Of a stretch of DNA of 64,000 nucleotides, positions 1-64,000 are shown piece by piece (the first letter of the stretch is position 1; every line of letters begins with the position of its first letter). This DNA is from an uncultured Gemmatimonadaceae bacterium (GTDB taxonomy: Bacteria > Gemmatimonadota > Gemmatimonadetes > Gemmatimonadales > GWC2-71-9). The stretch is from contig CAZRCT010000002.1 in NCBI GenBank assembly GCA_964598655.1, forward strand, positions 904-64,903, read 5' to 3'. Both the position numbers and the translations under genes were made by a program. A model generated the notes under the pieces. The model was not told the DNA's origin, ran no database searches, and saw only the letters and a program-made list of their open reading frames with translations.

Positions 1-2765
<2,765 letters not shown>

Positions 2766-2885
2766 CAGCAGGAGGAACGACTCGGCAGCGTGGACGGTAC
2801 CGCGAATCCCGCCGAGGCGACAGGCCCGGGCCCACCCGCGGGCCCCTCCAGACCGGACGCCCCGCCTCCGCTGCCGCGGCGCCCC

Positions 2886-3914
2886 CTACGGCGTGGCCCC
2901 CGCCCCCTCCCACGCCGTCACGCTCAGTCGCCCAATGGTGCCGGCGTCGGTGCCGAACCAGATCATGCGCGTGGCCGGATCGAAGGTCATGTGGCGGATG
3001 ACGAGGCCGCCGCTCCCGCCGATCTCGACGGGCGGCAGGAACGCCTGACGCACGGGGTCGAAGGCCACCAGCCGGTTGGGCTGCGGGCCGGTCTCCGCCT
3101 GCCACACGCGTCCCTTGTCGTCGCCCGCCATGGCGTACGGGGCCGAGCGCGGGCCGGCGGGGTTGATCCACTGGGTGAAGCGGCCGGTCTTCGGGTCGAG
3201 CCGCCAGAGCTTGCCGCCCGTGTAGTCCCCGGCGAAGAGGCTGCCGTCCTGGCCCAGGACGATGCGGCGCGGCCGGGCGCCGGGCTCGGGCAGCACGTGC
3301 TCCGTGAGCGCGAGGGTCGCGGGGTCGATGGTGCCGACCTTGTTGGTGCCGAACTCCACGAACCAGGGGCGGTTGGCCCGGTCCACCACGATGCCATAGG
3401 GCCGCGAGCCCGAGGCGGGCATGAAGACGAGGTCGATCTTGCCGGTGGCGGGACGCAACCGGCCCACGGCGTTGCCCGCCTGCACACTGAACCAGAGGTC
3501 GCCGCGCGCGTCGAAGACGAGGGTGTGCGGATCGCCCGCGCGGGGATCGGGCATGGGGAAGCGGGTGATGCTGCCGTCCCGCGGGTCGAGGCGGCCGATC
3601 ATGGCGTTCCGGTTGCCGGCGAACCACACCATGCCGTCGGCGGCCACGATGCAGTTGTGCGGCAAGGTGCCGGGATCGAGCTCGTAGCGCCGGAAGTCGC
3701 CGGTGCGCGGGTCGAGGACCGCGAGATAGTTCCCCACCTGCCCCACGAACCAGATGCGGCCGTCGGGGGCGGCGAACGGGTCGCGCGGGCGGGTGTCGGG
3801 CCAGGGCACCGTCCACTCCTGGACCACGGCACCGGGACCCTGGGCCGGGAGCGCCGTCGTCGCGACGGTGGCGAGGCCGAGCGAAAGCGCGGCCAGAGAT
3901 CGGAAATCAGGCAT
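2886..3914 (-). CDS. Secreted beta-propeller protein, virginiamycin B lyase (Vgb)-like repeat family
   Basis: 342 aa with a signal peptide (SLAALSLGLATVATTALPAQG). It carries roughly 40-aa repeats with a recurring G..W(F)....N.(I/V)GR(L/I)DP pattern (GRIWFVGQVGNYLAVLDPRTG, GMVWFAGNRNAMIGRLDPRDG, GDLWFSVQAGNAVGRLRPATG, NRPWFVEFGTNKVGTIDPAT). Confidence 0.7.
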   Translation of the reverse strand: MPDFRSLAALSLGLATVATTALPAQGPGAVVQEWTVPWPDTRPRDPFAAPDGRIWFVGQVGNYLAVLDPRTGDFRRYELDPGTLPHNCIVAADGMVWFAGNRNAMIGRLDPRDGSITRFPMPDPRAGDPHTLVFDARGDLWFSVQAGNAVGRLRPATGKIDLVFMPASGSRPYGIVVDRANRPWFVEFGTNKVGTIDPATLALTEHVLPEPGARPRRIVLGQDGSLFAGDYTGGKLWRLDPKTGRFTQWINPAGPRSAPYAMAGDDKGRVWQAETGPQPNRLVAFDPVRQAFLPPVEIGGSGGLVIRHMTFDPATRMIWFGTDAGTIGRLSVTAWEGAGATP

Positions 3915-4487
3915 TGGGTTCCGCCTTTGTCATGGATGGGTCTGGCGAGATCCGGGCTCGTCCAGACTTTCGGAGGCTTCCGTGCCGTGCAGTCGAGGCT
4001 TTCTGCCGAACTCCGCTGGGCGGAGGCCTCGTGGTCCCAGCGCTGACGACGGCGGCGAGCGCGGCGTTTCATGCCCGGGCATCACCGGCCAGCCCAACCG
4101 TTTCCCCCGACAGGAGTTGCGGAGCCTCCGCGATGGCCGCTCCCGGGCAGGCGACCTTGCCGGGTGCCGGGGGGCCTCGTGGTCGCGTCCATGCTTCCCT
4201 GGGCGCGCCTGACGTGCTGTCGAGGTCGGCGTGCGACCGGCCGAAATCCGGCCAGCCCGTGACCGGGGCAATTGGAGCTGACGGACGGGGACCGTTCGCG
4301 CCAGAAGTCTGGTAATTACGAGTCCGTCGAACCCTTACCCGGCCCTTAATCTTTCTTTCATGAGGCAGCCTCGACAATAGTGGCGCTTCCCGGACCCGTT
4401 CGCCGTCCGGCCGACTATTCCGTTCTAGCCGACCATCCCCTGGCATCGGGCCCGCTGGTTCTGCCACACGAACCCGGAGTCCCCACG

Positions 4488-5624
4488 ATGTCCTTTCTGA
4501 ATCCCCTCGCCGACGAGTCGCTGGACGAGCGTCTCGCCCGCCAAGGTGTTTCGCGGCGGGAGTTCATGGAGTACTGCAGCGCGCTCTGCGTGGTGCTGGG
4601 CGTGGGCAAGAAGTTCGCGCCCACGATGGCGAAGGCGCTGCAGACGCCGCAGCGGCCGCCGGTGATCTGGCTGCAGCTGCAGGAGTGCACGGGGTGTGTG
4701 GAGAGCGTGCTGCGCACCGCCGAGCCCACGGTGGGCGACCTGGTGCTCGACGTGATCTCCCTGGACTACAGCCACGCGCTGATGGCGGGCGCGGGGCACG
4801 CGGTGGAGAAGGCGCTCAAGGATTCGATGACCGCCAACGCCGGCAAGTACGTGCTGCTGGTGACGGGCTCGGTGCCGCTGGCCGAGAACGGGGTGTACAC
4901 GGTGATCGGCGGGCGGACGGCGAAGGACATCCTGGAGGAGGCGGGCAAGGGGGCGGCGGCGGTGATCGCCGTGGGCGCGTGCGCGCACTTCGGGAGCGTG
5001 CAGGCGGCGCGGCCGAACCCGACGGGCGCCGTCGGCGTCGGCGACATCATCAAGGACAAGCCGGTGGTGAACATCGCGGGCTGCCCGCCGATCGGCGACG
5101 TGGTGACCGCGACGGTGGTGCACTTCCTGACGTTCGGCCGGCTGCCGGACGTGGACCCGGTGGGCCGCCCGCTCTTCGCGTACGGCGCCCGCATCCACGA
5201 CCAGTGCCCGCGCCGGGCCAACTTCGACGCCGGCCAGTTCGTCGAGAAGTTCGACGACGAGGCGGCGCGCAAGGGCTGGTGCCTGTATCACGTGGGCTGC
5301 AAGGGCCCCGCGACGTTCTCCCCCTGCCCGATCTTCCAGTGGAACACGCGGACCAGCTGGCCGATCGGCGCGGGGCACCCGTGCATCGGCTGCACCGAGC
5401 CGCATTTCTGGGACACCATGACCCCGTTCTACGGCCGGCTGCCCGACGTGGGCGGCTTCGGGATCGAGGAGCGGGTGGACGTGCTGGGCGCGGCGCTGGC
5501 GATCGGCGCCACGGCGGGTGTGGTGGCCCACGCGGCCGCGACCGGTGTCCACCAGATGCGCGAGAAGAACCGGCAGCTGCCCGTCGTCGACGGCCCGTCC
5601 CAGGGCGGCACCCCGAACAAGTAA
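4488..5624 (+). CDS. hupS: [NiFe] hydrogenase small subunit, group 1 (Tat-exported, C-terminal membrane anchor)
   Basis: Start set at the ATG at 4488 (MSFLNPLADESLDERLARQGVSRREFMEYC), which gives the twin-arginine motif SRREFM. It has the Fe-S cluster Cys motifs WLQLQECTGCVES, GACAHFGSVQAA and CPPIGD, plus a hydrophobic C-terminal helix (VLGAALAIGATAGVVAHAAA). The tracked ORF start at 4380 is an unsupported upstream extension. Confidence 0.95.
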   Translation: MSFLNPLADESLDERLARQGVSRREFMEYCSALCVVLGVGKKFAPTMAKALQTPQRPPVIWLQLQECTGCVESVLRTAEPTVGDLVLDVISLDYSHALMAGAGHAVEKALKDSMTANAGKYVLLVTGSVPLAENGVYTVIGGRTAKDILEEAGKGAAAVIAVGACAHFGSVQAARPNPTGAVGVGDIIKDKPVVNIAGCPPIGDVVTATVVHFLTFGRLPDVDPVGRPLFAYGARIHDQCPRRANFDAGQFVEKFDDEAARKGWCLYHVGCKGPATFSPCPIFQWNTRTSWPIGAGHPCIGCTEPHFWDTMTPFYGRLPDVGGFGIEERVDVLGAALAIGATAGVVAHAAATGVHQMREKNRQLPVVDGPSQGGTPNK

Positions 5625-5639
5625 CGGAGACTGACACCC

Positions 5640-7358
5640 ATGGCTGCCACCAAAGTCGTCGTCGACCCGATCACCCGCATCGAGGGGCACCTCCGGATCG
5701 AGGTCCAGGCCGAGAACGGGAAGATCAGCGACAGCTGGGCCTCGTCCACGCAGTTCCGCGGGATCGAGACCATCATGAAGGACCGGGACCCGCGCGATGC
5801 CTGGGCGTTCACCCAGCGCATCTGCGGCGTCTGCACCGTCGTGCACGCGGTGGCGAGCTGCCGCGCCGTGGAGGACGCGCTCGACATCCGGATCCCGCCC
5901 AACGCCAACATCATCCGGAACCTGGTCCACGGGATGCAGTTCATCCAGGACCACGTGATCCACTTCTACCACCTGCACGCGCTCGACTGGGTGGACGTGG
6001 TGAGCGCGCTCAAGGCGGACCCGGCCGGCACCAGCCGGCTGGCGTCGTCGCTCTCGCCCTGGCCCAACAACTCGGCCACCTACTTCGCCGAGGTGCAGAA
6101 CCGGGTCAAGAAGTTCGTGGCGAGCGGCCAGCTCGGCATCTTCACCAACGGCTACTGGGGCCACCCGGCGTACAAGCTCCCGCCCGAGGCCAACCTCATG
6201 GCGGTGGCGCACTACCTCGAGGCGCTCGACTGGCAGCGCGACGTCATCCGGCTCCACGCCATCTTCGGCGGCAAGAACCCGCACCCGAACTTCCTCGTGG
6301 GCGGCATGGCGTCGGCCATCAACCTGAACGACACGGCCACGATCAACGCGGAACGGCTCACCGACATCCGCGACATGATCACCCGCGCGCAGCGCTTCGT
6401 GGAGCAGGTGTACTGGACCGACCTCGTGGCCATCGCCGGCTTCTACAAGGACTGGGCGGCGATCGGCGGCGGCGTGAAGAACCACCTCTGCTACGGCGAG
6501 TTCCCCGAGGGCGACATCCGCGAGCTCGACAAGCTCTACTTCCCGCGCGGCATCATCTACGACAACGACCTCACCAAGGTGCACGACTTCGACCCGGCCA
6601 AGGTGCAGGAGTTCATCAACACCAGCTGGTACGAGTACAGCACCGGTCCCGAGTCGGGCCTCCACCCGTTCGAGGGCGAGACCACGCCCAAGTACACCGG
6701 TCCCGCCACCCCGTGGACCTACCTGCAGGGCGAGCCCAAGTACACCTGGATGAAGGCCCCGCGCTACGAGGGCAAGCCCATGCAGGTGGGCCCGCTCTCC
6801 CGCCTGCTGGTGGCGTACGGCAAGGGCCACGAGGAAGTGCGCGAGATGGTGGGCGGCGTGATGAGCGCCCTCAACGTGGGCCCGAGCGCGCTCTTCTCCA
6901 CCCTGGGCCGCACCGCGGCCCGCGGCATGGAGACGGTGCTCCTGGCCCGGCGCATGAACAAGTGGTATGACGACCTCGTCAACCGCATCAAGAACGGCGA
7001 CACCCAGACGTTCAACCAGGAGAAGTGGGACCCGTCGAAGTGGCCGGCCGGCGAGGCGAAGGGCTTCGGCTTCCTCGACGCCCCGCGCGGCGCCCTGGGC
7101 CACTGGGTGAAGATCAAGGACGGCAAGATCACCAACTACCAGTGCGTCGTGCCGAGCACCTGGAACTGCTCGCCGCGCGATGGCCAGGGACAGAAGGGCG
7201 CCTACGAGGCCTCGCTGGTGGACAACCACCCGCTGGTGAACCCGGAGCAGCCGATCGAGATCCTCCGCACCATCCACAGCTTCGACCCGTGCATGTCGTG
7301 CGGTGTCCACGTCCTGGATGCCAACGGCAACCCGGTCGTGGAGGTCAAGGTCCAATGA
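5640..7358 (+). CDS. hupL: [NiFe] hydrogenase large subunit, group 1
   Basis: 572 aa with the N-terminal signature PITRIEGHLRIE, the L1 motif RICGVCTVVH and the C-terminal L2 motif DPCMSCGVH. A 15-aa tail (VLDANGNPVVEVKVQ) follows, as expected for endopeptidase processing. Confidence 0.97.
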   Translation: MAATKVVVDPITRIEGHLRIEVQAENGKISDSWASSTQFRGIETIMKDRDPRDAWAFTQRICGVCTVVHAVASCRAVEDALDIRIPPNANIIRNLVHGMQFIQDHVIHFYHLHALDWVDVVSALKADPAGTSRLASSLSPWPNNSATYFAEVQNRVKKFVASGQLGIFTNGYWGHPAYKLPPEANLMAVAHYLEALDWQRDVIRLHAIFGGKNPHPNFLVGGMASAINLNDTATINAERLTDIRDMITRAQRFVEQVYWTDLVAIAGFYKDWAAIGGGVKNHLCYGEFPEGDIRELDKLYFPRGIIYDNDLTKVHDFDPAKVQEFINTSWYEYSTGPESGLHPFEGETTPKYTGPATPWTYLQGEPKYTWMKAPRYEGKPMQVGPLSRLLVAYGKGHEEVREMVGGVMSALNVGPSALFSTLGRTAARGMETVLLARRMNKWYDDLVNRIKNGDTQTFNQEKWDPSKWPAGEAKGFGFLDAPRGALGHWVKIKDGKITNYQCVVPSTWNCSPRDGQGQKGAYEASLVDNHPLVNPEQPIEILRTIHSFDPCMSCGVHVLDANGNPVVEVKVQ

Positions 7359-8131
7359 CGAACGCCTCTTCGCAGGCCGGGCGGGGCACGGCCGGCCAGC
7401 AGGGGTTCCACCTCGGCGCCGACATCGCGGCGCCGAGCGGGAACTACAAGTGGGTGAAACTGTGGGGCTGGCCCATCCGGCTGATGCACTGGATGGCGGT
7501 CGCGACCATGGTGGCGCTGGTGGTCACCGGGCTCTACATCGGCAAGCCCTACTTCATGGCGGGCGGGGACACGCGGGACCACTTCCTGATGGGGTGGATG
7601 CGGTTCATCCACTTCGCCGCGGCGGCCATCTTCGCCACCACGGCGATCTGGCGCATCTACTGGCTCTTCGCCGGCAACCGGTTCGAGCGGCTCCCCGCCC
7701 TCTTCCCGATCCGCCCGCGCGACTGGGTCAACATGGTGAAGCAGGTGAAGTTCTACGCCATGATCGAGCCGGAGAAGGCGCCCCACTACCTGGGCCACAA
7801 CCCGCTGCAGCAGCTGAGCTACACGGGCATCTACTTCCTGGCCCTGGTGATGGTCGTGACCGGCTTCGCCATGTACGGGCAGTCGGACCCCAGCGGGATC
7901 TTCTACAAGCTGTTCAACTGGGTGGGCATCGTGATGGGCGGGATGCCGGTGGTGCGGTTCATCCACCACGTCCTGACCTGGGCGTTCCTGATCTTCATCC
8001 CGATGCACATCTACCTCGCCATCCGCGCGGACGTGCTGGAGCGCGGCGGCGTGATCTCGTCCATCTTCACCGGCGGGCGGTTCGTGCCGGCCAAGCACCA
8101 CTTCGTGGACGGCGAGGACCTCAATGAGTAG
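7355..8131 (+). CDS. hupC: Ni/Fe-hydrogenase b-type cytochrome subunit
   Basis: The start ATG at 7355 overlaps the large-subunit stop (ATGA). It is a multi-span membrane protein with family-typical His residues (IRLMHWMAV, RFIHFAAAA, RFIHHVLTW, IPMHIYLAIRADV) and sits in the canonical position after the large subunit. Confidence 0.9.
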   Translation: MTNASSQAGRGTAGQQGFHLGADIAAPSGNYKWVKLWGWPIRLMHWMAVATMVALVVTGLYIGKPYFMAGGDTRDHFLMGWMRFIHFAAAAIFATTAIWRIYWLFAGNRFERLPALFPIRPRDWVNMVKQVKFYAMIEPEKAPHYLGHNPLQQLSYTGIYFLALVMVVTGFAMYGQSDPSGIFYKLFNWVGIVMGGMPVVRFIHHVLTWAFLIFIPMHIYLAIRADVLERGGVISSIFTGGRFVPAKHHFVDGEDLNE

Positions 8132-8633
8132 TCCCGCGCGGCGCACGGTTGTCCTGGGCCTCGGCAACCCGATCATGGGGGACGACGGGCTCGGGCTGGC
8201 CGCGCTGGCGCGGCTCAAGGAGGCGTGGGAGCTCCCGCCGTCGCTCGAGCTGGTGGACGGCGGGACCTGGGGCATGAACCTCCTCCCGATGATCGAGGAC
8301 GCGGACGAGCTGCTGCTGCTCGACGCCATCCGGGCGGGGGCCGCCCCCGGGACGGTGCACGAGATGGGCCGGGGCGAGCTGCCCCGCTACCTCGCGCACA
8401 AGCTGTCCCCGCACCAGATTGACCTGAAGGAGGTGCTGGCCCTCGCCGAGCTCCGCGGCACGCTGCCCCCGGTGGTGGCGGCGATCGGCGCGGAGCCCGA
8501 CCGGGTGGAGATGTCGGCGATCCTCACGCCGGAGCTGGAAGCGGTGGTGGACGCGGTCGCCGAGAAGGCGGCCCACCGCCTCAAGGCGTGGGGCCATCAC
8601 GTGCGGAAGAGGCCGGCGTACAGCCATGCATGA
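8124..8633 (+). CDS. hupD: Hydrogenase maturation endopeptidase (HyaD/HoxM/HupD family)
   Basis: 169 aa with the N-terminal signature VVLGLGNPIMGDDGLG and SPHQIDL later in the sequence. It overlaps the cytochrome b stop by 8 nt. Confidence 0.9.
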   Translation: MSSPARRTVVLGLGNPIMGDDGLGLAALARLKEAWELPPSLELVDGGTWGMNLLPMIEDADELLLLDAIRAGAAPGTVHEMGRGELPRYLAHKLSPHQIDLKEVLALAELRGTLPPVVAAIGAEPDRVEMSAILTPELEAVVDAVAEKAAHRLKAWGHHVRKRPAYSHA

Positions 8634-8883
8634 GATGAGCCTTGCCATGGAAGTGGCCCGGCTGGTCGAAGCGCAGATGACACGCCACCCGGGGCGCCTG
8701 CTCCGGGTGGGCGTTTTGGTGGGGGACGAGGCCGGCGTGGAACCGGACAACTTCCAGTTCTGCCTCGACGCCGTCTTCCAGACGCCGCCCTTCACGGGCG
8801 CCCAGGCCGAGCTGACCCGCGTGCCGGGGGATGTCCTCCGGCTGGACTACCTGGAGGTGGATGATGGCCGTCCGGACGATTGA
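8626..8883 (+). CDS. hypA: HypA-like nickel metallochaperone, short form lacking the zinc-finger domain
   Basis: 85 aa. It begins with the MHE nickel-binding N-terminus (MHEMSLAMEVARLVE) and has the HypA core (RVGVLVGDEAGVEPDNFQFCLD). It contains only one Cys and no CxxC pairs. Confidence 0.75.
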   Translation: MHEMSLAMEVARLVEAQMTRHPGRLLRVGVLVGDEAGVEPDNFQFCLDAVFQTPPFTGAQAELTRVPGDVLRLDYLEVDDGRPDD

Positions 8884-9535
8884 GGTCCGCGAGAAGGTCA
8901 TGGCACGCAACAACGAGCTCGCCGGCGAGGTCCGGCAGGTGCTCGCCGAGCGCGGCATCCTCGGCTTCAACGTCGTCTCCTCCCCCGGCTCCGGGAAGAC
9001 GCTGCTCCTCGAGAAGACCCTCGCCGCCCTCGGCGAGGAGCTCGGCATCGCCGTGGTGACCGGCGACGTGCAGACGCAGAACGACGCCGACCGGCTGGCC
9101 CGCCACACCGAGCGGCTGGTGCAGGCGGTGGTGACGGGCGGGGCCTGCCACCTCGACGCGCTGCAGGTGCAGGACGCGCTCACGGCCATCGACCTGGCGC
9201 GGACCCGGCTGCTGTTCGTGGAGAACGTGGGGAACCTGGTCTGCCCCGCGAGCTGGGACCTGGGCGAGCGGGACAAGATCGTCGTCTTCTCGGTGACCGA
9301 GGGCGAGGACAAGCCGCTCAAGTACCCCAAGATGTTCAAGGTGTCGCGCTACGCGGTGCTCAACAAGATCGACCTCCTGCCCCACCTCGACTTCGACGTG
9401 GAGCTGGCGATCCGGAACGCGCGGAGCGTGAACCCCGACCTCGAGTTCTTCCTCACCTCGGCCCGCACGGGCGAGGGGCTCGACGCCTGGTTCGAGTTCC
9501 TGCGCTCGCAGGTGGCCGCGCACGCCGCCCCATGA
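8861..9535 (+). CDS. hypB: HypB nickel-dependent GTPase
   Basis: P-loop SSPGSGKTLLLEK, metal-site region GGACHLDA, and ENVGNLVCP and NKIDL GTPase motifs. The start is taken at the ATG at 8861/8864 (MMAVRTIEV); the tracked 8831 start would overlap hypA more deeply. There is no His-rich or CxxCGC N-terminus. Confidence 0.9.
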   Translation: MMAVRTIEVREKVMARNNELAGEVRQVLAERGILGFNVVSSPGSGKTLLLEKTLAALGEELGIAVVTGDVQTQNDADRLARHTERLVQAVVTGGACHLDALQVQDALTAIDLARTRLLFVENVGNLVCPASWDLGERDKIVVFSVTEGEDKPLKYPKMFKVSRYAVLNKIDLLPHLDFDVELAIRNARSVNPDLEFFLTSARTGEGLDAWFEFLRSQVAAHAAP

Positions 9536-11838
9536 GCGCCCCGACCCGGACGGTGGCCGTGGCCTGCCGCGTCCGGGTCGAGGGCGTGGTGCAGGGCGTC
9601 GGCTTCCGGCCGTTCCTCCATCGCCTGGCCCTCCGGCACGGCCTCACCGGCTGGGTCCGGAACGCCGCCGGCGAGGTGACCGTCCACCTCGAGGGGGACG
9701 ACGCCGGGGTGCAGGCCTTCCTGCAGGCCCTGCGCGCCGAGGCGCCGCCGCTGGCGCAGGTGATGGCCGTGGCGGTGTGCGAGGCCGAGCCCGAGGGCTG
9801 CACCGCGTTCCGGATCGAGGCGAGCGACGAGGCCCCGGCCGGCCGCCTCCCCGTCCCGCCCGACATCGCCATCTGCCCGGCGTGCGAGCGCGAGCTGCTC
9901 GATCCGATGAACCGGCGGCACCACTACCCGTTCATCACCTGCACCGACTGCGGGCCCCGCTACACGGTCATCGAGCACCTCCCGTACGACCGGGAGCGCA
10001 CCACCATGCGGGCGTTCACCCAGTGTCCCGCCTGCCGCGCCGAGTACGAGACCCCGGGCAACCGCCGCCACCACTCCGAGACCAACAGCTGCCCCGCCTG
10101 CGGGCCCGCGCTCTGGCTCGAGACCGGGGAGCCGGGTGTCGCGACCGCACGGGACCAGGGCGCCCTCCGCGAGGCCGCCCGCCTCCTCGCCGACGGCGCC
10201 ATCGTGGCGCTCCGCGGCTTCGGCGGCTTCCACCTGGCCTGTGACGCCACCGACGACCGGGCCGTGCAGCTCCTGCGCCGCCGCAAGCGGCGCGAGGGGA
10301 AGCCGTTCGCCGTCATGGTGCGCGATCTCGCCGCGGCCCGCGCGCTGGCCGAGATCTCGCCGGCGGAAGCGGCGCCGCTCGAGCGCGCGGAGCGCCCCGT
10401 GGTGCTGGTGACGATCCGGCCGGACGCCAGACTGGCGCCGAGCGTGGCACCCGGCCTCGATACACTCGGCCTCATGCTGCCGGCCACGCCGCTCCACCTC
10501 CTCCTGCTCGACCTGGTGCAGCGCCCGCTGGTGATGACCAGCGGCAACCGGAGCGAGGAGCCGATCGCCATCGGCAACGCCGAGGCGCGCCGGCGCCTCG
10601 GCGACATCGCCGACGGGTACCTGCTGCACGACCGCGAGATCCTCTCCCGGTGCGACGACTCCGTCCTGCGCGTGGCCGGGGACACGCCGATCTTCCTGCG
10701 CCGGGCTCGCGGCTACGCGCCGCTCCCGGTGCCCCTCCCGATCGCCGCCCCGGTGCCGCTCGTGGCGGTGGGCCCGCACCTGAAGAACACCTTCACGCTG
10801 GCCGCGGGCGCCGCGGCCTACGTGAGCCCGCACATCGGCGACCTCGAGAGCATGGAGGGGCTGGACCACTTCCGGCAGGCGCTGGCGGTGTACCGCCGGC
10901 TCTTCCACATCGACCCCGAGGCGGTGGCGCACGACCTGCATCCCGGCTACCTCTCCACCCGGGTGGCGCACGAACTCGGCCTGCCGCGACTGCTGGCGGT
11001 GCAGCACCACGAGGCGCACGTGGCCGCGGTGCTCGGCGAGCACGGCGAGACCGGTCCCGCGATCGGCGTGGCCTTCGACGGCACCGGCTACGGGCACGAC
11101 GGCGCCACCTGGGGCGCGGAGGTGTTCGTCGGCTCGCTGGCCGCCTTCCAGCGCGTGGGGCACCTCCGCTACGCCCCGCTGCCCGGCGGGGACCTCGCGG
11201 CCCGGCGCCCCTGGCGGGTGGCGCTCGGCTTTGCGAGCCTGGACCACGTGCTCCGCGACGCCCTGGCACCGCTGCTGGGGACGGTGCCGGCGGGCGAGCT
11301 GGCGCTCGCGGAGCGGCAGATCGCCACCGAGACCAACTGCCCGCTCGCCAGCTCCATGGGGCGGCTGTTCGACGCCGCGGCGGCCATCGTGGGCCTCCGC
11401 CTCGCCTCGGACTACGAGGGCCAGGCCGCCATGGAGCTGGAGGCGCTGGCCCACAACCGGGTGGCGGCCGAGCATCCGGTGCCCCTCGAGGACGATGGAC
11501 AGGGCGGCTGGGTGATGGACCCCGTCCCGCTCCTCACCCACCTGGCCATCCGGAAGGCCCGCGGCGCCCACGTGGGCGACCTGGCGGCCGATTTCCATGC
11601 CAGCGTGGCCCGGGCGGCCGAGCAGCTGGTCCTGCGGGCCGCCGGGCGGCACCACCTCTCGACGGTGGCGCTCTCCGGTGGCACCTTCCAGAATGCGCGG
11701 CTCGTGAGCTCGCTCCAGAAGCGGCTCACGGAGCACGGCCTCCGGGTGCTCGTGGCCCGGCGGCTGCCGCCCAACGACGGCGCGGTGAGCTACGGCCAGG
11801 CGGTCATCGCCGCCGCGCGGCTCGGCGCCCTGCCCTGA
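9532..11838 (+). CDS. hypF: HypF carbamoyltransferase
   Basis: 768 aa. It has an acylphosphatase-like N-terminus (VRVEGVVQGVGFRPFLHRLALRHGLTGWVRN) and two zinc-finger pairs (CPACERELLDPMNRRHHYPFITCTDCGPRY and CPACRAEYETPGNRRHHSETNSCPACGP). YrdC-like and Kae1-like C-terminal domains follow. The start overlaps the hypB stop (ATGA). Confidence 0.95.
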   Translation: MSAPTRTVAVACRVRVEGVVQGVGFRPFLHRLALRHGLTGWVRNAAGEVTVHLEGDDAGVQAFLQALRAEAPPLAQVMAVAVCEAEPEGCTAFRIEASDEAPAGRLPVPPDIAICPACERELLDPMNRRHHYPFITCTDCGPRYTVIEHLPYDRERTTMRAFTQCPACRAEYETPGNRRHHSETNSCPACGPALWLETGEPGVATARDQGALREAARLLADGAIVALRGFGGFHLACDATDDRAVQLLRRRKRREGKPFAVMVRDLAAARALAEISPAEAAPLERAERPVVLVTIRPDARLAPSVAPGLDTLGLMLPATPLHLLLLDLVQRPLVMTSGNRSEEPIAIGNAEARRRLGDIADGYLLHDREILSRCDDSVLRVAGDTPIFLRRARGYAPLPVPLPIAAPVPLVAVGPHLKNTFTLAAGAAAYVSPHIGDLESMEGLDHFRQALAVYRRLFHIDPEAVAHDLHPGYLSTRVAHELGLPRLLAVQHHEAHVAAVLGEHGETGPAIGVAFDGTGYGHDGATWGAEVFVGSLAAFQRVGHLRYAPLPGGDLAARRPWRVALGFASLDHVLRDALAPLLGTVPAGELALAERQIATETNCPLASSMGRLFDAAAAIVGLRLASDYEGQAAMELEALAHNRVAAEHPVPLEDDGQGGWVMDPVPLLTHLAIRKARGAHVGDLAADFHASVARAAEQLVLRAAGRHHLSTVALSGGTFQNARLVSSLQKRLTEHGLRVLVARRLPPNDGAVSYGQAVIAAARLGALP

Positions 11839-11874
11839 TCCCCCGCTCGCCTCCCCGGCCCGGAGCTTCCTCCC

Positions 11875-12171
11875 ATGTGCCTCGGCATCCCCGGCAGGAT
11901 CATCGACACCCGTGACGACGCGGGCCTCCCGATGGGCACCGTCGATTTCGGCGGCGTCCGGCGCGAGTGCTGCCTGGCCTACGTCGCGAACGAGGTGGGC
12001 GTCGGCGACTACGTCATCGTCCACGTCGGCTTTGCCATCAGCAAGGTGGACGAGGAGGAGGCCATCAAGACCTTCCAGGCCCTGAAGGAGATGAGCCAGC
12101 TCGAGGAGTTGGAGTGGATGGGCGAGGTGGCGGAGAAGAGCCTGGCGGCGGGCGAGGAGCAGGCGCCATGA
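11875..12171 (+). CDS. hypC: HypC/HupF-family hydrogenase assembly chaperone
   Basis: The canonical N-terminus [10 protein letters not shown] carries the essential Cys2. At 98 aa it has an acidic C-terminal extension. Confidence 0.9.
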
Positions 12172-13274
12172 GGTTCCTCTCCGAGTACCGCGACCCAAAG
12201 CTCGCGCAGGGCCTGCTCAGGAAGATCCAGCAGGTGGCCACCCGCCGCTGGACACTGATGGAGGTCTGCGGCGGCCAGACCCACACCATCGTGCGCCAGG
12301 GCCTCGATGAGCTGCTGGCCGGCGCGGTGGAGATGATCCACGGCCCGGGCTGTCCCGTCTGCGTGACGCCGCTCGAGCAGATCGACAAGGCGCTGCACCT
12401 GGCGGCGCGGCCCGACGTCATCTTCACCAGCTTCGGCGACATGCTCCGCGTGCCCGGGAGCGACTGCGACCTGCTGCAGGTCCGTGCCCGCGGCGGCAAG
12501 GTGCAGATCGTCTACAGCCCGCTCGACGCGCTCACGCTGGCGCAGAAGAACCCCGACAAGCAGGTGGTCTTCTTCGCGGTGGGCTTCGAGACCACCGCGC
12601 CCGCCAATGCCATGGCCGTCTGGCGCGCCCGGCAGCTCGGCATCCGGAACTTCTCCATCCTCGTCAGCCACGTGACCGTGCCCCCCGCCATGGAGGCCAT
12701 CCTCGCCGCGCCGGACAACCGGGTGCAGGGTTTCCTGGCCGCGGGCCACGTCTGCGCCGTGATGGGGTGGACGGAGTACGAGCCGATCGCCGCGAGGTAC
12801 CGGGTGCCGATCATCGTCACCGGCTTCGAGCCGCTCGACATCCTGGAGGGCATGCTGATGGCGGTGGAGCAGCTCGAGGCCGGCCGGCACGAGGTGCAGA
12901 ACCAGTACGTCCGCGCCGTGAACCGCGACGGCACCCGCCCCGCGCAGGACCTGGTGCGCCAGGTGTTCCGCCTCGGCGACCGCGCGTGGCGCGGCATCGG
13001 CACCATCCCGGCGAGCGGCCTGGTGCTGCGCGAGGAGTTCGCCGACTTCGACGCCGAGGTGCGCTTCGGCCTCTCCGACATCAAGGTGCAGGAACCGGCC
13101 GAGTGCCGCGCCGGCGACGTGCTGCGGGGCCAGCTCAAGCCCACCCAGTGTGCGGCGTTCGGCACCCGCTGCACGCCGGAGCACCCGCTCGGCGCGCCGA
13201 TGGTCAGCTCGGAGGGCGCCTGCGCCGCCTACTACAACTACGCCCGCTTCCGCACCCCCGAGGCCGCGCAGTGA
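12168..13274 (+). CDS. hypD: HypD Fe-S hydrogenase maturation protein
   Basis: The start ATG at 12168 overlaps the hypC stop. Family motifs present: [32 protein letters not shown] and GFETTAP. Confidence 0.95.
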
Positions 13275-14332
13275 CCGGCATCCGCTTCGACGGTCCCGCC
13301 TGCCCCGTCCCGCTCACCGACACCGAGCGGGTGCAGCTTGGCCACGGCTCGGGCGGCAAGATGAGCGCCCGGCTCATCCAGCAGCACTTCGTCCCGCTGC
13401 TCGGCAACGAGTACCTCGCCCAGCAGGGCGACGGGGCGGTGCTGCCGGCCGGAGAACGCGGGGAGCTCGTGGTCTCCACCGACTCGTTCGTGGTGAGCCC
13501 CCTGGAGTTCCCGGGCGGCAACATCGGCGCGCTCGCCGTGCACGGCACGGTGAACGACGTGGCGATGATGGGCGCCACCCCGCTCTTCATCACCGCCGGC
13601 TTCATCCTGGAGGAGGGGCTGCCGCTCGAGGTCCTGGACCGGGTGGTCCGCACCATGGCGGAGGCCGCGGCGGCCGCCGGGGTGCAGATGGTCGCCGGCG
13701 ATACCAAGGTGGTGGAGCGCGGCAAGGCCGACGGCATGTACATCAACACCACCGGGCTGGGCCTGCGGGAGCCGGACTTCCGGCCCGGCCCGGCCCGCGC
13801 CCGGGCCGGGGACGTGATCCTGGTGAGCGGCCCGCTGGCCCGCCACGGCATGGCCATCATGGCGGTGCGCGAGGGGCTCGCGTTCGAGACCACCATCACG
13901 AGCGACACCGCGAGCCTCGCCCCCCTCGTGGCCCAGCTCCGCCGGGACGTCGGGGACCACGTCGCCGCCCTCCGCGACCCGACCCGCGGCGGCCTCGCCA
14001 GCGCGCTCAACGAGATCGCGCAGGCCTCGCAGGTGGGGATGGAGCTCGACGAGTCCGCCATCCCCGTCCCGCCCGACGTCCATGCCGCCTGCGAGATGCT
14101 GGGCCTCGACCCACTCTACGTAGCCAACGAGGGCGTCCTTACCGCCATCGTCCGGCCGGAGCACGCGGAGGCCGCGCTCGCGGCCCTGCGCCAGCACCCG
14201 GTGGGGGCGGAGGCGCGGATCGTGGGGCGGGTGGTGGCCGAGCATCCGGGGTACGTCGTGCTCAAGACCCTGGTCGGCGGGACGCGCATCGTGGACATGC
14301 TGCCCGGCGACCAGCTGCCGCGCATCTGCTGA
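13271..14332 (+). CDS. hypE: HypE carbamoyl dehydratase
   Basis: The GTG start at 13271 overlaps the hypD stop (GTGA). It has a PurM-like fold ([10 protein letters not shown]) and the diagnostic C-terminal PRIC. Confidence 0.95.
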
Positions 14333-14379
14333 CCCCGCACCCGCCGCGGGCGGGGACGCACGGCCGCCCTCGTGCGAAC

Positions 14380-14412
14380 GAGCCCGGATCGGTGCAGTGC
14401 CGATCCGGGCTC
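14380..14412. terminator. Bidirectional terminator-like hairpin between convergent hypE and cysK
   Basis: GAGCCCGGATCGG (14380-14392), loop TGCAGTG, CCGATCCGGGCTC (14400-14412), forming a perfect 13-bp stem. Confidence 0.6.
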
Positions 14413-14435
14413 CTTCGCATCCCGTCCGCAGCCGC

Positions 14436-15353
14436 TCACCCGAAGAACCCTTCGATGGAGAGGTAGCGCTCCCCCGTGTCATAGCAGAACGCCAGCACCC
14501 GGCTCCCGGCCGGGAGATCCGGCAGCTTCCTCGCCACCGCCGCCAGCGACGCCCCCGAGCTCGGCCCCACGAAGATTGCCTCCTCCTTCGCGGCACGCAC
14601 CGCGTAGCCATAGGCCTCCTCCTCGGTGACCTGGATGGCGCCATCGAGGAGCGTGGTGTTCAGGTTCCCCGGGATGAAGCCCGCACCGATCCCCTGGATC
14701 TTGTGCGGGCTCGGCTCCCCGCCGGAGATCACCGCCGACTTGGCCGGCTCCACCGCGAACACCTTGAGCCCCGGCCACTTGGCCTTGAGCACCTCGGCCA
14801 CGCCGGTGATGTGCCCGCCCGTGCCGACGCCCGTGATGAGCACGTCGAGCCCCTCGGGGAAGTCGGCGAGGATCTCGCGCGCGGTGGTGCGGCGGTGGAT
14901 GTCCACGTTGGCCGGGTTGTCGAACTGCGAGGGCATCCACGCCCCCGGTGTCTGCGCCACCAGCTCCTGCGCCCGCGCGATGGCGCCCTTCATTCCCTTT
15001 TCCCGCGGCGTCAGGTCGAACTGGGCCCCGTACGCCGCCATGATTTTCCGCCGCTCGATGGTCATCGACTCCGGCATCACCAGGATCAGCTTGTAGCCCT
15101 TCACCGCCGCCGCCATGGCGAGCCCGATGCCGGTGTTGCCGCTGGTGGGTTCGATGATCACGCTGTCCTTGCGGAGGACGCCGCGGCGCTCCGCGTCCTC
15201 GATCATGGCCACGCCGATGCGGTCCTTGATGCTCCCGCCGGGATTGGCCCGCTCCAGCTTGAGCCACACCTCGGCCGGCGCGTTGCCGTACAGCCGGTGG
15301 ATGCGGACGTGCGGGGTGTTGCCGATGGTGTCGAGGATGGTGTTCGCCTTCAT
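14436..15353 (-). CDS. cysK: Cysteine synthase A (O-acetylserine sulfhydrylase)
   Basis: Start at [18 protein letters not shown] (ATG 15353-15351). It has the PLP-lysine region [11 protein letters not shown] and [10 protein letters not shown]. The tracked ORF (to 15803) is an upstream extension into cysE. Confidence 0.93.
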
Positions 15354-16189
15354 ATGTTGAACTCCAGCAGGGGTTCGTCGGCCTCGCGGGGACGTTCGAT
15401 GGTGGCGCCGTGCGTGACCACGGAGCCGGGCGGCACGCTGTGGGTGAGCCAGACGTTGCCGCCAATGACGCTGCCCTTCCCGATCACGGTGTCCCCGCCC
15501 AGGATCGTGGCGCCGGAGTAGATCACCACGTCGTCCTCGATGGTGGGATGGCGCTTGCGCTGGGCCAGCGACTTCCGGACACTCAGGGCGCCGAGCGTCA
15601 CGCCCTGGTAGAGCCGGACGCGGTCCCCGATCACGGCCGTCTCGCCGATGACGATCCCCGTGCCGTGATCGATGGCGCACGAGGCGCCGATCTGCGCGCC
15701 GGGATGGATGTCGATCCCCGTGGTGCGGTGGGCGTATTCCGCGATGAGCCGCGGCAGCAGCGTCACCCCCCGGCCCAGCAGGCCGTGGGCGATGCGGTGG
15801 CACGCCAGGGCCAGGAAACCGGGATAGGCCAGGATCACCTCGTCCACGCTCCGCGCGGCGGGGTCGGCCTCGCAGGTGGCCTCGGCGTCGCGCTGCAGCG
15901 CCTCGGCGAGGTCCGGCAGCCGGGCACAGGACTCGAAGCTCATCCGCTCCGCGTCCTTCGGGGCCGTACCCTGGGCCAGCAGGAAGGCCTCGAGGCCGCC
16001 CCGCAGCCGCTCCAGTTCGGAGCGGACTTCCCCGGGGGCGGTGCTCTGCGACGGCGTGAAATGCGGGAAGAGAAGGGCCAGCGCGGCCTGGGTCAGTTGC
16101 TCCGCCCGGTGGTTGGCCTGGACGGGGAGGGCGTACGCCTCACGCTGCGTGGCGATCCGGGCGACGAACGACTCGAGGGCGGGATCCAT
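15350..16189 (-). CDS. cysE: Serine O-acetyltransferase
   Basis: Start at MDPALESFV (ATG 16189-16187). It has a left-handed beta-helix hexapeptide region ([43 protein letters not shown]) typical of CysE. The stop overlaps the cysK start (ATGA). Confidence 0.9.
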
Positions 16190-16488
16190 GCCCCAACATA
16201 CACCGCCCCGAGGGCCGGGACAGGGTGGCCGGCGGGAACCTCCCCCCGCGGCGGGGCGTTGAACCCGGTGTCCCAGACAGGTGCGGCCGCGAGCCACCGG
16301 GCGGCGGCGCCCCGTCCCACCCTAGCCAGCGCCTTCCCCCGGGTGAACATTCCCGCCGGTCCCGTGATCCAACGCGGACACCGGCGTTACCCGCCCGCGT
16401 TCCGCGGCTGGAACATTCCCGGGAGGAACCCCGTGCCGATCCACTCCGTAGTCCGCGCGTGCCGCCGCCCATCCCGGACCCGAGCCCC

Positions 16489-17334
16489 ATGACGCCCTTC
16501 CCTGACGCCACCCCGCGCCCCGACGACCCGGCGACCGCGCTCGCCCGGCGCGAGCTCGGTGCGGCGTACCCGGCCTATCCCGAGTTCCTGCCGGACACGG
16601 TGCTCGAGGCGGGCCGGTACGTGGTCCGCTTCGCGCGGAGCGCCGAGGACCTCGACGCCATCCAGCGGCTCCGCTTCGCCGTCTTCAACCTGGAACTCGG
16701 CGAGGGCCTCGAGAGCGCCTTCGCCACGGGACGGGACCACGACGAGCTGGACCTCACCTTCCATCACCTGCTCATCGCCAGCGCGGGGAGCGGGGAGGTG
16801 GTGGGCACCTACCGCCTCCAGACCGCCGCGATGGCGGCCCGCCATGGCTTCTACTCGGCGGGCGAGTTCGACCTCTCGCTTCTCCCCGCCGCGTACCTCG
16901 ACGATGCCGTGGAGATCGGCCGCGCCTGCGTGGCCCGGGAGCACCGGAACGGCCGGGTGCTCAACCTGCTCTGGCGCGGGCTGGCGCACTACCTGGCGTG
17001 GAACGGGAAGCACCAGCTCTTCGGCTGCTGCTCGCTCACCTCCCAGGATCCGGTGGAAGGACAGGCCGCGTTTCGCTGGCTCGATGACCACGGCCACCTG
17101 CACCGCACGCTCTGCACGCCGCCCCGGCCCGGCTTCGGCTGCGTCGCGGCCGATCCGGCGGCGGTGGCCGCCTTCCCCGTGCACATTCCCGCGCTGTTCC
17201 GCAGCTACCTGGCCCTCGGCGCCAAGGTGATGGGCCCGCCCGCCATCGACCGTGCCTTCCGGACCATTGACTTCCTCGTGACGCTCGACGTCCGTGACTT
17301 CGACGAGCCTACCTACCGCTTCTTCTTCCGCTGA
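16489..17334 (+). CDS. olsB: OlsB-like GNAT-family N-acyltransferase (lyso-aminolipid synthase; often annotated hemolysin-like)
   Basis: Start at the ATG at 16489 (MTPFPDATP). The sequence pattern matches OlsB/GlsB-type proteins (RFAVFNLELGEG, HHLLI, VGTYRL, YSAGEFDL, VEIGRACV..EHRNGRVLNLLW, and C-terminal LGAKVMGPPAID..F.TIDFLV). It is followed by a PlsC-type acyltransferase, as in olsBA pairs. Confidence 0.8.
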   Translation: MTPFPDATPRPDDPATALARRELGAAYPAYPEFLPDTVLEAGRYVVRFARSAEDLDAIQRLRFAVFNLELGEGLESAFATGRDHDELDLTFHHLLIASAGSGEVVGTYRLQTAAMAARHGFYSAGEFDLSLLPAAYLDDAVEIGRACVAREHRNGRVLNLLWRGLAHYLAWNGKHQLFGCCSLTSQDPVEGQAAFRWLDDHGHLHRTLCTPPRPGFGCVAADPAAVAAFPVHIPALFRSYLALGAKVMGPPAIDRAFRTIDFLVTLDVRDFDEPTYRFFFR

Positions 17335-17353
17335 GCCGGGAAGCGCCCTTCGG

Positions 17354-18103
17354 GTGCCGTTCCGCGCGCTCGGCCTCATGGCGTGGTCGGTGGCGTCCAT
17401 GGGGTTCATGGCGCTGGGCCTCGCCCTCACCCTCCCGTCGGGCCGGGCGCGGGGGGCGTGGCGGCGACTGGTGGTGCGCGGGTGGGGCCGAGGCCTGGCC
17501 GCCATTCTCGGACTCCGCATCGAGGTAGCCGGGACGGCGCCGGCGCCTCCGTTCTTCCTGGTGTCCAACCACCTGTCGTACGTGGACGCGGTGGTGTATG
17601 CCGCGGTGGCCCCCGGGCGCTTTGTGGCCAAGCGCGAGGTGCGGGGCTGGCCCGGCCTCGGGCTGCTGGCGTGGATGGCGGGGACCATCTTCATTGACCG
17701 CGGCACGCCGAGGGACGCCCTGCGCGTGCAGCGGCACCTGGCGGCGGCGTACGAGGCGGGCGAGGGCGTGCTGGTCTTCGCCGAGGCCACGAGCAGCGAG
17801 GGGCGGACGGTCCTGCCCTTCCGGCCCGCGCTGCTCGACTGGGCCGCGCGCACCGCGCGCCCCGTGCACCACGCCAGCATCAGCTATCGCACCCCGGCGG
17901 GCGCGGAGCCGGCGCACCGGAGCATCTGCTGGTGGGGGGACATGACGTTCGGACCACACTTCCTGGGGCTCTGCCGGCTGCCGTCGGCCACGGCCTCGGT
18001 GACCTTCGGCGCCGCCTCGCTCACGGGCGAGGACCGGCGCGCCCTCGCCACCGCACTGCAGCGCGCGGTGGCCGGCCATTTCATTCCTGTGGTGGGAGAC
18101 TGA
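17354..18103 (+). CDS. PlsC-family lysolipid O-acyltransferase (OlsA-like)
   Basis: It has the HX4D acyltransferase motif FFLVSNHLSYVDAV and the second motif VLVFAEATSS. The start is ambiguous: an in-frame GTG at 17354, or an ATG at 17378 (MAWSV). Confidence 0.8.
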   Translation: MPFRALGLMAWSVASMGFMALGLALTLPSGRARGAWRRLVVRGWGRGLAAILGLRIEVAGTAPAPPFFLVSNHLSYVDAVVYAAVAPGRFVAKREVRGWPGLGLLAWMAGTIFIDRGTPRDALRVQRHLAAAYEAGEGVLVFAEATSSEGRTVLPFRPALLDWAARTARPVHHASISYRTPAGAEPAHRSICWWGDMTFGPHFLGLCRLPSATASVTFGAASLTGEDRRALATALQRAVAGHFIPVVGD

Positions 18104-18106
18104 CGG

Positions 18107-18640
18107 ATGGATGCACGACTCGAAGCGGTGACCGGCAACCTGATCGTCCTGGAGCAGGCCGTCGAGGCCCTGCGCCGCCTGGACGACGCCACCTACATGG
18201 ACGGCGGCGCCGCCCCGGGCATCTCGCCGGTCGGGGTGCACTTCCGGCACGTCTTCGACCACTATCGGGCGTTCCTCGCTGGCCTCGCCGAGGGCCGCAT
18301 CGACTACGACGCGCGCGATCGCGCCGTGCCGCTCGAGCGGGACCGCGGGCTTGCCCTCGCCGCGGCGCTCGGGTACATCATGGACCTCGGGCGCCTCCCC
18401 GCCGAGCTCGGCGCCCGGCCGGTGCAGGTGAGCACGCGCAGCGTGGCCGGCGCCTCGGAAGAGCCGGACTGGGCGCCGTCCACCGTGAAGCGAGAGTTGC
18501 AGTTCCTGGTGAGCCACACGGTGCACCACTACGCGCTCATCAAGGAACTGCTCCGCCGCGCCGACTTCGATCCGGGCCCGGAGTTCGGCGTGGCGCCCTC
18601 CACCCTCGCCGCGCGCCGCGACCCCGCATGTGCACGGTAA
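18107..18640 (+). CDS. DinB-like (DinB_2) four-helix-bundle metal-binding protein
   Basis: 177 aa with a spaced His pattern typical of DinB-fold proteins (HFRHVFDHY near the N-terminal third, SHTVHHYALI near the C-terminus). It begins 4 nt after the upstream stop. Confidence 0.65.
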   Translation: MDARLEAVTGNLIVLEQAVEALRRLDDATYMDGGAAPGISPVGVHFRHVFDHYRAFLAGLAEGRIDYDARDRAVPLERDRGLALAAALGYIMDLGRLPAELGARPVQVSTRSVAGASEEPDWAPSTVKRELQFLVSHTVHHYALIKELLRRADFDPGPEFGVAPSTLAARRDPACAR

Positions 18641-19365
18641 GCTGGCTCCCCGAGGCCGGCGGCTACCACCTCTTCACCAACCGCGACGAGCGCCTGACGC
18701 GCGCCCCGGCCCTGCCGGCCGAGGCGCGTCAGGCTGATGGTGTCCCGTTCCTGGCGCCGCTTGACGGCGATGCGGGAGGGACGTGGGTCCTGGTCAACGC
18801 CTTCGGCCTCACCGTGACGCTGCTCAACCGCTGGGGCGTCCCCGGCGACGTGGAGCCGGCGGAACCCCGGAGCCGCGGCCTGCTGGCCCTGGAGCTGGCC
18901 AGCGCCCCGAGCATCGCGCAGGCCGCGGCGCGCCTCACGCCGGGACGGCTGGGCGTCACGCGGCCCTGCACGCTGGTGCTGGTGGAGCCGGGACGCCCGG
19001 CCTGGATCGGGACCTGGGACGGGCGCGTCCTCACGGCAAGCGAGCAGGCGGCGGCGGGCTTCCTGCGGAGCAGCTCCTCCGTGACGGAGCCGGAGGTGCT
19101 GGCCTCGCGCCGGGCGCTCTTCGACCGGCTCCGCCCGGTGACGGCGGTGGGCCTCGCCGCGCTGCACCGGAGCCACGCGCCGGCGCGCGGCAAGCTGTCG
19201 GTGTGCATGCACCGCGATGACGCCGCCACGCAGGCCGCCACCCGCATCGAGGTGACGGCCACCGAGGTGCGCATGCTCCACACGCCCGGCGCCCCCTGCG
19301 TCACCGCACCGTCGGCCCCCCTCACCCTCGCCCGCCAGCCGCTGCCACTTACTGTTCCCGCGTGA
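18628..19365 (+). CDS. NRDE-family protein (TANGO2-like, Ntn-hydrolase-type MC N-terminus)
   Basis: The start ATG at 18628 overlaps the DinB-like gene by 13 nt. The N-terminus MCTVSWL is followed by the family-naming motif FTNRDER, then GGTW and LLNRW. Confidence 0.75.
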   Translation: MCTVSWLPEAGGYHLFTNRDERLTRAPALPAEARQADGVPFLAPLDGDAGGTWVLVNAFGLTVTLLNRWGVPGDVEPAEPRSRGLLALELASAPSIAQAAARLTPGRLGVTRPCTLVLVEPGRPAWIGTWDGRVLTASEQAAAGFLRSSSSVTEPEVLASRRALFDRLRPVTAVGLAALHRSHAPARGKLSVCMHRDDAATQAATRIEVTATEVRMLHTPGAPCVTAPSAPLTLARQPLPLTVPA

Positions 19366-21992
19366 CCACCGCCAGAGGCACCCCCGCACCGCCCCGCCGC
19401 CCGCGCCGCTGGCTCCTGTGGAGCTGGCTGGCGCTGCTCGCGGCCTCCACCGTGGTGCGCCACCTGCGCCCGGCGCCCCACCGGCCCGCGCCGGACGAAC
19501 TGGCCCAGGTGGTGGGTGCCGTGCGCGACACGGCGATGGGGCCCACCCCCGTCACCATCGCCTACCGGCGCTTCGGCCCCCGGGCCGACTCGGCCCACCA
19601 GGCCCCGGTCGTCCTGCTGGTGCACGGCAGCCCCGGTGACAACGACGAGGTCACCGGCATCGCCGCCCTCCTGGGCCAGCGCTACCAGACGCTGGCGCCC
19701 GACCTGCCCGGCTTCGGCGGCTCCACGTGGGACGTGCCCGACTACTCCATCCGCGCCCACGCCCGCTACCTGCTGGCGCTGCTCGACAGCCTGCACGTGG
19801 CCCAGGTGCACCTGGTGGGCTTCAGCATGGGGGGCGGGGTGGTGCTGGAGCTGGAGGCGCTGGCGCCGGGGCGGGTCCGCTCCATCACGATGCTCGCCGC
19901 CATCGGCGCGCAGGAATATGAGCTCCTCGGTGACTATCACCTGAACCACGCCCTCCACCTGGCACAGCTCGCGGGGCTCACCGTGCTGCGCGAGCTGGTG
20001 CCCCACTTCGGCTGGCTGGACGACGCCGTGCTCTCGGTGCCCTACGCTCGGAACTTCAGCGACACCGACCAGCGTCCGCTCCGCGGCATCCTCGCCGGAT
20101 ACCCCGGCCCGATGCTCATCCTGCACGGTGCGCACGACGTGCTGGTGGCCCCCGCCGCCGCGCGCGAGCACGCCCGCCTCGTCCCCCAGGCCGAGCTCCG
20201 GATGAACGACGGCGACCACTTCGCCGCCTTCCTCACGCCCGAGCCCGTGGCCGAGGCGATCGGGGACTTCATCGGGCGGGTGGAGGCGGGCACCGCCACC
20301 ACCCGCGCCACCGCGGACCCGGCGCGCCTCGCGGCCGCGGCGCGCCCCTTCGACCGCGCCACCATCCCGAAGGCCGAGGGCTTCGCGCTGGTGCTGGTGC
20401 TGGTGCTGCTGGCGCTCTCCACGCTCATCAGCGAGGACCTCACCTGCATCGCGGCCGGGCTCATGGTGGCCAACGGCACGCTGCCCTACCTCCCCACCAC
20501 TATCGCCTGCTTCGTCGGGATCTTCGGCGGCGACCTGCTCGTGTTCCTGGCGGGCCGGACCTTCGGCCGCGCGGTGCTGGGGCGGGCACCGATCCGCTGG
20601 TTCCTGTCGCCGGAGGCCGTGGCCCTCGGGGCGCGCTGGGTGGACCGGCAGGGGGCACGCCTGGTGTTCACCACGCGGTTCCTTCCCGGCACGCGGCTGC
20701 CCGCCTACTTCGCCGCGGGGATGCTCGGCACGGGACTCGGGCGGTTTGCGCTCTACTTCTTCCTCGCCTGCGCGCTCTGGACCCCGTTCCTGGTGGCGCT
20801 CTCGGCGGCCTTTGGTGAGGCAGTCCAGGCGGTCCTCGAGGGGCTGGCGCGCCACACGGGGCTCTACCTGCTGGTCACCGGGGTCACGCTCTTCCTCCTC
20901 CTCAAGCTCGTCATCCCGCTCTTCAGCCATCGCGGGCGCCGGCTGCTGGTGGGCCGCTGGCGCCGCCTCACGCGCTGGGAGTTCTGGCCGAGGTGGGCCT
21001 TCTACCCGCCGGTGGTGGTGTACGTGCTCTGGCTGGCCGTGCGCCACCGCGGGCTCCTGCTCTTCACCGCGGTGAACCCGGGGATTCCGGGCGGCGGGGT
21101 CGTGGGGGAATCAAAGTCGGGGATCCTGCGCGGACTGGCGGGCGCGGGCGAGCGCGTGGCGCCGTGGGAGCTCATCCCGGGCACCCTGCCGCCGGAGGCG
21201 CGCGTGCGCCAGGCACTGGCCTTCGGCGCACGGTGCGCCGCCGCCTGGCCGCTCGTCCTCAAGCCGGACATCGGGGAGCGCGGCTCCGGGGTGGCGGTGG
21301 TGCGGTCCCCCGAGGAGGTCACCGCCTACCTGACCCACGCCCGGGGCGACACCATCGTGCAGGCGTACGCGCCGGGCCAGGAGTTCGGGGTCTTCTACCT
21401 GCGCCATCCCGACTGGGAGCGGGGCCGGATCTTCTCCGTCACCGAAAAGCGCTTCCCCACCGTCACCGGCGACGGCCGGCGCGACATCGAGACGCTCATC
21501 CTCGACGACGCGCGCGGCGTCTGCATGGCGCCCTTCTACCTTGCGAGGCACGGCCATCACCTGGACGAGGTCCTCCCCGCCGGGCAATCGCTGCAGCTCG
21601 TGGAACTCGGCACCCATTGCCGCGGGGCGGTGTTCCTCGACGGCGGCTGGGTGGTGACCCCGGCGCTCGAGGCCGAGATCGACCGCCTCAGCCGCACCTT
21701 CGACGGCTTCCTCTTTGGCCGCTACGACATCCGGACGCCGGACGTGGCGGCCTTCCAGCGGGGCGAGTGCTACCAGGTGGTGGAACTGAACGGGGCCACC
21801 GCCGAGGCCACCTCGATCTACGACCCGAAGAACGGACTGCTGGCGGCCTACCGCACGCTCTTCGAGCAATGGCGCCTCCTCTTCGAGATCGCCGCGGCCA
21901 ACCGGGCGCGCGGCGTCCGGCCTTGCACCCCCGGCGCACTGCTGGCGCTGATCCGGCAGCACCGCGCGGCAATCCGGACGCACCGGGGGTAG
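19362..21992 (+). CDS. Tri-domain fusion: alpha/beta-hydrolase + DedA/VTT membrane domain + ATP-grasp ligase
   Basis: 876 aa; the GTG start overlaps the upstream stop (GTGA). Residues ~60-310 are an alpha/beta-hydrolase (LLVHGSPG, nucleophile elbow GFSMGG, late GDHF). Residues ~340-560 are multi-span and DedA/VTT-like (LISEDLTCIAAGLMVANG...FVGIFGGDLLVFLAGRTFGR...RFLPGTRLPAYFAAG). Residues ~600-876 are an ATP-grasp domain (WPLVLKPDIGERGSGV, VQAYAPGQEFGVFY, VVELNGATAEATSIYDP). Confidence 0.8.
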   Translation: MTTARGTPAPPRRPRRWLLWSWLALLAASTVVRHLRPAPHRPAPDELAQVVGAVRDTAMGPTPVTIAYRRFGPRADSAHQAPVVLLVHGSPGDNDEVTGIAALLGQRYQTLAPDLPGFGGSTWDVPDYSIRAHARYLLALLDSLHVAQVHLVGFSMGGGVVLELEALAPGRVRSITMLAAIGAQEYELLGDYHLNHALHLAQLAGLTVLRELVPHFGWLDDAVLSVPYARNFSDTDQRPLRGILAGYPGPMLILHGAHDVLVAPAAAREHARLVPQAELRMNDGDHFAAFLTPEPVAEAIGDFIGRVEAGTATTRATADPARLAAAARPFDRATIPKAEGFALVLVLVLLALSTLISEDLTCIAAGLMVANGTLPYLPTTIACFVGIFGGDLLVFLAGRTFGRAVLGRAPIRWFLSPEAVALGARWVDRQGARLVFTTRFLPGTRLPAYFAAGMLGTGLGRFALYFFLACALWTPFLVALSAAFGEAVQAVLEGLARHTGLYLLVTGVTLFLLLKLVIPLFSHRGRRLLVGRWRRLTRWEFWPRWAFYPPVVVYVLWLAVRHRGLLLFTAVNPGIPGGGVVGESKSGILRGLAGAGERVAPWELIPGTLPPEARVRQALAFGARCAAAWPLVLKPDIGERGSGVAVVRSPEEVTAYLTHARGDTIVQAYAPGQEFGVFYLRHPDWERGRIFSVTEKRFPTVTGDGRRDIETLILDDARGVCMAPFYLARHGHHLDEVLPAGQSLQLVELGTHCRGAVFLDGGWVVTPALEAEIDRLSRTFDGFLFGRYDIRTPDVAAFQRGECYQVVELNGATAEATSIYDPKNGLLAAYRTLFEQWRLLFEIAAANRARGVRPCTPGALLALIRQHRAAIRTHRG

Positions 21993-22102
21993 TGCCTGGC
22001 TGGTCGTGCCGGTTCCCTGAGAGGCGCGAAGACGTGGGGGAACACGGAGGCTCCTGCGCTCGGAGAGGGGACCCTGGTGACAGGGCTGGCCACGGTGCGG
22101 GA

Positions 22103-22125
22103 AACCACAGAGGCACAGAGGACAC
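22103..22125. repeat. Left arm of a perfect 23-bp inverted repeat (imperfect extension 22099-22140)
   Basis: AACCACAGAGGCACAGAGGACAC; the arm itself is built of tandem CACAGAGG units. Confidence 0.9.
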
Positions 22126-22252
22126 AGAGGCCACGGAGAACTCCCCGTGGATGGCCGGTTCACGGCAAGGTGAGCCCGTCGTGTTCTTGTGGGTGTGACT
22201 TCGCGCTTGGCAACGCACCCTTCCCCTCACGGAGCCCCAACACAAAACAGCC

Positions 22253-22285
22253 GAGCCCGGGTCGGCAGCGCGCCGATCCGGGCTC
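22253..22285. terminator. Strong hairpin inside the inverted-repeat element, related to the hypE/cysK hairpin
   Basis: GAGCCCGGGTCGGC, loop AGCGC, GCCGATCCGGGCTC: a 14-bp stem with one G-T pair. It shares GAGCCCGG.TCGG...CCGATCCGGGCTC with the hairpin at 14380-14412. Confidence 0.5.
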
Positions 22286-22303
22286 GATTCTTCCGTGACC
22301 TCG

Positions 22304-22326
22304 GTGTCCTCTGTGCCTCTGTGGTT
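22304..22326. repeat. Right arm of the 23-bp inverted repeat (imperfect extension 22288-22327)
   Basis: GTGTCCTCTGTGCCTCTGTGGTT is the exact reverse complement of 22103-22125. Confidence 0.9.
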
Positions 22327-22392
22327 CTGCGGTTGCGGCTCCTCCACCATCGGCGCGGCTGGGTTGGGTCCCGGAGCCACCGAGCCACGCCC

Positions 22393-22959
22393 CTAGTCCG
22401 GCACCCAGAACCCTTCCGGGCAGTGCCGCCGCACAAAGGCCTCGCCGGACGGCGTGAACGGCCGGCGCCAGCCGAAGCTCATGATGCGCTGCCCCACCTG
22501 CTCGCTCGCCACCTTGAGGAGGCGGGTGGCGAGGCCCTTGCCATGATGATCCGCACTGGTCCAGATGCCCTCGACCGTCCAGCTCGTCATGGGGGCCACC
22601 GGGGTGGAGGGGCGGCGCTCGGCGTCGTAGTCGTCCCACGACCACCAGCCCCAGCGCGGGCGCGCCCGCAGCACGGCGAGGCCCACCGCCATGCCGCCCT
22701 CCCGGGCCACGAAGACCCGGGTGTCGGGATCGGTGTCGGCGGCGGTGTAGGCCGGGGTGTGGAACGGGGTGTCGCGCATGGCGCGCAGCGCCACGGCGGC
22801 GGCGGCTTCGCGCGCGGCGGCCGCAGAGGCGCCGGTCACCAGCAGCACCTCCACCCCGTCCCAGCGCGCCAGGACTGCTTCCCCCGACAGCGCGGGGACG
22901 GGCACGGTCTCGCTCGGGTCGTGGCTCATGCTTCCAATGATAAGCACGCGCGGGGTCAT
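22393..22959 (-). CDS. GNAT-like acetyltransferase (weak assignment)
   Basis: 188 aa. The C-terminal half has a GNAT-style acetyl-CoA loop (ADHHGKGLATRLLKVA). No stronger motif was recognised. Confidence 0.5.
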   Translation of the reverse strand: MTPRVLIIGSMSHDPSETVPVPALSGEAVLARWDGVEVLLVTGASAAAAREAAAAVALRAMRDTPFHTPAYTAADTDPDTRVFVAREGGMAVGLAVLRARPRWGWWSWDDYDAERRPSTPVAPMTSWTVEGIWTSADHHGKGLATRLLKVASEQVGQRIMSFGWRRPFTPSGEAFVRRHCPEGFWVPD

Positions 22960-22992
22960 GTGGCGAGCGCCGGCCTGACGTACCTTCTTCCC

Positions 22993-23259
22993 ATGCTCCT
23001 CATGGACCGAGAGAACCTGCTAGTCCCGGGCTGGTCCCACGTGCTCTCCACCACCAACGACCTGGCCGAGCTCGACGCGCTGCGCCGGCGGGTCGGCGCA
23101 CCGCCGCAGGCCCTGCACCGGCGGGACGGACGGCCGCACCTGGACCTCAAGCTCGTGCCCCGGGAACTGGCCCTGCTGGACCCGGACGTCGAGGTCTTCC
23201 CCGACACCCGGGCGCTGCTCCGCGCCTGGACCGCCGCCCAGCCCCGGACCCCGCGCTGA
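22993..23259 (+). CDS. Small DUF4031-like protein (weak assignment)
   Basis: 88 aa from the ATG at 22993 (MLLMDRENLLVPGWSHVLSTTNDLAELDALRRRVGAP...GRPHLDL). The W.H....-..EL.A.A.R.G and PH.D. pattern resembles DUF4031. The tracked ORF start (22189) lies in the noncoding repeat region. Confidence 0.4.
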   Translation: MLLMDRENLLVPGWSHVLSTTNDLAELDALRRRVGAPPQALHRRDGRPHLDLKLVPRELALLDPDVEVFPDTRALLRAWTAAQPRTPR

Positions 23260-23540
23260 GCCGTCCGGGGCCCGCCTGCCAAGGCCCCGGCGCGTGGCGG
23301 CGCCGCCACAACAGTGGAGCTGTCGGGAACACTCCATCGTCAGCTCCATCCCCGTGCCGCCACCCAAGTGCTTGTCCCACGGCCACTTCGCCGTGGCCCG
23401 GATTCCGGCCCCGGGCCGGTGACCCGGCGCACAGGTCGGCCCGGTCCATGCGTTGAGGAGGGCACTCCCCCGGGGGCCGCAGGGCCGGGTCCCACCGGGG
23501 GTCAGCCAGTACTCCCCTTTCCTCCCGTGAGGATCGCGAC

Positions 23541-24383
23541 ATGCTTGATCGTTCGACCTGGCGCCACCTCGCCGCCATCCCCGCGCTCGCGCTCCTCGGC
23601 GCCTGCGCCGGCGAGCAGGTGGCCGACCCCAGCCTGCCGGCCGTCAAGACGGCCAGCATCTCCGGCATCCCGACGCCCGTGCGCGGCAGCGTCGTGGTCT
23701 GCAAGGAGGGCACCGACGCCTCCTTCAACGCCACGTTCGACAACGTCGCCGAGCCGGGCTTCTCGCTGACCAACGGCGAGTGCCAGACGGTGAAGAGCTA
23801 CACCGGCGGCTTCCGCAAGTGGTTCGACGTGCAGGAGCTGGTGCCCGCCAACACCACGCTCGATTCCATCCTGGTGTACGACGTGTACGGCCCCACGGCG
23901 CCGGGCAGCGTCCTGACCTACAGCACCTCCAAGGTGGTGGGCGCCACGCACGCCGGCACCTGGGTGGGCCTCGAGTTCGGCAGCGTGGTCGTGTTCTACA
24001 ACACCTACACCCCGCCGCCGCCGCCCCCGCCCCCGCCCGGTGGCGGTGAGGGCTGCACCCCGGGCTACTGGAAGCAGTCGCAGCACTTCGACAGCTGGGT
24101 GGGCTACACCCCGACCCAGACCTTCAGCTCCGTCTTCGGCTGGAACGGGTTCGGCAGCATGACCCTGCTCGACGTGCTGGGTCAGGGCGGCGGCGGCACC
24201 AAGGCGCTCGGCCGCCACACCGTGGCCGCGCTGCTCAACTCCGCCAGCAACTCGGGCGTGAGCTATGACCTCACCACGCAGCAGGTGATCACCGGCTTCA
24301 ACGCGGCGGTCAACGGCGGCGACGTCGAGGGCCAGAAGAACATCTTCGCCGGGTACAACGAGCAGGGCTGCCCGCTCAACTGA
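23541..24383 (+). CDS. Lipoprotein of unknown function with a poly-proline linker
   Basis: It has a lipobox (ALALLGAC) and an N-terminal domain. A P9 run plus GGGEG (coded about 24016-24050) is followed by a C-terminal domain bracketed by two Cys (GCTPGYWKQSQHFDSW ... EQGCPLN). Confidence 0.6.
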   Translation: MLDRSTWRHLAAIPALALLGACAGEQVADPSLPAVKTASISGIPTPVRGSVVVCKEGTDASFNATFDNVAEPGFSLTNGECQTVKSYTGGFRKWFDVQELVPANTTLDSILVYDVYGPTAPGSVLTYSTSKVVGATHAGTWVGLEFGSVVVFYNTYTPPPPPPPPPGGGEGCTPGYWKQSQHFDSWVGYTPTQTFSSVFGWNGFGSMTLLDVLGQGGGGTKALGRHTVAALLNSASNSGVSYDLTTQQVITGFNAAVNGGDVEGQKNIFAGYNEQGCPLN

Positions 24384-24406
24384 GCGCACCCTGGTCGGGG
24401 CAGGAC

Positions 24407-24438
24407 CGCGGGGGCCTTCCACACGGGAGGCCCCCGCG
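24407..24438. terminator. Bidirectional terminator hairpin between the convergent lipoprotein gene and the FAD oxidase gene
   Basis: CGCGGGGGCCTTCC (24407-24420), loop ACAC, GGGAGGCCCCCGCG (24425-24438): a 14-bp stem including one G-U pair. Confidence 0.7.
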
Positions 24439-24442
24439 CTGC

Positions 24443-25576
24443 TTAGCGCCGGGGCAGGAACCGTGCGGGGGCGAAGGGCGCCAGGTCGAAGCCGGCGGAC
24501 TCGCCGCACGCGAGCCGTGCCAGGACTTCCCCGAGCGTCGGGGCGAACTTGAATCCGTGGCCGCTGCAGGCACTCGCCAGCAGGACGCGCGGCTCGTCGG
24601 GGACGGGCCCCAGCACGAAGTCGTGGTCGGGGGTGTTGGTGTAGAGGCAGGTCACGGCGTCGGCGGGGTCGGGCCCGAGACCGGCCAGGTGGCGCGCGGC
24701 CAGGTCGCGGATGTCGGCCCGTTCCCCGGCGGCGATGGTGCGCTCCACCGCGTCGGCATCGGTGAGCCGGCCCTCGTGGTGGTGCGCCACCTTCACGCCC
24801 GCGCCCTGGTCGGGGATGCCGTAGAAGTACCGCCCCGGCTCCCACTCCCAGAGGAAGACGGGCGCCGTGCCCGCCCGCCAGGTCTCCGCGTGGCGCGGCC
24901 GGAACCACCACATCACCTGCCGCTCCACGGCCAGCGGCACCGTGCCGCGCACCAGCCGGGGCATCCACGCGCCCGCCGCTAGGATCACCCGCTCCGCCTC
25001 GAGCGGGCCCGACGGCGTGGCGAGCCGGAGCACGCCGGGCTCGTTGCCGATCCCGGTGAGCGGGCACTCGGGGAGGATGGTGGCGCCGGCGGCGGCCGCG
25101 AGCCCGAGCGCGCCGGCGATGCACGCCTCGGGGTCGAGGATGCCCGCCAGCGGCTCGTGGAGGCCCTCGATGGCGTCCCCGACCTGGAACTGGGGGAAGC
25201 GGCGGCGGAGCTCCGCGGCGCGCAGCCGCTCGTGCGCCAGGCCATGGGCCCGGGCGCTCGCCTCGGCGCCGGCCACCAGCGTCCCCGCCGCGGGGCCCAG
25301 CATGAGGCCGCCGGTCTGCTCGAGCAGCGGCTGGCCCGTGTCGTGGGCCAGCGCCACCCAGCGGTCCCACGCATCCCGCACCAGCGGCACGTAGGCGGGC
25401 GACTCGTAGTATGCCTGACGGATGATCCGCGACCGGCCGTGACTCGAACCGTGGGCGTGGGGCGGCGCGAAGCGGTCGAGGCCCACCACCCGGAGCCCGC
25501 GGCGCGCCAGCGCGAGGAGGGCCTGGCTCCCGGTGGCGCCGAGGCCCACCACCGCGACGTCGTACGGGCGTGCCAC
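24443..25576 (-). CDS. FAD-dependent amine oxidase, monomeric sarcosine / N-methyltryptophan oxidase-like
   Basis: 377 aa with the dinucleotide fold YDVAVVGLGATGSQALLALARRG, then GSSHGRSRIIRQAY, typical of the SolA/MSOX family. Cys in SACSGHGFKF lies at the covalent-FAD position. Confidence 0.85.
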   Translation of the reverse strand: MARPYDVAVVGLGATGSQALLALARRGLRVVGLDRFAPPHAHGSSHGRSRIIRQAYYESPAYVPLVRDAWDRWVALAHDTGQPLLEQTGGLMLGPAAGTLVAGAEASARAHGLAHERLRAAELRRRFPQFQVGDAIEGLHEPLAGILDPEACIAGALGLAAAAGATILPECPLTGIGNEPGVLRLATPSGPLEAERVILAAGAWMPRLVRGTVPLAVERQVMWWFRPRHAETWRAGTAPVFLWEWEPGRYFYGIPDQGAGVKVAHHHEGRLTDADAVERTIAAGERADIRDLAARHLAGLGPDPADAVTCLYTNTPDHDFVLGPVPDEPRVLLASACSGHGFKFAPTLGEVLARLACGESAGFDLAPFAPARFLPRR

Positions 25577-25577
25577 G

Positions 25578-25919
25578 CTAGAGCCCCAGGTAGCGGTGGC
25601 GGTCCAGCAGGAAACGCTGCTCCTCCATGACCACCCGGAGCGGGATGCCCTGCTCCAGCTTCACGGCGACTTCACGCCCGTCGAGCCGGACCACCGTGCC
25701 GCGGACCGCCACCTCTTCCCCCCGGCGGAAGCGGATGGTGCCCGCCACCTCGTCGCCGACCTGAGGTGCCTCTGCCGTCCTGCCGAGGGCAAAGCGCATC
25801 CCCTTCTCGGAGACATCGATCACGTCGAAGTGATGGGATTGGACGTCAAGGCGCGGCCGGAGGCTGGTGGGATACGCCACCCGGTAGTACTCGCGGGAGT
25901 GCTGCCAGCCCATGGGCAC
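25578..25919 (-). CDS. Single-domain PilZ protein (c-di-GMP receptor motifs intact)
   Basis: 113 aa with RxxxR (REYYR), then DxSxxG (DVSEKG) 22 residues later. Confidence 0.8.
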   Translation of the reverse strand: MPMGWQHSREYYRVAYPTSLRPRLDVQSHHFDVIDVSEKGMRFALGRTAEAPQVGDEVAGTIRFRRGEEVAVRGTVVRLDGREVAVKLEQGIPLRVVMEEQRFLLDRHRYLGL

Positions 25920-26252
25920 CTACCAGAGGAGCCCGCTCCGCCGGAGGCCGGGACCGGCCGGCGCGGGGCTCGCGATGCGCTCCTGCCCAGCCTCGAGGTG
26001 GAAGGCGGCCTCGTCGCCGGTCACCCGGAGGACGCGGCCTTCCACCTCGACGGCGCGGTCGGCCGGGAAGTGAAGGGTGGCGCGCAGCACCTCGCCGATG
26101 GTGATCACGCGCTGGCCCGGGCGGGCCGTGCGGATCCGCATCCCCTCGGGGGAGAGGTCCACCACCTCGTAGGTGCCGAGGTCGGTCTCGAGCCGCGGGG
26201 CGGGCCGGCCGGCAAAGGAGAGGCGCGGGCGGGCGCGGCGGGCGTCTTCCAT
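25920..26252 (-). CDS. Single-domain PilZ protein, second copy
   Basis: 110 aa from the ATG at 26252 (MEDARRARPRLSF) with RxxxR (RARPR) and DxSxxG (DLSPEG) at the same 22-residue spacing. Its stop abuts the start of the next PilZ gene. Confidence 0.75.
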   Translation of the reverse strand: MEDARRARPRLSFAGRPAPRLETDLGTYEVVDLSPEGMRIRTARPGQRVITIGEVLRATLHFPADRAVEVEGRVLRVTGDEAAFHLEAGQERIASPAPAGPGLRRSGLLW

Positions 26253-27037
26253 CAGCGGGGCTCCGGGGCGTGCGGGTCGAGGCTGCGGGCGGTGTCGCGG
26301 GTGATCGCGGCACGGGTGTCGGGGGCCAGGTCCAGCAGGTCGAGACGGGCGCCCGGCGTCTCCGCCAGCCGCAGGGGCTGGCCACTCCCCAGAAGGAAAC
26401 GCGCCGGGCCCATGGTGGCAAGCAGCACGCCCAGGTGTTCCTCCGGCGGGCCCCACACCCAGCTGATGTCCCACCAGATCCGGGCCGCCTCCGCCGGGGT
26501 GCTGCCCCAGTGCACCTCCTCGATGAAGCCGCGCTCGGCATGCGTGATCACCAGCCGGAGGCGCGGATGCGCGCGGACCCAGGCGCGCACCATCCAGGGC
26601 GCCAGCTCCGGCGCCACGTCGAGGGGATGGCGCCCGCGCCCATCCTCGAGGCGCACCGCCGCCTGCACCGGCAACCCCGCCTCCGCGGCCGCGCCGAGGA
26701 AGCGGAGCATCTCACCGCCGACGGGGGCGAGCGCCAGGGGACCGGGGTCGGCGCGGACGGCCACGGCCCGGCGGTCCGCGGCTTCCTGGAGGTCGTCCTC
26801 CCAGTGGGGGAGGCCGGGGTGGATCACGGGGACCGGTCGGAAGCGCGGCTCGCGCGCGGCCAGCTCGTAGAGCCACGGGTTGCCCTCGCCCGGATCCTTC
26901 CAGAAGAGGCTCGGCAGGTGCGTCGCCCAGGCGGTGGTCACGCCCACGGCGTCCATGGCGCGGAGCACCGCGTCGGGACTCGTCCCGGGAATGCGCCGCC
27001 AGGGGTAGGCGCCGAGGAAGACGTTCACGTCGATCAT
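26252..27037 (-). CDS. Amidohydrolase_2-like TIM-barrel protein with a degenerate metal motif
   Basis: 261 aa from the ATG at 27037 (MIDVNVFLGAYPW). It is paralogous in layout to the upstream gene, but the first-strand HxH is replaced by NxF. The start overlaps the upstream stop (ATGA) and the stop overlaps the PilZ start (TGATG). Confidence 0.65.
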   Translation of the reverse strand: MIDVNVFLGAYPWRRIPGTSPDAVLRAMDAVGVTTAWATHLPSLFWKDPGEGNPWLYELAAREPRFRPVPVIHPGLPHWEDDLQEAADRRAVAVRADPGPLALAPVGGEMLRFLGAAAEAGLPVQAAVRLEDGRGRHPLDVAPELAPWMVRAWVRAHPRLRLVITHAERGFIEEVHWGSTPAEAARIWWDISWVWGPPEEHLGVLLATMGPARFLLGSGQPLRLAETPGARLDLLDLAPDTRAAITRDTARSLDPHAPEPR

Positions 27038-27828
27038 GCGAAGGCGCCCCCGGGAAAGATGCGCCGCGCGTTGCCGCTGGTGACGAGCGCCAGGTCCTCG
27101 GGGCCCAGCAGGCGGCCGAGGGCGCGCAGCTTGGCCCAGCCGGTGCACAGGGTCACGTCGCAGGCCCAGAGCAGGCGGCCGGCGCCCACGGCGCGGAGGG
27201 CGCCCTCGAGCATGCCCCCATCGGTGCCGCTGCCGGAGAGGTCCAGGAACACGTTGGGCACGTGGCGCGCGGCGCGGAGGGTGTGCAGCCAGTCGCCGCC
27301 GCCGCCGATGTGGGCCAGGATGAAGCTGACGGTGGGGTGGCGCCGCGCCAGCCGGCAGAGCTCCACCCCGTCGGACGCCTCCTGGCCGGGCCACTCGCGG
27401 CGGCGGTGCTGCCAGACGTGGTGCAGCACCGGGAAGCCGTGGCGGGCCGCCGCCTCACACACGGGGTCGAGCAGCGGGTCGTCCGCGCGGCGGCTGGCCG
27501 CCAGCTTCACGCCGATCATCCCCCGCCGCTGCCCCAGCTCGATCTCGGCCAGGGCGTGCGCGGTGTGGTTCGGGTTCACCGCGACGTAGCCGCGCACCTC
27601 GGCCGGGTGGGCCGCCTGCAGCTCCCGCATCCGCGCGTTGGCATGCCCGAGGTCGGCCGGCGAGGGGAAGTAGGTGGGGCTGGTGTGGCCCCAACTGCCG
27701 AGGATGGAGGCCACGTGGTGGGTGATCCCCATCGTCCGGCCGGCCGCGAGGCGCGCCTGGTTGCGGGCGTGCCAGTCCGCGTGGCCGGTGCGGTCGTGGT
27801 CGAAGTGGGCGTGGACATCGATCAGCAT
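27034..27828 (-). CDS. Amidohydrolase_2-family metal-dependent hydrolase
   Basis: 264 aa with an N-terminal MLIDVHAHFDH (HxH), internal His (VLHHVW, ILAHIGG) and a late Asp (WACD), consistent with the TIM-barrel amidohydrolase fold. Confidence 0.75.
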   Translation of the reverse strand: MLIDVHAHFDHDRTGHADWHARNQARLAAGRTMGITHHVASILGSWGHTSPTYFPSPADLGHANARMRELQAAHPAEVRGYVAVNPNHTAHALAEIELGQRRGMIGVKLAASRRADDPLLDPVCEAAARHGFPVLHHVWQHRRREWPGQEASDGVELCRLARRHPTVSFILAHIGGGGDWLHTLRAARHVPNVFLDLSGSGTDGGMLEGALRAVGAGRLLWACDVTLCTGWAKLRALGRLLGPEDLALVTSGNARRIFPGGAFA

Positions 27829-27873
27829 GCGGGAATCCTGCCGCCGGCCGGCGGCTTCGTCCAGTCCCGGGGG

Positions 27874-29031
27874 TCATTCCACGCGGGTGCCGTCCGCCAC
27901 CTGGTCCCCCGGGTAGCGGATGACTTCCTCCCCCGCGGTGAGCCCGCCGAGCACCTCCACCGCCGCGGCCCCGCGATGGCCCACCTCCACGGTCCGCCGC
28001 CGGGCGCGGCCGTCCCGCACCACGTAGAGGCACCAGGTGCTGTCCTGCCGGAACAGGGCGCTCACCGGCACCTGGAGCACGGCGGGCGCGCTCCAGACGA
28101 TGACGCGCACCTCCACCCGGAACCGGTCGCCGAGCGCCGCCGCGCCGCGGTCCAGGTCGAGGATCACCGGCACCCGCTGCTCCTCGACCCCCAGCGCGGA
28201 GATCTTGGTGAACCCCGAGGGCTCGACCCGGCGCACCCGCGCGGGGAGCGGCGCGCCCCCGCCCCAGGCCTCGATCCACGCGCTGTCGCCGGGCGCCAGG
28301 CGGGTGGCGTCGGTGCTCAGGTAGTCGGCCCGCACCTCGAGGCGGGCGGGGTCGCCCAGTTCGAGGATCGGGGCCCCGGCGGGGAGGACCCGAGCGCTGG
28401 CCTCGAGGACGCGGAGCACCTGCCCCGTGACCGGCGCATGCAGCGGGACGCGCGCCCCCCGCGGCGCGGTGCGGGCGCCGGTGAGCATCGCCTCCGCTTC
28501 CTCGCGCTCGTGTGCCGCGACCTGGGCGCGAAAGTCCGCCACCTCGAGCTCCTGCCGCCGCGCCACCAGGGCCAGCTCCGCGCGCTCCCGCCCCTCGGGG
28601 GCGATGAGCTCCGCCACGGCGAGGCTTTCCGCCCGGGCCCGGTCCCGCCCGGCCTGCTCCAGGGCGGCCCGGGCGGCCGTGACCTGGGCGCGCGCCACCC
28701 GCTCGGCATCGCGCGCGCGGGCCAGCCGGGCGCTGGCCTCGCCGCTGGTGCGTGGGTCGAGCGGCGCCGCGCCCACCCAGGCCACGATGGCGCCGGCGCG
28801 CACCGAGTCGCCGGCCCGCAGGTCCACCCGCTCGAGCGCGCCGGCGGCCGGCATGGCCACCACGTAGCGGTCGCGCACCTGGGTCTCGCCCTGCTCGTCG
28901 AGCGTCTCGCGGAGCGGCCCGCGGGTGACCTGCGCCGTCTCGACCGGGACGGGAGCCGGCCGGAGCACCCAGGCGAGCCCGAGCCCGGCCACGCCGAGGG
29001 CGGTAAGCCAGAGCACCGTGCGGCGTCGCAT
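27874..29031 (-). CDS. HlyD-family periplasmic adaptor (membrane fusion protein)
   Basis: 385 aa from the ATG at 29031 (MRRRTVLWLTALGVAGLGLAW), with an N-terminal anchor. It has a lipoyl-like domain (AGALERVDLRAGDSVRAGAIVAWV ... APVTGQVL), a long Ala/Arg/Glu coiled-coil and a C-terminal beta-barrel. The tracked ORF to 31035 is read-through over the permease gene. Confidence 0.85.
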   Translation of the reverse strand: MRRRTVLWLTALGVAGLGLAWVLRPAPVPVETAQVTRGPLRETLDEQGETQVRDRYVVAMPAAGALERVDLRAGDSVRAGAIVAWVGAAPLDPRTSGEASARLARARDAERVARAQVTAARAALEQAGRDRARAESLAVAELIAPEGRERAELALVARRQELEVADFRAQVAAHEREEAEAMLTGARTAPRGARVPLHAPVTGQVLRVLEASARVLPAGAPILELGDPARLEVRADYLSTDATRLAPGDSAWIEAWGGGAPLPARVRRVEPSGFTKISALGVEEQRVPVILDLDRGAAALGDRFRVEVRVIVWSAPAVLQVPVSALFRQDSTWCLYVVRDGRARRRTVEVGHRGAAAVEVLGGLTAGEEVIRYPGDQVADGTRVE

Positions 29032-29048
29032 GCACACCTCCCCGCGGG

Positions 29049-31424
29049 TCACTCCCGCGTCTTGAGCACCGCCACGAGATCGAGCCGGTGCACGCGCCGC
29101 CGCACCGTGGCCAGGGACACCACTGCGGCGCCCGCCAGCACCAGCACGGCGAACACGATCGTCCCGCCCCGCACCACCAGCGGGAGCCGGAACAGTTCCG
29201 ACGCGAACCGGCCCACGATCAGCTGGCAGAACCCATACCCCACCAGCAGCCCGAGCGGCACGGCCAGCGCCACGAGCAGGACCTGCTCGCCAAGCAGCAT
29301 GGCGGCCGCCTCCTGCCGGGTGAAGCCGAGCACGCGCAGGCTGGCGAGCTCCCGGGCGCGCTCGCCGAGGCTTACCTGGGCGCTGTTGAACACCACGCCG
29401 AACGCGATCACGCAGGCGAAGAGCACGGTGATGCCGATCGAGATCGCGAAGCTCTCGGCGATGGTGCGCTCGAAGCCCTCCCGCGCGGCCCGCCGGAGCA
29501 CCACGCCGGCGATGGCCGGCCGGCGCTTGAGGACCCCGTGCACGCCCGGGATCGCATCCGCGGCCACCCGGAGGTAGGCGCCGGTGAGCACCCGTTCCCC
29601 GGTCAGGCGGTCGAGGTCCGTGGGGCTCGCGTACGCGGTGAGCCCCAGCAACTCGTCCACGACCCCGCTCACCCGCAACATCGCCCGGCCGCGGCGGCCC
29701 TGCAGCACCTCCACCTCGACCAGGTCGCCGGGGACGACCGCCAGGCGGCTGGCCAGCGCACCCCCGAGCAGGAGCCCGCCAAACGGCGGGGCCACCGGGC
29801 GGCCCTCGGCATCCACCACCCGCCGCAGCGCCGCGTCCGGGGCGAGCTGCTGGAGCCCCGTGAGGCGGCTGCGGGCGCCGGCGCGCACGCGGACGGGCAC
29901 CGCGCGGGCGCCCTCGACCGCCAGCACGCCCGGCAGGCGCGCCAGCTCGCGCAGGACCGCGGGCGCGGCGGGCGTGGTGAACTGCACCGCCACATCCTCC
30001 CGCTGGATGCGATCGAAGACCACCACCTTCAGGTGATCCACCGCATCGAACGCGAAGCGGCTCACCACGCACAGACCGAGCGCCAGCGACAGCCCCACGA
30101 CGGCGAGCAGCGTCCGCCCGGGCCGGCGCTCCATGCCGCGGAGCACCGTGCGCGCGCCGAGGGGGAGGCGCGGCAGGAGGCCCGCGCGGTCGAGGGGACC
30201 GGGGCGATACCCGGGCGGGCCCTCGGGCCGCATCGCCTCCGCGGGGGGCAGGCGGAAGCTGCGCCGCACTGCGCCGAGAGCGCCGACCAGCGCGGCGAGC
30301 GCGGCGAGCAGCACCGCCCACACCACCGTGGCCCACTCCGGCTGCCAGGCCACGTCGGGGAACTGGTAGAAGCGGGCGTAGACCCCCGCGAGCTCGCGGG
30401 CAAACCAGAGCCCGAGCGGCACGCCGACCAGCGCCCCCGCAACCACCGGGGCGAGCGCGAGGCCGAGGTAGTGCCGGGCCACGGGCAACGCGCCGTAGCC
30501 GAACGCCTTGAGCACGCCGATCTGCTCGCGCTCCGTGGCCACGAGCCGCGCCAGCACGAGGTGCAGCAGGAACGCGGTGACGCCGAGGCAGATCGCCGGC
30601 AGCAGGACGCTGGTGACTTCCGTCTCCTCGACCTCGCCCGCGACGAAGCTGTGGGAGAGCTGGTCGGCGCGCCCGTACGCCCCCAGCCCGCCGTAGGGGG
30701 CGAGCAGGCGGTCGAGCGCGGCGAGGACCTCCGGCGCCCGCGCCCCGGGGCGGAGCGTCAGGGTGAGGTCGTTGAAGGCGCCGGTGAGGTCGAGCGCGGC
30801 GGCCAGCGCCGCGCGCGGCATCCACAGCACGCCGAAGCGCCGGTTGTCCGGGAAGATCTCGGCCCCCCCGCGGATCTCGTAGATGAACTCCGGCGAGATG
30901 GCCGTGCCGGCCAGGCGGAGCCACTGCCAGCGGCCGTGCAGCACCGCACCGAGGCTGTCGCCCACTCGGAGCCCGTTGGCCCGGGCAAATGCCGCACTCA
31001 CCAGCACCTCGCCCCGCCGGGCCGGGTCGGGCCACGCGCCGCTGCGGAGCACCGGCCGGTTGAGGCGCGGCGGTCCCGTGGCCGGCAGCGAGACCAGCCG
31101 GCCGGTGGCCGGCTCCGCGAGGCCGGGCACGTCGAGCAGCACGTCCGTCACCGCCCGGGTCTCCGCCACCTCGACGCCCGGCAGCGCCGCCACCCGCGCG
31201 CCGATCGCCTCGGGCGCCCGGCGGAGGGAGACGAACACGTCGGCAAACCCCTGGGCCGCGTAGTAGGCGGCCTGCCGGCCCCGGAGGTACCCGTGCATGC
31301 TGCGGAGCGTCACGAACAGCGCCACCCCGCTCGCCATCACCAACGTCACGGCGAGGAACTGGGCGCGCAGGCGTCGGAGGTCGCGCAGGAGCTTCCGGTC
31401 GAGGATCCGCATGCCGCTCACCAC
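29049..31424 (-). CDS. ABC transporter permease with two FtsX/MacB-type domains (YbbP-like)
   Basis: 791 aa. The N-terminus [26 protein letters not shown] is typical of FtsX-type permeases. The TM1, large loop, TM2-4 module is duplicated (second module around [22 protein letters not shown]). Confidence 0.88.
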
Positions 31425-32152
31425 GACAGCGCGCGCGGGTCGGCGCGGGTGGCGTTCCGGGTCACCTCGACGATCGCCCCGCTGCGGAGCCGGATCACGC
31501 GGTCCGCCATGGCGGCGATGGCCGCGTTGTGGGTGATCACCGCGGTGGTGGTGCCGAGCTGCTGGTTGGCGCGCGCCAGCACCTCGAGCACCAGGACGCC
31601 GGTCTCGTAGTCCAGCGCCCCGGTCGGCTCGTCACACAGCAGCACGTCGGGCCGCTTGGCCACGGCGCGGGCGATGGCCACCCGCTGCTGCTCGCCGCCC
31701 GAGAGCTGGGCGGGGAAGTGGTGCAGCCGGTCGCCGAGCCCCACCAGGCGGAGCGCCTCGGCCGGGTCCATCGGCGCCTGGGCGATCTCGGTCACCAGCG
31801 CGACGTTCTCGAGCGCCGTGAGGCTTGGCAGCAGGTTGTAGAACTGGAAGACGAAGCCGACGTGCTCGCGCCGGAAGCGGGTCAGGGCCGTGTCGTCATC
31901 GACGGACAGGTCGTGATCGAGGAAGCGCACCTTGCCGGCCGTGGGGACGTCGAGGCCGCCGAGGATGTTGAGCAAGGTGGACTTGCCGGAGCCGGAGGGG
32001 CCGAGGAGGACCACGAACTCGCCACGGTAGAGCTCGAGGTCCACGCCCCGCAGCGCGTGCACCTCCACCTCGCCAAGGCGGTAGACCTTGGCCAGCCCCT
32101 CGGCCCGGAACACGGCATCGCCGACTGCGATGGGCGCTGCCATGGTCCCCAA
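31418..32152 (-). CDS. ABC transporter ATP-binding protein (MacB/LolD/YbbA-type)
   Basis: Walker [11 protein letters not shown]-loop, signature [14 protein letters not shown], Walker [13 protein letters not shown] and H-loop ITHN. Confidence 0.93.
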
Positions 32153-32200
32153 GCTAGGCGCCGGGACGGCCCGCGGCCTGAGGGATTCGTGAAAGGACCT

Positions 32201-33367
32201 TCAGCGCGCCGCGGCAGCCCGGCAGGCGTCGTCGAGGATGCCGATGGCCCGGTCCACCGCCTCGAAATCGTGCGCCAGCGACGGGAAATTGTAGGCGCCG
32301 CGCTTCCAGAGGAGGCCGCGTTCCGCCGCCAGCCGGACCACCCGGGACCCCGCCTGGTCGTCGGCAAACCGGAGGCAGCTCATCTCGGCGATGCCGGCCA
32401 CGCCGGCGAGCGTGTCGGGGTGGCGTGGCACCAGTTCGGCCAGGCCCGCCATGAGCCGGGTCCCCACGCGCCGGAGGTGGGCCGGTACCTCGTCGCGCAC
32501 CAGCACGTCGAGCGTGGCGTGGGCCGCGGCGAAGCCCAGCAGCTCAGTGGCCAGCGTGGAGCTGATCCAGGTGCGGCGCGCCTGCTCCATGATGTCCCGC
32601 CGCCCGCCCACCGCGGAGAGGGCGAAGCCGTTGGCCAGCGCCTTGCCGAACACCACGAGGTCGGGCACGCAGTTCCAGCGTTCCACCGCGCCGCCGGGCG
32701 CCACGCGGAAGCCGGTCTTGATCTCGTCGAAGACGAGCACGGCGCCGGCGCGGGTGGCCTCCTCGCGCAGCATCAGCAGCCACTCGGGCGGCGGGGCGCG
32801 CTCGATCACGGGTTCCACCACGATGGCGGCGAGCCGGTCGCCGGCGGCGCGGATGGCGTCGCGGCCGCGCGCCGCGTCGCCGAAGGGGATCTCGGCCGAG
32901 AGGCCGGTGATGGCCGCCGGGACGCCGGGGGTGCCCGGGGCCTGGGACCAGTCGAGCCACCCGTGGTAGCCGCAGCGGAGGACGAAGTCGCGGCCCGTGT
33001 GGGCCCGCGCCAGGCGCACGGCGGCGGCCACCGCCTCCGCGCCCGTCTTGAGGAATCGGGTCCGCTCGAGCCACGGCATCATGGATGCCAGGCGCTCGGC
33101 CAGCCGCTCCTCGCTCTCCGGCGCCAGCGGGCCTACCACCCCGGCCTCGATGGCCTCCAGCGCGGCCGCCGTGACCGCCGGATGCGCGTAGCCGAGGGAG
33201 ACCGCCCCGAGCGCCATGATGAAGTCGAGGTAGCGGCGCCCCTCGGCATCCCACACCTCCGCGCCGGCGGCCCGCGCCAGGCGGACCGGCAGGCCCCGCG
33301 GCGCGCCCGTGCCGAAGAGGGCGTCCGGGCGCTTGCTGCCGGTGGAGGTGAAGCCGGGGACCCTCAT
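32201..33367 (-). CDS. Class-III PLP aminotransferase (glutamate-1-semialdehyde aminomutase-like)
   Basis: 388 aa from the ATG at 33367 (MRVPGFTSTGSKRP). The sequence pattern is typical of the GSA-AT-like subfamily (YLDFIMALGAVSLGYAHP, FLKTGAEA, VFDEIKTGFR with the PLP Lys). The start overlaps the upstream stop (ATGA). Confidence 0.85.
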   Translation of the reverse strand: MRVPGFTSTGSKRPDALFGTGAPRGLPVRLARAAGAEVWDAEGRRYLDFIMALGAVSLGYAHPAVTAAALEAIEAGVVGPLAPESEERLAERLASMMPWLERTRFLKTGAEAVAAAVRLARAHTGRDFVLRCGYHGWLDWSQAPGTPGVPAAITGLSAEIPFGDAARGRDAIRAAGDRLAAIVVEPVIERAPPPEWLLMLREEATRAGAVLVFDEIKTGFRVAPGGAVERWNCVPDLVVFGKALANGFALSAVGGRRDIMEQARRTWISSTLATELLGFAAAHATLDVLVRDEVPAHLRRVGTRLMAGLAELVPRHPDTLAGVAGIAEMSCLRFADDQAGSRVVRLAAERGLLWKRGAYNFPSLAHDFEAVDRAIGILDDACRAAAAR

Positions 33368-36108
33368 CGGAGGAGCAGCCTCCCGAGGCGCGCGGGGTCG
33401 TGGCGGTCGCCGCGGAGGTACACCCAGCCCCCGCCACCGGTCCAGACGAGCTGGCCCGCGCGGCGGAGCCGGCCGGGGCGCATCTCGTTCACCACAACAT
33501 CGAACTTCGGCGGCTCCGCCGCCACCGTAGGCGGCCAGCCCGGGGTGGTGAGCCGGAGGGTCACCTGGTAGCCGTCGGCTGTGGCCTGCCAGCGGCCGGC
33601 GGCCTGGCCCTCGCGGGCGGCGGTGCCGGCCACCGGGTGCACCGTCACCGCGTCGCTCCGCGGATCGGGGACGGCGAGCCACCCGGCGAGCGCCTCTCCT
33701 TCCGGGGCGAGGTACACCTGGACGCCGTCGGCGTGGATGAGGTCTGGCTCGTTGTCGAGGCGGAGCGGCGGCGCGTCCGGCGCGCGGAAGGTGACGTCCG
33801 CCTTCCGCACCCGCACCGCCGCGTACACCGCCTCCTCGTCCCAGCCCAGGTGCACCTCGGCCGAGAACTCCCCGGGCCCCGCGTATGGGGTCTCGCTCCG
33901 GCGGTACTGGTCGTCGTGGTCGAGCACGATCACCGGGGTCGGCGGGAAGCCGTCGAGCGTGCCGTCGAGCGCCGGCGGCCGGTGCAGGTGCTCCACCACC
34001 GCCTCGGGTGGCACCCAGCGTGCCGGGCCCACCGGCGTGGGGATGTCCTCGAGGGCGGCGGAGAGGAGGTTGCGCTGCGGGCCGCGCAGCGTGACCCGGC
34101 CGCCGGCGTCCTCCACCTCCCAGCCGTCACTGGCCAGGCGGTGGGTGGTGGCGGCGGCGCCCTGCACCACGATCTCGCCCGGCGTGAAGCTGGCGGAGGT
34201 CACGGCGCCCGCGTCCCAGCCGAGGACGGTGGCGAACCGCACGAACCGTCCGCGCTGGCGCCGGAGCAGGAAGGGGCGTGGCCCGGTCTCGCCGGGGCGG
34301 CCCGGGCCGGTGGCGCGCAGGAGCTCCCCGGCCCCATCGAAGATGCCGGTGAGGCGGTGGTCGTCCACCGTGGCCTCCCACGCGACGGGCCCCGGCCCGG
34401 CGGGCACGAAGCGCTCGGCCCCGGTCGCGAACTCATCGGCGAGCTCCGCCGGTTCCCAGCGTCCCGGCGTGGTGACGCGCACCTCCCCGAGCGGGTGCCA
34501 CGGCAGCTCCACGAGCTGCTCCTGCTCCGCCGCGACCTCCAGCACCTCCACGAGCTGCGTGGCGCCGGCCACCACGGTCCGGGTGCAGCCGGCGTAGCTG
34601 CCCCGGGCCCAGGCCCAGCGCGGCCCGGCGTCGAAGTTCTCGCAGCGCGCGCTGCCCCCGCGCTGCGAACGGCCGTCGAGCCGGGGGGCGTTGTGGGCGA
34701 GGGTGGCGCGATACCAGAAGAGGTCGCGCGTCAGGTAGGAACCGGTGCCGGGATCCGCCAGCCAGTGCACACCGCCCGCGTGAAGCGTGAGGTGCAGGCG
34801 ATCGGGATGGCCATGACCGCCGCTGTCAGCGCCGCAGTCGAGGCTCGCGTACGTGTCGCCGAGGCGGAGGACGGCCAGCCCCTCCTCGGTCAGCAGCGTG
34901 CTGCCGGGGAGGGCGCCCTCACCCGCGGGCAGCGCCGGAGCCATCGTGAGGAGCATCCACCACGAGAGGCCGGTGCGGTCACGGGCGGCGGGCGCGGGGA
35001 GCCCCGCCTCCCCGAGGTAGGAGTCGAAGGTCTCCGCCGGCGGCGCCGGCAGCGCATAGAGGTGGCGGAGCCAGGCCGCGAGCTCACCCGCCGGCTTCAC
35101 GTGGCCGGCGCGGAGCAGCCCGCCCAGCCCGTGCTCCCAGAGCTCGAGATACATGGGTTGCGCCAGCGAGACGCCGAAGCGGGCGTCCTTCCGCGCCGGG
35201 AAGGTCCCGTCCGGCAGCGCCGAGTGGATGGGCGCCGAGAGCGCGAGCGCGAGGCGCCTGGCGCCTTCCGCCTCCTCGAAGAGGTCCACGCCGGCCAGCC
35301 GCGCCCAGCCGGCGCCGATGAGCAGGCCCTGCAGCGCGAAGAGGTGATAGTTCTCCCCCTCGTACCACATCCCGTCCGTGCCGAAGCCGTCCGCGAGCGC
35401 GCCCGCCAGCCCGCGCGGGCCCTCGAGCGCGCGACGGGCCAGGTCCTCGTCCTCGAACCAGGCGGCCGCGGCCGCGAGCGCGGCGTTGTGCCACACCTGC
35501 CGGTTGGAGAATCCCTCGTCGAACTCGCCGATCAGGTTGGCGGCCTCGTCGGCCAGCGTGTTGACCGCCTCGAGGGCGTCCTCGTCGAGGACGTTGGCCT
35601 CCCGCAGCAGCCACGCGGCGGTGAGGTAGCGGGTCAGCCAGACCGACTCGAGGTAGGTGGAGAAGAAGAGCCGCGAGGGGCCGAGCACGTTGTCGGCGTT
35701 GGGGAACCCGGGATAGCGCGCGGCGTACTCCACCACCATCGTGGCGGCCCAGTCCACCAGCGTGTCGTCCCCGGCCAGCAGCCCGGCGGCGGAGGCGGAC
35801 ACCACCTGCTCGCCCAGCCAGAGGTGCATCCGCCAGGCCCACCAGCCGTCGTGCCGGCCGCCGGTGGCCACGGCGCCACACCGCGGGCAGGCGTAGCGGC
35901 CGGGGCTGCGCGGGTCGAAGCGCAGCGGCGCGCCGTCCGCGGGGCAGGCGCCGCCGTCGGCGGAGAGCATCCCCTTCACCGCCGGGATGGCCGGCTGGCG
36001 TGTCGCCACGGCCCGGCCTTCCCGCACCAGCCGCTCGAGCAGGCGGGTCAGGTCCGCGGAGGCCTCGACCTCGGCGCGGCGCGCCTCCAGTTCTTCCGCC
36101 GTCAGCAT
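33364..36108 (-). CDS. Heparinase II/III-like protein (alginate-lyase-type alpha/alpha toroid + heparinase II/III beta domain + CBM9/DOMON-like C-terminus), no signal peptide
   Basis: 914 aa. The toroid region contains NRQVWHNAAL and WYEGENYHLFAL. The beta-sandwich contains GGHGHPDRLHLTLH ... LADPGTGSY ... YRATLAHNAPRLDG. The C-terminal ~200 aa resemble CBM9-like modules (SAEVHLGWDEEAVYAAVRVRK, IHADGVQVYL). The N-terminus is hydrophilic (MLTAEELEARRAEVE) and contains C-x20-CxxC. Confidence 0.72.
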   Translation of the reverse strand: MLTAEELEARRAEVEASADLTRLLERLVREGRAVATRQPAIPAVKGMLSADGGACPADGAPLRFDPRSPGRYACPRCGAVATGGRHDGWWAWRMHLWLGEQVVSASAAGLLAGDDTLVDWAATMVVEYAARYPGFPNADNVLGPSRLFFSTYLESVWLTRYLTAAWLLREANVLDEDALEAVNTLADEAANLIGEFDEGFSNRQVWHNAALAAAAAWFEDEDLARRALEGPRGLAGALADGFGTDGMWYEGENYHLFALQGLLIGAGWARLAGVDLFEEAEGARRLALALSAPIHSALPDGTFPARKDARFGVSLAQPMYLELWEHGLGGLLRAGHVKPAGELAAWLRHLYALPAPPAETFDSYLGEAGLPAPAARDRTGLSWWMLLTMAPALPAGEGALPGSTLLTEEGLAVLRLGDTYASLDCGADSGGHGHPDRLHLTLHAGGVHWLADPGTGSYLTRDLFWYRATLAHNAPRLDGRSQRGGSARCENFDAGPRWAWARGSYAGCTRTVVAGATQLVEVLEVAAEQEQLVELPWHPLGEVRVTTPGRWEPAELADEFATGAERFVPAGPGPVAWEATVDDHRLTGIFDGAGELLRATGPGRPGETGPRPFLLRRQRGRFVRFATVLGWDAGAVTSASFTPGEIVVQGAAATTHRLASDGWEVEDAGGRVTLRGPQRNLLSAALEDIPTPVGPARWVPPEAVVEHLHRPPALDGTLDGFPPTPVIVLDHDDQYRRSETPYAGPGEFSAEVHLGWDEEAVYAAVRVRKADVTFRAPDAPPLRLDNEPDLIHADGVQVYLAPEGEALAGWLAVPDPRSDAVTVHPVAGTAAREGQAAGRWQATADGYQVTLRLTTPGWPPTVAAEPPKFDVVVNEMRPGRLRRAGQLVWTGGGGWVYLRGDRHDPARLGRLLLR

Positions 36109-37139
36109 CGTTCCACTCCCGTGGCCGACCAGCCGGCCTCGAGCACGGTGGTCCCAGCGTCCCGTGCCGCGGCGACCCCCGCCGCGCGCTCACCGCCCAT
36201 GACGAAGAACATGCAGCCGCCAGCCCCCGCGCCGGCGGCCTTCCCGCCCAGCGCGCCGGCGGCGGCCATGGCGCGCTCCAGCGCGGCCATCTCCGCGGTG
36301 CACATCCCCGCGTCGAGCGCCTGCTGGCATCGCCAGTTCTCGCTGAGGAGTGCGGCCACCCGCGCCAGGTCCGCGGCGAGGAGCGCCTCCCGCATCCGGG
36401 CCGCGACGTCCACCATGGCGCGCAGAGCCCCCGTCACGCCGGCCTCGCCGCCCTCGTACGCGCCCATGACGCGCGCGATCGTCTCGCCTGACACGCGCGA
36501 GCGGCCGGTGTAGCAGATCACGGTGCGCCGCGCCAGCTCGGCCAGGAAGGCGCCGTCCAGCGCGAGGCGGGTGGCCCGCACGCCGGCCTCCCCGAACTCG
36601 AGGAACTGGAACCCGCCGAGGGCCGCGGCATACTGGTCCTGCCGGCCGCCGGCCATGCCCGCCTCCACGAGTTCCAGGTGGCAGGCCTGCGCCGCGATCT
36701 CGGCGGGGTCGAGGTCGTCGCCGCGATGCGGGGCCAGCGCCGCCACCAGCGCCACGTCGAGCGCGCCCGAGCTGCCGAGGCCGCCCCCGGCCGGCACGGA
36801 CGAGCGGGTGCGGAGCGTGCCCGGCCCCGGCGGGAACATCCGCACCGCCGCGCGATGCAGGTCCAGCACGCCCGCCGGGCGGAGGTCGGCGGGCGTGCGG
36901 ATCATCACCGCCTCGTTGAGGTCCTCGGCGCGCAGCAGCAGCCCCTCGCGGGCGGGCGCGAACTCCGCGCTCACGCGCAGCGTCAGTGCGGCATTCACCA
37001 CGGCGCCGCCTTCCCGGCTCGCGAACGGCGGCACGTCGGTCCACCCGCCGGCGAAGTCGAGCCGCACCGGCGCCGTGGCGCGCGACACCGGCGGCAGCAC
37101 CCGCGGCGACGGGACGGCGGTCATGGCCTCACGTGCCAC
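36102..37139 (-). CDS. GHMP-family sugar kinase (fucokinase / heptose-kinase-like)
   Basis: 345 aa with APVRLDFAGGWTDVPPFASREGGAVVNAAL (fucokinase/HddA-type motif I), the GHMP motif II PAGGGLGSSGALDVALV and motif III GKAAGAGAGGCMFF. Confidence 0.8.
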   Translation of the reverse strand: MAREAMTAVPSPRVLPPVSRATAPVRLDFAGGWTDVPPFASREGGAVVNAALTLRVSAEFAPAREGLLLRAEDLNEAVMIRTPADLRPAGVLDLHRAAVRMFPPGPGTLRTRSSVPAGGGLGSSGALDVALVAALAPHRGDDLDPAEIAAQACHLELVEAGMAGGRQDQYAAALGGFQFLEFGEAGVRATRLALDGAFLAELARRTVICYTGRSRVSGETIARVMGAYEGGEAGVTGALRAMVDVAARMREALLAADLARVAALLSENWRCQQALDAGMCTAEMAALERAMAAAGALGGKAAGAGAGGCMFFVMGGERAAGVAAARDAGTTVLEAGWSATGVERC

Positions 37140-38545
37140 CGGCTCACCGTGGCCAGTTCACCGCGGAGACCCAACTCCACGCCCTGCACCCGGCGGTTCA
37201 TACCCTGCAGCCCCCGTGCGTGATAGATGATGGTCACCGGCACGCTGTCCGCGATGAAGCGGAGCACGGCGGCCAGCCCCGGCGGGGCCCGGAGGCCCGA
37301 CAGCTCCGCGAGCGGGGCAAGATAGCCGAGCCCGAGGTCGCCGGGAGTGCCGAGGACGGCGGCCTCGAAGTCGGGCGCCGGGCCGTACACGCGGGCGAGG
37401 AAGGCGGAGAGCTCGAGCTGGCGGATGCGGACCACCATGCCGTGGCGCGCGAGCTGCGCCTGCAGCATCTGCTCCATGGCGGCCTCGCCCGAGCCCACGG
37501 TCAGCAGCTCGAAGGCCGGCGGCGGCCCCGCCGCCACCCCGGGGCGCGGCGCCACCGGCAGCACGGGAGCCGGCACCCCGGGCGGGACCGGCGTGTCGCC
37601 GGGCGTGCCGAAGCCGTACGTGAAGCCGTCGACGATGGCCCGGCGGTCGAGCGCGGCCGCCACGGCGGCGCGGGCGCCGGGCGCGTTGAAGGGCGGGCGC
37701 CGCGCGTTGAAGACGATGCCCACGGAGAAGAGCAGCGGGTAGTCCACCGCGCGGAGGTCCGGGCGCTCGGCCACGAACCGCGCGTGCGCGGGCTGGATGC
37801 CGGCGAAGTCGAGCTCGCCCGCCGCGAGGGCGGCGAGCTTGGTCATCGGCTCGTCCACCACCGCGATGACCAGGCGCTCCAGCGCCGGGGGGCCGCCCAG
37901 GCTGGCCGGGAAGTCCGGGTTCCGCGCGAAGACCCAGCGCCGGTTGGGCTCGTGGGCCACGAAGCGGAACGGGCCGTTCCCGACCGGGGCCTGCTGCCAC
38001 GCCGCCTGACGGAGCCGTTCCCGCGGGATGGTGTCCAGCAGGTGGCGCGGCAGGATGGCCAGGTCGGTGAGCACGTCCGGCACCCGGCCGGGCGCCGTGG
38101 CGAAGTCGAGCACCAGCGTGGAGTCGTCGGGCGCGGTGGCGCGGAGGCCCGTGAGGTCGGTGAGGCGCGGGTACCCGATGCCGATGTCCTGTGCCGTGGT
38201 GAGCGTCCACGCGGCATCGCGGGCGGTGGTGGGCGCGCCGTCGTGCCAGCGCACCTCGGTGGTCACCCGCATGGTGAGCCGCCGGCCATCGGCGGACCAG
38301 TCCCAGCGACGGGCCAGGTAGGGCGCCACCTGCATGGTGCTGTCGTACTGCACCAGCGTGGTGAGCAGCACGTAGCGCTGCACCTGCCGCGCCAGCGGAT
38401 GCACCGTGAAGAGCGGGTTGATGCTCTGCAGGTCCGCGCCCGAGGCAAAGAGCACCGTGTCCCCACGGCGCGCCGCCAGGTCCCCGCAGCCCGCGAGCGG
38501 GGAGAGTCCTGCCAGCACCACTCCGAGCCGCCACGCGGTCCGCAT
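37121..38545 (-). CDS. ABC transporter substrate-binding lipoprotein, family 5 (Opp/Dpp-type)
   Basis: 474 aa from the ATG at 38545 with a lipobox (LSPLAGCGD). It shows the family-5 pattern (DLQSINPL, RWHDGAPTTARD, GNGPFRF, and the LRAVDYP region). Confidence 0.85.
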   Translation of the reverse strand: MRTAWRLGVVLAGLSPLAGCGDLAARRGDTVLFASGADLQSINPLFTVHPLARQVQRYVLLTTLVQYDSTMQVAPYLARRWDWSADGRRLTMRVTTEVRWHDGAPTTARDAAWTLTTAQDIGIGYPRLTDLTGLRATAPDDSTLVLDFATAPGRVPDVLTDLAILPRHLLDTIPRERLRQAAWQQAPVGNGPFRFVAHEPNRRWVFARNPDFPASLGGPPALERLVIAVVDEPMTKLAALAAGELDFAGIQPAHARFVAERPDLRAVDYPLLFSVGIVFNARRPPFNAPGARAAVAAALDRRAIVDGFTYGFGTPGDTPVPPGVPAPVLPVAPRPGVAAGPPPAFELLTVGSGEAAMEQMLQAQLARHGMVVRIRQLELSAFLARVYGPAPDFEAAVLGTPGDLGLGYLAPLAELSGLRAPPGLAAVLRFIADSVPVTIIYHARGLQGMNRRVQGVELGLRGELATVSRWHVRP

Positions 38546-38626
38546 GCCCGAAAGGTGGGCCCCGGCCCGCCGAACGCAACGCCGGGCGGCTGGCGGCGGG
38601 TCCGCGGCCCGGGCAGATTCCCGGCC

Positions 38627-39589
38627 ATGCTCCTCCGGATGCTCGGGCGCGCCGCCACCGCCGGCGCGGTGGTCCTCGGCGTGGTGCTGCTCACCTTCCT
38701 GCTGCTGCACCTCGCCCCCGGCGATCCCGCCGTCCACCTCGCCGGCCCCGCCACGACCGCCGACCAGCTCGCCGCCGTGCGCCACACGCTCGGGCTCGAC
38801 CAGCCCCTGCCGCGCCAGCTCCTGGTCTGGCTCGGCCGCGCGGCCACCGGCGAGTGGGGCATCAGCCTCGCCACCGGCCGCCCCGTGGCCGCCATGCTCG
38901 GGGAGGCCTGGCCGTGGACCGCCGTGCTGGTGCTGCTGTCGCTCGGGCTGTCCTATCTGCTCGGGATCGGGCTGGCGCTGCTCCAGGCGCAGGGCTCCGC
39001 GCGGCGCGACACCGTGCTCTCGGTCCTCTCGGTGGCCCTCTTCGCCGTGCCGGCCTACTGGCTCGCGCTGGTGCTGGTGTGGGTGTTCAGCTGGCGGCTC
39101 GGCTGGCTGCCCGCCTTCGGCGGCGCGGGCGTGGACGCCGACTTCCTGCCGGCGGGCGCGCGCGCCCTGGACCGGCTCCGGCACCTCGCGCTGCCGCTGG
39201 CGACGCTCACGCTGATCGGCGTGGGCGGGGCCGCGCGGTTCGTGCGCGGCTCGCTCTTCGACGCGCGACGCGAGCCCTTCCTGGTGGCGGCGCGCGCCCG
39301 CGGCCTCCCCGGCCGCCGCCTGCTCTTCCGCCACCTGCTGCGCAACGCCCTCGGACCCGTGGTCACGCTGCTCGGCCTCTCGCTGCCCGCGCTGTTCTCC
39401 GGCACCGTGTTCGTCGAGGGCGTGTTCGCGTGGCCGGGCGTGGGCCGGGTGCTGCTGCTCGGGGTGCAGGCGCGGGACTACCCGGTGGTCATGGCCGCCA
39501 CGCTGGTGAGCGCCCTCCTGGTGGTGCTCGGCACGCTGCTGGCCGACCTGCTCCGGGCCTGGGTGGACCCGCGGCTGCGCCATGCCTGA
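38627..39589 (+). CDS. ABC transporter permease (DppB/OppB-type)
   Basis: 320 aa from the ATG at 38627, with an N-terminal FLLLHLAPGDPA and the EAA-loop region ARARGLPGRRLLFRHLLRNAL. Confidence 0.9.
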   Translation: MLLRMLGRAATAGAVVLGVVLLTFLLLHLAPGDPAVHLAGPATTADQLAAVRHTLGLDQPLPRQLLVWLGRAATGEWGISLATGRPVAAMLGEAWPWTAVLVLLSLGLSYLLGIGLALLQAQGSARRDTVLSVLSVALFAVPAYWLALVLVWVFSWRLGWLPAFGGAGVDADFLPAGARALDRLRHLALPLATLTLIGVGGAARFVRGSLFDARREPFLVAARARGLPGRRLLFRHLLRNALGPVVTLLGLSLPALFSGTVFVEGVFAWPGVGRVLLLGVQARDYPVVMAATLVSALLVVLGTLLADLLRAWVDPRLRHA

Positions 39590-40427
39590 CTCGGCCCTCC
39601 TCCGCGACCGCCGCGCCCGCGCCGGCCTGCTCCTGCTCGGGGCCCTCGCCGGGCTCGCGCTCCTCGCCCCGCTCGTGGCCGGCGCCGACCCCGTGGCCCA
39701 GGGCGACGTCGTGGCCACCCGGTTCCTCACGCCGCTCGCGCATGGACCGGACGGGCACTTCCACCTGCTCGGCACCGACCGCTTCGGGCGCGACGTCTGG
39801 GCCCGGCTGGTGCATGGCGCGCGGGTGTCGCTCCTCACGGGCTTCCTGGCCACGGCCATCGCGGTGGGGATCGGGCTCGTGGTGGGCACCGTGGCGGGCG
39901 TGTGGCGCGGCCCGCTCGGGCGCGCCCTGATGGCCGCCACCGACTTCGCGCTGGCGCTGCCGCGCGTGGTGCTCCTGCTCCTCCTCGCCGCGCTCTGGCC
40001 GCCGAGCGGGGTGCTGGTGGTGCTGGTGCTGGGGCTCACCGGGTGGATGAGCATCGCCCGGCTGGTGCACGGGGAGGCGGTGGCGCTCATGGCGCGGCCC
40101 TTCGTGCTCGCGGCACGCAGCCTCGGCGCGCGGCGGCTCCGCCTCGCCGCCCGCCACCTGGTGCCCAACCTCTGGACGCCGGTGACGGTGGCCGCGGCGC
40201 TCGGCGTGGGCAATGCCATCACCCTCGAGGCGGGGCTCAGCTACCTCGGCCTCGGCGTGCAGCCGCCCGCGCCGAGCTGGGGCGGGATGATCGCCTCGGG
40301 GCGGGACACGCTGGTGAATGCGCCGTGGGTGGCCCTCGCGCCCGGCCTCGCGCTGGTCCTCACGGTGGTGGCCTGCACCCTGCTCGGCGACGCGCTCCGC
40401 GACCACCTCGCCGGCCACGCCGACTGA
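39582..40427 (+). CDS. ABC transporter permease (DppC/OppC-type)
   Basis: 281 aa with HLLGTDRFGRDVWARLVHGARVSL and ARSLGARRLRLAARHLVPN (EAA loop). It overlaps the upstream gene by 8 nt. Confidence 0.9.
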   Translation: MPDSALLRDRRARAGLLLLGALAGLALLAPLVAGADPVAQGDVVATRFLTPLAHGPDGHFHLLGTDRFGRDVWARLVHGARVSLLTGFLATAIAVGIGLVVGTVAGVWRGPLGRALMAATDFALALPRVVLLLLLAALWPPSGVLVVLVLGLTGWMSIARLVHGEAVALMARPFVLAARSLGARRLRLAARHLVPNLWTPVTVAAALGVGNAITLEAGLSYLGLGVQPPAPSWGGMIASGRDTLVNAPWVALAPGLALVLTVVACTLLGDALRDHLAGHAD

Positions 40428-40438
40428 CCCGGGACGCG

Positions 40439-42049
40439 ATGCTCGACGCCCTGACCATGGACTACGCCCTCACCGTGCCGGCCCTGCTCCGGCGCGCCCG
40501 GGCACACTTCGGCACCAAGCGCATCACCAGCCGCCAGGCCGACGGCACGCTCACGCGCACCACCTACGACGCCCTGCTCACCCGCGCCGGGCGCCTCGCG
40601 GCCGCCCTCCGCCGCCTCGGCGTTCAGGACGGGGAGCCCGTCGCCACGCTCTGCTGGAACCACGACCGCCACCTCGAGGCGTACTACGCCATTCCCGCCA
40701 TGGGCGCGGTGCTCCACCCGCTCAACCTCCGGCTGAGCGCCGCCGAGCTGGGCCACGTGGTGCGTGAGGCGGGAAACCGCGTGCTGCTGGTGGACGCTGA
40801 GCTGGTGCCGCTGGCGGAGGGGTTCCTGGCCGGCAGCGCCATCACCACGGTGGTGGTGGGGGGGGCGGGCGCGGCCGGCCGGCCGGGGTGGCTGGACTAC
40901 GAGGCCCTGATCGGCGCGGAAGCCGGGCCGCTCGACCTGGGCGCCATGGAGCTGGCGGAGACCCGCGCCGCCGCCATGTGCCACACCTCGGGCACCACCG
41001 GCCACGCCAAGGGCGTGGTGTATTCCCACCGGGCGCTGGTGCTGCACTCGCTCAACCTGGCCACCGCCGACCTCTTCGGCCTCCGGGAGGCCGACGTGAT
41101 CCTCCCGGCGGTCGCCATGTTCCACGCCAACGCCTGGGGCCTGCCGTACGCCGCGGCCCTGGTGGGCGCCGACCTGGTGCTCCCGGGCGCGCACCTCGAC
41201 GCGCGCGGGCTCCGCACGCTGCTCGCGGGCGAGCGCGTCACCTTCACCGCGGGCGTGCCCACCATCTGGCTGGCGCTCCTGGAGCTGCTCGACGCCGAGC
41301 CCGGGGCGGCGGACCTCTCCGCCCTGCGGATGGTGGTGGTGGGCGGCGCCCCGATGCCGCAGGCGCTCCTCGACGGGCTCGAGGGACGCCACGGCGTGCC
41401 GCTGCACCACTCGTGGGGCATGACGGAACTGGCCCCCGTCGGGACGCTCAACCGGGTGCCCAGCTGGGGCGCCGGGGATCCCACCTACCGCACCTGGGCC
41501 GGCACCCCCGGCCCCTTCCTCGAGATCCGCGCCCGCGGCGAGGCGGGCCTCGTGGCCTGGGACGGCGAGAGCGTGGGTGAGCTCGAGGTGCGGGGGCCGG
41601 CCGTGGCGGCGGGCTACCTGGGCCAGGGGGCGCCACCCGCCAGCTTCACGCCGGACGGCTGGTTCCGCACCGGCGACGTGGTGAGCATCGACGCGCACGG
41701 CACCCTCCGCCTGCGGGACCGCGCCAAGGACCTGGTGAAGTCCGGCGGAGAGTGGATCAGCTCGGTGGCGCTCGAGGTGGCGCTGATGAACCACCCGGCG
41801 ATCCTCGAGGCGGCCGTCGTGGCGGTGCCGCACCCCCGGTGGATCGAGCGGCCCCTCGCCGCCATCGTGCTGCGGAACGGCGCCACGGTGACCGACGCGG
41901 AGCTCGCGGCCCACCTCGCCACGAGCTGCCCGCGGTGGTGGGTGCCCGACGCCTTCGTGCGGGTGGACGCGATCCCCCGCACCAGCACCGGCAAGTTCCA
42001 GAAGACCGCGCTCCGCGAACGCTTCCGCGACCACTACGCCGCGCCGTGA
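40439..42049 (+). CDS. AMP-dependent acyl-CoA synthetase/ligase (long/medium-chain fatty-acid CoA ligase-like)
   Basis: 536 aa with the AMP-binding motif I MCHTSGTTGHAKGV, motif II WFRTGD and DRAKDLVKSGGEWIS, and the C-terminal IPRTSTGKFQK. Confidence 0.88.
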   Translation: MLDALTMDYALTVPALLRRARAHFGTKRITSRQADGTLTRTTYDALLTRAGRLAAALRRLGVQDGEPVATLCWNHDRHLEAYYAIPAMGAVLHPLNLRLSAAELGHVVREAGNRVLLVDAELVPLAEGFLAGSAITTVVVGGAGAAGRPGWLDYEALIGAEAGPLDLGAMELAETRAAAMCHTSGTTGHAKGVVYSHRALVLHSLNLATADLFGLREADVILPAVAMFHANAWGLPYAAALVGADLVLPGAHLDARGLRTLLAGERVTFTAGVPTIWLALLELLDAEPGAADLSALRMVVVGGAPMPQALLDGLEGRHGVPLHHSWGMTELAPVGTLNRVPSWGAGDPTYRTWAGTPGPFLEIRARGEAGLVAWDGESVGELEVRGPAVAAGYLGQGAPPASFTPDGWFRTGDVVSIDAHGTLRLRDRAKDLVKSGGEWISSVALEVALMNHPAILEAAVVAVPHPRWIERPLAAIVLRNGATVTDAELAAHLATSCPRWWVPDAFVRVDAIPRTSTGKFQKTALRERFRDHYAAP

Positions 42050-42813
42050 ACCCGCTCCTCGATCCCGCCGCGCGCCTCGTCATCGGCCACCGGGGCGCCG
42101 CCGCGTACGCGCCCGAGAACACGCTGGAGAGCTTTCGCCTGGCGCTCGCGCAGGGGGCCGACGCCCTCGAGTTCGACCTCCGCCGCTCCCGCGATGGCGT
42201 CGCGATGGTCTTCCACGATCCCACCCTCGAGCGCACCACCGACGGCGCGGGGCCGCTCGCCGCCCTCACCGCGAGCGAGCTCCAGCGCCTCGATGCCGGC
42301 CGGCACTTCACCGGCCCGGCCGGCGCCACCCCGTATCGCGGCACCGGCGTCCGCATCCCCACCTTCCAGGAGGTGGTACGGGCGTTCCCGGGGGTGCCGC
42401 TGCTGATCGAGATCAAGGAAGTGGAGGTGCAGGAGCTGGCGGCCGCCGTCCTGCGCGAGGAAGGCGCCGCCCCCCGCGCCGTGGTGGCCGGCAACGACTG
42501 GCGCGCCCTCGCCGCCTTTCGCGACCCCCCCTTCCACCTCGGCGCCTCCCGCCGCGACATCGCGCGGCTCTACTTCGGCCTCGGCGCGCCGGACGCGCGC
42601 TGCGTGAACTACGCCGTGCCGGAGTTCCACTACGGCCTCCCCATCCCGAGCCGCCGCTTCGTCCGCCGCGCCCGCGCCCGCGGCGCCACCGTGCACGTCT
42701 GGACGGTCGATGACGCCCGCTCCGCCCTCCGCTGGTGGCGCAACGGGGCGAATGGCATGGTGACCAATCGCCCCGACGCGATCCACTCGGCCCGCACCCT
42801 CCTCGCGCGCTAG
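42046..42813 (+). CDS. Glycerophosphodiester phosphodiesterase
   Basis: The GTG start overlaps the upstream stop (GTGA). GDPD motifs are present: IGHRGAAAYAPENTLESF, ALEFDLRRSRDGVAMVFHDPTLERTTDG and VHVWTVD. Confidence 0.85.
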   Translation: MNPLLDPAARLVIGHRGAAAYAPENTLESFRLALAQGADALEFDLRRSRDGVAMVFHDPTLERTTDGAGPLAALTASELQRLDAGRHFTGPAGATPYRGTGVRIPTFQEVVRAFPGVPLLIEIKEVEVQELAAAVLREEGAAPRAVVAGNDWRALAAFRDPPFHLGASRRDIARLYFGLGAPDARCVNYAVPEFHYGLPIPSRRFVRRARARGATVHVWTVDDARSALRWWRNGANGMVTNRPDAIHSARTLLAR

Positions 42814-42817
42814 CGGC

Positions 42818-43252
42818 TCACGGCAGCACCGCCAGGCACTCGATCTCCACCAGCGCGCCGAGCGCCAGGCCGCTGCCCGCCAACGTGGAACGCGCGGGCG
42901 GGTCCACCGGCCAGTAGCTCCCGTACACCTCGTTCATCGCGGCGTAGTCGGCGATGTCCTTGAGGAACACCGTGCACTTCACCACGTGCTGGAGGTCGCT
43001 GCCGGCCGCGGTGAGCACCGTCTTGACGTTCTCGAGCGTCTGGCGCGTTTCCGCGCGGATGCCGCCCGGCACCAGCTCGCGGGTCCCGATCCGGTTGCCG
43101 AGCTGGCCGGAGAGGTACAGCACGTTTCCCACCTTGACCACCGGCGAGAACGGGAGCCCGGCCACGGCGCCGGGCACGGGGAGCACTTCCCGCTGCTGGG
43201 CCGCAAGCGGGAAAGCCAGCAGCAGCAGGCACGCGGTGACGAGGCGACGCAT
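42818..43252 (-). CDS. RidA/YjgF-family protein with an N-terminal signal-like segment
   Basis: 144 aa with MRRLVTACLLLLAFPLAAQQ followed by a RidA core (VLYLSGQLG, ETRQTLENVKTVL, VVKCTVFLKDI, ARSTL, VEIECLA). Confidence 0.85.
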   Translation of the reverse strand: MRRLVTACLLLLAFPLAAQQREVLPVPGAVAGLPFSPVVKVGNVLYLSGQLGNRIGTRELVPGGIRAETRQTLENVKTVLTAAGSDLQHVVKCTVFLKDIADYAAMNEVYGSYWPVDPPARSTLAGSGLALGALVEIECLAVLP

Positions 43253-45921
43253 CACGGTCTCCAGGGGGCGAAGGTGAGGTGGAAGGTGACCAGCTCGTGC
43301 GGGCCGGCCGTGAACGACAGGGCACTGAGGGCCGCACCCGCCGCCGGCGGGCCGAGGGGCGTGCCGTCGGCGCGCACGCGGGTGGCCCCGCTCACCGGCC
43401 GCGCGAAGCGCCAGGTCCCGGCCACCGCGGCGGGCCGCGCGTTGTAGCAGCGCAGCAGGAAGCCCTCGCCGGTGCGCGCCGGATGGCAGCTCGAGAACAC
43501 CAGGCCCTCGCCCTCGAGCGTCATGCCCGTGGGCGGCGTGGCGGCCGGCTCGGCGAGCGCCTGACGGAGCCAGGTGCCCTGCACCGGCAGGAAGGTGTCC
43601 TCCCAGAGGCACTCGAGGCGCTCCGGCGCGTGCAGGAGAGCCTCGGTGGCCCAGGCCAGCCCGAACGGGATCACCTCCGTGCCGAGACACTGCGCACCCG
43701 GCGTGGGGGTGGGCCACCCCGCGTGACCGGGGCGCGTCGCGAGCCCGGGCTTCGAGAGTTCGCCGGTGGCACGGAGCAGGGTCACCAGCAGCTCGCCGCG
43801 TGCCGTCCACTCATACTCGAAGAACCCGGGCAGCAGCACCGCGAGCCCCATCGCACCCCGCGCGGCGGCCACCCACCGGTGCGCCGGGGCGGTGGGGACC
43901 GGCGTCTCCCGGAGCGCCCCGCGCACCGGCGCCCGGCGCGGCACCGGCCCCCGCTCCACGCTGCCGAACTGGGCCCCGGCCGCGCAGCGCGCCCCGCGGA
44001 GCCCAGTGGGGAAGCGGAGCCGCAACCGGTGGTCGGTGGCCTGGTTCTCCAGGCGGATGGTGCCGCGCACCGCCGCCTCGTCGCCGACGAGTTGCAGGGT
44101 GTAGCCCGCCCGCACCCGGCCCGTGTCCCGCGACAGCCGCACCTCCCAGCCGAGGCCGGCCACGAACGGGCCGTCGGCGAGCACCCGGGCGCGCACCCGG
44201 GCCTGCGGGGTCACCGGGCGGTCGCCGCGCACGGGCGCGAACGCATAGGTGTCGCCGGCATCGCCCTCGTCCACCAGTTCGGCCAGGCCATCGAGGCGCC
44301 GGAGGGAGGCGGCGTCCACCAGCTGCACCGTGCCGGTGGGGCTCACGGCCGCCTGCACGCGGCCGTTGCCGATGGCGGCGCGCCCCACCTCGACGAAGGG
44401 CTCGGCCGGGGCGCCATGGGATTCCGTCAGCTCCACGCTGGACACCCCCAGCCCGGGCATCGCGGCCGGCAGCGGGAAGGCCACCCGCACCACGTCCACC
44501 AGGTCCTGGTCCGGGTAGTGCCGAGGGGCGTCGAGCCGCTCCTGCCCGCGCGCCACGCCGAGGACCTGTGGCATCACGGGGATGCCGTCCACCAGCAGGC
44601 CGAATGGCCGGACGCCGGGCCCGCGCCGGGGACGGCGGGCCCCGGGGGGCCCCACGAGCACATCCTCGCGGAAGAAGGTCAGGTCCGCCACCACCACGCC
44701 CCCGCGGGCTCGCGCCGCCGGGTTCCAGAGCGCGAGCCTCGGCCGCACCGGCGCCCCGTCCCGGGCCCGGTCGGGATCGTGCCCCATCACCGCGTGCAGC
44801 GCGCGCCGCACCACCTCCCCGCCCAGCGCCTCGGCGTCGGTGAGGCGGGTGGCCATGGCGTCCGCCACCGCATCGTGCGCGGTCCCCGAGAGGGTGTCGT
44901 GGAACTGGCCCTGCACCACCTCGCGCCAGGCCCGCTCCAGGGTGCCGGCCGCGCCCGCCGCCCCCGCGAGCACCGCGAGCGGCTCGGCGTGCCGCAGGAG
45001 GAGCAGCTCCACGGCCGCGTTCCGGCGCTTCAGAGGCGCGCGCGTGGCGTGCGCCCCCTGGAGCGTCCAGGTGTAGCCGTAGGACCAGCGCAGTTCCCCG
45101 CGGATCTCGGGCAGCTCCCCGGCAGCTTCACGCGCGGCGGCCAGGAAGGCGGGCAGGGAGGACAGGCGGAACTCGCACTCCGCATCGGCGGCCGTGAGCC
45201 GCGTCGCCAGTCGCGGCAGCGCGGGATCCACGCCGTGGTGATCGGCCCCCACCAGCACCGCCACGTGGCGGGTTGCCGCGCGCGGGAGCACCGCCGCCTT
45301 GACCCGCGCCCACGCCCCGGGCAGCGCCGCGTCCGCCACCAGCAGGTTGGATCCGATTTCGTAGCCGTCCGCGGGCAGGTGGTACGTCAGCAGGCGGCGC
45401 CCATCCGGTGCGCGCCACCAGGCGAGGTCCTTCCCGCCCGTGCGATCGGGGTGCAGCCCGCGCCACACCACCGCACTCTCCAGCCCGAACTCCGCGGCGA
45501 GGGCGGGCAGCACCGCCGGATGGCCGAATGCATCCGGGCTGTAGCAGCACTGGGTCGCGGCGGCGGGGACCCGCCCTGTCAGGCGGGTGAGGTCCAGCCG
45601 CCCGAGCGCCAGGTTCCGGAGCAGCGCCTCGCCCGCGGGCACCTGCTCGTCCGCCAGCACGTACCACGGGCCGCTCGTGAGGCGCCCCCCGGCCATGGCT
45701 TGCGCCACCTCGTCGCGCCGCTCCGGGCGGAGCGCCAGGTAGTCCTCGAGCAGCACCGTCTGGCCGTCCAGGTGGAAGGCCGGGAGCTCCGGCGCATGGC
45801 GCAGCACGCCGAGCAGGCCGTCCATCGCCTCGGCCAGGCGCGCGCGGAAGCCGCCGAGCGGCAGGTACCACTCGCGGTCCCAGTGGGTGTGGGGGATCAG
45901 GTGGACGACGGGGCGCGCCAT
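43252..45921 (-). CDS. GH38-family alpha-mannosidase (cytoplasmic)
   Basis: 889 aa from the ATG at 45921 with the GH38 N-terminal signature VHLIPHTHWDREWY, then SGPWYVLADEQVP and CCYSPDAFGHP. Confidence 0.85.
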   Translation of the reverse strand: MARPVVHLIPHTHWDREWYLPLGGFRARLAEAMDGLLGVLRHAPELPAFHLDGQTVLLEDYLALRPERRDEVAQAMAGGRLTSGPWYVLADEQVPAGEALLRNLALGRLDLTRLTGRVPAAATQCCYSPDAFGHPAVLPALAAEFGLESAVVWRGLHPDRTGGKDLAWWRAPDGRRLLTYHLPADGYEIGSNLLVADAALPGAWARVKAAVLPRAATRHVAVLVGADHHGVDPALPRLATRLTAADAECEFRLSSLPAFLAAAREAAGELPEIRGELRWSYGYTWTLQGAHATRAPLKRRNAAVELLLLRHAEPLAVLAGAAGAAGTLERAWREVVQGQFHDTLSGTAHDAVADAMATRLTDAEALGGEVVRRALHAVMGHDPDRARDGAPVRPRLALWNPAARARGGVVVADLTFFREDVLVGPPGARRPRRGPGVRPFGLLVDGIPVMPQVLGVARGQERLDAPRHYPDQDLVDVVRVAFPLPAAMPGLGVSSVELTESHGAPAEPFVEVGRAAIGNGRVQAAVSPTGTVQLVDAASLRRLDGLAELVDEGDAGDTYAFAPVRGDRPVTPQARVRARVLADGPFVAGLGWEVRLSRDTGRVRAGYTLQLVGDEAAVRGTIRLENQATDHRLRLRFPTGLRGARCAAGAQFGSVERGPVPRRAPVRGALRETPVPTAPAHRWVAAARGAMGLAVLLPGFFEYEWTARGELLVTLLRATGELSKPGLATRPGHAGWPTPTPGAQCLGTEVIPFGLAWATEALLHAPERLECLWEDTFLPVQGTWLRQALAEPAATPPTGMTLEGEGLVFSSCHPARTGEGFLLRCYNARPAAVAGTWRFARPVSGATRVRADGTPLGPPAAGAALSALSFTAGPHELVTFHLTFAPWRP

Positions 45922-46034
45922 GCCCCCAATGCTAGCGGGCGGCGGGGCAAGCGGCAGGGGGCGCGTCGCCCTTCCATGCGTGCCCGCCGAATGCCAGATT
46001 CCCTGCACCTTCTCCACCTGCAGCAGGTGCCCCC

Positions 46035-47192
46035 GTGACCGCCATCGTCTGGAAGCCGCGCGAACTGCCCACCCACGGGCAGACCACCCTGCCCCGCCGC
46101 TACTTCACCGACCCCGCCCTGCTGGCCGAGGAAGAGGAGAAGCTCTTCCGGCGCCAGTGGCTCTGCGTGGACCGGGAGGAGAAGGTGGCGAACCCCGGCG
46201 ACTACTTCCTGCTCGAGGTGGCCGGCGAGAGCATCATCATCCTGCGCGACCAGCAGGGCACCGTCCGGGCCTTCTACAACGTCTGCCGCCACCGCGGCAG
46301 CCGGATCTGTGAGGAGCACCAGGGGCAGTTCAGCGAGACCATCCAGTGCCCGTACCACGCCTGGACCTACGGGCTCGATGGCCGCCTCATCGGCGCCCCC
46401 GCCACCCACGACCTCGAGGGCTTCCGGAAGGCCGACTGGCCGCTCAAGGCCGTGCCGCTCGCGTTGTGGGAGGGGTTCATCTTCATCAACCTCGCCGAGA
46501 ACCCCGCCAGCTTCGAGGAGACGCACGCGCCGCTGCTCGGCCGCTTTGCGCGCTTCGCCATGCCGTCGCTCAAGCTCGGCAAGACCATCGAGTACGAGAT
46601 CAAGGCCAACTGGAAGCTCATCGTCCAGAACTACTCCGAGTGCTACCACTGCCCGCTGGTGCACCCCACCCTCACCAAGCGCACCCCGCCCACCCTCGGC
46701 GAGAACGACCTCACCGACGGCCCCTACCTCGGCGGCTACATGATCCTGGCCGAGGATGCGAGGAGCATGACCATGACGGGGCGCGTCTGCGGCGTCCCGG
46801 TGAGCGCGGCGCTGCCCGAGGAGGACCACGACCGGGTGTACTACTACAGCATCATGCCCAACATGCTGCTGAGCCTGCACCCCGACTACGTGATGTTCCA
46901 CGTCCTGTGGCCCGTGGCGGTGGACCGCACCCGGGTCTCCTGCAGCTGGCTCTTCCACCCGGCCACGCTGGCCGATCCCGCCTTCGACATCGAGGACGGC
47001 ACCCGCTTCTGGGACATGACCAACCGCGAGGACTGGCACGTCTGCGAGCTCTCGCAGCAGGGCGTCACCTCGCGGAGCTACACCCCCGGCCCCTACTCGC
47101 GGCGCGAGTCGGTGTCGGCAGCCTTCGACCGGGACTACATCCGGGCCATGGAGCACCCGGCCCAGGTGATCTTCCCCAACCTCGCCGGCTGA
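46035..47192 (+). CDS. Rieske [2Fe-2S] non-haem iron oxygenase alpha subunit
   Basis: 385 aa (GTG start) with the Rieske motif CRHRGSRI-x16-CPYHAW. The mononuclear iron region is NYSECYHCPLVHP, and the catalytic domain is SRPBCC-like. Confidence 0.88.
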   Translation: MTAIVWKPRELPTHGQTTLPRRYFTDPALLAEEEEKLFRRQWLCVDREEKVANPGDYFLLEVAGESIIILRDQQGTVRAFYNVCRHRGSRICEEHQGQFSETIQCPYHAWTYGLDGRLIGAPATHDLEGFRKADWPLKAVPLALWEGFIFINLAENPASFEETHAPLLGRFARFAMPSLKLGKTIEYEIKANWKLIVQNYSECYHCPLVHPTLTKRTPPTLGENDLTDGPYLGGYMILAEDARSMTMTGRVCGVPVSAALPEEDHDRVYYYSIMPNMLLSLHPDYVMFHVLWPVAVDRTRVSCSWLFHPATLADPAFDIEDGTRFWDMTNREDWHVCELSQQGVTSRSYTPGPYSRRESVSAAFDRDYIRAMEHPAQVIFPNLAG

Positions 47193-47212
47193 TGCCGCCG
47201 ACCGGGAACGTC

Positions 47213-47238
47213 AACGGGCCGCCAGGTGGCGGCCCGTT
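47213..47238. terminator. Bidirectional terminator hairpin between the convergent Rieske oxygenase and DUF58 genes
   Basis: AACGGGCCGCC, loop AGGT, GGCGGCCCGTT: a perfect 11-bp stem, extendable by flanking GGGAACG/CGTTCC. Confidence 0.65.
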
Positions 47239-47266
47239 CGTCGTTCCGGGGGGAGGGGGCAGGGCC

Positions 47267-48585
47267 TCAGATCACGCCGCGCCGCTTGAGGCGGTTGTAC
47301 TGGTCCACCACGGCGGCGGCGGCCCCGGCCGGCGGGACGTCGAGCACCAGCACGCCACGGGCGCGCATGTCGGCCAGCGCCTCCTCGCGCGCCTGCAGCA
47401 GTTCCTCGGCGGCCGCGCGCTCGAAGGCCCCGGCCGTGCTGGCCGGCCGGGCGGTGGCGACCAGTTCCAGCGCCGGGTCGCGGAGGGCCACCGTGAGCGG
47501 CACGTGCCGCGGCCGCAGCGCGCCCGCCTGGGCCAGCAGCGCCTCGCTCGCCGTGCGGTCAATGACATCGGTGAAGATCACCGTGAGCGCGCGCTTGCGG
47601 TTCCGGGCGGCCAGGTAGGCAAACGCCGCGGGGTAGTCGGGCTCCACCAGCTTCCCCTCCACCTCGGCCAGGGCATCGAGCACGGTGCGGAGCGCCCGCC
47701 GGCCGCGCGCCGGCGGCACGAACTGCTGCACCGTGTCGGCGAAGGCCATCAGGCCCACGTTGTCGTCGTGCTCCTCGGCGCTGTGCGCCAGCCGCAGCGC
47801 CGCCTCCACCACCGCCTCGAGCCGGGAGCGCCCCTCGGCGTGTTCCGCCGCCAGGGCGCGGCCGCAGTCGATGACGATGAGCACCTGCTGCCGCCGCTCG
47901 TCCTCGTACTGGCGCGCCATCACCTTGCCCCGGCGCGCCGTGGCCTTCCAGTCGATGGTGCGGGTGTCCTCGCCCGGGACCCACTCCTTGAGGCTCTCGA
48001 ACATCCGCCCCTCGCCGATCCGCCGCACGGCGCGGAAGCCCGCCTCCCGGCGGCGCTGGGCCTGGGTGGGCAGCGAGCGGAGTGACGCGCCCACGAGGTT
48101 CGGATACACCGTGGCGCGCCACGGCGCCTCCCGGCGCACCTGGCGCCACGCCAGGCCCCACGGGCCGAGCAGCCGGAGCGCCAGCGTGCCCCCGTCCGCC
48201 CGGCCGCGGTGGAGCGGCACCAGTTCGAGCTCCTCCTCGAACACTTTCCCGGGCGGCAGCGTGAGCGCGCGCTCCCGCGGCCCCGCCACCGGCGCCGGCC
48301 ACTGCTCCCGCACCAGCACCGTGAGCAAACGCGGGAGCGGGTGCGACCAGCGATACGTCACGGGCAGCGGCCGCCCCACCGAGAAGGCCGGCGGCGCCAG
48401 GCGCTCCACGGCCGGCACCGCGTCCGGGAGTCCCGCCAGCCGCCACGCCTCCACGACGAACGCCAGCACCCACAGCACGTCCGCGAGCAGCAGCACCAGC
48501 GCGGCCCACGGCCACACCAGCGCCAGCGGCGCCACGAGGGCGAGCGCCGCCGCCACCAGGTACCAGCGCCGGGACGGCAGGTAGA

Positions 48586-48589
<4 letters not shown>
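47267..48589 (-). CDS. DUF58 protein (vWA-like, MoxR-associated)
   Basis: 440 aa with two N-terminal TM helices, then the DUF58 pattern (G.MFESLKEWVPGEDTRTIDWKATARRGKVMARQYEDERRQQVLIVID). Confidence 0.8.
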
Positions 48590-49544
<955 letters not shown>

Positions 49545-49566
<22 letters not shown>

Positions 49567-50747
49567 AGGTCCTCCACGGCAGTGGCGGCCCGGAGCACGC
49601 CGTCGGCGTCCTGCCCGGGCCTGGTGAGTGCCTGCAACGTCTTCGTCTCCGCCTGCGCGCGCGGGGTGCGCGCGTGCTCCTGCAGCTGGCGGAGCCACGG
49701 GCCGGGGTCGCCCCGGACCCGCGCGGCGGGGTTGAGGCGGCGGCGGAGCCCGCGCAGCATGGCCTGGATGGCCACGTCGTGCCCGCGCGCCGCCGCGAGC
49801 GCCGTGGCCAGCGCGCGCACGTGCTCCAACGACGACCGGCGCCGCCGCCCCCCCAGCCGGCGCACGGGCCCGAAGCGGATGGCCCCCGCCAGGAGCACCA
49901 GCAGCCCCACGCCGGCCAGCTGCCACGCCGCCCACCCGAGCGGCGACCGCCAGCTCCACGCGAGTACCGCGTCCCCCAGCGAGCCCCCGGCGCCGAAGCC
50001 CTGGCTCGTCTCCTCGAACACCACCCGGTCATACCGCCCCAGGAAGAGGCCCAGGGCAAAGGGACCGGCCGCGGTCTCCCGGAGCGCGCGGTTGCGGAGC
50101 AGCCCGGCATCCGCCAGCGCGAGCACGCTCCGCGTGCCGTCCGCCAGCCACAGCCGGACCGCCACCACCCGCCCCGACCGCGTCGCCAGCAGCGTGTCCG
50201 CCCGGGTCACCGCCGGGACCACGCAGCGCGAGGTCCCCGCGTCCTCGAGGCGGCTCGAGTCGGCGAGCTCCACCTGGGCGTGGGCGGCCAGGACCGCCTC
50301 CACCTTCGGCCACACCCCGGCCCCGGCCACCGCGAGGCTGTCCGCGCCGCGCCAGTCCACCGCGAGGCCGTAGCACTTGAGCGCCCCGTCGGCCCCGCGG
50401 CCGGCCAGCACGAGGTCCCGCCCCGGCCGTTCCTCGGCCCACGCCACGTACCGCGTCACCTCCTCGGGCGAGGGCACCAGCATGGGATCCGCGAGCACCA
50501 GCGCGGTACGGAGCGAGTCCTCGGCGGCGGGCAGGCGGCGCGCGCCGGTCCGGTGCCGGCGCACGTCCACGCCGAGGCGGGTGAGCGCCTCGGCCAGGCC
50601 GCGGGTCCCGTACGGCCCGGCCAGGTAGCTCGAGGCGCGATGGTCGGCGGTGCCGCCGCGGTTCTCGCGCCCGCCGAGCGCGGCCGCCACCGTCGCGAGC
50701 AGCGCCAGCGACGCCACCCCGACCAGGGCCTCAGTGCGCGCCCGCAT
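49545..50747 (-). CDS. DUF4350-like membrane-anchored protein
   Basis: 400 aa with N-terminal and late TM segments. It sits immediately upstream of MoxR, as in the conserved cluster. Assigned mainly by context. Confidence 0.5.
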
Positions 50748-51348
50748 ATCGTCCCACGTCGCTGCGCGCGCGCCAGGCCGCCACCTCGTCGGCGGTCACG
50801 GCCGCCCCACCGAAGGCCACGCGGTAGAGCCCCCGCACCAGCTCGCGGAACTCGCCCCGGGCCGCCTCCCCGAGCCGGGCCTCGCGGGCGTACTCCGCCG
50901 GCGTCTTGCTCGGGTGGTAGCGCACCAGGGCCCGCTGGTCCAGCTCGAGCGCGAGGGCCAGGAAGTCCGCCTGCATGGCGAGGGCGTGCCGCCCGGCGGC
51001 CGCATGGCGCTCGGCCTCGGCACGGAACCAGCGCGCGTCCCGCCGCGCCGGCGCGTCGGCGAGCCGGGCCTCGGCGGGCCGCTGGGCCGCACGCAAGGTC
51101 TGCACGAGGACGTAGGCGGCGTGCACCAGGATCGCCACCACGATGGTGACGAGCACCCAGAACACCACCGCGTAGAGGGCGGGATTGGTCTGCTTGAGGT
51201 CGAAGAGCCAGTCCACCAGGGCCCGCCACCAGCGGGCGAGGAACGCCAGCGGGTGTGGCCGCACCTGCCAGTCGTAGGCCGGGGCGGCGAAGACCGTGTC
51301 CAGCACGGCGCGCAGCGAGTCGGCGGCGGGCGGGGCCTGCGGGATCAT
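50731..51348 (-). CDS. DUF4129-like protein
   Basis: 205 aa from the ATG at 51348 with one central TM helix (YAVVFWVLVTIVVAILVHAAYV). The C-terminal helical domain carries the PSKTPAEYARE motif typical of DUF4129. Confidence 0.55.
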   Translation of the reverse strand: MIPQAPPAADSLRAVLDTVFAAPAYDWQVRPHPLAFLARWWRALVDWLFDLKQTNPALYAVVFWVLVTIVVAILVHAAYVLVQTLRAAQRPAEARLADAPARRDARWFRAEAERHAAAGRHALAMQADFLALALELDQRALVRYHPSKTPAEYAREARLGEAARGEFRELVRGLYRVAFGGAAVTADEVAAWRARSDVGRYAGAH

Positions 51349-51350
51349 CG

Positions 51351-52118
51351 TCAGGCGTTGCCCAGGTCGGCGGCGAGCACCTCGAGGTCGTACGCCTCCT
51401 TGCGGACGCGGAGATCGTAATACAGCACCGTGAGCACGGCGTACAGGAAGGGATAGATCAGCGTCTGGATGACCGCCGCCAGCGCCACCGCCAGCAGCCC
51501 CTCGGAGGTCAGCCCGGCCGTGGCCTCGACGGGGCTGCGGGTCACCATGAACACGCCGAGCGCCGTGAAGGGCAGGACGATCAGGGTGAGGACCACCATC
51601 ATGGCCACGAACACCCGGAAGCGGGACCCGCGCGACAGCGACCACGCCCGCCCCATCGCATCCACCGCCCCCGGCAGGTCCTCGAGCACCAGCGCGGGCG
51701 TGGCCAGGACCAGCCCCGGCAGCAGGAGGAAGAACGGCACCACCAGCAGCAGGACCCCGAAGCCGAGCAGCAGCGTGGACAGCAGCGCCAGGAGGATGAG
51801 CCGCCCGATGAAGGGCGTGGAGCGGGCGAAGGCCGCCCTCGCCGTCAGCGGCCGCCCGAGGTAGTTCTCCGCGATCACGAACGTCGACGCCGCGGCCGCC
51901 ACCGCCCCGAGCACCACGTTGAGCAGCAGGTTCAGGCCGTACAGGAGCGGCTCCGCCAGCAGCCCGCCCGCGCTCTCGACGTACACCTCGATGACCAGTG
52001 GCACCGCCCGGGTGGCGAGCGTGACCAGGAGCAGCGGCGTGAACAGCGTGCGGTACAGCCCGAACGAGACGTCCAGCACCTCCCCGAGGGAGAGCGGCTT
52101 GAGGACCGGCGCGGCCAT
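51351..52118 (-). CDS. Polytopic membrane protein (GDPD-membrane-domain / DUF-type, cluster-associated)
   Basis: 255 aa from the ATG at 52118 (MAAPVLKPLSLGEVLDVSFGLYR) with about 6 TM helices. The C-terminal end YYDLRVRKEAYDLE is typical of this uncharacterised family. Confidence 0.55.
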   Translation of the reverse strand: MAAPVLKPLSLGEVLDVSFGLYRTLFTPLLLVTLATRAVPLVIEVYVESAGGLLAEPLLYGLNLLLNVVLGAVAAAASTFVIAENYLGRPLTARAAFARSTPFIGRLILLALLSTLLLGFGVLLLVVPFFLLLPGLVLATPALVLEDLPGAVDAMGRAWSLSRGSRFRVFVAMMVVLTLIVLPFTALGVFMVTRSPVEATAGLTSEGLLAVALAAVIQTLIYPFLYAVLTVLYYDLRVRKEAYDLEVLAADLGNA

Positions 52119-52221
52119 GCCGAGGAACTCCGGGGCAGGGGGATGCAGCAAGATGCGCCCGGCCCGGGCCCTTGGGAAGTGAACCACGGATGCCGTACAT
52201 TGAAGGAGCCACGCACCCCCG

Positions 52222-54018
52222 ATGACCACGCCGACCGGCTACCGCCAGCACCTCGAGGTCGAGACCCCCGAACTCGTCGTCATCGACTACGAGATCGCCG
52301 GGCTCGGCTCACGGGCGCTGGCCGCCATCTATGACGCGGTCCTCCTGGTCCTCGGCACCATCGCGCTGGTGCTGGCGGTGGGCCTGCTGGACCTCGGCCG
52401 GAACGCCGCCGTCATGGCGGTCCTCTTCGTGGCCTACTTCGCCACCCTCTGGGGCTATTTCGCCTTCTTCGAGGCGTTCTGGCATGGCCAGACCCCGGGG
52501 AAGCGCCGCGTCGGCATCCGGGTCATCCGCGACAGCGGCCACCCCGTCACGCTCGGCGCCGCCGCCCTCCGAAACCTCCTTCGCATCGCCGACTTCATGC
52601 CCGCCGGCTACCTGCTCGGCGGCGTCCTCGTGGGCCTCCACCCGACCGCCAAGCGGCTCGGTGACCTCGTGGCCGGCACCATCGTCGTGCGTGACCGCCC
52701 GCACGAGGCCGTGGCGCCGGTCGCGGTCCCTACCGTCACGGGGGTGGAGGCGGCGGGGCTCCCCCAGCTCGCCGATGATGAATTCCGGCTGCTGCGCGAG
52801 TTCGCCGAGCGCGCCCCGGCCCTCCCGCCCGACGTCCGCGACCGCCTCGCCGCCAACCTCGTGCAGCGCTTCGCCGCCCGCTACCCGGTGCGCCCGCCCG
52901 AGCCGCTCAGCTTCCTCACCTGGCTCCTCGCCGACGAGACGGCCCGCCGCCAGGGCCGCTTCGGGGGCCGCTCCGCCGCACCGGCGGGGGCCTCGGACCA
53001 GGCGCCGTCGGGCGGCGTGGCCGAGCGCCTCGTGGCACGCCAGGCCACGCGCTGGGCCGAGTTCGAGCAGCTCGCCACCCGCGCCGCCACCGCCGGCCTC
53101 GACAGCTTTGCCGCCGCCGAACTGCCGGACTTCGCGGCCCGCTACCGGGAGATCGCCGCGGACCTGGCCCGCGCCCGCACCTACCGGGCACCGGCCCCGG
53201 TGCGCAGCCGCCTCGAGCGGCTCGTGGCGGCCGGCCACAATGCGCTCTACCGCGACGAGCGGCGCGCGGGGCGCTGGCTGTGGGAGTTCCTCACCCGGGA
53301 GTGCCCGGCCAGCATCCTGGTGGCGTGGCGCACCGTGCTCGTGGCGTTCGTCACCTTCGCGCTCCCCGCGGTCGCGGGCTACCTGCTGCTGGTGGAGCAG
53401 CCGGGACTCGCGGAGGAGGTGCTGCCGCCGGTGATGCTGGAGCGCGCGGAGGCGGGCCGGGAGCGGGTCCAGGCGGGACGCGGCTACTACGAGGCCGAGG
53501 CCGAGGTGCGGCCGCTGGTGGCCTCCCAGATCATGACCAACAACATCAAGGTGGCGCTGGTCTGCTTCGCGGCGGGGATCTTCGCTGGCGTGGGCTCGCT
53601 GCTGCTGCTGGCCTTCAACGGGCTGTACCTGGGCTCGGCCACGGGGCACTTCGCGAACGTGGGGCTGGCGGGCTACCTCTGGACCTTCGTGGTGGGACAC
53701 GGGGTGCTCGAGCTCTTCGCCATCTGGCTCGCGGGCGCGGCGGGGTTCCTGCTGGGCCGCGCCCTCCTCAACCCCGGCGACTACCGGCGGAGCGACGCGC
53801 TGGTGCTCGCCGGCCGGCTCGGCGTCCGGCTGGTCGGGGCCACGGTCGTGCTGCTCGTGTTCGCGGGGTTGATCGAGGGCTTCGTGTCGGCGAGCGAGGT
53901 CCCGCTCCCCTACCGCCTGGCCGTGAGCGGGGCGAGCGCCGTGCTGTTGCTGCTCTTCCTCGCGAACGGCTGGCCGGCCCGCGCCCAGGTCCGGGCGCTC
54001 CTCGGGCCCGAGGGCTGA
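52222..54018 (+). CDS. RDD-domain / SpoIIM (DUF95)-like membrane protein fusion
   Basis: 598 aa. The N-terminal ~160 aa are RDD family (GQTPGKRRVGIRVIRDSG, AALRNLLRIADF). A helical linker follows. The C-terminal ~230 aa are SpoIIM-like (NNIKVALVCFAAGI, FNGLYLG, GHGVLELFAIWLAGAAG). Confidence 0.7.
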   Translation: MTTPTGYRQHLEVETPELVVIDYEIAGLGSRALAAIYDAVLLVLGTIALVLAVGLLDLGRNAAVMAVLFVAYFATLWGYFAFFEAFWHGQTPGKRRVGIRVIRDSGHPVTLGAAALRNLLRIADFMPAGYLLGGVLVGLHPTAKRLGDLVAGTIVVRDRPHEAVAPVAVPTVTGVEAAGLPQLADDEFRLLREFAERAPALPPDVRDRLAANLVQRFAARYPVRPPEPLSFLTWLLADETARRQGRFGGRSAAPAGASDQAPSGGVAERLVARQATRWAEFEQLATRAATAGLDSFAAAELPDFAARYREIAADLARARTYRAPAPVRSRLERLVAAGHNALYRDERRAGRWLWEFLTRECPASILVAWRTVLVAFVTFALPAVAGYLLLVEQPGLAEEVLPPVMLERAEAGRERVQAGRGYYEAEAEVRPLVASQIMTNNIKVALVCFAAGIFAGVGSLLLLAFNGLYLGSATGHFANVGLAGYLWTFVVGHGVLELFAIWLAGAAGFLLGRALLNPGDYRRSDALVLAGRLGVRLVGATVVLLVFAGLIEGFVSASEVPLPYRLAVSGASAVLLLLFLANGWPARAQVRALLGPEG

Positions 54019-54022
54019 CGGG

Positions 54023-54241
54023 TCAGGTCTCCCGCAGGATGGTCCGCATCCGGACCGCCAGCGCCTCGATCTCGCGCAGGCTCGTCAGCGTCTCGGAATC
54101 CAGCCGCGATTCGTTGAGCAGGAGGAGTTGCGTCTCCGCCAGCAGCGCGGAGAGGGGATTGGACAGGTCGTGGCGCAGCTTGTGGAACTTGTCGCTCTCA
54201 GCGGTCACGGTGCGAGGCCCGGGCTGGGGGGGAGCGGGCAT
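54023..54241 (-). CDS. 72-aa stand-alone HisKA-like (dimerisation/phosphoacceptor) protein
   Basis: From the ATG at 54241: MPAPPQPGPRTVTAESDKFHKLRHDLSNPLSALLAETQLLLLNE...; the H-box HDLSNPLSAL and two predicted helices are present. There is no sensor or ATPase domain. Confidence 0.5.
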   Translation of the reverse strand: MPAPPQPGPRTVTAESDKFHKLRHDLSNPLSALLAETQLLLLNESRLDSETLTSLREIEALAVRMRTILRET

Positions 54242-54303
54242 GGCGAGGGTGGTGGCCGGAATATATGTCAGCGGGTGCCCGGCGACACCCCGGGGGCGCG
54301 CCC

Positions 54304-55461
54304 CTATGGCTGGAAGGGGACCGGCACGAAGGTCAGGACGAAGACGCCCACGCACACCCAGCCAACGAGTTGCCGGGGCCACGGCACGGGCCGCTCGGGG
54401 TGCAGCACCGAGGGGTGGGTCCAGCGCCACCCGCCCACCAGCAGCGTCAGCGCCACCCACACCAGCCACGCCACCCAGTAATGGGAGAGGTAGAGCAGCC
54501 CGAGGATCGCCACCAGCCCGAGCGGCGCCTGCTTGCGGCCCAGCAGGCTGTAGGAGACGTGGCCGCCATCGAGCTGGGAGAGGGGCAGCAGGTTGAGGCC
54601 GGTGATGAGCGCCCCCGCCCACCCCGCAAAGGCCGGGAGGCTGAGGCGGAGCGACGCCACCCCCGGGAAGAAGTGCTCCCGGAAGAGCGCGGTCAGGTAC
54701 GAGTCCCCGAGCGCCAGCGGACTGCCGCCCAGCTCGATGAACGTGCGCCCGTAGCCGAGGCCCTCGCCGAACGGCGTGGAACTGGCGTAGCCCCAGTAGA
54801 GCACGCCGAGCGTCACCACGAAGCCGGCGAGGGGCCCGCCGGCCCCCACGTCGAGCAGCTGGAGCCGGTCCACCACCGGGGACCGCAGCTTGAGGAACGC
54901 GCCCAGGCTGCCGATGGGCGAGAGGGTGGGCGGGATCGGCAGCAGGAAGGGGGGCGACACGTCGATGGAGTACCGGGCCGCCCGGACGTAATGCCCCAGC
55001 TCGTGGACCAGCAGGATGCCGAGCAGCGAGGCGGCAAAGGGCCAGCCGCTCAGGAGGACCCCGGGGGGCTGGCGGAGAAAGTCCGGCAGGAAGGCCGCCG
55101 CCGCGCGCAGGATGCCGAAGAACCCGCTCCCGTAGGGCGGATGGTAGGTGCCGGCCAGGGTGGCCCCGGCCCCGAGGGCACAGGCCGCCGTGGCCACGAG
55201 CAGGAAGAGGTGGAGCACCCAGCGCTCCCGGCGGGGGAGGCCGACGGGCCGCACCAGGACCAGCTCACTGCGGTCCGGCCGGGTGAAGTAGGCGGCGTGG
55301 TGCCAGCGGCCGAGGGCGGTCCGGAGGTCGGGCGAGGGGCCGCGGTGGGCGGGGGCCACGAGGCCCTCCACCACCTCCCGGTTTCCGGCCCGGATGACCC
55401 GCCACGTCAGGAAACAGCGCGTCAGCTCATCCACGGGAACCCTTGACGGTCCAGCCGGCAA
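54304..55461 (-). CDS. Site-2 protease family (M50) membrane metalloprotease
   Basis: 385 aa, polytopic, with the HExxH motif [10 protein letters not shown] and a downstream LDGG-type motif (LSQLDGGHV). Confidence 0.8.
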
Positions 55462-55471
55462 ATTCTATTAT
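55443..55471 (+). promoter_or_regulatory. Candidate sigma70-type promoter for rho
   Basis: TTGACG (55443-55448), exactly 17 nt, TATTAT (55466-55471). It would give a leader of about 200 nt before the rho start at 55679. Confidence 0.5.
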
Positions 55472-55630
55472 GGGGCGCTCCTGCGATGGTCCTGTACTCG
55501 CCCGGTAGTCCCTTCATCGTCACAATCCGAGCACTCGCGGGCCGCCCGGCCCGTCGTCCACTTTCGACCCCGTAATCATTTGCCTGCCCCCAAGGCTCGT
55601 CCGCCCGCGCAGCAGCGGGCCGCTTCCCCC

Positions 55631-55675
55631 GAGCGGAGCACTCCCGAGCGGAGCACCCCAGAGCGGAGCACCTCA
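55631..55675 (+). repeat. Three tandem 15-bp units immediately upstream of the rho start
   Basis: GAGCGGAGCACTCCC / GAGCGGAGCACCCCA / GAGCGGAGCACCTCA. Confidence 0.9.
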
Positions 55676-55678
55676 CCT

Positions 55679-56929
55679 GTGGATATCGCCGAGCTCAAGC
55701 AGAAGTCGGTCGGCGAGCTGCATCAGCTGGCCGAACAGCTCAACATCACCAACTACTCGGGCCTCCGCAAGCAGGACCTGATCTTCCGGATCGAGCAGAC
55801 GCTGCTCGACCAGGACACGGTCATCCGCGGCGAGGGCGTCCTTGAGATCCTGCCCGAGGGCTACGGGTTCCTCCGCAGCCAGGACTGGAACTATCTCTAT
55901 GGGCCCGACGACATCTACGTCAGCCCGAGCCAGATCAAGCGCTTCGACCTACGCACCGGCGACACGGTGATGGGGCAGGTCCGGCCCCCCAAGGAGGGCG
56001 AGCGCTACCTGGCCCTCCTCAAGGTGGAGAGCGTCAACTACGAGGAGCCGGAGAAGACCAAGCACCGGATCGCCTTCGACAACCTGCGCCCGCGCTACCC
56101 CGACCGGCGCATCGTGCTGGAGCGGAAGACCACCAGCGACCTCTCCATGCGCGTGGTGGACCTGCTCTCCCCGATCGGCAAGGGCCAGCGCGGCCTGATC
56201 GTCGCCCCGCCCAAGGCGGGCAAGACGATCCTGATGCAGAAGCTGGCCAACGCCATCAGCGAGAACCACCCCGAGGTCGTCCTCATCGTGCTGCTCATCG
56301 ACGAGCGGCCCGAGGAAGTGACCGACATGCAGGAAAACGTCAAGGCGGAGGTCATCTCCTCCACCTTCGACGAGCCGGCCGACCGCCACGTGCAGGTGGC
56401 CGACATGGTCATCGAGAAGGCCAAGCGCCTCGTGGAGCACGGCCGGGACGTGGTCATCCTCCTCGATTCCATCACCCGCCTGGCCCGCGCGCACAACGTG
56501 GTCGTGCCCCACTCGGGCAAGATCCTCTCGGGCGGTGTCGACGCCAACGCGCTCCAGAAGCCCAAGCGCTTCTTCGGCGCGGCGCGCAACATCGAGGGCG
56601 GTGGCTCGCTCACCATCATCGCCACGGCGCTCATCGACACCGGCAGCCGCATGGACGAGGTGATCTTCGAGGAGTTCAAGGGCACCGGCAACATGGAGCT
56701 GGTCCTCGACCGGCGCCTGGCCGACCGCCGCATCTACCCGGCCATCGACATCCAGCGCACCAGCACCCGCAAGGAAGAGCTCCTCATGGACAAGGACGAG
56801 CTCAACCGCGTCTACCTGCTGCGCAACTTCCTGGCCGACATGCCGCCCGTGGAAGCCCTCGAGTTCCTGCTCGAGCGCATGAAGCGGACCAAGTCCAACA
56901 AGGAATTCTTCGCGACGATGGCGCAGTAG
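55679..56929 (+). CDS. rho: Transcription termination factor Rho
   Basis: The GTG start at 55679 ([19 protein letters not shown]) aligns with the very N-terminus of enterobacterial Rho (MNLTELK...), giving 416 aa. It has Walker A APPKAGKT and motifs [14 protein letters not shown] and [33 protein letters not shown]. Confidence 0.93.
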
Positions 56930-56966
56930 GGCAGCCGGGCGCCGTCGACAGGGACCGCTGATCGAG

Positions 56967-57407
56967 ATGATTCCGCGCGAAGGAAGAATCGTCGCCATCG
57001 ACTGGGGCGAGGTCCGCTTGGGCCTCGCCCTTTCCGATGAGGGCCAGCGCCTCGCGAGCCCCCTCGAGACCCTGGTGCGCCGCCCCGGCAAGCGCTTCCC
57101 CATGCCGCGCTTCCTCGAGCTCGTCGCCGGGCACCAGCCCGTCGGCATCGTCGTCGGCCTGCCGCTCACCCCCGAGGGCAACGAGGGCCCGAGCGCCGCC
57201 GCCGCCCGCGAGCTCGCCGGCGCGGTGGGGACCCGCACCGGCCTCCCCGTGGCCTTCCAGGACGAGCGCATGACCACCGCGCGGGTCCATGCCCTGATCC
57301 GCGAACAGGGCGGCTCCACCCGCGGCCGGCGCGAGGACGTGGACGCGCTCGCCGCCGCCGTCGTGCTCCAGGCCTTCCTCGACATCCGCCGCGGGAGCGC
57401 CACGTGA
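56967..57407 (+). CDS. ruvX: Holliday junction resolvase-like RuvX (YqgF)
   Basis: 146 aa with IVAIDWGEVRLGLALSD, GIVVGLPL and DERMTT, typical of YqgF. Confidence 0.9.
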   Translation: MIPREGRIVAIDWGEVRLGLALSDEGQRLASPLETLVRRPGKRFPMPRFLELVAGHQPVGIVVGLPLTPEGNEGPSAAAARELAGAVGTRTGLPVAFQDERMTTARVHALIREQGGSTRGRREDVDALAAAVVLQAFLDIRRGSAT

Positions 57408-58384
57408 TGCGCCGCCTCCTGCCCGCCGCGGCGCTGGCCCTCGCGGCCTGCGGCGCCCCGGCGGCCACCGGCGAGGTGGTGCGCTTCACCGTGCCCGTCG
57501 GCGCCAGCGTCCGCCAGGTGAGCGACACCCTGGCCGCCCGCGGCCTCATCGCCTCGCCGCTCGGCTTCCGTCTGGTCAGCCGGTTCACCGGCGGCGACCG
57601 GAACATCCGCGCCGGCATCTACGACGTGGCCATGGGCACCGGCGCCAGGGACCTCCTGGCCATCCTGCGCACGGGCCGCGTGGCCGTGCAGAAGATCACG
57701 GTGCCGGAGGGGCTGACCCTCGCGGAGATGGCGACCGTGCTGGCGGCCCGCTACGGCCTCGACGCGGCCACCTTCCTCGCCGCCGCCCGCGATCCCGCGC
57801 TCCTCCGCCAGGTGGGCATCGAGCGCCCCACCCTCGAGGGCTTCCTCCTCCCCGAGACCTATACCCTCCCCCTCCCCGCCACCCCCGCAGCGCTGGTTGG
57901 CGCCATGGTGAGCGGCATGGAGCGGGCGTGGACCCCGGTCTGGCAGGCGCGGGCCGATTCGATCGGCCTGACCCGCCTCCAGGTGCTGACCCTGGCCTCG
58001 ATTGTCGAAGGGGAAGCGCGCCACGACGATGAGCGCAACGTGATCGCCGGGGTGTACACCAACCGGCTCCGGCGCAACATGGCCCTGCAGGCCGACCCGA
58101 CGGTGCAGTACGCCCTCCAGCTGGCCACCGGCACCCGGAAGGCCCGGCTCTACTTCAAGGACTACGCCTTCCAGTCGCCGTACAACACTTACCTGCGCCC
58201 CGGGCTGCCGCCGGGGCCGGTCAACAATCCGGGCTGGAAGAGCATCGCCGCCGCGCTCTACCCGGCCGAGGTGCCGTTCCTCTACTTCGTGGCGCTGCCC
58301 GACGGCCACCACCGGTTTTCGAGGACCCTCGCCGAGCACAATCGCGCGATCCGCGAGATTCGCGCGCGGCCGGTGGCGCGCTAG
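57404..58384 (+). CDS. mltG: Endolytic murein transglycosylase MltG (YceG-like)
   Basis: 326 aa with an N-terminal anchor and YceG motifs (ASIVEGEA, VYTNRL, LQADPTVQY, SPYNTY, GLPPGPVNNPG, FYFVA). Confidence 0.9.
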   Translation: MMRRLLPAAALALAACGAPAATGEVVRFTVPVGASVRQVSDTLAARGLIASPLGFRLVSRFTGGDRNIRAGIYDVAMGTGARDLLAILRTGRVAVQKITVPEGLTLAEMATVLAARYGLDAATFLAAARDPALLRQVGIERPTLEGFLLPETYTLPLPATPAALVGAMVSGMERAWTPVWQARADSIGLTRLQVLTLASIVEGEARHDDERNVIAGVYTNRLRRNMALQADPTVQYALQLATGTRKARLYFKDYAFQSPYNTYLRPGLPPGPVNNPGWKSIAAALYPAEVPFLYFVALPDGHHRFSRTLAEHNRAIREIRARPVAR

Positions 58385-58391
58385 GCGGGGC

Positions 58392-59033
58392 CTAGCGGAG
58401 GCCCGACGCCGCGAGCGCCTCCGCATAGCGCCGCGCCGCGGTCTCCACGTCCGCCTGCGCCAGGATCCCGGAGACCACCGCCACCCCGCACCCCCCGGCG
58501 CCCACCACGGCCGCCACGTCCTCCGGCCGCACCGACCCGATCGCCACGCACGGCCGGCCGCCCGCCCGCGCCACGATCCGCGCAAAGCCCTCGGCGCCGA
58601 TCGCCGCGCCGGCATCGGCCTTGGTGGCGGTGACCCGCCACGGCCCGATCCCCCAGTAATCCGCCCCCTCCTCGGCCAGCGCCCGGAGCAGTTCCGCCTC
58701 CGTGCCTACCGAGGTGCCGATGAGGGTCCCGGCGGGCAGGAGCGACCGGGCCAGCGGCACCGGCAGGTCGTCGGGCCCGAGGTGCACCCCGCAGCCGGCC
58801 GCGGCGGCCACGTCCGGCCGGTCATTCACGAGCACCGGCACCGGCAGCGCCGCCCGGAGCAGGCGCGCCAGCCGCACCAGGTCCCGTGGCGCAGCCTGCT
58901 TGAGGCGGAGCTGGACCGAGGTCACCCCGCCGGCCACCGCCCGCCGCGCCACGTCCACCACGTCCCGCCCGTCGAGCAGCACGTCGTCCGTGACGAGCAT
59001 GAGCCGCAGGTGCGATGCTAGATTGGTGCCCAT
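58392..59033 (-). CDS. thiE: Thiamine-phosphate synthase
   Basis: 213 aa from the ATG at 59033 (alternative ATG at 59000, MLVTDD). Motifs present: VQLRLK, VLVNDRPDVA, GVHLG.DD, IGTS, YWGIGP and AIGSV. Confidence 0.88.
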   Translation of the reverse strand: MGTNLASHLRLMLVTDDVLLDGRDVVDVARRAVAGGVTSVQLRLKQAAPRDLVRLARLLRAALPVPVLVNDRPDVAAAAGCGVHLGPDDLPVPLARSLLPAGTLIGTSVGTEAELLRALAEEGADYWGIGPWRVTATKADAGAAIGAEGFARIVARAGGRPCVAIGSVRPEDVAAVVGAGGCGVAVVSGILAQADVETAARRYAEALAASGLR

Positions 59034-59415
59034 GAGCCCCGAGCCCTCCCCCCGCGTGGTGGGCATCCGCGGCGCCACCACCGTGGACGCCAACGATGCC
59101 CAGCAGATCCTCGAGGCGACGGACGAACTCCTCCGGCGCCTGATCGAGGCCAACGAGCTCACCCCCGACGACGTGGTGAGCGGCCTCTTCACCATGACCG
59201 CCGACCTCGACGCCGCCTTCCCCGCGCGTGCCGCCGAGGTCTACGGGTGGAATATCGTCGCCCTGCTGCATTCCACGGAGATCCCGGTTCCCGGCTCGCT
59301 CCCCATGTGCATCCGGCTCCTGGTGCACGCCTACTCCCGCCGGGGCCGCGACGAGATCCGGCACGTCTACCTCCGCAAGGCCGTCGCCCTCCGGCCCGAT
59401 CGCGCACGGCCCTAG
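59032..59415 (+). CDS. aroH: AroH-type chorismate mutase
   Basis: 127 aa with VVGIRGATTVDANDAQQI, FTMTADL, FPA and CIRLLVH, the AroH-class (B. subtilis type) pattern. Confidence 0.85.
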   Translation: MSPEPSPRVVGIRGATTVDANDAQQILEATDELLRRLIEANELTPDDVVSGLFTMTADLDAAFPARAAEVYGWNIVALLHSTEIPVPGSLPMCIRLLVHAYSRRGRDEIRHVYLRKAVALRPDRARP

Positions 59416-59421
59416 GCCGGC

Positions 59422-60594
59422 ATGCCCCGCCCCACTGCGGCTGCCACGGCCGTCGTCTCGCCCAAGGGGGCCCACCGCTGGGAGCGGGGCCATCCCTGGA
59501 TCTTCCGGACCGACGTGCTCGAGGCCCCCGCGGCCGCCGGCGTGGTCCGCGTGACCGACCGCCGCGGCCGCTTCCTCGGCACGGCGCTCTTCTCGCCGAA
59601 GTCGGAGATCCGCCTCCGGCTGCTGGCCCGCGAGGACGTGGCGGTGGATCGTGCCTGGTGGGAGGCGCGCCTGGCCGCGGCGCTGGCCCGGCGCCAGGGG
59701 ATCGACGCCACCGCGTACCGCCTGGTCCACGCGGAAGGCGACGGGCTCCCCTCCCTCGTGGTGGACCGCTACGAGCGCTGGCTCGTGGTGCAGCTCCTCT
59801 CCGCCGGCCTCGAGACCTGCCGCCCCGACATCCTCGCCGCCCTCGAGGGGCTGGTTCACCCCGAGGGCATCCTGCTGCGCAACGATGTCGGCGTCCGCCG
59901 CCACGAGGGGCTCCCCGAGAACGTTGAGCTGGCGATGGGCGCCGTGCCGGAGGAGGTGGAGTTCCGCGAGGGGACCGTGCGCTACCTCGCCGCCCCCTGG
60001 CGCGGGCAGAAGACCGGCGCCTTCCTGGACCAGCGCCCCAACCGCCTCCTCGCCGCCGCCCTCGCGAAGCCGGGCGGCACGGCACTCGACTGCTTCACCT
60101 ACCACGGCAGCTTTGCGCTCCACCTGGCCACCCGCGCGGGCCACGTCACCGCCCTCGACGTGAGCGCCGAGGCGCTGGCCCGCGGCCGGGAGAACGCCGC
60201 GCGGAACGGGATGACCAACCTGGACTGGCTCGAGGGCGACTGCTTCGACGTGCTGCGCCAGTTCGAGCGCGAGCGGCGCCGCTTCGACACCATCGTCCTC
60301 GACCCGCCGGCGTTCGCCAAGACCAAGGCGGCGATTCCCCAGGCCCTGCGCGGCTACAAGGAAATCAACCTCCGCGCCATGCGACTCCTCGCGGATGACG
60401 GGGTCCTGCTCACCGCCTCCTGCTCCTACCACGTCCGTCGCGACGCCTTCCTCGAGCTCGTGGCCGATGCCGCCGCCGACAGCGGCCGGCGGCTGACCCT
60501 CACCCACATCCTTGGCCAGGGCACCGACCACCCCGAGGTGGTGACCATCCCCGAGACCGGCTACCTGAAGGGTGCTGTCCTTCGCGCCTCCTGA
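59422..60594 (+). CDS. Class I SAM-dependent rRNA (cytosine-C5) methyltransferase, RlmI-like (PUA + MTase)
   Basis: 390 aa with a PUA-like N-terminus (GHPWIFRTDV). Other motifs: QKTGAFLDQR, the SAM motif ALDCFTYHGSFALH, IVLDPPAFAK, and LTASCS with the catalytic Cys. Confidence 0.85.
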   Translation: MPRPTAAATAVVSPKGAHRWERGHPWIFRTDVLEAPAAAGVVRVTDRRGRFLGTALFSPKSEIRLRLLAREDVAVDRAWWEARLAAALARRQGIDATAYRLVHAEGDGLPSLVVDRYERWLVVQLLSAGLETCRPDILAALEGLVHPEGILLRNDVGVRRHEGLPENVELAMGAVPEEVEFREGTVRYLAAPWRGQKTGAFLDQRPNRLLAAALAKPGGTALDCFTYHGSFALHLATRAGHVTALDVSAEALARGRENAARNGMTNLDWLEGDCFDVLRQFERERRRFDTIVLDPPAFAKTKAAIPQALRGYKEINLRAMRLLADDGVLLTASCSYHVRRDAFLELVADAAADSGRRLTLTHILGQGTDHPEVVTIPETGYLKGAVLRAS

Positions 60595-60740
60595 GCCCGC
60601 CCCCCGGGCGCCCCGCCGGGTTCTCCACATTGTCACGGAACCGGAAGGGGCGCCAAACGTTGACCGATGAGGGCTGAGATATCACTTTAGGGGTCGCCAG
60701 ACCCCGCAGCCCCCCAAGCGCCCCGTAGCCTCCGAGTCCC

Positions 60741-61628
60741 ATGCTGACAGCCATCCAGGTTCAGCAGCAGCGGCGCCGCCCCCTCCCCAGCCTGCAGCAG
60801 CAGTACGACGAGTACATCCTCCAGCGCATCGAGAACTTCAAGAACGGCCTCACCCGCCGCGAGCTCATGGCCCTCGGCAATGAGGCCCTGGCCGAGATGA
60901 ATGCCGCCCGGGAGGCGCAGCTGACCCTCACCGAGATGCTCATGGCGGACGAGGTGGACAAGCTGATCAGCCGGCGGCTCAAGCTCGAGTCGTACAAGAA
61001 GTGGTCCCGGAAGATCAAGAACCTCCGCGCGGCCCAGCGCACGCCCATGCGCTGGGGCCTCGACCCCAACGGCCCCCTCGCCAAGATCCTCCCCCGCCTC
61101 GAGCCCGGCGACACGGCCATCGTCCTCGGCCCCGATGCGGAGCCGGTGGCGGGCCTGCTCGCCGCCCACGAGGTCCACGTCACCTTCCTCGGCGACGACA
61201 TGACGTACGTGGACCAGGTCGAGTCGCGCATCAATGACGAGACGCTGGGGCACTACTGCACCACGTACGTGGCGCCCCTGGGGCACTTTCCCTCGGGCGT
61301 CCCCGAACAGGTCCACATCGTGGTGGTGGATACCCGCACGCTCGAGGGCCAGACGGCCGCCGACCGGCGGGCGGTGCTCGAGACGCTGATGGCGCGCACC
61401 CTGCCCGGCGGGGTGCACCTCATCCTCCCGAGCAAGGACGCCCTGGCGCCCGAGGCCTACCTCACGCACTACGGAGAGTGGATCCGCGAGCCCGCGGAAG
61501 CCCGGGGCCGCCAGCCCGCCCGCTCCCTCGGCATCCTCCTGTCGCGCCCGCCGGAGGCCACCGGGACCCGCCCTGCCCCAGGGGCGGGGACGCCGGCCCT
61601 CCCCGCCTCACGGGACGTCCCGGCCTGA
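60741..61628 (+). CDS. Hypothetical protein (helical N-terminus + degenerate Rossmann/methyltransferase-like C-terminus)
   Basis: 295-aa ORF preceded by an AT-richer spacer. No catalytic motif was recognised. The central part (AIVLGPDAEPVAGLL...VVVDT...LPGGVHLIL) has a beta-alpha-beta pattern. The tail is Pro/Ala-rich. Confidence 0.5.
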   Translation: MLTAIQVQQQRRRPLPSLQQQYDEYILQRIENFKNGLTRRELMALGNEALAEMNAAREAQLTLTEMLMADEVDKLISRRLKLESYKKWSRKIKNLRAAQRTPMRWGLDPNGPLAKILPRLEPGDTAIVLGPDAEPVAGLLAAHEVHVTFLGDDMTYVDQVESRINDETLGHYCTTYVAPLGHFPSGVPEQVHIVVVDTRTLEGQTAADRRAVLETLMARTLPGGVHLILPSKDALAPEAYLTHYGEWIREPAEARGRQPARSLGILLSRPPEATGTRPAPGAGTPALPASRDVPA

Positions 61629-61792
61629 GTTGCTCCCTCCGGCCCCGCCCGCGCCGGGCCGGACCGGAGCTCCTCCCATCGGCCCGCGGGTCCCGGATCA
61701 CCACCAGCAGGCGGCAGCGGTTGCCGCAGTGTGGCTTCCTTCGCGCCCGGGACGCGTCCATCTTTCGCGCTCACGCCACCGCCGGCCCGCCC

Positions 61793-62713
61793 ATGCTGCT
61801 CCGCAACCTCCGCTATCTCGTCGCCCTGGCCCGCGAGGGGCACTTCGCCCGCGCGGCCCAGACCTGCGACGTGACCCAGCCGACGCTCTCGGCGGGGATC
61901 AAGCAGCTGGAGGAGGAGATGGGCCTGCTGCTGGTGCGGCGGGGCCAGCGCTTCGAGGGCCTCACCAGCGAGGGCGAGCGGGTGCTGGGCTGGGCCCGTC
62001 GCATCCTGGCCGACGCCGAGAGCCTCGAGCAGGAGGCGAGCGAGCTCCGCGGCGGGCTGATCGGCCGCCTGCGCATCGGCGCCATCCCGGTGACCCTCCC
62101 GATACTGGCCTACGTCACGGAGCCGTTCACCAGCCGGCATCCCGGGGTCACGCTCACCATCTTCTCGCTCAACTCGGCCGAGATCCAGCGGGGCCTCGAC
62201 GACTTCAGCCTCGACGCCGGGGTGACCTACCTCGACAACGAGCCGCTGGCGCACGTGCGGACGGTGCCGCTGTACCGGGAGCAGTTCTACCTGTTCGTGC
62301 CGGGGGGCCACCCGCTGGTGGGGCGCACGTCGGTGAGCTGGAAGGAGGCCGCGGCGGAGCGGCTCTGCCTGCTGACGCCCGACATGCAGAACCGGCGCAT
62401 CATCAACGCGCGCTTCCAGGCGGCGGGGGTCATGCCGTCGCCGGCGCTCGAGACCAACTCGGTGCTCACGCTCTGGGCCCACGTGCGGGCCGGCGAGTTC
62501 TGCAGCCTCCTGCCGCACCCGTTCGTGCACTTCTTCGGGCCGGTGGAGGAAGTGGTGGCGATCCCGCTGGAGCACCACGCGCACGAGTTCACCATCGGCC
62601 TCGTGGTCCCCGACCGCGACCCGCTCACCCCCGGCGCCCGGGAGCTCCTGCGGCTCAGCGGGTCGGTGCGCCTGCCGGCGGCCCTCGGCGGGGGACGCGC
62701 CTCGGCACGTTAG
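61793..62713 (+). CDS. LysR-family transcriptional regulator
   Basis: 306 aa from the ATG at 61793 with the HTH region LRYLVALAREGHFARAAQTCDVTQPTLSAGIKQLEEEMGLLLVRR and a LysR substrate-binding domain. Confidence 0.9.
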   Translation: MLLRNLRYLVALAREGHFARAAQTCDVTQPTLSAGIKQLEEEMGLLLVRRGQRFEGLTSEGERVLGWARRILADAESLEQEASELRGGLIGRLRIGAIPVTLPILAYVTEPFTSRHPGVTLTIFSLNSAEIQRGLDDFSLDAGVTYLDNEPLAHVRTVPLYREQFYLFVPGGHPLVGRTSVSWKEAAAERLCLLTPDMQNRRIINARFQAAGVMPSPALETNSVLTLWAHVRAGEFCSLLPHPFVHFFGPVEEVVAIPLEHHAHEFTIGLVVPDRDPLTPGARELLRLSGSVRLPAALGGGRASAR

Positions 62714-63570
62714 GCATTCGCGGCGAGCCGGGCCGGGTGGGTGTAGACGGTGTGCCGTCCGCCCCGCGCAAAGCCGACCAGCGTCACCCCGGCCTGCTCC
62801 GCCAGCCGCACCGCCAGTCCCGTGGGCCCGGAGATGGCGGCCAGGAGCGGGGCGCCCACCACGGTGGCCTTCTGCACCATTTCGAAGCTGGCCCGGCTCG
62901 TCACCATCACGAACCCGTCGCCCACCTGCGGGGTCCTGCGGCGCGCCAGCGCGCCGACCAGCTTGTCGAGCGCGTTGTGCCGCCCCACGTCCTCGCGCAC
63001 CAGGTCGAGGGTGCCGTCGGGCCGGGCGAGCCCGGCCGCGTGCACCGTCCCTGCCAGCTGGTTGAGGTCCTGCCGCGCCGCGAGCGCCGCGAACGCCCGG
63101 TGCAGCGCCTCGGGGGCAAACTGCCCGACCGATGGGACCCGGTGCAGGGTCTTGAGCGTCCCCTCGAGGGTGGACGACCCGCAGATCCCGCACCCGGTCC
63201 GCCCCGTGAGCGAGCGCTGCTTCCCGGCGATGGCCTGGGCGGCCGCCGCGCTCACCTGCACCTGCAGCTCGATCCCGAGGCTGTAGCGCTGCACCTCGAT
63301 CCCCAGCACCTCGGCCGGCGCGGCCACCAGCTCCTCCGTCAGGCTGAAGCCGACGGCAAAATCCTCGAGGTCCGCCGGCGAGGCCATCATCACGGCGTGG
63401 GGCTGGCCGTTGTAGACCAGCGCCACCGGCACTTCCTCCGCCACCGTTTCCTCGCTGGGCGTGGCGGCGCCGTCACGCCAGCGCAGCGCCGGCTGCGTCA
63501 GGGTGAGCCCCGCGTAGCCCAGCCGCTTGAGGCCGAGCGGGTGCTGCATCTGGTGGAGCTCGTCGCTCAT
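62710..63570 (-). CDS. fdhD: Formate dehydrogenase accessory sulfurtransferase FdhD
   Basis: 286 aa from the ATG at 63570 with a conserved Cys loop GRTGCGICG, then DVGRHNALDK and SRASFEMVQKA. Confidence 0.9.
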   Translation of the reverse strand: MSDELHQMQHPLGLKRLGYAGLTLTQPALRWRDGAATPSEETVAEEVPVALVYNGQPHAVMMASPADLEDFAVGFSLTEELVAAPAEVLGIEVQRYSLGIELQVQVSAAAAQAIAGKQRSLTGRTGCGICGSSTLEGTLKTLHRVPSVGQFAPEALHRAFAALAARQDLNQLAGTVHAAGLARPDGTLDLVREDVGRHNALDKLVGALARRRTPQVGDGFVMVTSRASFEMVQKATVVGAPLLAAISGPTGLAVRLAEQAGVTLVGFARGGRHTVYTHPARLAANA

Positions 63571-63611
63571 GGCATCCCCTGCGGGCCGGTGTCCGCCCTG
63601 GTTGACAGTTC

Positions 63612-63640
63612 GTTCAAGGCTTGCATTGAAGACCTTGAAC
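63612..63640. promoter_or_regulatory. Inverted repeat (operator candidate) in the fdhD-mobB divergent spacer
   Basis: GTTCAAGG (63612-63619), 13 nt, CCTTGAAC (63633-63640), directly downstream of a perfect TTGACA hexamer (63602-63607), in an AT-richer island. Confidence 0.3.
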
Positions 63641-63844
63641 AGAATGCGATTTTCCGGCCCCTTCATCGCTCCCGCCGATCACGTCATCGGAAGGGGCAAT
63701 TTGCCAGAACCCCGCGTCCCGTAAAGAATTATGGAGTACTGCCGACGCTCCCAATGATGTCCCCCGGGTGCCCGGCACCGCCCTCGCGACCGCAGCCAGC
63801 CAGCCTGCGGCCGGTGCCCTTCGCTTGACGGAGTGTCTGCCCGC

Positions 63845-64000
63845 ATGGACGCACCCCTCGTCACCCTGCCCCGCCTGCCCCTGCCGGTGATCGGCTTCGT
63901 CGGGTCGAGCGGGAGTGGCAAGACCACGATCATCACCCGGGTGCTGCCGCACCTCAAGGCCGCCGGCCTCAAGGTGGCGGTGCTGAAGCATGCGCGCCAT
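63845..64000 (+). CDS. mobB: Molybdopterin-guanine dinucleotide biosynthesis adaptor MobB (N-terminal part; runs off the window end)
   Basis: MDAPLVTLPRLPLPVIGFVGSSGSGKTTIITRVLPHLKAAGLKVAVLKHARH has the P-loop and the MobB-typical VLKHA.H pattern. Confidence 0.85.
   Translation, partial: MDAPLVTLPRLPLPVIGFVGSSGSGKTTIITRVLPHLKAAGLKVAVLKHARH

Follow-up and report, generated by a model that had tools for sequence, protein, structure and literature searches.

The analyzed window, a stretch of 64,000 nt from an uncultured Gemmatimonadaceae bacterium, harbors an array of 12 minus-strand genes running from 38545 to 24443, which was delimited by GC3 frame analysis and ORF reading. The array encodes, in order, a family-5 solute-binding protein (SBP; 37121-38545), a GHMP kinase (36102-37139, alternative ATG 37124), a heparinase-like protein corresponding to a PL17-like lyase (33364-36108), an aminotransferase (32201-33367), an ABC ATPase (31418-32152, likely ATG 32143), an FtsX permease (29049-31424), an adaptor (MFP; 27874-29052, alternative ATG 29031), amidohydrolases 1 (27034-27828) and 2 (26252-27037), the PilZ proteins PilZ1 (25920-26252) and PilZ2 (25578-25919), and an oxidase (24443-25576) as the last gene. 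The junctions from the SBP to the aminotransferase consist of overlaps of 19 nt, 7 nt, and ATGA, followed by a 48 nt gap before the ATPase, a 7 nt overlap between ATPase and FtsX, a 17 nt gap (or a GTGA overlap) between FtsX and adaptor, and a 45 nt gap before amidohydrolase 1, from which the junctions down to the oxidase are ATGA, TGATG, 0 nt, and 1 nt. This layout exactly reproduced, and in the same order, the genes, overlaps, and gaps listed in the first-pass annotation, all 12 domain labels of which were confirmed with Pfam and NCBIfam. The 19 nt overlap is probably due to an over-long start call, as ATG 37124, the probable start of the kinase, yields an ATGA overlap with the SBP stop, as in the called genes of relatives. 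Independent contigs of activated-sludge DNA cross both junctions of the exporter cassette formed by the ATPase, FtsX, and adaptor genes (run X1; pieces 27494-30347 and 31949-35378), and therefore the gene arrangement is not an assembly chimera. Stop/start overlaps are also common elsewhere in the window, for instance in the hydrogenase and hyp genes.

The SBP, encoded by the first gene of the conserved core, is a 474-aa lipoprotein with the lipobox LAGC and a Pfam SBP_bac_5 match of 1.5e-52, for which every match to NCBIfam equivalogs was far under the cut-off. Among proteins of solved structure, those closest to it are binders of opines (including AgaA and AccA), of nickel (NikA), of peptides, or of mannosides. 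Divergent from the SBP gene, two Dpp/Opp-type ABC importer permeases are encoded on the plus strand (38627-39589 and 39582-40427); the second carries the Pfam domains BPD_transp_1 and OppC_N, and the first was identified from its ORF translation, tblastn matches in relatives, and BPD_transp_1 marks on its counterparts. A scan of approximately 49 of the 53 genes called in the window found no cognate importer ATPase (ABC_tran plus oligo_HPY); in the distant locus L088, OppD/F-type ATPases lie inside the cluster. Downstream of the permeases, Pfam identified an acyl-CoA ligase-like AMP-binding enzyme (40439-42049, plus strand; 500 bits against a cut-off of 476 for an NCBIfam long-chain-fatty-acid-CoA ligase subfamily) and a glycerophosphodiester phosphodiesterase (42046-42813, plus strand), both accessory genes limited to loci of the window's clade. 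On the minus strand follow a MngB-like GH38 alpha-mannosidase (43252-45921), with the Pfam GH38 N, middle, and C domains, a PDB match to 2wyh at 4.5e-61, and a match to NCBIfam mannosylglycerate hydrolase (7e-87) that stays under the cut-off, and, after it in the direction of transcription, a RidA-family protein (42818-43255; Pfam Ribonuc_L-PSP). The GH38 gene recurs as a neighbor of the core, lying within 10 kb in 25 of the 34 fully covered loci, and adjoins the permeases in the distant loci L088, L089, and L090. Inspected by eye, the N-termini of the lyase (MLTAEELEARR) and of the GH38 protein (MARPVVHLIPH) are not signal-peptide-like, and both enzymes are predicted to be cytoplasmic. The divergent permeases, the mannosidase, and the absence of importer ATPases had been overlooked in the first-pass annotation.

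The signature protein of the locus is the 914-aa PL17-like polysaccharide lyase (Pfam Hepar_II_III_C and Alginate_lyase), which comprises an N-terminal Cys/His knuckle (C55, H72, C74, C77), an alpha/alpha toroid, a beta-sandwich, and a C-terminal CBM9-like domain. Comparison of its family profile with the PDB retrieved PL17 lyases (4e-31 to 4e-21) and CBM9 (9e-4). With a confident AlphaFold2 model (pLDDT 92.7, pTM 0.92), the top ten Foldseek matches were all PL17 (target TM-score 0.70-0.74), CBM9 matched at 0.72, and human dermatan sulfate epimerase 1, an epimerase sharing the fold, ranked 12th. Across 47 sequences, down to 26% identity, the residues N202, R203, Y254, H432, H434, D452, Y458, and H472 were invariant. 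With the roles of the catalytic residues of Alg17c taken from PMC4765187, the equivalents of Asn201, Tyr258, and Tyr450 are invariant, whereas the His202 position holds an invariant Arg. The protein is only 16-18% identical to characterized PL17 enzymes, and its score against the NCBIfam oligoalginate-lyase model (34 bits) is far below the cut-off of 1400. The uronate-type substrate previously suggested for this array is plausible, given that the catalytic residues of this PL17-type lyase are intact.

The GHMP kinase (Pfam GHMP_kinases_N and _C) belongs to the HddA/WcbL/fucokinase branch of sugar kinases, with 140 bits against a cut-off of 600 for NCBIfam HddA and PDB matches to 4n3o and 4usk at about 1e-37. 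The aminotransferase is a class-III PLP enzyme resembling glutamate-1-semialdehyde (GSA) aminomutase (Pfam Aminotran_3, 2.6e-48); its best NCBIfam matches, GntE and GSA aminomutase, were all under the cut-off, and its PDB matches include, at about 1e-43, GSA aminomutases and gentamicin-biosynthesis sugar C-6' aminotransferases. The two amidohydrolases (26252-27828) constitute a distantly related pair of the Amidohydro_2 (ACMSD/LigI) type, the families of which were aligned by hhalign with 76% probability (E = 2.4e-5). Amidohydrolase 1 matches Pfam Amidohydro_2 (3e-20), has the HxH motif, and conserves H6, H8, H173, and D224; amidohydrolase 2 has no such Pfam match, lacks HxH, and conserves N5 and F7. 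The amidohydrolase profile retrieved ACMSD and gamma-resorcylate decarboxylases from the PDB at about 1e-7.

Both single-domain PilZ proteins exceed the Pfam PilZ cut-off of 22.5 bits (34.9 and 47.6 bits) and keep the RxxxR and D-x-S(C)-x-x-G motifs, which are conserved in nearly all of their 21 and 31 homologues. The oxidase is a flavoprotein of the monomeric sarcosine/N-methyltryptophan oxidase type (Pfam DAO), scoring 407 bits against NCBIfam NF008425, over the equivalog cut-off of 257, with PDB matches to 7exs (4e-74) and 2uzz (3e-59). Of 54 loci, 18 have two PilZ copies and 26 have one or more; the pair was found both with and without the exporter. The oxidase occurred in 19 of 54 loci, always alongside the PilZ pair. 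Judged from this distribution, the PilZ-PilZ-oxidase tail is clade-specific; elsewhere its place is taken by DHDPS-like and enolase-type genes, and the sister clade encodes a DHDPS-like protein and M19, M20, or M1 peptidases, its downstream genes comprising, besides the M19 peptidase, an enolase of the OSBS/N-acylamino-acid-racemase type (222 bits, over the cut-off of 200). A c-di-GMP input, such as was initially proposed for the whole array, is possible.

Relatives of the array locus were found in about 80 Gemmatimonadota species, and essentially all of these species-level loci hold a common core consisting of the two divergent Dpp-type permeases, the family-5 binding lipoprotein, the GHMP kinase, the cytoplasmic PL17-like lyase, the class-III aminotransferase, and the two Amidohydro_2 proteins. 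The aminotransferase was detected in 54 of 54 related loci, the amidohydrolases in 51 of 54, and the SBP, GHMP kinase, and permeases in 50 of the 51 loci with enough upstream DNA. More than 50 species, with identities of 50-89%, preserve the order and orientation of the eight core genes, and this synteny, conserved in dozens of species, indicates that the core genes are not tightly packed by chance. The 7 nt overlap between kinase and lyase is identical in five independent loci (L001, L002, L004, L085, L086). At a lyase identity as low as 35%, the core is still found, accompanied by GH38, a GHMP kinase, OppD/F ATPases, and a GntR regulator, and it is kept, partly rearranged, at 28-36% identity, including loci at 32-36%; the order amidohydrolase-amidohydrolase-lyase survives at 28%. 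Of the gene groups singled out in the first-pass annotation, the heparinase-like/GHMP/aminotransferase trio and the amidohydrolase pair co-occur in nearly every related locus. A literature search found no paper describing the array locus, which is a conserved, uncharacterized Gemmatimonadota locus.

The MacB/YbbAP-type exporter cassette (27874-32143, minus strand; Pfam and NCBIfam), composed of the ATPase (31418-32143), the double-FtsX permease, and the periplasmic adaptor, exhibits a contrasting distribution: only 7 of the 70 species-level loci carry it, and its pattern across the lyase tree is patchy. It is missing from the closest relative (88-89% DNA identity), in which aminotransferase and amidohydrolase 1 overlap as TGATG, and in locus L005 only 26 nt stand in place of window positions 27829-32227. 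Three-gene homologues, 57-65% identical, occur in unrelated contexts, one of them named Thermoanaerobaculia. In eight species the cassette has kept an identical position, and this constancy could reflect a functional link with the locus. Its occurrence nevertheless marks it as an optional insertion, contrary to the earlier view of the exporter as an integral part of the system.

The cassette is preceded by a spacer (32144-32203, minus strand) with the layout TGAAG (including the aminotransferase stop), N4, CTTCA ... TCAG, about 21 nt, TAGCTT (32156-32151), 7 nt, and ATG 32143. All eight cassette-bearing loci have the blocks TGAAG, TTCA, TCA, and TA-CTTG without any change, and the intervening sequence varies; the terminal TAGCTT (TACCTT in L026) lies 6-7 nt upstream of the ATG in the seven loci showing that ATG. 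This motif was not found upstream of the homologous exporters in unrelated contexts, and we infer that the spacer acts as a promoter or operator. In the 45 nt spacer (27829-27873, minus strand), the ATG of amidohydrolase 1 is preceded at 6 nt by a −10-like CAGGAT (27840-27835), and many loci, whether or not they carry the cassette, have CAGATT or TAGATT 5-8 nt before this start; the predicted fold of the spacer is not unusual (z = -0.57). A divergent candidate promoter region of 81 nt (38546-38626) separates SBP and permease 1, containing TTGCGT (38579-38574), 16 nt, CACCTT (38557-38552), 6 nt, and ATG towards the SBP, and CAGATT (38614-38619), 7 nt, and ATG 38627 towards permease 1. In most of the 32 loci compared, the SBP start is preceded at 5-7 nt by (C/T)ACCTT or TAnnnT, and the permease start by TACATT, CACATT, or CAGATT; the short box-to-ATG spacing suggests leaderless transcripts for both genes. 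The same geometry recurs before GH38, GNAT, and SAT and is shared by the boxes in the 48 and 45 nt gaps, although scanning for a sigma-70 consensus gave no hit and the window shows no enrichment of the strict TANNNT-N6-RTG pattern.

Because promoter-like motifs occur in both 45-48 nt gaps, the array probably has three promoters, and motif conservation places at least three probable transcription starts, before the SBP, the ABC ATPase, and amidohydrolase 1. Internal promoters had been named beforehand as evidence against the single co-expressed unit that was proposed, and the candidates found here count in part against it. Read-through is possible since no internal terminator is evident: three terminator-like sites were detected, two within array genes and one downstream, against 1.7 +/- 1.5 in shuffles, in agreement with the single-unit proposal. 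The GC-rich hairpin reported at 24407-24438, between the oxidase gene and a convergent 280-aa gene, was confirmed as a strong structure (-38.7 kcal/mol, z = -3.6, equaled by 0 of 200 shuffles) and has no U tract; metatranscriptome contigs of the convergent gene stop at 24406 (two runs, one sample), and the hairpin likely terminates both directions. Sequences of the lyase and permease genes occur in true metatranscriptomes of sludge, in which no junction-spanning RNA was found. The window also contains a rho gene (55679-56929).

With confidence slightly above even, we interpret the array as a three-layer composite of a conserved uptake/breakdown core, a clade-specific tail, and an inserted exporter cassette. 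The most likely function of the locus would be to take up a mannosylated compound that contains a uronate and to degrade it in the cytoplasm. The core would handle a small acidic glycoside, imported by the periplasmic binding lipoprotein and the two Dpp-type permeases with ATPases presumably encoded elsewhere in the window's lineage. In the cytoplasm, the PL17-type lyase would perform beta-elimination at a uronic acid, the GH38 enzyme would remove alpha-mannose, and the HddA/fucokinase-like kinase would phosphorylate a sugar set free in this way, with the anomeric position as the probable target. The product, an unsaturated or keto-uronate, might pass to the aminotransferase and the two Amidohydro_2 proteins, in a route replacing the usual reductase, kinase, and aldolase; this fate is conjecture, given that the locus lacks a DEH reductase, a KDG kinase, and an aldolase. 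The tail of the window's clade would contribute a c-di-GMP input and the oxidation of a secondary amine. The exporter, with its own conserved promoter or operator, would be an insertion whose limits coincide with the stop of the aminotransferase gene and the start of the amidohydrolase 1 gene, and would be dispensable for the pathway.

Some observations sit uneasily with a plain oligouronate, as the sister-clade enolase and M19 peptidase and the window-clade RidA and amine oxidase point to nitrogen chemistry, and with a sugar acid, as the solved SBP relatives bind opines, nickel, and peptides besides mannosides. An unlikely but still appreciable alternative is that the locus catabolizes a nitrogen-containing conjugate (opine-like, Amadori-like, or glycopeptide-type), with the PL17-like protein acting on a non-classical substrate and the aminotransferase, oxidase (in the sister clade, racemase and peptidases), and RidA providing the central chemistry. 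The opine, nickel, and peptide binders related to the SBP, the sarcosine/N-methyltryptophan type of the oxidase, the RidA imine deaminase adjoining GH38, the DHDPS-like protein, enolase, and peptidases of the sister clade, and the GDPD phosphodiesterase of the window's clade, the type to which AccF of agrocinopine catabolism belongs, all fit this possibility. However, the PL17 residues for uronate beta-elimination are invariant family-wide, the association with GH38 and the sugar-type GHMP kinase is conserved, and the nitrogen-handling genes vary by clade and are therefore not the conserved heart of the locus.

Far less probable is the proposal of the first-pass annotation, a single c-di-GMP-gated 12-gene machine modifying and exporting, or recycling, an amino-sugar or uronate polymer. 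Such a machine would resemble alginate, cellulose, or Pel systems, in which a PilZ receptor, an adaptor-like protein, and a lyase act jointly. The tight co-directional packing without terminator excess, the sharing of one array by a PL-type lyase, two intact-motif PilZ proteins, and a periplasmic adaptor, and the constant cassette site agree with it. Polymer processing and export nevertheless found no counterpart in the window's locus, which has no glycosyltransferase, polymerase, or outer-membrane component, and neither lyase nor mannosidase has a recognizable signal peptide; moreover, the importer is conserved, whereas the exporter is missing from 63 of 70 species loci and carries its own upstream motif, and the PilZ pair occurs irrespective of it. 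Finally, frequent stop/start overlaps elsewhere in the window and promoter-like motifs inside the array would suit unrelated genes merely packed tightly in a compact high-GC genome, a scarcely credible explanation that is contradicted for the core by its synteny, by its persistence at low identity, and by the recurrent kinase/lyase overlap.

Because the window has a G+C content of 72-77%, genes were called by third-position GC together with open frames, which revealed 12 co-directional minus-strand genes between 38545 and 24443. These encode, in order, a binding protein (SBP), a GHMP kinase, a 914-aa heparinase-like lyase (33364-36108), an aminotransferase, the ATPase, FtsX permease and adaptor of an ABC exporter cassette (27874-32143), two amidohydrolases, two PilZ proteins and an oxidase. 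With the starts adopted in the first-pass annotation, its 11 junctions were all reproduced (19 nt, 7 nt, ATGA, a 48-nt gap, 7 nt, gaps of 17 and 45 nt, ATGA, TGATG, 0 and 1 nt), none exceeding 48 nt, and Pfam and NCBIfam confirmed every one of its domain labels: SBP_bac_5, GHMP kinase, Hepar_II_III_C with Alginate_lyase, Aminotran_3, ABC_tran, FtsX (two stretches), HlyD_3/RND_mfp, Amidohydro_2, two PilZ and DAO. Among the individual starts, ATG 37124 is more likely for the GHMP kinase than the longer alternative, and produces the ATGA overlap also present in the genes called in relatives; for the ABC ATPase the likeliest start is ATG 32143, and the adaptor may start at GTG 29052, with a GTGA overlap.

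The hairpin reported at 24407-24438 proved to be real (-38.7 kcal/mol, z = -3.6). The scanned stretch held three terminator-like sites, no excess over the 1.7 +/- 1.5 of shuffled sequence, and none in the spacers, in a scan to which Rho-dependent sites are invisible; spacer folds exhibited nothing unusual, and the window matched nothing in Rfam, so that it has no riboswitch or leader of a known family. A gene for the termination factor Rho lies at 55679-56929 (+), which is relevant because the hairpins in the window lack U tracts. Metatranscriptomes were scanned for junction-spanning RNA, and the true ones yielded short pieces only, within the lyase, permease 1 and a 280-aa gene. The public run X14, labelled 'METAGENOMIC RNA-Seq', had a flat depth of ~4-5x on both strands over spacers and all genes (23000-41000), and behaves as DNA, not as a transcriptome. 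The 280-aa gene (23541-24383, +) faces the oxidase gene in convergent orientation, and no other part of the region is so well represented in sludge metatranscriptomes, the contigs of this gene ending at 24406, the base of the hairpin; its product has an N-terminus resembling a signal peptide, matches nothing in Pfam and is missing from the closest relative.

Full-length homologues of the lyase number in the hundreds, every named one being from Gemmatimonadota. A species scan, with one genome per species, returned 515 encoding stretches for the lyase, of which the best 80 loci were all Gemmatimonadota MAGs, and a search seeded with a 35%-identity homologue produced Gemmatimonadota names only, so that nothing found here places the locus outside the phylum. 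The exact lyase sequence occurs mainly in activated-sludge metagenomes. Window proteins were then mapped by tblastn on 84 fetched loci, of which 51 extend at least 5 kb upstream, 54 extend at least 7 kb downstream and 34 are fully covered. The SBP, the GHMP kinase and both permeases were each present in 50 of the 51 upstream-covered loci, the aminotransferase in all 54 of those covered downstream and each amidohydrolase in 51 of them, and a GH38 alpha-mannosidase was found up to 10 kb away in 25/34 fully covered loci. The first-pass annotation had read the array as one operon, for which all modules should co-occur elsewhere; such co-occurrence was observed for the core (>94%), but not for the exporter (7/70), the oxidase (19/54) or the two PilZ genes (18/54, with at least one PilZ in 26/54).

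Between the permeases and GH38 (43252-45921, -), the window has genes for an acyl-CoA-ligase-like protein, a GDPD phosphodiesterase and RidA. In the sister clade, the amidohydrolases are followed by a DHDPS-like gene, a 380-aa protein with no assigned function, an OSBS/N-acylamino-acid-racemase-type enolase, GH38 and an M19 peptidase. A relative at 35% lyase identity combines DHDPS-like, GHMP kinase, GH38, two permeases, SBP, lyase, aminotransferase, two amidohydrolases, OppD/F-type ATPases and GntR; those at 32-36% retain GH38, permeases, SBP and lyase and, on contigs long enough to show them, aminotransferase and amidohydrolases, and one at 28% retains amidohydrolase, amidohydrolase and lyase. 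Since deep relatives keep this set, we regard the importer, lyase, aminotransferase, amidohydrolase pair and GH38, usually with the GHMP kinase, as the conserved heart of the locus. Some MAGs carry the whole locus in two copies on separate contigs (L029 and L033, both in JBDTUV01; L077 and L082, both in CAWHZQ01). Literature searches on the gene combination, PL17 with GH38, Gemmatimonas with heparinase, and PilZ with lyase and importer found no description of the locus.

The exporter behaves differently from this core. In the closest relative, L005, the DNA is 88-89% identical across 13.9 kb upstream and 3.4 kb downstream, window 27829-32227 is missing with 26 nt in its place, and the aminotransferase stop and amidohydrolase 1 start overlap as TGATG. 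The ABC-FtsX-adaptor module occurs in seven of 70 species loci covering the junction, at the same site every time, and in a neighbour-joining lyase tree the cassette-bearing loci are scattered beside cassette-free sisters. DNA contigs of an independent activated-sludge run cross both ends of the segment, so that neither binning nor assembly can have created the arrangement. Many homologues of the FtsX permease have 54-65% identity, some named Thermoanaerobaculia or Acidobacteriota; amidohydrolase 1 does not follow the best non-self match (65%), and in three readable contexts the same three-gene module adjoins a 2-oxoacid dehydrogenase complex, lies amid toxin-antitoxin and radical-SAM genes, or precedes gamma-glutamyltranspeptidase and multicopper oxidase genes. 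The exporter is therefore a facultative insert, probably a passenger under independent regulation, and the insertion largely accounts for the feature that stood out in the first pass, an operon with both uptake and export; a facultative cassette can hide in a tightly packed array. Its parts match ABC_tran, two FtsX stretches and HlyD_3 in Pfam, and it resembles MacAB/YbbAP type VII exporters in its LolD/YbbA/MacB-like ATPase, its ~790-aa permease with two FtsX domains and its RND_mfp-type adaptor. Unlike those exporters, it falls under every equivalog cut-off (the ATPase scoring 196-205 bits against the LolD, YbbA and MacB models, the adaptor 91.6 against the RND_mfp cut-off of 94.9), is a facultative insert in a catabolic locus with its own conserved upstream motif, and has no outer-membrane partner nearby, no TolC-like gene being found among the window genes scanned.

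A single operon would also lack internal promoters, whereas conserved promoter-like motifs appear in the aminotransferase-ABC spacer and before amidohydrolase 1. Alignment of that spacer in all eight cassette-bearing loci revealed invariant TGAAG, TTCA and TCA, then ~21 nt and TA(G/C)CTTG, in otherwise free sequence, with the ATG 6-7 nt after TA(G/C)CTTG in the seven loci showing that ATG. The TGAAG block takes in the aminotransferase stop codon; TGAAG-N4-CTTCA is a palindrome and TTCAC-N6-(G)TTCAG a direct repeat, which together look like an operator beside a -10 box. The element is missing upstream of homologous exporters in unrelated contexts. An exact search of the loci for TTCAC-N7-TTCAG was discarded, its spacing being wrong; the alignment gave the actual pattern.

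More generally, a (T/C)AnnnT box recurs 5-7 nt upstream of the start codon at likely transcription-unit starts: CAGATT, 7 nt, ATG 38627 for permease 1; TAGCAT and TATCAT, each 7 nt before ATG, for GH38 and the GNAT gene; TATGTT, 5 nt, ATG for SAT; and, before amidohydrolase 1, CAGATT or TAGATT in many loci and CAGGAT, 6 nt, ATG in the window. The SBP has TTGCGT, 16 nt, CACCTT, 6 nt, ATG, with related boxes in most of the 32 loci printed. Gene starts with this box and no Shine-Dalgarno lie at 45921, 38627, 38545, 32143, 27828, 22929 and 16189. This geometry, with the missing Shine-Dalgarno, suggests widespread leaderless mRNAs in the lineage. Because transcripts appear leaderless, a spacer of 45-48 nt is long enough for a promoter, and gaps of this size are not to be read as 'no promoter'. 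A sigma-70 consensus scan returned zero promoters and is uninformative for this lineage, and the strict pattern TANNNT-N6-RTG was not enriched in the window (2 matches vs 3.95 expected). With -10-like boxes as degenerate as these (CAnnTT or TAnnnT), it is conservation across species, not consensus, that argues for promoters; the internal elements are inferred by comparison.

The spacer between aminotransferase and amidohydrolase 1 shows further features in relatives. In the sister clade it holds a small, very acidic ORF starting MS(S/P)RKPT(V/I)DDLDD(V/I)DDEDG (L002, 13953-14237; L086, 13980-14165; spacers of L029, L033, L034, L036, L047, L048 and others), preceded by TAGATT right after the aminotransferase stop. 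In L019 (~13300-13550), an AT-rich segment of ~120 nt (CGCAGATTAACACAGATTATCGCAGATTAC...) is tandemly duplicated along with the first codons of amidohydrolase 1.

The lyase scored above the Pfam cut-offs for Alginate_lyase (31.4 against 22.2) and Hepar_II_III_C (47.4 against 24), and far below that of the NCBIfam oligoalginate lyase equivalog (34 against 1400). A profile of 47 family members matched PL17 oligoalginate lyases at 4e-31 to 4e-21, with the C-terminus matching a CBM9 module. The AlphaFold2 model (pLDDT 92.7, pTM 0.92) predicts an alpha/alpha toroid with a beta-sandwich, for which the top 10 Foldseek matches were all PL17 (E ~1e-24, target TM-score 0.70-0.74), followed by other lyases of the same fold and human dermatan sulfate epimerase 1, with CBM9 at the C-terminus. 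The predicted two-domain fold is thus that of PL17 oligoalginate lyases such as Alg17c of Saccharophagus degradans (PDB 4nei/4ojz) and the Zobellia AlyA3-type enzyme (7bjt). As in Alg17c, a GHGH/D/H cluster is retained, H432, H434, D452 and H472 corresponding to H413, H415, D433 and H464, which we take to be a metal site, and it is invariant down to 26% identity. In HMM alignments N202, Y254 and Y458, invariant in the 47 members down to the same identity, correspond to Alg17c Asn201, Tyr258 and Tyr450, where Tyr258 is the acid, Tyr450 the base and Asn201 neutralising (PMC4765187). The second neutralising residue, His202, is not kept; the aligned R203 is invariant in the family and could neutralise a carboxylate in its place, and in Smlt2602 the equivalent H208F change alters substrate specificity. 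Apart from this Arg, the lyase differs from PL17 oligoalginate lyases in an identity of only 16-18%, in an added N-terminal Cys/His knuckle and C-terminal CBM9-like domain, and in its partners, which are the aminotransferase and Amidohydro_2 proteins, not DEH reductase, KdgK and KdgA. By eye, neither the lyase nor GH38 has a signal peptide, and the SBP has a lipobox. Together, these features support a cytoplasmic, probably exolytic, uronate lyase, short of proof because the fold also houses an epimerase.

The importer comprises the family-5 binding protein and two Dpp/Opp-type permeases (38627-40427, +) divergent from it; no cognate ATPases were found among the window genes scanned, and they are present in a distant locus (L088). 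In the Atu3025 (PL15) system of Agrobacterium tumefaciens, binding-protein-dependent oligosaccharide import is followed by cytoplasmic exolytic beta-elimination. By analogy, the window locus would share this logic, and Atu3025 itself (3a0o, 3afl) is a fold relative of the lyase in Foldseek. Unlike that system, its lyase is from another family, its importer is of the family-5 (Dpp/Opp) type with ATPases outside the locus, the canonical downstream uronate pathway is missing, and GH38, the GHMP kinase, the aminotransferase and the PilZ proteins are added. The locus would vary a known scheme, in which import through a binding protein precedes degradation by a cytoplasmic lyase; it is set apart by its divergent lyase subfamily, its downstream chemistry and its unusual PilZ pair.

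Of the remaining enzymes, the GHMP kinase has as its nearest relatives fucokinase and the heptose-7-phosphate kinases HddA and WcbL, all of which phosphorylate manno- or fuco-configured sugars at the anomeric position; the window's enzyme matches the Pfam N and C domains only, and does not reach equivalog level (HddA 139.9 vs 600, fucokinase 110.5 vs 721). The aminotransferase is of the glutamate-semialdehyde-aminomutase type, related among others to enzymes of gentamicin and neomycin biosynthesis that act as sugar C-6' aminotransferases. Profile searches against PDB gave amidohydrolase 1 remote matches only, to ACMSD-type decarboxylases, and amidohydrolase 2, which lacks both a Pfam match of its own and the N-terminal HxH motif, is its remote paralogue (hhalign 76%, E = 2.4e-5). 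The oxidase exceeds the NCBIfam N-methyl-L-tryptophan oxidase equivalog NF008425 (407.4 vs 257) and matches PDB 7exs (4e-74) and 2uzz (3e-59). It shares with monomeric sarcosine oxidase and N-methyl-L-tryptophan oxidase (SolA) the GxGxxG motif and the Cys in ACSGHGFKF, presumably the position of the covalent flavin link; unlike SolA, it is set by a PilZ pair in a glycoside locus.

Both PilZ proteins score above the Pfam cut-off and carry the RxxxR and DxSxxG motifs of single-domain c-di-GMP receptors (R6xxxR10 and D33-L-S-P-E-G in PilZ1; R9xxxR13 and D-V-S-E-K-G in PilZ2), kept in nearly all of 21 and 31 homologues, respectively, so that the pair comprises putative c-di-GMP receptors. Unlike known single-domain receptors, they stand in tandem, translationally coupled to Amidohydro_2 and amine oxidase genes in a sugar-processing locus, an arrangement for which no described counterpart was found in the literature.

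These features suggest a pathway in which a small uronate-containing, alpha-mannosylated compound would be taken up, subjected to beta-elimination by the lyase in the cytoplasm and demannosylated by GH38, after which the GHMP kinase would phosphorylate the sugar set free and the aminotransferase and amidohydrolase pair would convert the unsaturated or keto-uronate. To these steps the window's clade would add the oxidation of an amine and a pair of c-di-GMP receptors, which may adjust the pathway to the biofilm state. Taken as a whole, this core of uptake and breakdown, with a clade-specific tail and a passenger exporter, is the account towards which we lean; its architecture is well supported, and its chemistry is what we infer. 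Alginate oligomers, xanthan side-chain fragments, glycosyl-inositol-phosphoceramide head groups, mannosylglycerate and agrocinopine-like phosphodiesters were weighed as candidate substrates, and none is claimed. The main rival, in which the substrate would be a nitrogen conjugate (opine-, Amadori- or glycopeptide-like), seems unlikely to us. A biosynthetic or secretory reading is rejected, because the importer is conserved and the exporter is not.

Within the uronate-breakdown account, a more specific proposal, to which we give still less credence than to the nitrogen conjugate, is a nitrogen-linked uronate route in Gemmatimonadota: the cytoplasmic PL17-like lyase would yield an unsaturated or 4-deoxy-5-keto uronate, the glutamate-semialdehyde-aminomutase-like enzyme would transaminate it instead of its being reduced, a heteromeric Amidohydro_2 pair would process the product and, in one clade, two dedicated PilZ adaptors would set the flux under c-di-GMP control. 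If true, this would constitute a nitrogen-linked uronate pathway with no described counterpart, and second-messenger control of a catabolic pathway. The physiology of Gemmatimonadota, a phylum abundant in soils and activated sludge, is poorly known. Relatives of the locus occur in at least 515 species-level genomes, some in two copies, and its gene combination fits no described pathway; the identity of the substrate would show the carbon source of the phylum's specialisation, the locus could reveal a new fate for lyase-derived uronates, and the PilZ pair offers a case of possible c-di-GMP action on catabolism, not on polymer synthesis or motility.

Elsewhere in the window, a complete [NiFe] uptake-type hydrogenase operon (4488-14332, +) encodes small and large subunits, cytochrome b, a HycI-type protease and HypB, HypF, HypD and HypE-like maturation genes, together with a 98-aa ORF at 11875-12171. 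An Acetyltransf_5 gene followed by an acyltransferase gene (16459-18103, +), which we take to be OlsB/OlsA-like, looks like an ornithine/amino-lipid synthesis pair. A gene for an 846-aa protein that fuses an alpha/beta-hydrolase to a VTT/DedA-type membrane domain (19452-21992, +) and the GNAT gene are conserved neighbours of the locus in the window's clade. The GDPD (+) and RidA (-) genes are convergent at 42813-42818, their stop codons just 4 nt apart, and the RidA protein has a signal-peptide-like N-terminus, MMRRLVTACLLLLAFPLAAQQ.
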